Source: a virus
Lineage: Duplodnaviria > Caudoviricetes
DNA length: 27,988 nucleotides
Reading direction: 5' to 3' (one strand)
Virus record (IMG/VR): IMGVR_UViG_3300015050_000944
Coordinates: 1 to 27,988 of that record
Shown here: positions 1 to 27,988 of the stretch, one piece after another
Layout of the letters: every line of letters starts with the position of its first letter
Position numbering within the stretch: position 1 is the first letter of the stretch
The notes under the pieces: model-generated
Seen by the model: the letters and a program-made list of their open reading frames with translations, nothing else
What the model was told of the DNA's origin: nothing
The model's database searches: none
Position numbers and translations under genes: made by a program

Positions 1-26
1 CGTCGCAAGCGCAGGACGATTGCGTA

Positions 27-314
27 ATGGCAGGGCTTGGGTTTGCCCGCAAGCGGGACCGCCGCAACATTAACGACTACGCTGATGTTCCGGCGGAAGG
101 CGAGAATGAAACACGCACGGACAAACTGGCCCGGCACTACGAGAGGCGAAACAGTGCTTACAAACACGGGCCTGGACCAAAGGCCCGATGGAGCGAGGAA
201 GAGCGTCGGTACAGGCGTTGGCGCGAGAGGAACCCGCGACCGCCTGAATCTGGAACGCCGGATCATTACCCGCCTTATTCTGACGAGTGGCGGAACAACA
301 GGAGAGAAGTGTGA
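27..314 (+). CDS. Small charged, probably disordered protein with N-terminal MAGLGFA motif
   Basis: TAATG overlap with an upstream ORF ending RRKRRTIA*; TGATG overlap with the next gene; shares GLGF and YERRNxxYKH with 8409-8777. Confidence 0.75.
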   Translation: MAGLGFARKRDRRNINDYADVPAEGENETRTDKLARHYERRNSAYKHGPGPKARWSEEERRYRRWRERNPRPPESGTPDHYPPYSDEWRNNRREV

Positions 315-721
315 TGAAGCCAACCGGCTTGAAACTGGCCAGGCGCCCGAACGTGAAGACGGCCGGCGACGAGGATTACTGGCGCCACCCGCAGGATCCG
401 CAGGACGCGGCCGGCGAAGACGCGAATTGGCGTCACCCGCAAGACCCGATGGATCCGGCGCCGCGCAAGCCGGCTTATGCCGACCAGGGTGGCCCCGACT
501 TCGACCCGACTGACGAGAGCCAGAAGCCAGAGGGGTACGACCAGTACTCTGAGGAGGCGTATCAGGATTTTGCCAGCATCGTCTCGAGCGGTCCCGACGA
601 CTCGTACAATTCGTCCGAAATCGATGAGTGGCGCAAGCGGTGGATGGAGCGCGCAGCAGAGATGGGGATGGACGAGCGTCAGGCGAGCCAGGCGCTGGAC
701 GACATTCAGGACGGATACTGA
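314..721 (+). CDS. Acidic low-complexity protein with C-terminal helical module
   Basis: Start reassigned to ATG 314 (GGAGAG at 301-306, TGATG coupling); last 35 aa align ungapped with the C-terminus of 16157-16906. Confidence 0.75.
   Translation: MKPTGLKLARRPNVKTAGDEDYWRHPQDPQDAAGEDANWRHPQDPMDPAPRKPAYADQGGPDFDPTDESQKPEGYDQYSEEAYQDFASIVSSGPDDSYNSSEIDEWRKRWMERAAEMGMDERQASQALDDIQDGY
361..456 (+). repeat. 2 x 48-bp imperfect coding tandem repeat (AGxxxxWRHPQDPxD)
   Basis: Units start at 361 and 409; WRHPQDP is conserved with synonymous changes. Confidence 0.85.
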
Positions 722-1086
722 TGCGCATCACCCGGACAGAGGCCGAGACACTGCTGGCAGGTCAGCGCAAGAACGACGCGCCGTATGCCCATCCACAGGC
801 TGCGATTTCCGCACGGTTCCTCGAGCAGGCCGTTGTGGCAACGCAGCACCTGACCGGGAGCCATGAGTGGAACGTGTTCCTGCAGCGCATCCAGGCATGG
901 GTCGAGCAAGACAAGAAACTGTTTCACACGATGGCAGAGTCGATGGCCCTGCCGAACCTCACATCAGAGCAAGTGCTGCAGGCGCAGCGGCACATGCTTG
1001 CAGCAAGAGCGAGATTGGACGCATGGGAACAGGTACTGGCTTTGCCAAAGCAGATCCTCGAGACAGGCGACCCGAAGGCAGCGTGA
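721..1086 (+). CDS. Hypothetical helical protein of the head region
   Basis: ATG 721 coupled to upstream TGA; amphipathic helices (WNVFLQRIQAWVEQ); lies just before the scaffold/capsid genes. Confidence 0.7.
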   Translation: MRITRTEAETLLAGQRKNDAPYAHPQAAISARFLEQAVVATQHLTGSHEWNVFLQRIQAWVEQDKKLFHTMAESMALPNLTSEQVLQAQRHMLAARARLDAWEQVLALPKQILETGDPKAA

Positions 1087-1223
1087 TTTTGTTCCCGCTT
1101 CCGGCGGAGTTCGCGGAGCGCCTTCGCGCGTTTATTCTTGACAAGCAATCCGGCAACATTCAGTTAAACATCCGGCAGGGAGTGATTCTCGGGTTCCACG
1201 TGAACGAAGTTCACTCCCTTTAG
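1083..1223 (+). CDS. 46-aa protein resembling DUF2292/YezD-type small proteins
   Basis: GTGA overlap at 1083-1086; helix followed by GNIQLNIRQGVI, similar to the G-x-[IV]-x-[IL]-x-[IV]-x-x-G-x-I pattern. Confidence 0.55.
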   Translation: MILFPLPAEFAERLRAFILDKQSGNIQLNIRQGVILGFHVNEVHSL

Positions 1224-1266
1224 CCGTAACATAGGGCGCTTCCACCCAAAGGTTATCGAAACTTCG

Positions 1267-1296
1267 AGCCTCGCTGTGCAAACGGCGGGGCTTTTT
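1267..1296 (+). terminator. Intrinsic terminator-like hairpin upstream of the head genes
   Basis: AGCCTCGCTGT-GCAA-ACGGCGGGGCT: 11-bp stem (2 G-U pairs valid only on +), GNRA loop, then TTTT. Confidence 0.75.
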
Positions 1297-1333
1297 GCTT
1301 TGAAAATTCCATGCCGGATTTGAAAGGTGAGTG

Positions 1334-1930
1334 ATGACGCAAGAGAATGAACAGCAGACGACCCCGGAGTACAGCATTACCGAACTGGATAACGCTGTAG
1401 CGGCCGGCCAGATCACGCAGACCCAGCGTGACCAGATTTTTGCGACGCAGATTGAGCGCAAGGCGATGGTGCAGGCCACGCACGCGGCGACGCAGATCAT
1501 CGAGACAAACAACCGCGAAACCACGCTCGACACGCAGCTGCAGCAGTATGCTGGCCTTGCGCCCGACGTGGTCCGCGAGGGATCCCCACTGCGGCAGCGC
1601 GTGGCACAGGAGTTCGAATTCCTGGTGCAGAACGGCGCGCCGCGTGACCTGACAACGGAACTCGCCGCTGTGCGCGCCGTCATGGGTCCGCTGGAGCGGG
1701 CGAAGCAGTACGCACAGGGTCGCCGCCGCGGGCCTGACGCCGGGCGCGATTCATACGGTGGCTCGATGTCCCCGGTCGAACGCCGCGCCGCGGACGCCTT
1801 TGACCGGCTCGATCCGGCCAAGCAGCAGTATTACCAGAAGCTGATCACCCAGGGCCTTTACACAGACAAGAAGGCCGTGATCAGCGAACTGAACTGGAAG
1901 CGTGGCTCCAACAGCAAGGGCCGCGCATGA
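1334..1930 (+). CDS. Probable capsid scaffolding protein
   Basis: GAAAGGTGA RBS; Q/E/T-rich helical protein with a short helical basic C-terminus; position upstream of decoration and capsid genes (GTG 1331 is an alternative start). Confidence 0.55.
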   Translation: MTQENEQQTTPEYSITELDNAVAAGQITQTQRDQIFATQIERKAMVQATHAATQIIETNNRETTLDTQLQQYAGLAPDVVREGSPLRQRVAQEFEFLVQNGAPRDLTTELAAVRAVMGPLERAKQYAQGRRRGPDAGRDSYGGSMSPVERRAADAFDRLDPAKQQYYQKLITQGLYTDKKAVISELNWKRGSNSKGRA

Positions 1931-2268
1931 TCCTGAACTCCACCCCGAAACCGAACGGCAAGGCCCCCGCGATCATTCGGCCGTCCAGCCATTGGACGCC
2001 GCAGGTCATGGCCAAGCAGACGGAATTTACGGGCCGGAAGGAAGGACAAACCCAAGGCACGCACCTGGACAACCTTGTGCAGTTGCGTCGTGTCATCTGC
2101 CTCTCGCCGGAAGCGGCGAAGAAATTCGGGCACCCGAAGGGGCGCTCGATGGCCGAGAAGCACGGCTATGTCATCAAGAGGTCCGTGCCGATCGCACGGT
2201 CATGGTGTGATGCGACGGGTGAATTCCATCCCGGCTGCATTGTCTTTTTTCCGAAGGAGTTAGCGTAA
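1927..2268 (+). CDS. Hypothetical basic protein
   Basis: ATGA and TAATG coupling on both sides. Confidence 0.65.
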   Translation: MILNSTPKPNGKAPAIIRPSSHWTPQVMAKQTEFTGRKEGQTQGTHLDNLVQLRRVICLSPEAAKKFGHPKGRSMAEKHGYVIKRSVPIARSWCDATGEFHPGCIVFFPKELA

Positions 2269-2972
2269 TGGAATTCGCATATAACCTCGGGTCCAACTCG
2301 ACCCCCCTGATCAAGAAGTACCAGGTCGCGGAAACCTTCGGCTACGCCGGGGTCATCGCGACCGTGGGTGGTGCTGGCGCTTACGGCGTCAAGAAGGCTA
2401 CGACAACCGCCGCTGCCAACTCGATGGGATTGGCCCTCGAGGCCGTGACCACGCTGACAGCACAGCAGTCGGACAACTCCGATCCGGCCCGCATGGTGTC
2501 GATCATTGTCAACCCGGATGCGGTGCTTCGTGCCCGTCTCTCCGGAGCGGCAACCGATGGCACGGCCATCACGGACTACGCTGAAACATCCGGCAACACG
2601 GCAGGCACGACAGTGACCGCAGCCGGTCTGGTGTCAGCAGACGAAGGCATGATCGTCTGCTCGTCGGGGGCCAACGCCGGCAAGTACCGGAAGAACATCA
2701 CCGGCGGCTCGGGTTCAGCTGTTGCCGGCGTTGCTTTCCCCGTCGACATCGCCACCGGCGACAAGTTCTTCACGTTGCCGTTCTCCTGCATGGACATCCA
2801 GACCGTGCAGCTGACGACCAACCTGTTGGAAGTCGATCAGTCGGCAGCGGTTGCCACCAACCAGGTGGCCTACCAGCCGGTCGAAATCAAACTGGGCAAT
2901 CCGCCGTCGGAAATCCTGACTCAGTCTTATGTGTTCCTGGTGGCCTCAGACCACCTGTTTGCGTCCAGCTAA
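2268..2972 (+). CDS. Probable head decoration/cement protein
   Basis: G/A/T/V-rich, beta-like composition; immediately upstream of the major capsid gene. Confidence 0.55.
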   Translation: MEFAYNLGSNSTPLIKKYQVAETFGYAGVIATVGGAGAYGVKKATTTAAANSMGLALEAVTTLTAQQSDNSDPARMVSIIVNPDAVLRARLSGAATDGTAITDYAETSGNTAGTTVTAAGLVSADEGMIVCSSGANAGKYRKNITGGSGSAVAGVAFPVDIATGDKFFTLPFSCMDIQTVQLTTNLLEVDQSAAVATNQVAYQPVEIKLGNPPSEILTQSYVFLVASDHLFASS

Positions 2973-2990
2973 TAGAGAGGATCTAGGTCA

Positions 2991-3911
2991 ATGGCTGTCC
3001 CCCACATTTCCACCCAGTTCGGTGATCTTTTGGACCCACGGTTCCAGAAGATCTTTTACGACCAGTACGACCAGCTGCCCGACATGGTCGACGACCTGTA
3101 CGCCAAGGTCAGCCACAACGGCCGCGCAGACATGCGCTGGTCGGCAGTCGGCGCCTTCGGTGATTGGTCCGAGTTCACCGGCACCGTCGGTTACGATTCG
3201 GTCAACCAGGGCTACGACACGACCACGACATACCTCGAGTTCGTCTCGGGCTGTCAGGTCGAGCGCAAGCTGTTCGATGACGACCAGTTCAACATCATGG
3301 ACAAGCGCCCGCAGGGTCTTGCGATTGCGGCAAACCGCACGCGCCAGAAGCACGCGGCCCGCGTCCTGAACAACATGGGTTCGGTCGACTCGTACTTCTA
3401 CGTCAACAGCGAGGGCGTTGCCCTTGTGTCGGACTCCCACACGACGAACGCCCCCGGCGTCTCGACGACCACGGGCTTCGACAACAAGGTCACGTCGGCA
3501 CTGTCGGCAACGGCACTGTCCGCCGCCCGCATCCAGGGCCAGAAGTTCCGCGACGACCGCGGCAACCTCCTGGCTGTGAACTTCGACGAACTCTGGATCC
3601 CGATCGACCTGTACGACCAGGCGTGGGAAATCGTGAACTCGTCGGGCAAGCTGGACACGGCGAACAACAACAAGAACGTCCACGAAGGCAAGTACAAGAT
3701 CAAGACTTGGAACTACCTGACGGACACGAACGATTGGTCGCTGCAGGATTCCACGATGCGCAAGATGAGCCTGCACTGGGTTGATCGCGTAGGCATGGAG
3801 TTCAAGATGGCCGAGGACATCGACACCCTCGTCGCGAAGTGGCGCGGTTACATGCGTTACTCGATGGCGTGGACCGATTGGCGGTTCATCGTTGGCGCGA
3901 CCGTCAGCTAA
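2991..3911 (+). CDS. Major capsid protein, HK97 fold, Mu gpT-like family
   Basis: 306 aa; GAGAGG RBS; ERKLFDDDQF, GVALVSDSH and the C-terminal EDIDTLVAKWRGYMRYSMAWTDWR signature; strongly biased codon usage. Confidence 0.85.
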   Translation: MAVPHISTQFGDLLDPRFQKIFYDQYDQLPDMVDDLYAKVSHNGRADMRWSAVGAFGDWSEFTGTVGYDSVNQGYDTTTTYLEFVSGCQVERKLFDDDQFNIMDKRPQGLAIAANRTRQKHAARVLNNMGSVDSYFYVNSEGVALVSDSHTTNAPGVSTTTGFDNKVTSALSATALSAARIQGQKFRDDRGNLLAVNFDELWIPIDLYDQAWEIVNSSGKLDTANNNKNVHEGKYKIKTWNYLTDTNDWSLQDSTMRKMSLHWVDRVGMEFKMAEDIDTLVAKWRGYMRYSMAWTDWRFIVGATVS

Positions 3912-3923
3912 CAGGAGGCCCTT

Positions 3924-4877
3924 ATGCCACTTACCAACTATCCTTCTGGCGTCTCCAGTTTCGGCATGCCCCTTGTTGGGGGTGCCGGGGTCGCGACAAC
4001 CGGCAATGTGTTCTTCGTTTCCTCTGTCGCATCCGGCCGGTCAAATTCAACTGCCGCCGGTCGCGATCCCTCGACGCCGTTTGCAACGCTCGATTATGCA
4101 ATCGGGCAATGCACGGCTTCCAACAACGATGTCATCTATGTCATGCCTGGGCATGTCGAGACGATTGCCACAGCTGCCGGTGTTGCCGTCGATGTGGCCG
4201 GGATCGCGATCGTCGGCATGGGGCGTGGCTCGCTGCGCCCGACGATGAACTTCACGGCGACGGGATCAACTTTTGCCATCACGGCGGCGAACATCCTGAT
4301 CACCAACATCCTGTTCACCGGCGGCATTGATGCGATCGTAACACCGATCACGATTGCGGCGGCAGATGTTGAACTCATCTCCATCGAAACCCGTGACGTT
4401 ACCGGCCAGGCCATAGACTGGATCACCACGACCGCAGCGGCCAACCGGCTCCACATCAGGAACTGGACCCATGCGGGTGCCCTCCTTCCAGGTGCCGACA
4501 CCGCCATTTCCATTGTTGGCGGTGACGGGATTGACATTGAAAACTTCAGGATCTTTGGCAACTTCGCTGTCGCGGCCATCGAAAATGTCACTACCGCCTC
4601 CACGAACCTCATCATCGGCGGGGGCGATACTGTGAACTACATCCAGAACAGTCTGGATAACGCAGCCGTGGTGGCAGTCACCCTGGTTGCGACCGCGACC
4701 GGCTTTATCGGACCCAACATCAATATCCGCATCGGTCAGGACGCGACATCGAACACGACCAACATCACCGAGGCGCTTGTGGGCGCGGCCATGCAGTTCA
4801 TGCAGCCGCTCAACATTGCCAACCTTGGTGGCGAAGTCGCTATGCAATCGAACATCACAGCAGCCACTGACGCTTAA
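3924..4877 (+). CDS. Virion structural protein with pectin-lyase-like right-handed beta-helix (head fibre/spike)
   Basis: AGGAGG RBS; N-terminal TNYPSGVSSFG; GRDPSTPFATLDYAI...DVIYVMPG beta-helix cap; I/N/T/A-rich strands. Confidence 0.6.
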   Translation: MPLTNYPSGVSSFGMPLVGGAGVATTGNVFFVSSVASGRSNSTAAGRDPSTPFATLDYAIGQCTASNNDVIYVMPGHVETIATAAGVAVDVAGIAIVGMGRGSLRPTMNFTATGSTFAITAANILITNILFTGGIDAIVTPITIAAADVELISIETRDVTGQAIDWITTTAAANRLHIRNWTHAGALLPGADTAISIVGGDGIDIENFRIFGNFAVAAIENVTTASTNLIIGGGDTVNYIQNSLDNAAVVAVTLVATATGFIGPNINIRIGQDATSNTTNITEALVGAAMQFMQPLNIANLGGEVAMQSNITAATDA

Positions 4878-4898
4878 CCACGAAAGCAAAGGGAAGTC

Positions 4899-5708
4899 AT
4901 GCAAACCTTTACGAAAGACGAAGGGCGGTTCGAAAGGACCGCCCCACTTCTCAAGCAGTCGCAGCTGCAGGAAATGGGACAGGAGCGCGATCGCCTCAAG
5001 CAGACGCTCCACGCCCCGCCGCACTTGCGCAACGCCATTCAGGATGCCTCGACAATGTTCGGCGTCCTCAAGCGCCTGGAGACATCGCTCGAGCGCGACA
5101 CCGCGCGCGAATACGTAGGTCCGGAACTCGACAAGGCCGTGCGCCGCGAGAAGGAACTGCGCGAGAAAATCAAGAGCGGGATGCCCACGTCCGAGGAGAT
5201 GCGCCGCAATCCGCCGGGCGCGCTCGACAAGCACATGCAGTGGGAAGCCCGCAACAAGGCCGACATCGCAGAATGGAAAAACATCCGCCGGCGCATGATG
5301 GCGTCTGGCGCGGTGGAATCGTCCGTTTCCGATGCGTCGGTAGCCAACGTCGAAATGTTGCGCTCGATGGGCGGACACCAGTTGTCGATGGACAGTGCGC
5401 AGATCCCCGTCGCGAAAACGTATTACGGTCTAGGCGGCAGGTCGTCGACATTCACTGACGAGGAGTTGGTCCTCCTCGAGAAGGTTGCCCCGCGCCTGAA
5501 AGAGATGATCGCGCTCTTGTCCGCTGACCAGCGCGACGAGATCAAGACATCGCTCCAGGCCGAGGCTGTGATCCAGCTGGACCCTGCGTCGCTGGAAGGC
5601 CTGACCCACAAGGAAGCGCGCGAGCGTTGCCGTGCGGCCGGCCTCGAGACGGGCGGTTCCCGCGAAGATCTGGTTGATCGCCTCAAGGCGCATTACGGGA
5701 AGAACTGA
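4899..5708 (+). CDS. Helical protein with C-terminal SAP-like DNA-binding domain
   Basis: LEGLTHKEARERCRAAGLETGGSREDLVDRL fits the SAP pattern. Confidence 0.7.
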   Translation: MQTFTKDEGRFERTAPLLKQSQLQEMGQERDRLKQTLHAPPHLRNAIQDASTMFGVLKRLETSLERDTAREYVGPELDKAVRREKELREKIKSGMPTSEEMRRNPPGALDKHMQWEARNKADIAEWKNIRRRMMASGAVESSVSDASVANVEMLRSMGGHQLSMDSAQIPVAKTYYGLGGRSSTFTDEELVLLEKVAPRLKEMIALLSADQRDEIKTSLQAEAVIQLDPASLEGLTHKEARERCRAAGLETGGSREDLVDRLKAHYGKN

Positions 5709-5710
5709 CA

Positions 5711-6124
5711 ATGGCTGACACGGTTGACACGATTGTCCTGCAAAACAACTATCCCTACTACGCGGTAAGGCTTCTGTCGAAGTCTGACGGTACGGGGGAG
5801 ACGAATGTCGTAAAGGTCGATCGATCAACCCTTGTCGGCAGCAACGGGTTGGAGCCGAAGGCGCTCGACATCGTGCATTGCTCGGGCATCGTGTTCGGCG
5901 CCAATCACGTGGCGCTGAACTGGGATGCTGCGACGGACGACGAGGCGCTGATCCTCAGCGGCTCGTTCTGGTTCGACTACGGCGGCATGGCGATCCCTGG
6001 CCTCGGCCCCTTGCGCGATCCGCTATCGGCGACGAACGTGGGAGACATCCTGCTGACGACATCGGGCATGGTCGCCAATGGCGGCTACTGCATCAACCTG
6101 GTCCTCCAGCTGCGCGACAGGTAA
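5711..6124 (+). CDS. Small beta-rich virion structural protein
   Basis: MADTV...SDGTGETNVVKVD...GDILLTT pattern recalled from head-associated phage proteins; head-module context. Confidence 0.55.
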   Translation: MADTVDTIVLQNNYPYYAVRLLSKSDGTGETNVVKVDRSTLVGSNGLEPKALDIVHCSGIVFGANHVALNWDAATDDEALILSGSFWFDYGGMAIPGLGPLRDPLSATNVGDILLTTSGMVANGGYCINLVLQLRDR

Positions 6125-6130
6125 ACGAAC

Positions 6131-7351
6131 ATGCGTCGTGGCTCGATCATCCCGGCGATCCGCGCGCTTCAGCCGCCGCCCTATTACTACGACGGCATCC
6201 ACCTTGATTTCAGGTATGGCGCGGGTGCGCTTGGCTGCTATGTGAAAGCGATCAACGGCGCGGTGACGAGGTCCCCGCTGACCTCGCTGTTCACGTTCAC
6301 GGGTGGCGCTGAAAGCATGTACATGGGGCCTGCGGGCTTGCTTGTGCAGTCGGTCACGAACACACCGCGCATCGAGTACGCCGCGAACGGGAACTGTCTT
6401 GGGCTTCTGATGGAGGCGAGCAGGACGAACCTGATGGTGCGGTCGCAGGCACTCGCGACATCCCCGTGGTTCAATTCCAACCTGACCAGCATTGCCAACA
6501 ATACTACGGACGTAACTGATCCGGCTGGGGGCAACAATGCGACAAAGATTGTCTCGCCCGGTGGTGCCGCTGGTGTTGGGTGCGGCGCCACACTGACAGC
6601 GGTCGTTCACACTGGCAGTATCTGGTTGCGGTGCGCCACTGGCACAGTCGCAACAGATCTTATTGTCTACCTTTCCGGGTCGCCGTTCACAAGCATTGGG
6701 TCGGCATCCCACACCATAACGACGACGTGGCAACGGTTTACGGTCGTCACGTCAGCCGCAACGGCGGCAAGTTACAACCTCCAACTGAATGGCATCGGTG
6801 CAGGCACAGTCTATGCCTATGGCGCCCAACTTGAGGCCGGCGCCTTCGCCTCATCCTACATCCCCACCACCACCGTATCCGTAGCGCGTACAGCAGATAG
6901 CTGCATCCGCACGCTAGGCTCGGAGTTCAGCGCGACGGCGGGGACTGTGGTTGTGGCTGGAAGGGCGAGCGGGGGGCAGGACCCCGGAAACCAGCACCTC
7001 TATTCATTCGACAATGCGACCAACGCAGAGGCTTATCGAGCGTATCGCAACGGTGCGACTGATACGGTTGTTTCGCTGGTCACGGATGGTGGTGTCACAC
7101 AGGCTCAAATTGCGACAGACAGTTTTACAAACTCGACCGCGTTTAAGCTGGCGGTCGCCCTGCAAGTCAACGACTACGCCTATTCCTTCAACGGCGGGGC
7201 CGTTTCGACGGACGTTATTTTGACAATGCCAACCCCGACGCAGTTAACACTGGCTGGAACCGGCTTTAACGTAACCCCAATGAACGGCCACATCCGCCGC
7301 TTCGACTACTACCCAACACGACTCCCGAACGGCTTCCTGACATCCGCCTAA
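6131..7351 (+). CDS. Spike/fibre protein with carbohydrate-binding and LamG-like domains
   Basis: PRIEY...GLLMEASRTNL, GAQLEAGAFASSYIPTT...RTAD and C-terminal NGHIRRFDYYPTRL motifs. Confidence 0.7.
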   Translation: MRRGSIIPAIRALQPPPYYYDGIHLDFRYGAGALGCYVKAINGAVTRSPLTSLFTFTGGAESMYMGPAGLLVQSVTNTPRIEYAANGNCLGLLMEASRTNLMVRSQALATSPWFNSNLTSIANNTTDVTDPAGGNNATKIVSPGGAAGVGCGATLTAVVHTGSIWLRCATGTVATDLIVYLSGSPFTSIGSASHTITTTWQRFTVVTSAATAASYNLQLNGIGAGTVYAYGAQLEAGAFASSYIPTTTVSVARTADSCIRTLGSEFSATAGTVVVAGRASGGQDPGNQHLYSFDNATNAEAYRAYRNGATDTVVSLVTDGGVTQAQIATDSFTNSTAFKLAVALQVNDYAYSFNGGAVSTDVILTMPTPTQLTLAGTGFNVTPMNGHIRRFDYYPTRLPNGFLTSA

Positions 7352-7380
7352 TCCAAGGGGTTGAGGCGCGGAGGTAATAT
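7352..7380 (+). promoter_or_regulatory. Putative late promoter copy 1: TCCAAG-N17-TAATAT
   Basis: Shares TAATCCAAGGG and GGAG(G/A)TAAT with 22309-22349; identical stop-to-start distance. Confidence 0.55.
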
Positions 7381-7386
7381 CACGCC

Positions 7387-8406
7387 ATGACCACGACCGG
7401 ACAGCTGCGAAATTTCTCCGACCTTTACCTCGACCTGACGAACAGGATCCGGGCGCAAACCGGCACGTCCGGTCCCGAGACGGTGATGAAGCGGTACATC
7501 AACATCGCGCTTCAGGACATCCACATCGGCATGAAGGAGCGCCTGCCCTGGGCAGAGCGGCAGGGCGTGCTGATCACGCAGCCGTCCTACTCGACCGGCA
7601 CGGTGTCGATCACGCAGGGTTCGACCACGCTGACAGGCGTTGGCACCACGTGGAACACGAACAACGCCTGGGGCGTGAAGACCGCACGCAAGTACGGCAA
7701 GCTGGTCCTGAGCGGCGGGCTTGAGAATTACGAAGTGTCGAGCGTCGCCTCGGACACGTCGATCACGCTGGCCTCGCGGTTCACGCAGGACGACCTGAGT
7801 GCTGCGACCTACCAGTATTTCGAGGACGAGTACGACCTTGCCGCGGACTTCCTGCGCCCCGTCGACTTCCGCTTCTTCGACCAGAACCGCCAGTTCACGC
7901 TGATGCCGCGCAACGAGTTCCGGACGAACTACGTGCGGATGCAGACGCCCGGCAAGCCGACGGCGTGCAGCATCGCCGACCGCCCGCCGTCAGGGAACAC
8001 CGACCTCGTCCGCCGCGTGCTGTTCAACCGGCCGACGGACCAGGCCTATTCGATCCCGTATTCCTACATCACGAAGTACCTCGTCGTTTCGAGCGCGGGT
8101 ACGGCGCAGGAGGAGTTCAGCGCGGACGCGGACGAACCGCTGCTGCCGCTGCCCTACCGCCATGTGATCGTGGCCAAGGCGCTGTACTGGGCCTATCGCG
8201 ACCGTCGCGATGACCGGCGCAGCGGGGAGGCGAACCAGGAGTTCGTGGACCTGTGGCTCCGAATCTCGGGGGACAATGAATTTGGCACATCGCGTCCGAC
8301 CATGTCGCCGCGGATTGCTTCGTATGCCTCGCGCGCCCGCCGGCCGATGTCGGGTGCCACGCCGCGGGTTGTGAGCGGATCGGCTTTTGATGAGTTGAGG
8401 GAATAG
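7387..8406 (+). CDS. Head-tail adaptor (tail tubular protein A-like) with inserted beta domain
   Basis: N-terminal helices (KRYINIALQDI), YDLAADF, GKPT, PLLPLPYRHVIVAKAL; typical position before the nozzle gene. Confidence 0.65.
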   Translation: MTTTGQLRNFSDLYLDLTNRIRAQTGTSGPETVMKRYINIALQDIHIGMKERLPWAERQGVLITQPSYSTGTVSITQGSTTLTGVGTTWNTNNAWGVKTARKYGKLVLSGGLENYEVSSVASDTSITLASRFTQDDLSAATYQYFEDEYDLAADFLRPVDFRFFDQNRQFTLMPRNEFRTNYVRMQTPGKPTACSIADRPPSGNTDLVRRVLFNRPTDQAYSIPYSYITKYLVVSSAGTAQEEFSADADEPLLPLPYRHVIVAKALYWAYRDRRDDRRSGEANQEFVDLWLRISGDNEFGTSRPTMSPRIASYASRARRPMSGATPRVVSGSAFDELRE

Positions 8407-8408
8407 AG

Positions 8409-8777
8409 ATGCCGAAGGGTCTTGGTTTTACGGAAGAAGAAGCAGCGGCGAAGAACGACAGGCGGAAAGGCGACCGCATGAGCGGCGCCGACTACGAGCG
8501 TCGCAACACCGACTACAAGCATTCCGATGGTCGCTACACGAAAAGAGAAAAGAGTGACTACGGTTATGAAAACCGACAGACACAGTTGTCCATCGACCGC
8601 GACATCCACACTCTGCCAGAGCCAGAAACTCCAGAAGACGAAACGGGGTACTGGGACAAGTCGACCAAGGCAACTGACGCCAAATTTGAAGAGTGGCGCA
8701 AGAAGCTGAAGGCGCGTGGCTATTCCGACGAGGAGATTGAAGACATCCTCTCGGATGCAGTGAGCCTGCACGACTAA
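8409..8777 (+). CDS. Small charged protein with GLGF, YERRNxxYKH and C-terminal GYSDEEIE helical module
   Basis: GAGG RBS; TAATG coupling to the nozzle gene; shares motifs with 27-314, 314-721 and 16157-16906. Confidence 0.8.
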   Translation: MPKGLGFTEEEAAAKNDRRKGDRMSGADYERRNTDYKHSDGRYTKREKSDYGYENRQTQLSIDRDIHTLPEPETPEDETGYWDKSTKATDAKFEEWRKKLKARGYSDEEIEDILSDAVSLHD

Positions 8778-10381
8778 TGCCCAGCGGCGACCTCTTTGTT
8801 CGGCACCTCTTCGGCGGCGGCTTCGCAACGGACATTGGTCCGATGTCGGACGCTGGTCCGCAGGGTGGCGGCGGGGTCGCCCAGATGGTCATCCCCTGGC
8901 TGCTGCAGTGCGACAACGCGATGTTCGACCTCGATGGCGGCATCACGAAGTCTCCAGGCACGACGAAGATCAACGCGTCGGCGCTCGAGAGCGGCGCCAC
9001 GATCCGGGGCATCTACGACTTCTGGATCCAGGGCGGCACAGGCTCGCCCTCGCAGAAGCGCATCGTGCACGTCGGCACGAAGATCAAGGCGGATGCCGGC
9101 GATGGAATCTTTGCCGACATCGCGACCGTCTCGAGCGACAGTGCGGTGCCATCGTACTGTACGTTCAACGACGAACTGATCATCAGTGACGATGCGAACT
9201 CGGCGCCCAAGAAGTGGACGGGCACGGGGTCGGCGTCAGCACTTGGCGGCTCGCCCCCGAACTTTGCCTTTGCGGTGGAACACAAGGGACGCGTCTTCGC
9301 AGCCGGCAACCCGGCACAGCCCTCGCGTCTCTACTACAGCGCCGCGTTCAACCATGAATCGTGGAACACAAGCGCGAACTACATCACCATCGGTTCGAAC
9401 GACGGGTCCGGCATCACGGGGCTGGCCTCGTACAAGGACGCGCTGATCATCTTCAAGGGTCCGAAGAGGGGGTCCATCTATGTCTTGCAGGGGGACGACA
9501 CTTCAGACTTTTCGCTTTCGCTTCTGCGCAAGAACTGTGGCTCGGCCGTCTGGCACAACGCAATCTTCCAGTACCAGGATGATCTTGCGTTCGTGGCAGC
9601 GGATGGTTCGATCCAGCGTCTTTCCGCGACGAGCGCCTTCGGTAACTTCAGCCTCGCGCACCTGACGCGCAACATCGGCAAGTACATCAACAACAACGTC
9701 GCGCGCACGTACCTGCGCAAGGCGTGCGTGGCGAACTGGGAGTCGAAGGGCGTGGCGCTTGTGACGCTGCCCATCAACTCGTCGGCCACGACGAACCTGA
9801 TCCTGATGATGGATTACCGCTTCGGCGAGGAGCCGCGCTTCAGCACGTGGACCGGCTACATGGGCAAGTGTTCGACAATGACGCTGGCGATCGACGAGAG
9901 CGATGCCGCCCGGCAGGTCGTGCTGGTCGGCGGCACGGATGGCTATGTCCGCAAGCTGGACGTGAACGCATACTCCATCGACAGCGCGACGGCGATTACC
10001 TGCATCGCGAAGACCCCACACTTGTCCTACGGCATGCCGCACATGACGAAAGTCATCACGGGCGGGTCGCTGGGATTTGCTCCGCTTACGGACGATACGG
10101 TGACGTTCAAGTGGGAGCGCGACAACGAAACCTATGGCACGCTGGAAGTCAGCCAGGGCGGCGGCGACCTGCTGTCCCCGTCATCGGGCACCGACTTCAC
10201 GCTGGACACGTCCGTGCTGGGCGGGGCGTCGTTCGTGGACACGTGGTTCGAACTCGAGACAGGCGGCGAGTTCCGCAACATTGCCTACACGTTTTCGAAC
10301 GCGGACCTGAACGGCAGTTTTGAGTTGCACTCGGTGTCGACCTTCCTGCGGGGAGCCGCACTGTCAATGGAGAATGCATAA
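8777..10381 (+). CDS. Tail nozzle/stabilisation protein (beta-propeller; tail tubular protein B / P22 gp10-like)
   Basis: 534 aa; HKGRVFAAG...SRLYYS and GSGITGLASYKDALIIFK blade motifs; follows the adaptor. Confidence 0.7.
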   Translation: MPSGDLFVRHLFGGGFATDIGPMSDAGPQGGGGVAQMVIPWLLQCDNAMFDLDGGITKSPGTTKINASALESGATIRGIYDFWIQGGTGSPSQKRIVHVGTKIKADAGDGIFADIATVSSDSAVPSYCTFNDELIISDDANSAPKKWTGTGSASALGGSPPNFAFAVEHKGRVFAAGNPAQPSRLYYSAAFNHESWNTSANYITIGSNDGSGITGLASYKDALIIFKGPKRGSIYVLQGDDTSDFSLSLLRKNCGSAVWHNAIFQYQDDLAFVAADGSIQRLSATSAFGNFSLAHLTRNIGKYINNNVARTYLRKACVANWESKGVALVTLPINSSATTNLILMMDYRFGEEPRFSTWTGYMGKCSTMTLAIDESDAARQVVLVGGTDGYVRKLDVNAYSIDSATAITCIAKTPHLSYGMPHMTKVITGGSLGFAPLTDDTVTFKWERDNETYGTLEVSQGGGDLLSPSSGTDFTLDTSVLGGASFVDTWFELETGGEFRNIAYTFSNADLNGSFELHSVSTFLRGAALSMENA

Positions 10382-10830
10382 TGGCGCTGTCACGCATCAA
10401 GACATGGGCGGCGGAAGTCCTGACCTACGCGACCCTGAACGCCGAGTTCGACAACATCCTGACGAACGGGGCGGGATCGCTGTCCAGCCCGCGCACGGCG
10501 GACTTCGACTTCAACGGCTTCAAGGCAATCCTCGACGACGCGCAGACGACGTGGGTGCAGGGGTCGACGCAGAACGTGATCGACTTCTACGGTGGCTCGA
10601 CGCTGCTGTTCAAGATGGACATGAGCGTGGCCTCGCCGGTGAATGCACTGACGTTCCTCGCGAGTGCTGCGGCGTCCGACGTGAAGATTGTTGCACGTGG
10701 GTCAGACACCAACATCAACATCGACATCGTGCCGAAGGGGTCGGGCGTGCTGAAGGTAAGCGGCACGACGCTGACAATCCCCTCGGCTGACAGTGACCAG
10801 TTCGTACTGGCTCCTCATATTTTCGGGTGA
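10381..10830 (+). CDS. Short tail fibre/needle-type structural protein
   Basis: N-terminal EVLTYATLNAEFDNI attachment-like segment; GSDTNINIDIVPKGSG fibre motif. Confidence 0.55.
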   Translation: MALSRIKTWAAEVLTYATLNAEFDNILTNGAGSLSSPRTADFDFNGFKAILDDAQTTWVQGSTQNVIDFYGGSTLLFKMDMSVASPVNALTFLASAAASDVKIVARGSDTNINIDIVPKGSGVLKVSGTTLTIPSADSDQFVLAPHIFG

Positions 10831-10833
10831 TAC

Positions 10834-11178
10834 ATGGCAACATTCTCAAAGGTAAAACTCTCCGGTTCGACGGATGGGCGCATGGTGAAGGTGGCGGCAA
10901 CGGCCACGGTCGGCACCACGATCCACACGGCGCACGCGACATCCCTGGATGAGATCAGTCTGTGGGCGGTGAACAGCGACACGACGGCGCGCAAACTGAC
11001 GATCGAGTTCGGTGGTGTGGCTGCGCCTGACAACCTGATCGAGATCACGATCCCGCCCGAGTCGGGGCTGATCCCGGTTGTGCCGGGGCTGATCCTCACG
11101 AACTCGCTGGTTGTCACGGCGTTTGCCGAGACGGCGAACGTGGTGATGGTCGGTGGCTTCATCAACAGGATCACGTGA
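10834..11178 (+). CDS. Small beta-rich tail-associated protein
   Basis: 114 aa, all-beta composition, within the fibre cluster. Confidence 0.6.
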   Translation: MATFSKVKLSGSTDGRMVKVAATATVGTTIHTAHATSLDEISLWAVNSDTTARKLTIEFGGVAAPDNLIEITIPPESGLIPVVPGLILTNSLVVTAFAETANVVMVGGFINRIT

Positions 11179-11831
11179 TGAGACAGAACTGGATGGGCTG
11201 GGGGTGGCTCTACAACCTCATGAATGGCCTGGTGGCGGACACGACACCGGATGTCACGGCTGACCACGTCATCACGCGCGATGCCAGCACGGGCTTGCCG
11301 AAGAAGGTTCTGCTGCAGCACGTCAACGTAGGCAAGCAGACAGTCTGGGTTCCGGCCGCAGCGATGACCGCGCGCACAACAAATGGCGCAGCAAGCGGCA
11401 CGACCGAGTCCACCACCAATGACGTGATGAACAAGACGTTGGACTTCGACACCACAACGTCAGAAGGCGCGCAGTTCACGGTAGCATTCCCGAAAGGCTG
11501 GAACGAAGGCACGGTGACGTTCGTGCCGTACTGGACGGCAGCGTCGGGTTCAGGCACGGTGATCTTCGCCCTGGCTGGCGTCGCACTGTCGAATGACGAC
11601 GCGATCGACACCGCGTTCGGAACGGCGCAATCCTCGACCGACACCCTGTTGACAGCATTGGACATCCACGTCGGGCCAGAAAGTTCAGCCATCACGATCG
11701 CCGGCACGCCCGCGGCGGACGACATCGTTTACTTCCAGGTGACGCGCGACATCTCGGACACGCTCGGCGTGGACGCAAAACTGATTGGCATCAAGCTGAT
11801 CTACACGACGGACACGGGCGTGGATAACTGA
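11178..11831 (+). CDS. Tail-associated structural protein
   Basis: TGATG coupling on both sides (GTG 11175 is an alternative start); T/A/D-rich; FPKGWNEGTVTF. Confidence 0.6.
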   Translation: MRQNWMGWGWLYNLMNGLVADTTPDVTADHVITRDASTGLPKKVLLQHVNVGKQTVWVPAAAMTARTTNGAASGTTESTTNDVMNKTLDFDTTTSEGAQFTVAFPKGWNEGTVTFVPYWTAASGSGTVIFALAGVALSNDDAIDTAFGTAQSSTDTLLTALDIHVGPESSAITIAGTPAADDIVYFQVTRDISDTLGVDAKLIGIKLIYTTDTGVDN

Positions 11832-12484
11832 TGAGCCTCGGCATCAACCAACTTGTGGGCTTTGGCGTGGCAGTTTCATCGTTCACGCCGGTCACGAACA
11901 CGTACAACAGCGGCATATCAGTCACTGAAACGGCTCCTGCCGGCGCAAGTTTCTGCACGGTCACCAGCGATGGTGCTGGCGGTGGTGGCGGCGTCAGGGC
12001 TGTTACTACCCCAATGGGCGCAGGCGGTGGTGCGCGCTGCGTTAGCGGGCCGTTCGCTGTATCCGGCGGCGCTCAGATTACTTACACGGTCGGCACTGCC
12101 GGTGTAGGCTATGTTGGCGCAGGATCAGGTTCCGGAACGGCAGGCGCGGCGACAACGACCACAGGCGGAACGGGCGGGTTCACGGGTCTGGCGCACAATG
12201 CTGGTGGCGGTGGTGGCAGCACCGCTTCTGCTGTCGGCGCTGCCGGAACGGCTTCGGGGGGGTCTGTGAACACTTCCGGCTCTGCTGGATTATCCGGGCT
12301 TTCTCCGGCCGTCGGCGGCGGCAATTCTGCTTCAGGCGCACTTGGCGGCGACAACACCGACGGTGCAGGTTCGGGCGGACAAGCAGGCGCAGCGCCTGGT
12401 GCTGGCGGCGGCGGTGGAACAACAGTCGACGCGACCCTTGGTGGTAACGGTGGCGCCGGCCGCATCTCGTTTGCCTACACATGA
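11831..12484 (+). CDS. Glycine-rich tail fibre-associated protein
   Basis: GAGGGGG, TYTVGTAG, APGAGGGGG, GGNGGAGRISFAY motifs of phage glycine-rich domains. Confidence 0.7.
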   Translation: MSLGINQLVGFGVAVSSFTPVTNTYNSGISVTETAPAGASFCTVTSDGAGGGGGVRAVTTPMGAGGGARCVSGPFAVSGGAQITYTVGTAGVGYVGAGSGSGTAGAATTTTGGTGGFTGLAHNAGGGGGSTASAVGAAGTASGGSVNTSGSAGLSGLSPAVGGGNSASGALGGDNTDGAGSGGQAGAAPGAGGGGGTTVDATLGGNGGAGRISFAYT

Positions 12485-12957
12485 AAGTCGGCTGGGCGCG
12501 CGACGAGGACGCAGACCAGGTCAAGGCGCTGCTCGCGGCTGACGGCCTGTTCCTCGAGGGCGGCGATTGGCGGGGCCTCGGCAAGACGTGGATGTGCGTG
12601 CGGGACGGGAAGAAGATCCTCGCCTGCATTGCCTGTCACCCAGGAATCCCCTTTGCCCGGCTGGACTATCTGTCGATCGACAGCGACGTGACAGGCTTAT
12701 CCAAGGTGCGTGTCGTGAGGAGTATCCTTGAGGCTGCATTTGCAGTCTGCGCGTTGCAGGGGTCGAGTTTCGTGAGCGGCGTGGTGCCTTACGACCTGCC
12801 GGATTATGCGGAGTTCATTCGCAAGCGTGGCGGACAGCAGATCAACGAAGGATTCATTTTCGTCGCGTCCCTGTCGGACGTGTTGAAAAGGCGGATAGAG
12901 GTTCATGGGCGGCGGAAGCAAAACAACAACATCGACGACGGTCACTCGAACACCTGA
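12481..12957 (+). CDS. GNAT-fold-like virion assembly protein (T7 gp13 / P22 gp14 position)
   Basis: ARDEDADQVKALL...CVRDGKKILACI...FIRKRGG pattern; directly upstream of the ejection genes. Confidence 0.5.
   Translation: MKVGWARDEDADQVKALLAADGLFLEGGDWRGLGKTWMCVRDGKKILACIACHPGIPFARLDYLSIDSDVTGLSKVRVVRSILEAAFAVCALQGSSFVSGVVPYDLPDYAEFIRKRGGQQINEGFIFVASLSDVLKRRIEVHGRRKQNNNIDDGHSNT
12700..12728 (+). promoter_or_regulatory. Putative late promoter copy 2 (intragenic): TCCAAG-N17-TATCCT
   Basis: ATCCAAGG at 12699-12706; GGAG immediately before the TAnnnT box; ~175 nt upstream of 12905. Confidence 0.45.
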
Positions 12958-14452
12958 AGAAATCGAGTACACCAAGCAGCAGATCGAACTTGCCAAGCAG
13001 CAACTCGCGCTGGTCGAGGAAGAGCATGGCTGGCAGTCCGAGATCTACGCGCTAACGAAGCCGCTGCTCGAGAAGTACGCCCTGATGGTTGATCAGGACT
13101 TCGCCGAGATGCAGTCGCCCGAATACCAGGCGATGAAGGCGAAGCAGCAGCAACTGGACACCGCCAACATCGACGCGCAGCTGCGCAACCTGCCCATGCA
13201 GGAAGAACTGCTGCAGCGTCAGCTGGACGAGATTCGCCGTGGCGGGGCAGCGACCGACGAGCAGAAGCGCCTGATCAAGGATGTGGCGGACCGCGCGCTG
13301 GCCGGTGGTGAGACGGACATCAACCGTTTCCTTGGAACCGGTCTGGACCAGATCCGCAACCAGATGGCGCCGGCGCGCGGCATGCGACCGGACGACGGGC
13401 CGATGCAGGAAGCCGCGCAGCGCGTCCTGGAAGAGGCTGTGCGTCAGCAAGGCCAACTGTCCCAACAGGTCCGCGGAGCGCAGTCGCAGGCCGAACTGAA
13501 CTTCCCGCTGGCGGCAGGGCAGGTCACGAACCAGGCGAACCAGTGGCAGGCGGGCTTCAACCAGGACATGAACCAGTTCCTGTCCGGACTGAAGACGCAG
13601 GCAGTGCAGAACCGCACGGCTTTGATGGGCCAGCTGTTCTCGGCGCCGATGACCGCAGGCGACCGTGGCCTCAACCTCGTCAACGTGTCTCGCCCGAACC
13701 CGGTGAACTTCCCGCAGAACACGACGACGACGCAGAAGACGAGCGGTGGCAGCATCTTTGGCGGCATCGGTGGGCTGCTGCAGGGCGTCGGTGCCGTCGC
13801 GCCGCTGTTCTCCTCGCGCAAGGCGAAGACCAACATCAAGCCAATGGAAGCGCCGCCGGGGCACATGCTGTCGCCGGGCGCGCTGAAACAGAACTTCAAC
13901 GACCTTAGTGGCGAGTCCCCCATCGGCCCTGCCAATCAGGTGCCGATCCTGACGCAGACGGTTGGCAAGCCGCCGCAGCCTGACATGCCGCAGATCCACC
14001 CACGCTGGGCAGGGCCTCAGACGGGTGGCAAGCCGCCGCAGCCCGACATCCCGCAGATCAATCCAGGGTGGGCAGGACCGCAGACGGGTGGCAAGCCGCC
14101 GGAACCCGACATCCCGCAGATCAACCCGGGCTTTGGTGGCGGGGCCATGCCGACGGTGCAGCCGCCGCGCGACGAGGAAGACGCGCTGAACCGGCTGCGC
14201 CAGCTGCCAATCTCGTCGTGGCAGTACAAGCCAGAGACAGGCCTTGGTGGCCCGACGCACGTTGGACCGATGGCCGAGGACTTCAACACGATCATGATGG
14301 GCAAGAAGCCTGAACCGTTCATCAACACGGTCGACGCCGTTGGTTCGCTGATGGCGAGCGTCAAGGCGCTCGACAAGCGGATGATGGGCCTCGGACTTGG
14401 CCAAGCGAAGAAACCGCGCAGAGCAAGAGCAGGAGCAGGAGCATGGAGATAG
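12905..14452 (+). CDS. Probable ejection (DNA transfer) protein with C-terminal peptidase S74 autocleaving chaperone
   Basis: MGGGSKTTTSTT start; Q-rich coiled coil; Gly-rich hydrophobic segment; SSRKAKTNI, then ALNRLRQLPISSWQYK, HVGPMAEDF, LMASVKAL. Confidence 0.7.
   Translation: MGGGSKTTTSTTVTRTPEEIEYTKQQIELAKQQLALVEEEHGWQSEIYALTKPLLEKYALMVDQDFAEMQSPEYQAMKAKQQQLDTANIDAQLRNLPMQEELLQRQLDEIRRGGAATDEQKRLIKDVADRALAGGETDINRFLGTGLDQIRNQMAPARGMRPDDGPMQEAAQRVLEEAVRQQGQLSQQVRGAQSQAELNFPLAAGQVTNQANQWQAGFNQDMNQFLSGLKTQAVQNRTALMGQLFSAPMTAGDRGLNLVNVSRPNPVNFPQNTTTTQKTSGGSIFGGIGGLLQGVGAVAPLFSSRKAKTNIKPMEAPPGHMLSPGALKQNFNDLSGESPIGPANQVPILTQTVGKPPQPDMPQIHPRWAGPQTGGKPPQPDIPQINPGWAGPQTGGKPPEPDIPQINPGFGGGAMPTVQPPRDEEDALNRLRQLPISSWQYKPETGLGGPTHVGPMAEDFNTIMMGKKPEPFINTVDAVGSLMASVKALDKRMMGLGLGQAKKPRRARAGAGAWR
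13955..14131 (+). repeat. ~2.8 x 63-bp coding tandem repeat (QTxGKPPQPDxPQIxPxWAGP)
   Basis: Units start at 13955, 14018 and 14081. Confidence 0.9.
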
Positions 14453-14457
14453 AGCCA

Positions 14458-14652
14458 ATGGGGCTTGGCTTTGCGAAGGCCAGGAAAAAGCCGCGCGCGT
14501 ACCCTGAAAGAAATCAGCCGTACCTTGTGCGCCCGCAGACAGTGAATGAGCGGGGTAGCCCATACGCGTATGGTGGGCGCAACGTGGGCACGTATTACAC
14601 AGAGCGGCGCAGGCCCGGCGTTCCCGCCGAACGGAAATGGATGCCAACATAA
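14458..14652 (+). CDS. Small basic protein beginning MGLGFAKARKKPR
   Basis: GGAGA 8 nt before ATG 14458 (ATG 14443 is an alternative); TAATG coupling to the next gene; fills the gap between two long genes. Confidence 0.65.
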   Translation: MGLGFAKARKKPRAYPERNQPYLVRPQTVNERGSPYAYGGRNVGTYYTERRRPGVPAERKWMPT

Positions 14653-16157
14653 TGGCTGGTCTTGGGTTTGCAAATCCGGAACGCAAGCGCGCAGAAATGC
14701 TCGCGCGCATGCACGGCTCCACGTCGCCGGTGGCGACAGCGGCACAGCCAATGCTTGGTCCGGAGATGGGACCGGCAATGCCAGCGCCACAGCAGCCGCA
14801 GGCGCAGATGCCTGGGGTTGCCCCGCCAACCCCGCCAACCCCGGCACCACTGCCCATGCCGCAGATCCCTGCAACGATCCCGCAGTCGGCACAGCCACCG
14901 CAGGCCGAGGCAGAGGCAGAGGATGACGGTCCTGCATGGCATGAAGTAATCGGTGCCTTGGGCCATGTGATCCTGTCGGCTGACGCTGGCTATCGCGGCA
15001 CGGCGCAGCCCGACAACCCGTTTGCCAAGGACCAGGACCAGGAGATGCAGGTCCAGCAGTTCATCATGAACACGGCCGCGCGCGGGTGGGAGGCGATCCG
15101 CAAGGCCGACCCCGAGAACCGCCCGGCGATCATGAAGACCTTTGCCGAGATCATCCGCAAGGTTGACCCGAACTTTGACTACGAGGCGTTTGTCGACGGC
15201 CTGATGTCCGACCCCGACCGCGTGGACCAGATGGCGCCACAGATCGCGATGATGTCGGACGAGGCCAAGGAGATGTTCATGGCCCGCGTGCGCGCGGCCG
15301 GTGGCGATCCCGCGACAGCTGCGGCGGAAGTCATCAAGGACGAGACGTTCATGAAGACGCTCACCGACTTCGATGATGAGCGCAACATGAAGGTCATGCC
15401 CTACAAGCTGGAGCGCGTGAAGGCTGCGCTTATCTCGATGGGCATGGATCCGATGATGTTCGCGAACATGACGCCGGAAGAGTTCGCGCGCGTGAACAAC
15501 GAGTTGCCCGAGAAGGCGCGCCTGACACCGGCCGAGATTGCAACGCTGCGTCGCCAGCCGTCGCTCGGCAAGATCCTTGGCCTGCGCTATGCAGACGAGG
15601 CTCCGGAGGGTGGCTCGCCGACAATGGACGGCGAAGCAGGATACAGGCCCCCGTCGCGCCCGCAGCGGCCGGCAGCGGTGATGCCTGACGAAGAACCGAT
15701 GGACGATGGTGGAGACTTTGCGCCGCCATCGCGCGCGCCCGCTCCCCCGCGGTCCAGTGCGCGACCCGCCTCCCCACCGGCCCCCCCGCCGGCGCGGGGT
15801 CCATCGGCCCCACGCCCCGCGCCAGCCCCTGCCCCGAAGCGGCCGACGACGCCTGCCCCGCAGCCATCGGGCAAGGCTCCATCGAAGCCTAGCAGCCCAT
15901 ACTACCCGCCCGGCTGGAACCCGCGCACGCCCAAGCCGCGGCCTGAACCGGCACCGGTGACGAAGGTTGATGTGCCCGGGAGCCGCCCGAAGAAACCGGC
16001 GCAGCCTGCACCCGCGCCCGATACGCAGTCGGAGGGTTCGCGCGAGCGTCGCGTCGTAATGCCGAAGGACATGGAAATCAAAGGCTTCGGCAAGGTCAAG
16101 AAAGGCGACGTGCTGGTCTATGACTACAAGAGCGGCACTTACCGGAGGGCGAAGTAA
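14652..16157 (+). CDS. Probable ejection/internal virion protein; MAGLGFA start, helical core flanked by Pro-rich arms
   Basis: Start reassigned to 14652 (TAATG overlap); second long gene of the ejection cluster. Confidence 0.65.
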   Translation: MAGLGFANPERKRAEMLARMHGSTSPVATAAQPMLGPEMGPAMPAPQQPQAQMPGVAPPTPPTPAPLPMPQIPATIPQSAQPPQAEAEAEDDGPAWHEVIGALGHVILSADAGYRGTAQPDNPFAKDQDQEMQVQQFIMNTAARGWEAIRKADPENRPAIMKTFAEIIRKVDPNFDYEAFVDGLMSDPDRVDQMAPQIAMMSDEAKEMFMARVRAAGGDPATAAAEVIKDETFMKTLTDFDDERNMKVMPYKLERVKAALISMGMDPMMFANMTPEEFARVNNELPEKARLTPAEIATLRRQPSLGKILGLRYADEAPEGGSPTMDGEAGYRPPSRPQRPAAVMPDEEPMDDGGDFAPPSRAPAPPRSSARPASPPAPPPARGPSAPRPAPAPAPKRPTTPAPQPSGKAPSKPSSPYYPPGWNPRTPKPRPEPAPVTKVDVPGSRPKKPAQPAPAPDTQSEGSRERRVVMPKDMEIKGFGKVKKGDVLVYDYKSGTYRRAK

Positions 16158-16906
16158 TGGCCGACAAGCGACCCAGCAAACCACCCCCGCGTCCGCCGGT
16201 GCCGACACCTCGGCCGAAGCCGCGCCCGCCGATTGACCGGCAGCCAGGCGACATGTTGCGCGAGCGCAGGCGGTTGTCTGCGCCAGACAATGAGCAGGAG
16301 ATGAGCATGAAGAAGATGAACAAGGGCCTCGGCTTCGCGGTCAACAAGCGACCGGTCGATTCGGGCGCCAAGCCAATGCCGTACACGCCTCGAGAAGGCG
16401 GTGGCGCCAAGACGATGCCGCTGAAGCCTGGGCAGGGCGCCGGCGCGAAGACGATGCCGTATCGTCCGAACAAGCCAGCCCTCGACCCGGTGCGCAGGAT
16501 GTCCTACGACGCGCCGGTCATGGACAGCCTTGGCGATCCGATGCCTCCTGGTTACGCCGACACGATGGAATACATTCCGGAGCGCGACGGCGATGCCTGG
16601 GGGCAGGGCGGTCCGTATCAGGGTGAGGATCCCGGCATCGTGCCGCTCGGCAAGCAGGAAGAGAACCAGAAGTGGAAGTACGATAACTGGCGTTCGGAAG
16701 AGGGTCGCCCCATTCCTGAAGACGGGGCCAATGTCTACAACGACCTGTTCGACGAGTGGGACCGCAAGCGTCCGGTGACGGGCGCGGACGAGAACCCGAC
16801 CGAGGTCGCGCAGTGGGAGCGTTCGGTGCGCCGCGCTGCAGCCGAAGCGGGCCTGAGTGAGGAAGAGATCGAACAGCTGCTCAACGACCTGTACGATCTT
16901 GACTGA
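16157..16906 (+). CDS. Pro-rich/acidic protein with KGLGFA motif and C-terminal GLSEEEIE helical module
   Basis: TAATG and TGATG coupling; shared modules with 314-721 and 8409-8777. Confidence 0.75.
   Translation: MADKRPSKPPPRPPVPTPRPKPRPPIDRQPGDMLRERRRLSAPDNEQEMSMKKMNKGLGFAVNKRPVDSGAKPMPYTPREGGGAKTMPLKPGQGAGAKTMPYRPNKPALDPVRRMSYDAPVMDSLGDPMPPGYADTMEYIPERDGDAWGQGGPYQGEDPGIVPLGKQEENQKWKYDNWRSEEGRPIPEDGANVYNDLFDEWDRKRPVTGADENPTEVAQWERSVRRAAAEAGLSEEEIEQLLNDLYDLD
16364..16468 (+). repeat. 3 x 39-bp-period coding repeat (GAKxMP[Y/L]xP)
   Basis: Units start at 16364, 16403 and 16442. Confidence 0.85.
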
Positions 16907-19900
16907 TGCCACTACGTCCCTCCCCGTTCCTGGAAAAGCCGCCTGAGAAGAAGAAGCGGCAACCGACGCCTGAAGAACTCGGGTTGATCCCGCCCGAGGA
17001 TTTTGGGCGACCAAGTGCGGCTGACAAAAAGCGAAAGGCAGAGAGCCAGCCGGCGCCTGCGCCGAAGATCACGCGCCAGCCGACGCCCGAGGAGCTCGGG
17101 TTCGAGGACGCGCCTGAGTTGCCGGCGGGCACACAGCCGTCGCCTGAAGACCTTGGCATTGCCCAGAAGCCGATGGGGACGCCTGCGCCGGCGAACGATG
17201 ATTCGTGGGAGGCGTGGTGGAACTGGGCACAGGATCGCGTTGAGCCTGTTGCGCAGGAAGCGGGTGAGACGGCCGATTGGCTGTGGGACAACATCAAGAC
17301 CTACGCGGGCTATGAGGAGGAGAAGCGGACCGGCTTCAAGCAGGACACCAGCCGCCGTGTCGAGCGTCCGGACATGGGGAAAGACGGCGGGTACGTTGAT
17401 TGGGCCGTAGACCAGATCGTGCCCGACTTCTTGTACGACTTCTTCACGTCGAAGCGCACGCAGAAGGACTTCGAAATCGGCTTTGACACGGCGCAGTACG
17501 CTTTCGGAGACTTCCTGAAAGGCGGCGCCTTTGTGATGAAGAAGGCCGACGAAGGCTTGCGCGCGATCGGCATCGACCTTGATTTCCACGGCCGCTCGGA
17601 AGAAGAGCGCGAGGCCACGTGGGCCGGGACAATCAAATTCCTCGACGACATCCAGAAGTCCTACGGCGCAGACATCCAGAGGAAGTCCGCGGCCTACGAG
17701 CAGGAGTACGGGCCGCGCGACCTTGGCGACGCGCTCGTTCGGGTCGTGCCGGCATTGCCGACGATGCTGGCCCAGTACGGGTTGGCCGGCTTCGCGCTCG
17801 GGCCTGTTGCAGGCTTTGCGTTCGTGGATGGCATGGTGAAGGCCGGTGCCGGCGGCTCGCCGGATGAAGTGTTGTTCGCGGCGGTGAAGGGCGCGGCCCT
17901 CGGCAAGTTGCTCGAGTGGTCGAACGTGCTGTCTCGCCCGTTGCGCATCGCTCCTATCGCAGGCGCCGGCTACGGTCTTGCGAAGTCAGAAGGTGCCGAT
18001 GAAGTCGACGCGATGGCGAGCGGCATCACGTTTGGCGTCCTTGGCGTCTTGCCCAAGAGCGGCCCTGTCAACGTGCGCTACCTGCGCGAACACGGCGTGA
18101 TGCCAGACATCCGCGACATCGGTGGCCACGTGCGCGACCTGTTCATCGGCGGCAACGAGCCGATGGCCAAGCGGGACTTCGAAACATCTGGCTGGGCGCT
18201 CAAGCAGATCCGCACGAAGCACAACGTCGAGCAGACGCAAGAGATGCAGATGTGGCAGGACGAACTTGCTGCAGCCCGCAAGCCGCGGGAGGGTGACACC
18301 GAGACATCGGTGCAGGACCGCGTGGCCGAAGCGAACTCCCGCCATGAGCAGCGTCTCGAGGGGCAGTCGAAGAAACAGTTCGAGGAAGAACTTCCGTTCC
18401 GCCAGGCACACGATCACGCTGATCGCCGCTACCGCCGCGCGCAGCATCCGTTCTTTGGCGTGACGTGGCGCGAGGCGCCGTACATGCGGTCGCTGCACAT
18501 GTACGAGCGCGACGTGGTGACCACGAACCTGCAGTCGGCAACTGCGCTGCAGAAAATTAATGAACAGAATGAACAGCAGTCGATCGACGCCAAGGCGCGC
18601 GCGGACGAACTGCGCCGGCAGGCTGAAGACGAGCCGGATGAAGTCGTGCGCCGCCGCATGAATCAGCAGGCGGACATGATCGAGAACGAGACGTTCCGCA
18701 TGACGTTCGAGCGTCGCGTGAATGCCGAGGATGCCACCGAGTTCGCGCTCGAGATGTCCGAGATGCGGGCGGCGAGCGCGCGCTACGAATTGGTTCGGAT
18801 CATCGAGGCGAAGAACAAGGTTGAAGGGCGCCGCGCCATGCAGATGGCGACGGAGCGGGACCTTGGCGATGCTTACCGGGCTGGCGTGCGCAAGGTCGCG
18901 CGCGGCAACCGGCGTGCACGTGAGTTGCTGGAAACCGGTGACAGGGTTGTCAACAATGAAATGGCGCGCATGAAGCGTGACGGGATCACGGAGGACAACC
19001 CGCAGACGCAACGAATCTGGCAGGAGCGGATGGAAGAACTCGAGGCGATCCGCGAGAACTATCGTGGCATGGCGTCCCTGTCCCTGTGGGAGAACCAGAG
19101 CGCGGCCGACATGCGGATCTCGTTCGCGCGCTCTGCGTGGGAGATGGCGCACAATCCGGAAGTGAAGCCGGGCACGCTGGGCCGCATCCTGGAGATCTTG
19201 GGCTTGCGTAAACCGCGCGCGCCTGACGAGGTTGATCTTCAGCGGCACGGCCTCGACAAGTTCCAGCCGAAGCGCGATACCTCGCCGGAAGATGCAAAGA
19301 AAGATGGGCCGGATGGGTGGGACGCGCCGCCAAAGGCAGACCCGGTCAAACCGGCCAAGGGGTTCGAGCAGCGTTACAAGGCGCTGATGGAGCATTCGCT
19401 CAAAGACCCGAAACTGGGCAAGATTCAGGACCAGGTGGACCGTGCGTTGCAATTGGTGTCGCGGCCTGAAGACGTGCTGCCCATGATCAACTTCGTGGCG
19501 AGCAAGAACCACTACGACCCGCCGTCACGCCGTGGCATCCAGACGGCGAAGCTGCGCAAGAAAGCGGCTGAGAGCCTGGGCATGACATCGGAGGAGTTCC
19601 TGAACTCGCCCTACGGCAAGGCGTTCAGTGACTTCGAACTTGAAGCCGTCATCATGATCATGGACCGGCAGTGGGCGCGCACGCAGCACGCCTACGCGCT
19701 GTGGCGCAAGACGGGTTCGAACAATGCCTACATGGCTTACCAGGCTGAACTCTATCGCTTCATGATGATCTGGGAACGCCTGCGCGGTGCGGCGGCTGAA
19801 TCCGGCCGCTCGCTGCGCATGTTCCGCGAGATCAAGGGCAAGTACGGCAGCGCGACGCGGCCCCTTTCCGACCTCGAATACAAGATGATCATGTCGGGCG

Positions 19901-22311
19901 ATGGCACCGCCGCCATGAAAATGATGGAGGGGTACAAGAAGAGCGGCTTCATGGGCATGCTCATGGAGTACTACATCAACAACCTGCTGTCTGGCCCGCA
20001 GACGGCGATGGTGAACATCTATTCCGGCGCGTCGATGCTGTTCATCGAATCCATCATCAAGCCTGCGGGGGCAGCGTTCGTCGGTCTTGGGCGCTACGGG
20101 TTCTACATGCTGATCGGCCGGCATCTGGCGGTGCCGTTCAGGAAAATGCATCGCGCGTATATCCGCGGGTTCGGGTCGATCGATGCCAACAAGAAACTCG
20201 ACGTTACGATAGAGAATGAGCGGTGGATGCCGGGCAACGACTACAACACCCACGCCCACCGTGTGCGCCTGGGCGAGGTCGGCGCGCGCATCCGTGGCCT
20301 GCTCGAGGGCATCGTGCCGGCGACGGTGCAGTTCTTCCGCACGCTGTTCTTGGGTGAGAAATTCCTCGGCGAGACAAACTGGGCGGCGGGCTATGGCGAA
20401 CACCTTCCGTGGTGGCTGGCAGGACCAATCGTCCGCATCCCCGGCAAGATCCTTGGCGCGATCGACGACTTCTTCAAGGTGCTGATGTACCGCTCGTCCA
20501 TTCGCGGGCACGCCTATCGTCTTGCGATGGCCGAGTACCACTACACATCGCAGACATGGAAAGGACTGCGCGGGCGCCGCGCGCGCTACAATGAACTCGC
20601 CAAGAACCCGCAGGGCTACGTCGAGGGCATGGCGCGCAACGAGGCGCTGCGCGTGACGTTCCAGCAAACGCCGGATCCGATATGGGGTGGCATCCCCGAG
20701 ATGGTTACCAAGACCCCGTTACTGCGCATCCTGGTGCCGTTCACGAAGACGCTGCTGAACTCGCTCGAGTGGGTGATGTCGGGCACGCCGATGGGCATGT
20801 TCGTGTTCCGCAGTACGCGCGAGGCCCTGCTTGGCCGGCGCGGTCGTGCGGCGCAGGATCTTGCCATCGCGCACGTCATGCTGGTGACCGGAGCGTCGAC
20901 AGCCGTGTTCATGTGGGCGCTCGGCGACGACAACGTCATGCCGCCCTACCCGAAGGACGAGAAGGGCAAGGTCATTGCCGGCGTCAACACCGCCCCGCCA
21001 CTCTCGATACGCATCCCTGGCACGGACGACTACATTCAGCTGAACCGTGTGGACCCGATGGGCGCTATCATCTCGCTCGGCTCGGCGGCGGCGAATGCCT
21101 ACAAGATGTCGATGCAGCGCGGTGACACGAAGAAGGCGCAGCAGGCGTGGGACATCTTCCTGTCGTCGATGTTCTCGATGGTCGCCGACCGCTCTGGCTT
21201 CCGCGGCCTCCTCGACTTCCTGACGGCAGCACAGGGCGGCACCGCCGGCAATCAGCCGGATGCGTGGTCGAAGTGGGCAGATAAGCTGGGTGGCACGATG
21301 GCGGTGCCGAACGTGATTGCCTCATGGGCACGCACGCGCGACCCTGTCATCCGGCGCGCAGATGGTCTTATCGAGCAGATCATGAACCGTCTCCCTGGCG
21401 AGCGTGAGAAGTTGCCCCCGGTGCGCAACCTGTGGGGGGACATGGTCATCGGCTACGATTCCTACGGCGAGAACGACCTCCTCGACTACACCAACCCAAT
21501 CTATTGGGGTAAGCGCGCGACGGACCCGGCGACGAAGATGATGCTGGACCTGCACAAGATCTACAACTGGGCACCTGGCTTCCTTGACCGCTCGATTGCC
21601 GGCCGCGAACTGACACCCGAAGAGTACGATTATTATCAGACGCAGCGTGGCAAGTACGCACACCCTGGCATCCGCGAGATTGCAGAGTCGCCTGAGTACC
21701 AGGAGATCATCAAGCTGCGCGCGGACATCAAGGCGACGCGCAAGGAGATGATCGACCTCGGTCGCCCCCCGCTACGGTTCGCCCCGGGTTCGCAGAAACG
21801 CTTCAAGGAACTGCAGAAGCAGCTGAAGGTCATGCAGGACAGGCTGCAGAGGCAGTCGTACAAGGTGCTGCTAAAGGCGAAGGACGTGTTCCGCAAGGCC
21901 AATTCACAGGCGCGCTCCGACACCGCCGGCAACTCGGATCAGTCCCGCCCCGGCATGTTCCCCGACATCTGGAAGCGGCCGAAGCGGCGCGACGACTTCT
22001 CCAATCCGGGCGAGATTCCGGAGTACGACATGTACGATTGGCTGGATTCGTGGATGCACGCCGACGGGCCGATGTCCATGCAGCAGGAGTGGGATGCCGA
22101 GGAGTCCAAGTCTGCCGAGGAATTTGACGGCAACCCCTACACCGGTGGTGACCCCGTGACCAACCGGTCGCGGGCGCAGCACCAGCGGTGGCAGGAAGAA
22201 AACCGCAAGTGGATCGAGGAGACGCGCCGCATCCAGGCAATCAACGCCGATCGCATGCGTCGCGGCCAGGCGCCACTGCCGCTGCCGCCGAAACCCGAAC
22301 CTGTGCAGTAA
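16906..22311 (+). CDS. Large ejection/internal virion protein (1801 aa; T7 gp16-like position)
   Basis: Mostly helical; Gly/Ala hydrophobic stretches; LLSGPQT, ILVPFTKT and LPPVRNLWG motifs recalled from podovirus internal virion proteins; last gene before lysis. Confidence 0.7.
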   Translation: MPLRPSPFLEKPPEKKKRQPTPEELGLIPPEDFGRPSAADKKRKAESQPAPAPKITRQPTPEELGFEDAPELPAGTQPSPEDLGIAQKPMGTPAPANDDSWEAWWNWAQDRVEPVAQEAGETADWLWDNIKTYAGYEEEKRTGFKQDTSRRVERPDMGKDGGYVDWAVDQIVPDFLYDFFTSKRTQKDFEIGFDTAQYAFGDFLKGGAFVMKKADEGLRAIGIDLDFHGRSEEEREATWAGTIKFLDDIQKSYGADIQRKSAAYEQEYGPRDLGDALVRVVPALPTMLAQYGLAGFALGPVAGFAFVDGMVKAGAGGSPDEVLFAAVKGAALGKLLEWSNVLSRPLRIAPIAGAGYGLAKSEGADEVDAMASGITFGVLGVLPKSGPVNVRYLREHGVMPDIRDIGGHVRDLFIGGNEPMAKRDFETSGWALKQIRTKHNVEQTQEMQMWQDELAAARKPREGDTETSVQDRVAEANSRHEQRLEGQSKKQFEEELPFRQAHDHADRRYRRAQHPFFGVTWREAPYMRSLHMYERDVVTTNLQSATALQKINEQNEQQSIDAKARADELRRQAEDEPDEVVRRRMNQQADMIENETFRMTFERRVNAEDATEFALEMSEMRAASARYELVRIIEAKNKVEGRRAMQMATERDLGDAYRAGVRKVARGNRRARELLETGDRVVNNEMARMKRDGITEDNPQTQRIWQERMEELEAIRENYRGMASLSLWENQSAADMRISFARSAWEMAHNPEVKPGTLGRILEILGLRKPRAPDEVDLQRHGLDKFQPKRDTSPEDAKKDGPDGWDAPPKADPVKPAKGFEQRYKALMEHSLKDPKLGKIQDQVDRALQLVSRPEDVLPMINFVASKNHYDPPSRRGIQTAKLRKKAAESLGMTSEEFLNSPYGKAFSDFELEAVIMIMDRQWARTQHAYALWRKTGSNNAYMAYQAELYRFMMIWERLRGAAAESGRSLRMFREIKGKYGSATRPLSDLEYKMIMSGDGTAAMKMMEGYKKSGFMGMLMEYYINNLLSGPQTAMVNIYSGASMLFIESIIKPAGAAFVGLGRYGFYMLIGRHLAVPFRKMHRAYIRGFGSIDANKKLDVTIENERWMPGNDYNTHAHRVRLGEVGARIRGLLEGIVPATVQFFRTLFLGEKFLGETNWAAGYGEHLPWWLAGPIVRIPGKILGAIDDFFKVLMYRSSIRGHAYRLAMAEYHYTSQTWKGLRGRRARYNELAKNPQGYVEGMARNEALRVTFQQTPDPIWGGIPEMVTKTPLLRILVPFTKTLLNSLEWVMSGTPMGMFVFRSTREALLGRRGRAAQDLAIAHVMLVTGASTAVFMWALGDDNVMPPYPKDEKGKVIAGVNTAPPLSIRIPGTDDYIQLNRVDPMGAIISLGSAAANAYKMSMQRGDTKKAQQAWDIFLSSMFSMVADRSGFRGLLDFLTAAQGGTAGNQPDAWSKWADKLGGTMAVPNVIASWARTRDPVIRRADGLIEQIMNRLPGEREKLPPVRNLWGDMVIGYDSYGENDLLDYTNPIYWGKRATDPATKMMLDLHKIYNWAPGFLDRSIAGRELTPEEYDYYQTQRGKYAHPGIREIAESPEYQEIIKLRADIKATRKEMIDLGRPPLRFAPGSQKRFKELQKQLKVMQDRLQRQSYKVLLKAKDVFRKANSQARSDTAGNSDQSRPGMFPDIWKRPKRRDDFSNPGEIPEYDMYDWLDSWMHADGPMSMQQEWDAEESKSAEEFDGNPYTGGDPVTNRSRAQHQRWQEENRKWIEETRRIQAINADRMRRGQAPLPLPPKPEPVQ

Positions 22312-22341
22312 TCCAAGGGCGGCAAAGCAAGGAGATAATCT
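22312..22341 (+). promoter_or_regulatory. Putative late promoter copy 3: TCCAAG-N18-TAATCT
   Basis: Matches the 7349-7389 element; directly upstream of the endolysin. Confidence 0.55.
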
Positions 22342-22346
22342 ACCCC

Positions 22347-22847
22347 ATGCAGTGGCCCCATCAATCACAGGTGAGGTCGTTTTACGGCGACCCGGATCCT
22401 GACCGCGACGGCTTCCCGAATCGGACATGGGAAGACCAGAGCCTTGTCCTGTTGACCCCGCCGTACCGGATGGTGCTGGCGTGGGATGCGAGCGTGCGGT
22501 TGCGCAAGATTCGGGTCCACCGCAAGTGTGAGGACTCGCTGCTCCGTGTGCTGACGAATATCGCCGGGCACTTCGGCAGCGAGCAGGCTATCGAGGCGAA
22601 CGGGATGCACCTGTTCGGCGGTTGCTACAATTTCCGGACCGTGCGTGGCGGCACGTCCCTGTCGATGCACTCGTATGGGTGCGCGATCGACCTGGACCCG
22701 GTGCGCAACCCGCTTGGCAAGGCGTACAACGAGAAGAATGGCATGATGCCGATGGCCGTTGTGAAGATATTTGAGGCAGAAGGATGGACATGGGGCGGCA
22801 AGTGGAAGCGAGCGGACTGCCAGCATTTTCAAGCGGCGAACGTATGA
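22347..22847 (+). CDS. Endolysin, M15-family Zn peptidase (L-Ala-D-Glu peptidase-like)
   Basis: YNFR...SMHSYGCAIDLD (SxHxxGxAxD) and WGGKW...DCQHFQ; start reassigned to ATG 22347. Confidence 0.85.
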   Translation: MQWPHQSQVRSFYGDPDPDRDGFPNRTWEDQSLVLLTPPYRMVLAWDASVRLRKIRVHRKCEDSLLRVLTNIAGHFGSEQAIEANGMHLFGGCYNFRTVRGGTSLSMHSYGCAIDLDPVRNPLGKAYNEKNGMMPMAVVKIFEAEGWTWGGKWKRADCQHFQAANV

Positions 22848-23164
22848 CGATGAGCGTGATCGAAACGGCATCAGCCACAGCCGTCGTAATCGCCATCGCG
22901 ATTGCGGCGATCATCATACCCCTCCCGCGGCCGAAGCCAGAGATGCCTCCGGTGCCTCCTGCCGTGGAAGAGACCGTAACCGAACCGCAGACGGTTCCAT
23001 TGCCACCCCCGCCTCCTGTGCCGCACCTGGAGGCGCCTGATCATGTCGAGGATGTGAGGCGTGTCAAGGTCATCCAGCTTCAGGTCGAGGAAGCCAAGCG
23101 GGACGTGATGGAAATCGCCAAGGTCTTGAGATCAAAGAAGGGGCCAGAAGATGCTCGGCGCTAA
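22844..23164 (+). CDS. Single-pass membrane protein, Pro-rich linker, C-terminal helix
   Basis: ATGA overlap with the endolysin stop; AVVIAIAIAAIIIPL hydrophobic segment. Confidence 0.6.
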   Translation: MTMSVIETASATAVVIAIAIAAIIIPLPRPKPEMPPVPPAVEETVTEPQTVPLPPPPPVPHLEAPDHVEDVRRVKVIQLQVEEAKRDVMEIAKVLRSKKGPEDARR

Positions 23165-23378
23165 GGAGTGGATCACAATTGCCATCGCAGCGATTGCGGC
23201 CATTGGTTCGATGGCGGTCAGCCAGTACCGCGTGGGCGAAGTCGAGCACACTGTCCGGCAGCTGTCAGGTGAACCGCTGAAGCTGGCGCTGCTTGAACGC
23301 GATGTGAAAGCGTTGCGATGTGAGATCAGAAACCTGAAGGCTATCGTGAAACAGTTGCCTGAACGTGACTGTGATTAG
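23151..23378 (+). CDS. Single-pass membrane protein with coiled coil (lysis accessory)
   Basis: WITIAIAAIAAIGSMAV followed by heptad-like helices and two Cys. Confidence 0.6.
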   Translation: MLGAKEWITIAIAAIAAIGSMAVSQYRVGEVEHTVRQLSGEPLKLALLERDVKALRCEIRNLKAIVKQLPERDCD

Positions 23379-23389
23379 AGGAGAGTGAC

Positions 23390-23626
23390 ATGAACATCGG
23401 TGGTGGATTGAGTTATCTCGTTGGGCTTCTGGACTTTTGGCCGGGCCTCAAGACGAAACTGGCGGCGGTGGCCGCGTTCGCGCTGGCAGTGATTGCCGCC
23501 TGGAACGATATGGCCCCGCTGATCGGCGTGGACTTCACGATCGTGGTGCCGAACGCTGTCAACGCCCTGGTGCTTGCCTTGCTCGGTGCCGGCGCGGCCA
23601 ATGGCCTGAAGCGGCTGTCCAAATGA
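23390..23626 (+). CDS. Holin-like protein
   Basis: GAGGAG RBS; 78 aa, two hydrophobic segments, basic C-terminus (LKRLSK). Confidence 0.55.
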   Translation: MNIGGGLSYLVGLLDFWPGLKTKLAAVAAFALAVIAAWNDMAPLIGVDFTIVVPNAVNALVLALLGAGAANGLKRLSK

Positions 23627-24000
23627 CCCGCGTCCTCATCAGCCTGTGCATGGTGGTGACCCTCACCGCCTGCACGACGCTGGCCGACAACGATGTGCGG
23701 CGCAAGGCGAAGGTGGCTCTGGCCGCCTACGAGGCCACACAGCAGGCGATGCTGATTTATGGGCACCTACCCGCCTGCGACCCCGTTTCGGGCGTCCTGC
23801 GCTTCTGCAGGGACGCTGTGATATGGGCGAAGGTCAAGGCGGCGGACAAGATCGCGGTGATCGCCATCAACCAGGCAGCACCCGTGCTGCAGGGTGAGGC
23901 GATTGACGCCGGCCAGATCGTCGGCGCCCTGACCGCCATCGAGAACGTGAAGACCGTGCTTAAGGAAGCGCAGGAAAACTTGAATAAGGGGAGAGCGTGA
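23623..24000 (+). CDS. Lipoprotein of the lysis cassette
   Basis: Start reassigned to 23623 (ATGA overlap); MTRVLISLCMVVTLTA|C lipobox. Confidence 0.7.
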   Translation: MTRVLISLCMVVTLTACTTLADNDVRRKAKVALAAYEATQQAMLIYGHLPACDPVSGVLRFCRDAVIWAKVKAADKIAVIAINQAAPVLQGEAIDAGQIVGALTAIENVKTVLKEAQENLNKGRA

Positions 24001-24001
24001 C

Positions 24002-24214
24002 ATGACTGCAGCCCTGATGGCGACCATCCTGCGCGAACTTCTGGTCAACTTGCCGACCTATGTACAGACGGCAAGTGACCTGATTCGTTTCATCGACAGT
24101 GCCTACGACACACTGAGCGAGGCGATCGGCGACCGGGAGGTAACCCCGGAAGAGATCGCCGAGATCGTCGCGCGCATCACCGCGAACTCGGCCGAGATAC
24201 AGTCGATTCCCTGA
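24002..24214 (+). CDS. Small amphipathic helical protein
   Basis: GGGGAG RBS; last gene of the late region. Confidence 0.65.
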   Translation: MTAALMATILRELLVNLPTYVQTASDLIRFIDSAYDTLSEAIGDREVTPEEIAEIVARITANSAEIQSIP

Positions 24215-24401
24215 CAGACCGCTTGTCTGTGAACATGATTCCGAGTTAGTGAATAAGAGGCACACGGTTGGACGTGTGCCTTATTTTTCAATGGGTTAAC
24301 GCTGACAAATTATCAGAGTTCAGTCTGACAGGCCTTTGGAATCATGTAGTCAATTCAATGGCTTAGGGTGGGTGTCAGACCATTTGCTGACAGCGTGTCA
24401 A
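24211..24401. other. attP-like region
   Basis: AT-richer interval at the 3' end of int; CTGACA at 24211, 24302, 24325, 24387; inverted TGTCAG/TGTCAA at 24373 and 24396; two IHF-like boxes (24286-24298, 24353-24365). Confidence 0.55.
24258..24288 (+). terminator. Late-operon terminator (possibly bidirectional)
   Basis: AGGCACACG-GTTGGA-CGTGTGCCT 9-bp stem followed by TATTTTT; AATAAG upstream. Confidence 0.7.
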
Positions 24402-25495
24402 ACCTTAGTTGCAGACTTGTTCCGGTAGGCCTCCAGCTTGATCGCGCCCTGGCTCGCTACGACCGGGTCGCGATAGCGGTAATTCTCCAGAATCATGATC
24501 ACGCTCGACAGTTTGTGACCCGTGCGGGTCGCAATCTCGCCGGGCGTCAGGCCTGCCTGCTCCATGTAGATCACGCAGGAGTGGCGCAGTTCCATTTCCC
24601 AGAGGTCGTGGAAGCCACAGGCCTTGGCCACCTTGCGGAACTGCGGGACGTAGACCTTCGGGTCCACAGCCTGCCCATTGGCGTCGGCGACCAGCATGAA
24701 CCGGTCGGCCGGCAGGGCGTCGAGCGCCGCGCGCGTCTCCTTCAGGAAGGGGCGGATGGTCACCTCCTGGTCGGTCTTGCTTTGCTGGAAGTGGAACACG
24801 CCGTCGCGGTAGTCCCGTGGCTTCTGCAGGGCGAGGATGTCCCCCTGCCGCTGGCCAAGGTCGAAGTGCAGGAGCGTGCCAAGCGCGACGTGGGGGAGGT
24901 TCATCTCGCGGGCCTTGGCGACGATCGTCAGCAGCTGCTCGATGTTGACCACGCGGATCGGCTTCAGCCGGCGGGCACGCTTCAGGCCGAGGCGGCGGGC
25001 CGGGTTGTCGGCAACCACACCGGTGCGGCGCCCGTACTCCAGCACGATGGCCAAGTACGTGGCGACGTGGTCCCGCAGCGACTTGCGGGATTCGAAGCGG
25101 GCGAGGAACTCAAGGATCTTCTGCGGCGTGAGGCCGGCGACCTGCGGGTTGTTCTTCTCGCGCGACCACTTGATCACGTAGCGCGACAGCTGCGTGTACA
25201 CGCGCTTGGTCTTGTCGCGCAGTTGGGCGAAGTACTCGGACTGCTCGTACTGCTTGATCAGCCACGGCATGGAGCCACGCTGGGCGACGGTGGTGATGCC
25301 GTTGCGCAGGTAGTCGAGTTCGGCGTTGAGTTCGGACGCGCGGGCGAGCATGTCGATGGGGTCATCGGGCAGGCGGGTGACGCCGACGGGCCACGTCTGC
25401 GTTTCGGTCTTGACCTTCAGGCGGTCTGGCACTTGCCAGTAGTAGACAGTCCCTTGCGGGCGTTTGCGCGCGACGACGTAGCGGGGCAGTTGCAT
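24398..25495 (-). CDS. int: Tyrosine recombinase / phage integrase
   Basis: NPA, LGQRQGDILAL (R), QSKT (K), MELRH (HxxR variant), TGH, LENY (Y); start reassigned to 25495 (GGAGG 8 nt upstream). Confidence 0.9.
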   Translation of the reverse strand: MQLPRYVVARKRPQGTVYYWQVPDRLKVKTETQTWPVGVTRLPDDPIDMLARASELNAELDYLRNGITTVAQRGSMPWLIKQYEQSEYFAQLRDKTKRVYTQLSRYVIKWSREKNNPQVAGLTPQKILEFLARFESRKSLRDHVATYLAIVLEYGRRTGVVADNPARRLGLKRARRLKPIRVVNIEQLLTIVAKAREMNLPHVALGTLLHFDLGQRQGDILALQKPRDYRDGVFHFQQSKTDQEVTIRPFLKETRAALDALPADRFMLVADANGQAVDPKVYVPQFRKVAKACGFHDLWEMELRHSCVIYMEQAGLTPGEIATRTGHKLSSVIMILENYRYRDPVVASQGAIKLEAYRNKSATKV

Positions 25496-25521
25496 GATGG
25501 GGTCCTCCAGAGACAGTGGGA

Positions 25522-25550
25522 AATTTATTCCCACTTCTGGAGTCTGTCAA
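25522..25550 (-). promoter_or_regulatory. Sigma70-type int promoter: TTGACA-N17-TAAATT
   Basis: Perfect -35 (25550-25545), 17-nt spacer, -10 at 25527-25522 flanked by the inverted repeat AGTGGGAA/TTCCCACT. Confidence 0.7.
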
Positions 25551-25551
25551 G

Positions 25552-25824
25552 TCACTCCGTTCCCGCGTATTCGTCTTCCATAAATTCTCTGACCTTCTTC
25601 GCCGGCATCTTGTCGAGAAATAACGGTGTTCCAGGTCCGGCCCATGCGCCTTCGATGTTGAATTCGTAGTACTCGACGGCCATTTCGTGCGACATCCCTG
25701 TCTTTTCTAGCAGAGATATAACTTTCCCCCTGTCGTAGACGACCAGATCCATCTGCCCGCAACGGGACGTGATCCCGATGACGGCCGCGTCGAATCCGTC
25801 TAACATCAATGGTCGGTCGCTCAC
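25552..25824 (-). CDS. Conserved phage hypothetical protein
   Basis: DGFDAAVIG...VVYD...EYYEFNIEGAWAGPGTP pattern recalled from many phages; GTGA overlap start. Confidence 0.7.
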   Translation of the reverse strand: MSDRPLMLDGFDAAVIGITSRCGQMDLVVYDRGKVISLLEKTGMSHEMAVEYYEFNIEGAWAGPGTPLFLDKMPAKKVREFMEDEYAGTE

Positions 25825-26042
25825 TCCCCACCCCCTGCCGCAGCGCGAATGGCGGCTGCGATGCCGTTGCGGATCAGCCCGGTCCTGTTGCTTTCGTTGA
25901 GGTACGCCACACCCATTTCCTTGCTGACATTGTCGGCAAGCCACAGCAGCGCGGCGCGCATTGCGTCACCCGGTAAGTTCCCCTCCACCCACAGCGCGCG
26001 CGTGTATTCGTCCGCCATACCCTTCACGATGTCACTGCTCAT
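25821..26042 (-). CDS. Small early hypothetical protein
   Basis: ATGA overlap with the upstream gene; GGAGG upstream. Confidence 0.6.
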   Translation of the reverse strand: MSSDIVKGMADEYTRALWVEGNLPGDAMRAALLWLADNVSKEMGVAYLNESNRTGLIRNGIAAAIRAAAGGGE

Positions 26043-26278
26043 TCGCTGCCCTCCGGTTTCACGCCATCGCTGGCGAGGATTTCGTTGAACAGTTTCGCAT
26101 TCGTGTCGCAATGTGAGCAGTCAATCCAGTTGCCGCTCATCTCATCCCGCAGCGCCTCAACAACGGCGCGGATGCCTGCGCGGTGCATGGCCCGCTTCAT
26201 CTCAGGGGTTGGAAACTCCAGACGCGCCCGGTTCTCGTAAGCATCGTCATAAATCCGGCCAAGGTCATCAAGTGTCAT
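26039..26278 (-). CDS. Small early hypothetical protein (one CxxC)
   Basis: Coupled to the downstream gene; GGAG upstream. Confidence 0.6.
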   Translation of the reverse strand: MTLDDLGRIYDDAYENRARLEFPTPEMKRAMHRAGIRAVVEALRDEMSGNWIDCSHCDTNAKLFNEILASDGVKPEGSE

Positions 26279-26347
26279 GGCTTCACCGCTCCGTTGCGCG
26301 CGACCATCACCGACTGCAGCGAACCGCAGCCGGTGATGGCGCCTGGC

Positions 26348-26683
26348 TTACTTCAGAGAAATCCCGAGGGCTTCCTCGATACTCTTCAGCCGCCGCGCGA
26401 TCTCCTTCAGAGCGGTGTCGGCAGTGGCCTGCTTGGCCGGCGTTACTGGGGCCTTGCGCAACGACGAACCGTACACCCGCTGCCGAAGTTTCTGCACGTT
26501 CTCTGGAGTGACCTGTCCGACCACTTCAGCAATGCGCTCGTCGCTCCACCCCTCCTTGTACTTGCAGATCCCGTCACTCTCGCGAACCAGGTGGGTCTTG
26601 AGGAGGTCGTTGATCGCGATGATCTGCACATAACTTGCCACGGCTCTTGTGCGGGTGGCGGCGTGTCCGTTTGATAGGCTCAT
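26348..26683 (-). CDS. Putative HTH DNA-binding protein
   Basis: GWSDERIAEVVGQVTPENVQKLR helix-turn-helix-like; C-terminal coiled coil; GGAG RBS. Confidence 0.55.
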   Translation of the reverse strand: MSLSNGHAATRTRAVASYVQIIAINDLLKTHLVRESDGICKYKEGWSDERIAEVVGQVTPENVQKLRQRVYGSSLRKAPVTPAKQATADTALKEIARRLKSIEEALGISLK

Positions 26684-26704
26684 CTTAGTTTCTCCGAGGG
26701 TTGC

Positions 26705-27727
26705 CTAGCCGGCGGCCAGGGTGTTGAACGAATCCAGCTTCTCGTTGACCAGATCCTGCAGCTGGGATGCGAGGTCTGCATTGTACCGGACGAGCCGGTC
26801 AATCTTCGTGGCGTTGGCGTTCTGCCAATCGATGACATCCTTCAGTGACTTGCACGCCATGACCTCGCCCTCGGCCTGGACCTTCCACTCGGTGGCGGTC
26901 CTGGTCTTCTTGGGGGCAGGGGCCGGGGCTTCGTCCTTGGGTTCCAACCCGGGGTGGCCGCGGCCTGTCTTCGATCCCTTCGCCCACTCGGCGAGGGCCG
27001 TGCCATGCGTCTCGTCGAGGGCGCGGCCGTCGGCGAACAGCGTCTCGAACTGACGGGGGAGTTTCATCATCAGCTTCTCACCCACCTGATCGCTCTTCCA
27101 CTGCGGCACACCCTTGGCTTGCGGTGGCAGCAGGCAGTTCAGCGTCATCTCGAACAGCATCTCGTCGCCAGCGATCGGCATCCACCCGAGTTCCTGGATG
27201 CCGCCCCCCTTCACCGGCTTCGTCTTCTCCTTCGCGCGGAAGCAGAAGATGAAGTTGGCATTGAGTTGCAGCATGCCGGTGATCAGGCGGCGTCGGTTGC
27301 CGGCGGGCTTGATCCATGCCGCCATCTTGACCCGCTCCTGCTTGGCCCAATCGTTGCCGGCCATGCGCTCGACTTCCTTGCCGTGGCTGTCGAGGTAGCC
27401 GCCTTCGCCTTCGTGTTCGTGGCTCATGCTGTCGACCACGATGACACCGGCACCCTGCTTCACGCAGTAGCGCAGGGCCTCCAGGTAGTCGATGCTGCCG
27501 AAGGGGGCGCCGAAGGGCACGTGCTGGAACTTGAACTGGTCAGCGTAGTGCAGCGAGCGGCGGGACTCCGTGTCGATCACGAAGATCTCGCCACCGCTGA
27601 CTTGCTGGATGCCGGTCGCGAGGCGCAGCGCGGAGAAGGTCTTGCCGCCACCGCTTGGCCCCATCACGCCGACGAGCAGGGGGACCTGGTCGCGATGGGC
27701 GGGGGTGTTGGTGAAGATGCGGGTCAT
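26705..27727 (-). CDS. P-loop ATPase, Sak4-like single-strand annealing recombinase (AAA_24)
   Basis: Walker A GPSGGGKT, IDTE, Walker B VIVVDS followed by SHEHEGEGG. Confidence 0.75.
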   Translation of the reverse strand: MTRIFTNTPAHRDQVPLLVGVMGPSGGGKTFSALRLATGIQQVSGGEIFVIDTESRRSLHYADQFKFQHVPFGAPFGSIDYLEALRYCVKQGAGVIVVDSMSHEHEGEGGYLDSHGKEVERMAGNDWAKQERVKMAAWIKPAGNRRRLITGMLQLNANFIFCFRAKEKTKPVKGGGIQELGWMPIAGDEMLFEMTLNCLLPPQAKGVPQWKSDQVGEKLMMKLPRQFETLFADGRALDETHGTALAEWAKGSKTGRGHPGLEPKDEAPAPAPKKTRTATEWKVQAEGEVMACKSLKDVIDWQNANATKIDRLVRYNADLASQLQDLVNEKLDSFNTLAAG

Positions 27728-27978
27728 GTCAGCACCACCGCTTTGAACTCTATCCCGTTATGCTCAAACACGCCCGGCTGGAACGGTTCCCAGAGGTTGC
27801 CGTCCGGTCCGCACTTGTTGAGGGATCCGAAGTCCTTGCGCTCCGTCTCGCACCATGTCGCCAACTCTCCAGACACCGGGTCATACTTTCCGATGTCGGG
27901 CTGGACGCATTGCGCGTACCGGATGCTCAACCCCGAATTGAGGCGCATCCACTTGCAGTCCTTGCAGAATTTCATCAT
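27724..27978 (-). CDS. Small Cys-rich (putative metal-binding) protein
   Basis: CKDC, C, CETER, CGPDG; GAGG RBS at the window edge; ATGA coupling to the ATPase. Confidence 0.65.
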   Translation of the reverse strand: MMKFCKDCKWMRLNSGLSIRYAQCVQPDIGKYDPVSGELATWCETERKDFGSLNKCGPDGNLWEPFQPGVFEHNGIEFKAVVLT

Positions 27979-27988
27979 TGGAAACCTC

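Follow-up and report, generated by a model that had tools for sequence, protein, structure and literature searches.

A short GLGF-type peptide on ejection proteins and small late proteins of an uncultured podophage, a candidate label for loading into the prohead

In phage T4, a capsid-targeting sequence (CTS) of about 10 residues is described in the available text of PMC9958956 as sufficient for loading, and IPI* is presented there as an injected anti-restriction protein. How ejection proteins are recruited into the prohead of short-tailed phages is poorly understood: the P22 work, as far as its accessible text goes, points to the scaffold and names no signal. The P22 E-proteins are reported to need the scaffold for loading, gp7 and gp20 entering via their N-terminal parts (PMC8402733), and the scaffold column has been proposed as the place where they dock (PMC12005531). 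The N-terminus of gp20 also has a structural role after ejection, when its first 47 residues occupy the lumen of the gp7* channel (10.64898/2026.09.03.749273). S74 domains have been described as self-cutting on trimer folding (PMC10769870).

The DNA analysed here (the window, 27,988 nucleotides) belongs to an uncultured freshwater short-tailed phage (podophage). A comparison with 50,697 phage records gave no cultured relative above 34% identity in the capsid protein, and no RNA data set was listed as containing the phage. The major capsid protein (Table 1; model pLDDT 83) is accompanied by an SU10-like portal (positions 30-2411 of L019), adaptor and nozzle. Its top fold matches are phage capsids; encapsulins appear only at ranks 32 and 47, and a special closeness to them was not seen in this ranking. 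No family match to a prohead protease was obtained among the head genes of the window, which belongs to an incomplete contig, so a protease may lie elsewhere; where the capsid protein matches protease-capsid PHROGs, the match is limited to the capsid portion of these. Three large genes follow the tail module, as in podovirus ejection clusters. Their order is conserved in relatives, and PHROGs are matched by homologues of the first (EP1) and by the third (EP3).

Table 1. Coordinates of the structural, ejection and small tagged genes discussed in the text
Feature	Coordinates	Strand	Tag or motif	Remarks
s95	27..314	+	GLGF, 33-44 (residues 3-6)	small basic disordered protein
s135	314..721	+	variant GLKL, 326-337	acidic disordered protein; C-terminal helical module ~584-718
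121-aa conserved protein	721..1086	+	untagged	between portal and scaffold; putative receptor
Predicted scaffolding protein	1334..1930	+		named by position and C-terminal helix pair, no family match
Major capsid protein	2991..3911	+	untagged	HK97-fold; PF25209 and PF10124 above cut-off; candidate receptor
Adaptor	7387..8406	+	untagged	SU10-adaptor-like; PF24175 E 2e-4, below its cut-off
s122	8409..8777	+	GLGF, 8418-8429	disordered protein; C-terminal helical module; between adaptor and nozzle
Nozzle	8777..10381	+	untagged at ends	gp10-like; tblastn to genes annotated 'phage stabilization protein'
EP1, first ejection protein	12905..14452	+	GLGL, 14387-14398	split S74 chaperone/protease domain
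s64	14458..14652 (start may be 14443)	+	GLGF, 14461-14472	small basic protein
EP2, second ejection protein	14652..16157 (start may be 14637)	+	GLGF, 14658-14669	assigned by position
s249	16157..16906	+	GLGF, 16325-16336 (residue 57)	disordered protein; C-terminal helical module
EP3, internal virion protein	16906..22311	+		1801 aa; phrog_6651 'internal virion protein' E 5e-14
EP3 N-terminal repeats	16972-16986, 17089-17103, 17146-17160	+	[ST]PE[ED]LG[LFI], three	EELGL, EELGF, EDLGI at residues 23, 62, 81

GLGF occurs five times in the six-frame translation of the window, always on the plus strand and in frame within a called gene, against 0.14 copies expected by chance in the plus-strand proteome (7,931 residues). 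Together with the variants GLGL and GLKL, every GLGF-type copy listed in an earlier note on this DNA was recovered at its position. As for the scan of protein termini suggested there, when the 30 N-terminal 10-mers were shuffled 20,000 times, a 4-mer was common to three proteins in 16 shuffles and to four in none (0/20,000). Neither end of the capsid, adaptor, nozzle and lysis proteins carries GLG[FL], in agreement with the note, and the same is true of the seven called minus-strand genes. Terminal placement applies to most copies. However, the one in s249 is internal, unless Met51, preceded at 6 nt by a GGAG, is used as the start codon; s249 orthologues include short forms tagged at residue 9 and long forms tagged at residues 57-107. 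Among relatives the consensus is [KR]-G-L-G-[FL]-[SA], a portable motif of 5-6 residues. L016/L018, from the same phage, show two more small genes with the tag (products of 129 and 66 aa) after the portal gene, immediately before the window begins. The phage thus has seven small tagged disordered late genes, two of them upstream of the window, and the initial count of about eight tagged proteins becomes seven small genes plus two ejection proteins, the third ejection protein being doubtful.

It had been proposed that the peptide, not its codons, is what is conserved, and synonymous changes are indeed observed at every position of the tag. Across 23 terminal copies in seven loci, all four Gly codons occur at both Gly positions, five Leu codons (including TTA) are used, and the Ser at +1 is encoded by both TCN and AGY. 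RNA folding at gene starts showed no excess of structure (mean z +0.52 for 25 tagged starts versus +0.30 for 42 controls; P 0.75), and no upstream sequence common to the tagged starts was found. A DNA or RNA element as the conserved unit is rejected on the codon variation and this folding result. CTT encodes the tag Leu in 12 of 23 copies, compared with 83 of 558 Leu codons in window genes (11 of 34 within the first 12 codons), a bias that the peptide reading does not explain.

The motif is kept in homologues and also on non-homologous replacements occupying the same gene slots. It survives in proteins less than 50% identical, at offsets 3 to 107, and persists across phages with adaptors 47-56% identical and loci spanning ~44-65% GC. 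The only conserved proteins that bear it are predicted internal head proteins. Two narrow DNA patterns, which may miss variants, were compared with IMG/VR: exact MAKGLGF gave 10 matches, of which only L115, from the same clade, is at a gene start, and MAGLGFAN gave two, the same phage and one away from called gene starts. Among the papers on GLGF and bacteriophages listed from the mostly open literature, none deals by title with a phage tag.

The motif is most regular on EP2, where 17 of 18 homologues begin with G[LF]GF. At the family level, [GS][LIFM]G[LFMI] is present in the first 14 residues of 12/30 EP2 proteins versus 2/554 other recognised genes (Fisher 2.5e-15; deduplicated loci, EP2 defined by position, patterns defined with the data in view, three of the positives from this clade), and the strict G-form in 9/30 versus none. 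The remaining 18/30 lack the motif in this segment, and the strict form lies within 60 residues in 13/30. Conservation in homologues and enrichment on EP2 are both in line with the earlier note. The structure model (pLDDT 60) places the tag before a single helix followed by a disordered linker of ~100 residues. EP2 had no PHROG, Pfam, PDB or BFVD fold match, and its identity therefore rests on position.

EP1 scores 35.1 bits against PF13884 (cut-off 22), and its homologues match phrog_4287 ('DNA ejection protein') as well as phrogs 8003 and 6121. Its S74 domain is split by a 118-aa insertion. The Ser and Lys residues of this domain (Ser303 at 13811, Lys308 at 13826) are invariant in 37/37 homologues, within the motif S-[ST]-x-x-x-K rather than SDxxxK; the second position holds Ser, Thr or Ala across homologues, never Asp. 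The tag is carried by the piece predicted to be self-cleaved, a point that had been missed previously. It is located behind the S74 serine in 31 of the 37 closest homologues (21 in the tail, 10 only in an internal loop), tail and loop placements forming sister groups in a quick tree, and 9 of 28 distant S74-bearing homologues also have it. Since 6/37 close and 19/28 distant homologues lack the tag, EP1 loading cannot depend on it in those phages. The GLGFANP found in EP1 loops matches the start of EP2. Should the S74 cut precede head assembly, only the discarded piece would be loaded by the EP1 tag.

The third ejection protein is a less certain case. The claim that all three carry the tag holds for EP1 and EP2 but is weaker for EP3, whose repeats (EELGL, EELGF and EDLGI) share only L-G-[LF] with it. 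L-G-[LF] repeats are found in 12/12 EP3 homologues and the G-form in 0/26; distant relatives exhibit other acidic repeat types at the same place. Judged by sequence, the [ST]PExLG[LF] repeats may be a variant of the tag or a separate motif.

The small genes are under purifying selection (dN/dS 0.11-0.47: 0.32 for s135 versus L003, 0.11-0.24 for s122, 0.36-0.47 for s249) yet are swapped or lost between strains. Between the genomes compared, synonymous divergence is 0.30-0.62 in the small genes and 0.08-0.25 in six structural genes of the same pairs, although this signal also extends beyond the small genes, EP2 being raised versus L019 (0.39). In s135 orthologues the tag reads GLKL, GLGM or GLNL. 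The s122 gene is cleanly absent from contigs of runs X17 and X22 (two studies), where 8406 is joined to 8778, while an X16 contig retains 8409-8440, the tag codons, and differs beyond. It is a dispensable cassette between adaptor and nozzle, and the only gene for which the non-essential character of T4 cargo was observed. The tagged EP1 and EP2 presumably are essential. Slots of small genes are empty or refilled in relatives, and that of s64 is occupied in L019 and L021 by non-homologous tagged genes. These small genes are real, they turn over fast and phages can do without them, which fits the cargo of a system resembling the T4 internal proteins.

Five of them had been described as tagged cargo. 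Their tags stand, but some of these proteins are related: a C-terminal helical module overlooked by the earlier note is present in four of the seven (paralogous) proteins, three of them in the window. A tag-free profile of this module, searched against 1.84 billion proteins, retrieved 29 single-domain proteins, 25 with the tag; 20 of the 23 divergent proteins left after removal of six query-like entries are tagged. As a control, 0/26 repeat-type module hits carry the tag in their first 15 residues. The module corresponds to no Pfam or PDB family of note, and the Atlas is blank for s122. By eye it is like the scaffold C-terminal helix pair (L071/L075/L076); mimicry was rejected at a profile-profile probability of 0.5% (P 0.12), and no scaffold was matched by the module profile among 2,038 family proteins.

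Taken together, the tag probably is a prohead-loading label working like the T4 CTS, in a scaffold-built podophage without a detected head protease. The prohead-loading idea was already in the earlier note; peptide-level conservation, enrichment on EP2 and cargo-like gene turnover strengthen it, and its encapsulin and EP3 components are weaker. The tag would dock ejection and small proteins onto the assembling prohead, most likely on the scaffold core, so that they become packed inside the head. The predicted scaffold is the favoured candidate receptor. Another candidate, the 121-aa protein, has 31 family homologues, none tagged, and belongs to an Atlas cluster of 137 unnamed viral proteins. 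The motif would be old on the disordered N-terminus of EP2. On EP1 it would ride on the S74 chaperone piece, and self-cleavage after loading would make it a self-removing label. Small disordered genes of the clade would then have gained the label and turned into optional cargo exchanged among strains. Their products would probably leave the head along with the DNA, shielding it or blunting host defences as T4 IPI* does. Such an anti-defence role of the small proteins is a tentative suggestion. Rather doubtful is the more ambitious view of a transplantable loading code of 5-6 residues for the ejectosome, which would have begun on a channel protein, would move on an S74 piece replacing the prohead protease and would have been captured by a hypervariable disordered family, allowing a small temperate podophage to inject a strain-specific anti-defence payload with its DNA.

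Alternatively, the motif could be an ejection or channel-assembly signal that binds the portal barrel, the nozzle or the EP1 channel at the exit and starts N-first threading or builds the conduit. Under this view the small proteins would enter by another route, either as wedge-like helpers or riding along with the ejection proteins as hitchhikers. The position of the first 47 residues of P22 gp20 in the gp7* lumen (10.64898/2026.09.03.749273) is consistent with this, as is the proposal, in the available text of 10.64898/2026.05.18.726046, that ejected proteins of the T7 gp7.3/Ar-KM gp34 type are nozzle wedges; the motif is moreover best conserved on EP2. However, in EP1 it is C-terminal or in a loop of the piece that S74 cleavage is predicted to remove, and its place shifts between sister groups, so N-first threading or a fixed channel wall is hard to fit. 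Small genes that can be absent and number seven are also unlike a stoichiometric wedge. We regard this alternative as unlikely.

Motifs of 5-6 residues in a disordered context are typical of host-factor docking sites. The tag has this appearance and has only candidate receptors in the phage; it might bind a host or other non-head factor (chaperone, protease adaptor, membrane site), the small proteins being unpackaged decoys or regulators. Persistence over such divergent adaptors and base compositions, and the restriction of conserved carriers to predicted internal head proteins, make this improbable. Least credible, and already largely refuted by codon variation, is a neutral by-product (small genes derived from a duplicated gene start, or codons acting as a DNA/RNA element or recombination anchor, with a peptide idle on the small proteins): the CTT bias, the tag codons retained in the X16 contig, the paralogy of four of seven small genes and the GLGFANP shared by EP1 loops and the EP2 start favour it, but the synonymous changes throughout, the lack of a common upstream sequence or structure signal, and the occurrence of the motif in dissimilar proteins at varied offsets, far from the start codon in EP1, argue against it.

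A mobile peptide on both ejection and optional small proteins offers a direct mutational handle on ejection-protein recruitment. Should the tag be a prohead-loading label, T4-style cargo addressing would extend to protease-less podophages, S74 domains would be suggested in a new use as self-removing labels, a family of candidate injected anti-defence proteins would be flagged, and a minimal tag would become available for loading proteins into podophage heads.

As for the T4 CTS of IPI-III, a short peptide near the N-terminus is shared by several otherwise different, non-essential late proteins, with exceptions at residues 57-107 and at the EP1 C-terminus. The small and highly charged cargo described in the available text of PMC9958956 is a further likeness. 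The tag differs from the CTS, however, in its sequence, its presence on conserved ejection proteins and its possible C-terminal or internal placement; the CTS suffices for packaging whereas the tag is a candidate packaging signal. Unlike T4, this podophage has a head module of the P22/SU10 type in which no prohead protease was detected, and the predicted removal is by S74 self-cleavage.

The three large genes after the tail module recall P22 gp7, gp20 and gp16. In P22, a separate site is attributed to each E-protein, and the accessible text of PMC8402733 and PMC12005531 names no short shared loading motif. Moreover, host OpdA trims the N-terminus of gp7, while the S74 domain of EP1 is C-terminal, and small tagged genes are interleaved among the ejection genes here, unlike in P22. 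Family 1 encapsulin peptides (GGDLGIRK, GSLxIGSLK; PMC10960027) resemble the tag in being Gly-rich, in having a pair of hydrophobic residues one apart with basic residues close by, and in the HK97-fold of the shell. However, they are usually C-terminal while [KR]GLG[FL][SA] is mostly N-terminal, and the shell here is that of a phage and bears a portal and tail. The encapsulin analogy of the earlier note thus finds no specific support, the nearest folds being phage capsids.

Short, charged, low-complexity and poorly conserved ORFs beside the portal gene are also described for T7 gp7.3 and Ar-KM gp34 (10.64898/2026.05.18.726046). According to the available text, those are upstream of the portal and marked by basic ends, with no shared peptide; the small genes here differ in that up to four are downstream of the portal and others occupy three further slots. 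Finally, the head paralog families of SPN3US/phiKZ likewise comprise variable numbers of paralogous head proteins, whose function is given as unknown in the accessible text of PMC5694885. Unlike this podophage, those phages are giant myoviruses, with propeptides cut by a protease.

The six-frame scan of the window finds GLGF five times (at 33, 8418, 14461, 14658 and 16325), always on the plus strand and in the reading frame of a called gene, together with the variants GLGL at 14387 and GLKL at 326, each at the position given by the earlier note. For a proteome of 7,931 residues, chance would give about 0.14 GLGF copies. None of 20,000 shuffles of 30 N-terminal 10-mers placed one 4-mer on four proteins. 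The copy at 16325 lies at residue 57 of its own ORF and would be terminal only if translation starts at Met51, which has a usable ribosome-binding site; orthologues exist in short and long forms. The consensus of the tag in 24 small proteins is [KR]-G-L-G-[FL]-[SA], with basic residues frequent, not invariant, downstream.

The conserved unit is the peptide. Eight loci were examined and seven supplied the 23 terminal GLG[FLMI] copies tallied. Their first Gly is encoded by GGG, GGC, GGA and GGT (9, 5, 5 and 4 copies) and the tag Leu by CTT, CTC, TTA, CTA and CTG (12, 5, 3, 2 and 1), in agreement with the previous observation that codons vary around a constant peptide. Both Ser codon families are used at +1. 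RNA structure at the start regions of 25 tagged genes does not exceed that of 42 controls, and these regions share nothing upstream beyond ribosome-binding sites. At the tag Leu (window, L003 and L018-L022) CTT is in excess: across all genes of the window it accounts for 83 of 558 Leu codons.

Features of the window discussed in the text
Feature	Position	Strand	Basis
s135, small gene with variant tag	314-721
113-aa gene between scaffold and decoration genes	1927-2268
317-aa gene after the capsid gene	3924-4877
SAP-domain head-module gene	4899-5708
Adaptor gene	7387-8406
s122, tagged small gene between adaptor and nozzle	8409-8777
EP1, first predicted ejection protein	12905-14452	+
EP1 insertion	13829-14180
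EP2, second predicted ejection protein	14652-16157	+	position only
EP3, third predicted ejection protein	16906-22311	+	match to 'internal virion protein'
Integrase-like gene	24398-25534	-	weak Pfam matches
AAA_24 ATPase gene	26705-27727	-	Pfam

The window corresponds to a phage late region, with integrase-like and AAA_24 genes that suggest a temperate lifestyle. The capsid protein has the HK97 fold and is nearest to phage capsids, the portal (taken from the relative L019) resembles that of SU10, the adaptor shows a weak SU10 likeness and the nozzle is similar to 'phage stabilization proteins'. The scaffold, decoration protein and acetyltransferase are presumed from position. No head protease was detected between the portal and capsid genes on the incomplete contig, and capsid identity to cultured phages reaches 34% at most. 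Twelve sequencing runs contain at least half of the sampled words; all are freshwater metagenomes, and six are possible sources of the window DNA. Residues ~60-150 of the adaptor form an insertion that matches N-termini of tail-fibre families. In place of the 317-aa gene, L003 and L020 have an unrelated 229-aa gene and the contig of run X16 has 698 other nucleotides. In L019, a relative with 98% identity, the tail module contains an extra 193-aa gene (L019:13865-14446) with a C-terminal HNH-like Cys/His pattern (by eye). The 113-aa protein is conserved and has no convincing family match; its Cys-Asp..His-Pro-x-Cys pattern is possibly zinc-binding.

Two further tagged genes of this phage lie upstream of the window (L016, L018), giving seven small tagged genes in four slots: portal/121-aa gene, adaptor/nozzle, EP1/EP2 and EP2/EP3. 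Their products are charged and poor in aliphatic residues. Most abut or overlap neighbouring genes at the stop/start junction, a coupling that suggests late genes rather than independently promoted morons. Relatives at 86-98% capsid identity carry two to seven such genes in the stretches covered, often non-homologous, all tagged. dN/dS is 0.11-0.47 in seven of eight pairs, the eighth being saturated. Synonymous divergence to L019/L020 is 0.30-0.62 for the small genes and 0.39 for EP2, above the 0.08-0.25 of the capsid, adaptor, nozzle, scaffold and 121-aa genes. Among contigs compared from four of 24 runs, those of X17 and X22 join 8406 to 8778, s122 being cleanly absent, and that of X16 retains, for both s122 and s135, the tag codons without the gene bodies. 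Tagged orphan genes also occur in the distant L050 and L081. Two distant relatives (L043:5824, L049:5138) have a small gene immediately downstream of the capsid gene, and its product ends in KDRGLGLPKI.

Four of the seven small proteins share a C-terminal module, W..W..A..AG[LMY]S.EE..L, for which no family or structure match was found. Its likeness to the tail of the scaffold is not significant, and mimicry of that tail was rejected. A module-only profile gave 55 matches among 1.84 billion proteins. Judged by how long the match is and how many stretches it has, 29 of these are single-domain, and 25 of the 29 are tagged (20 of 23 after dropping six query-like rows; two of the three untagged then have KGLAL). 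The motif occurs in the first 15 residues of none of the 26 repeat-type matches.

One head-module protein is conserved (L003:5804-6622; L092:6442-7164; L097:8965-9867) and in this clade has a SAP DNA-binding domain. Its L003 orthologue begins MSLGLAK, and tag-like peptides lie close to the C-terminus in L092 and L097; this protein may be an occasional cargo.

EP2 starts with G[LF]GF in 17 of 18 homologues, a set that spans 37-100% identity and includes the protein of this phage itself; the remaining one is an N-truncated gene call. In the wider family (deduplicated loci, adaptor 36-100% identical), [GS][LIFM]G[LFMI], a pattern fixed after viewing the data, lies within the first 14 residues of 12 of 30 position-defined EP2 (three of this clade; 18 lack it there) against two of 554 other recognised genes. 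The strict motif is found within the first 60 residues in 13 of 30, at a density of 0.0078 per residue; the rest of EP2 has 0.0002. In the predicted model an unstructured start (residues 1-8) leads into a helix (9-20), ~100 disordered residues and a helical core, which would make the motif a tethered one.

All three ejection proteins had been described as tagged, which stands for EP1 and EP2; EP3 has only N-terminal repeats ending in L-G-[LF], two or three in each of 12 homologues (10 fit [ED][ED]LG[LFMI]). Distant family members have other acidic repeats at this N-terminus, and the form with the leading Gly is absent from the first 14 residues in all 26 EP3 of the family. The chances are about even that EP3 repeats use the receptor of the GLGF tag. 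In L052, L055, L066, L067, L084 and L091 the EP3 N-terminus carries acidic, amphipathic tandem repeats that are specific to the lineage (such as LFDDL, NPF.EL, VEEFLG, PTEEELEG), which suggests a second, co-evolving docking code.

The C-terminus of EP1 is an S74 domain interrupted by a 118-residue low-complexity insertion, and its homologues match families annotated 'DNA ejection protein' or 'virion structural protein'. The closest 37 homologues all retain Ser303 and Lys308; the second position of the motif is Ser/Thr, where SDxxxK has Asp (PMC10769870, accessible part). Of 75 homologues 74 were aligned, one partial match being left out; the motif counts exclude a second stretch rich in Gly and Leu around residue 250, which lies before the cut site and forms a conserved column. 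Among the closest 37, the motif is in the tail in 21, only within the insertion in 10 (often as GLGFANP, resembling the EP2 start) and absent in six. Nine of the other 37 lack S74, and nine of the remaining 28 have the motif; one distant S74-bearing homologue has two tandem copies. Tail and insertion forms fall into separate, well-supported groups in a quick tree of the N-terminal part, indicating that the motif relocates yet stays on the predicted cut-off piece. The insertion itself contains three Pro/Gln-rich tandem repeats, ranges from 23 to 220 aa among close homologues and lacks ~99 nt in the X16 contig.

Conserved proteins with the motif are predicted internal head proteins only, and the remaining carriers are optional late proteins; their simplest common need would be prohead entry. 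In P22, ejection-protein loading needs the scaffold and not the portal, involving N-terminal fragments for gp7 and gp20 (PMC8402733, available text), and the scaffold column is the proposed docking site (PMC12005531, available text). In T4, a ~10-residue CTS is enough to bring foreign proteins into the head, and the injected IPI* inhibits GmrSD (PMC9958956, in the part accessible). By analogy with these systems, the tag is probably a prohead-loading signal that would dock its carriers for entry, the scaffold being the likeliest candidate receptor. The weak point of this model is that S74 self-cleavage of EP1 would have to follow loading. The main alternative, a signal for exit or for the channel, draws on the first 47 residues of P22 gp20, which line the gp7* channel (10.64898/2026.09.03.749273, available part), and on small wedge proteins proposed in T7-like phages (10.64898/2026.05.18.726046, available part). 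However, it fits poorly with a mobile copy on the S74 piece of EP1 and appears unlikely.

The accessible portions of PMC8954989, PMC5694885 and PMC9509320 name no podovirus motif of the GLGF kind; in SU10, five ejection proteins lack resolved density. A literature search, covering mainly the main text of open-access papers, found no publication on the tag. Encapsulin peptides are similar in outline only, as far as the available text describes them (PMC10960027). As a loading signal the tag would act like the T4 CTS, but it differs from it in sequence, position and protease. The tag is a real observation, and would represent a signal that works in the manner of the T4 CTS while being distinct from both it and the encapsulin peptides.
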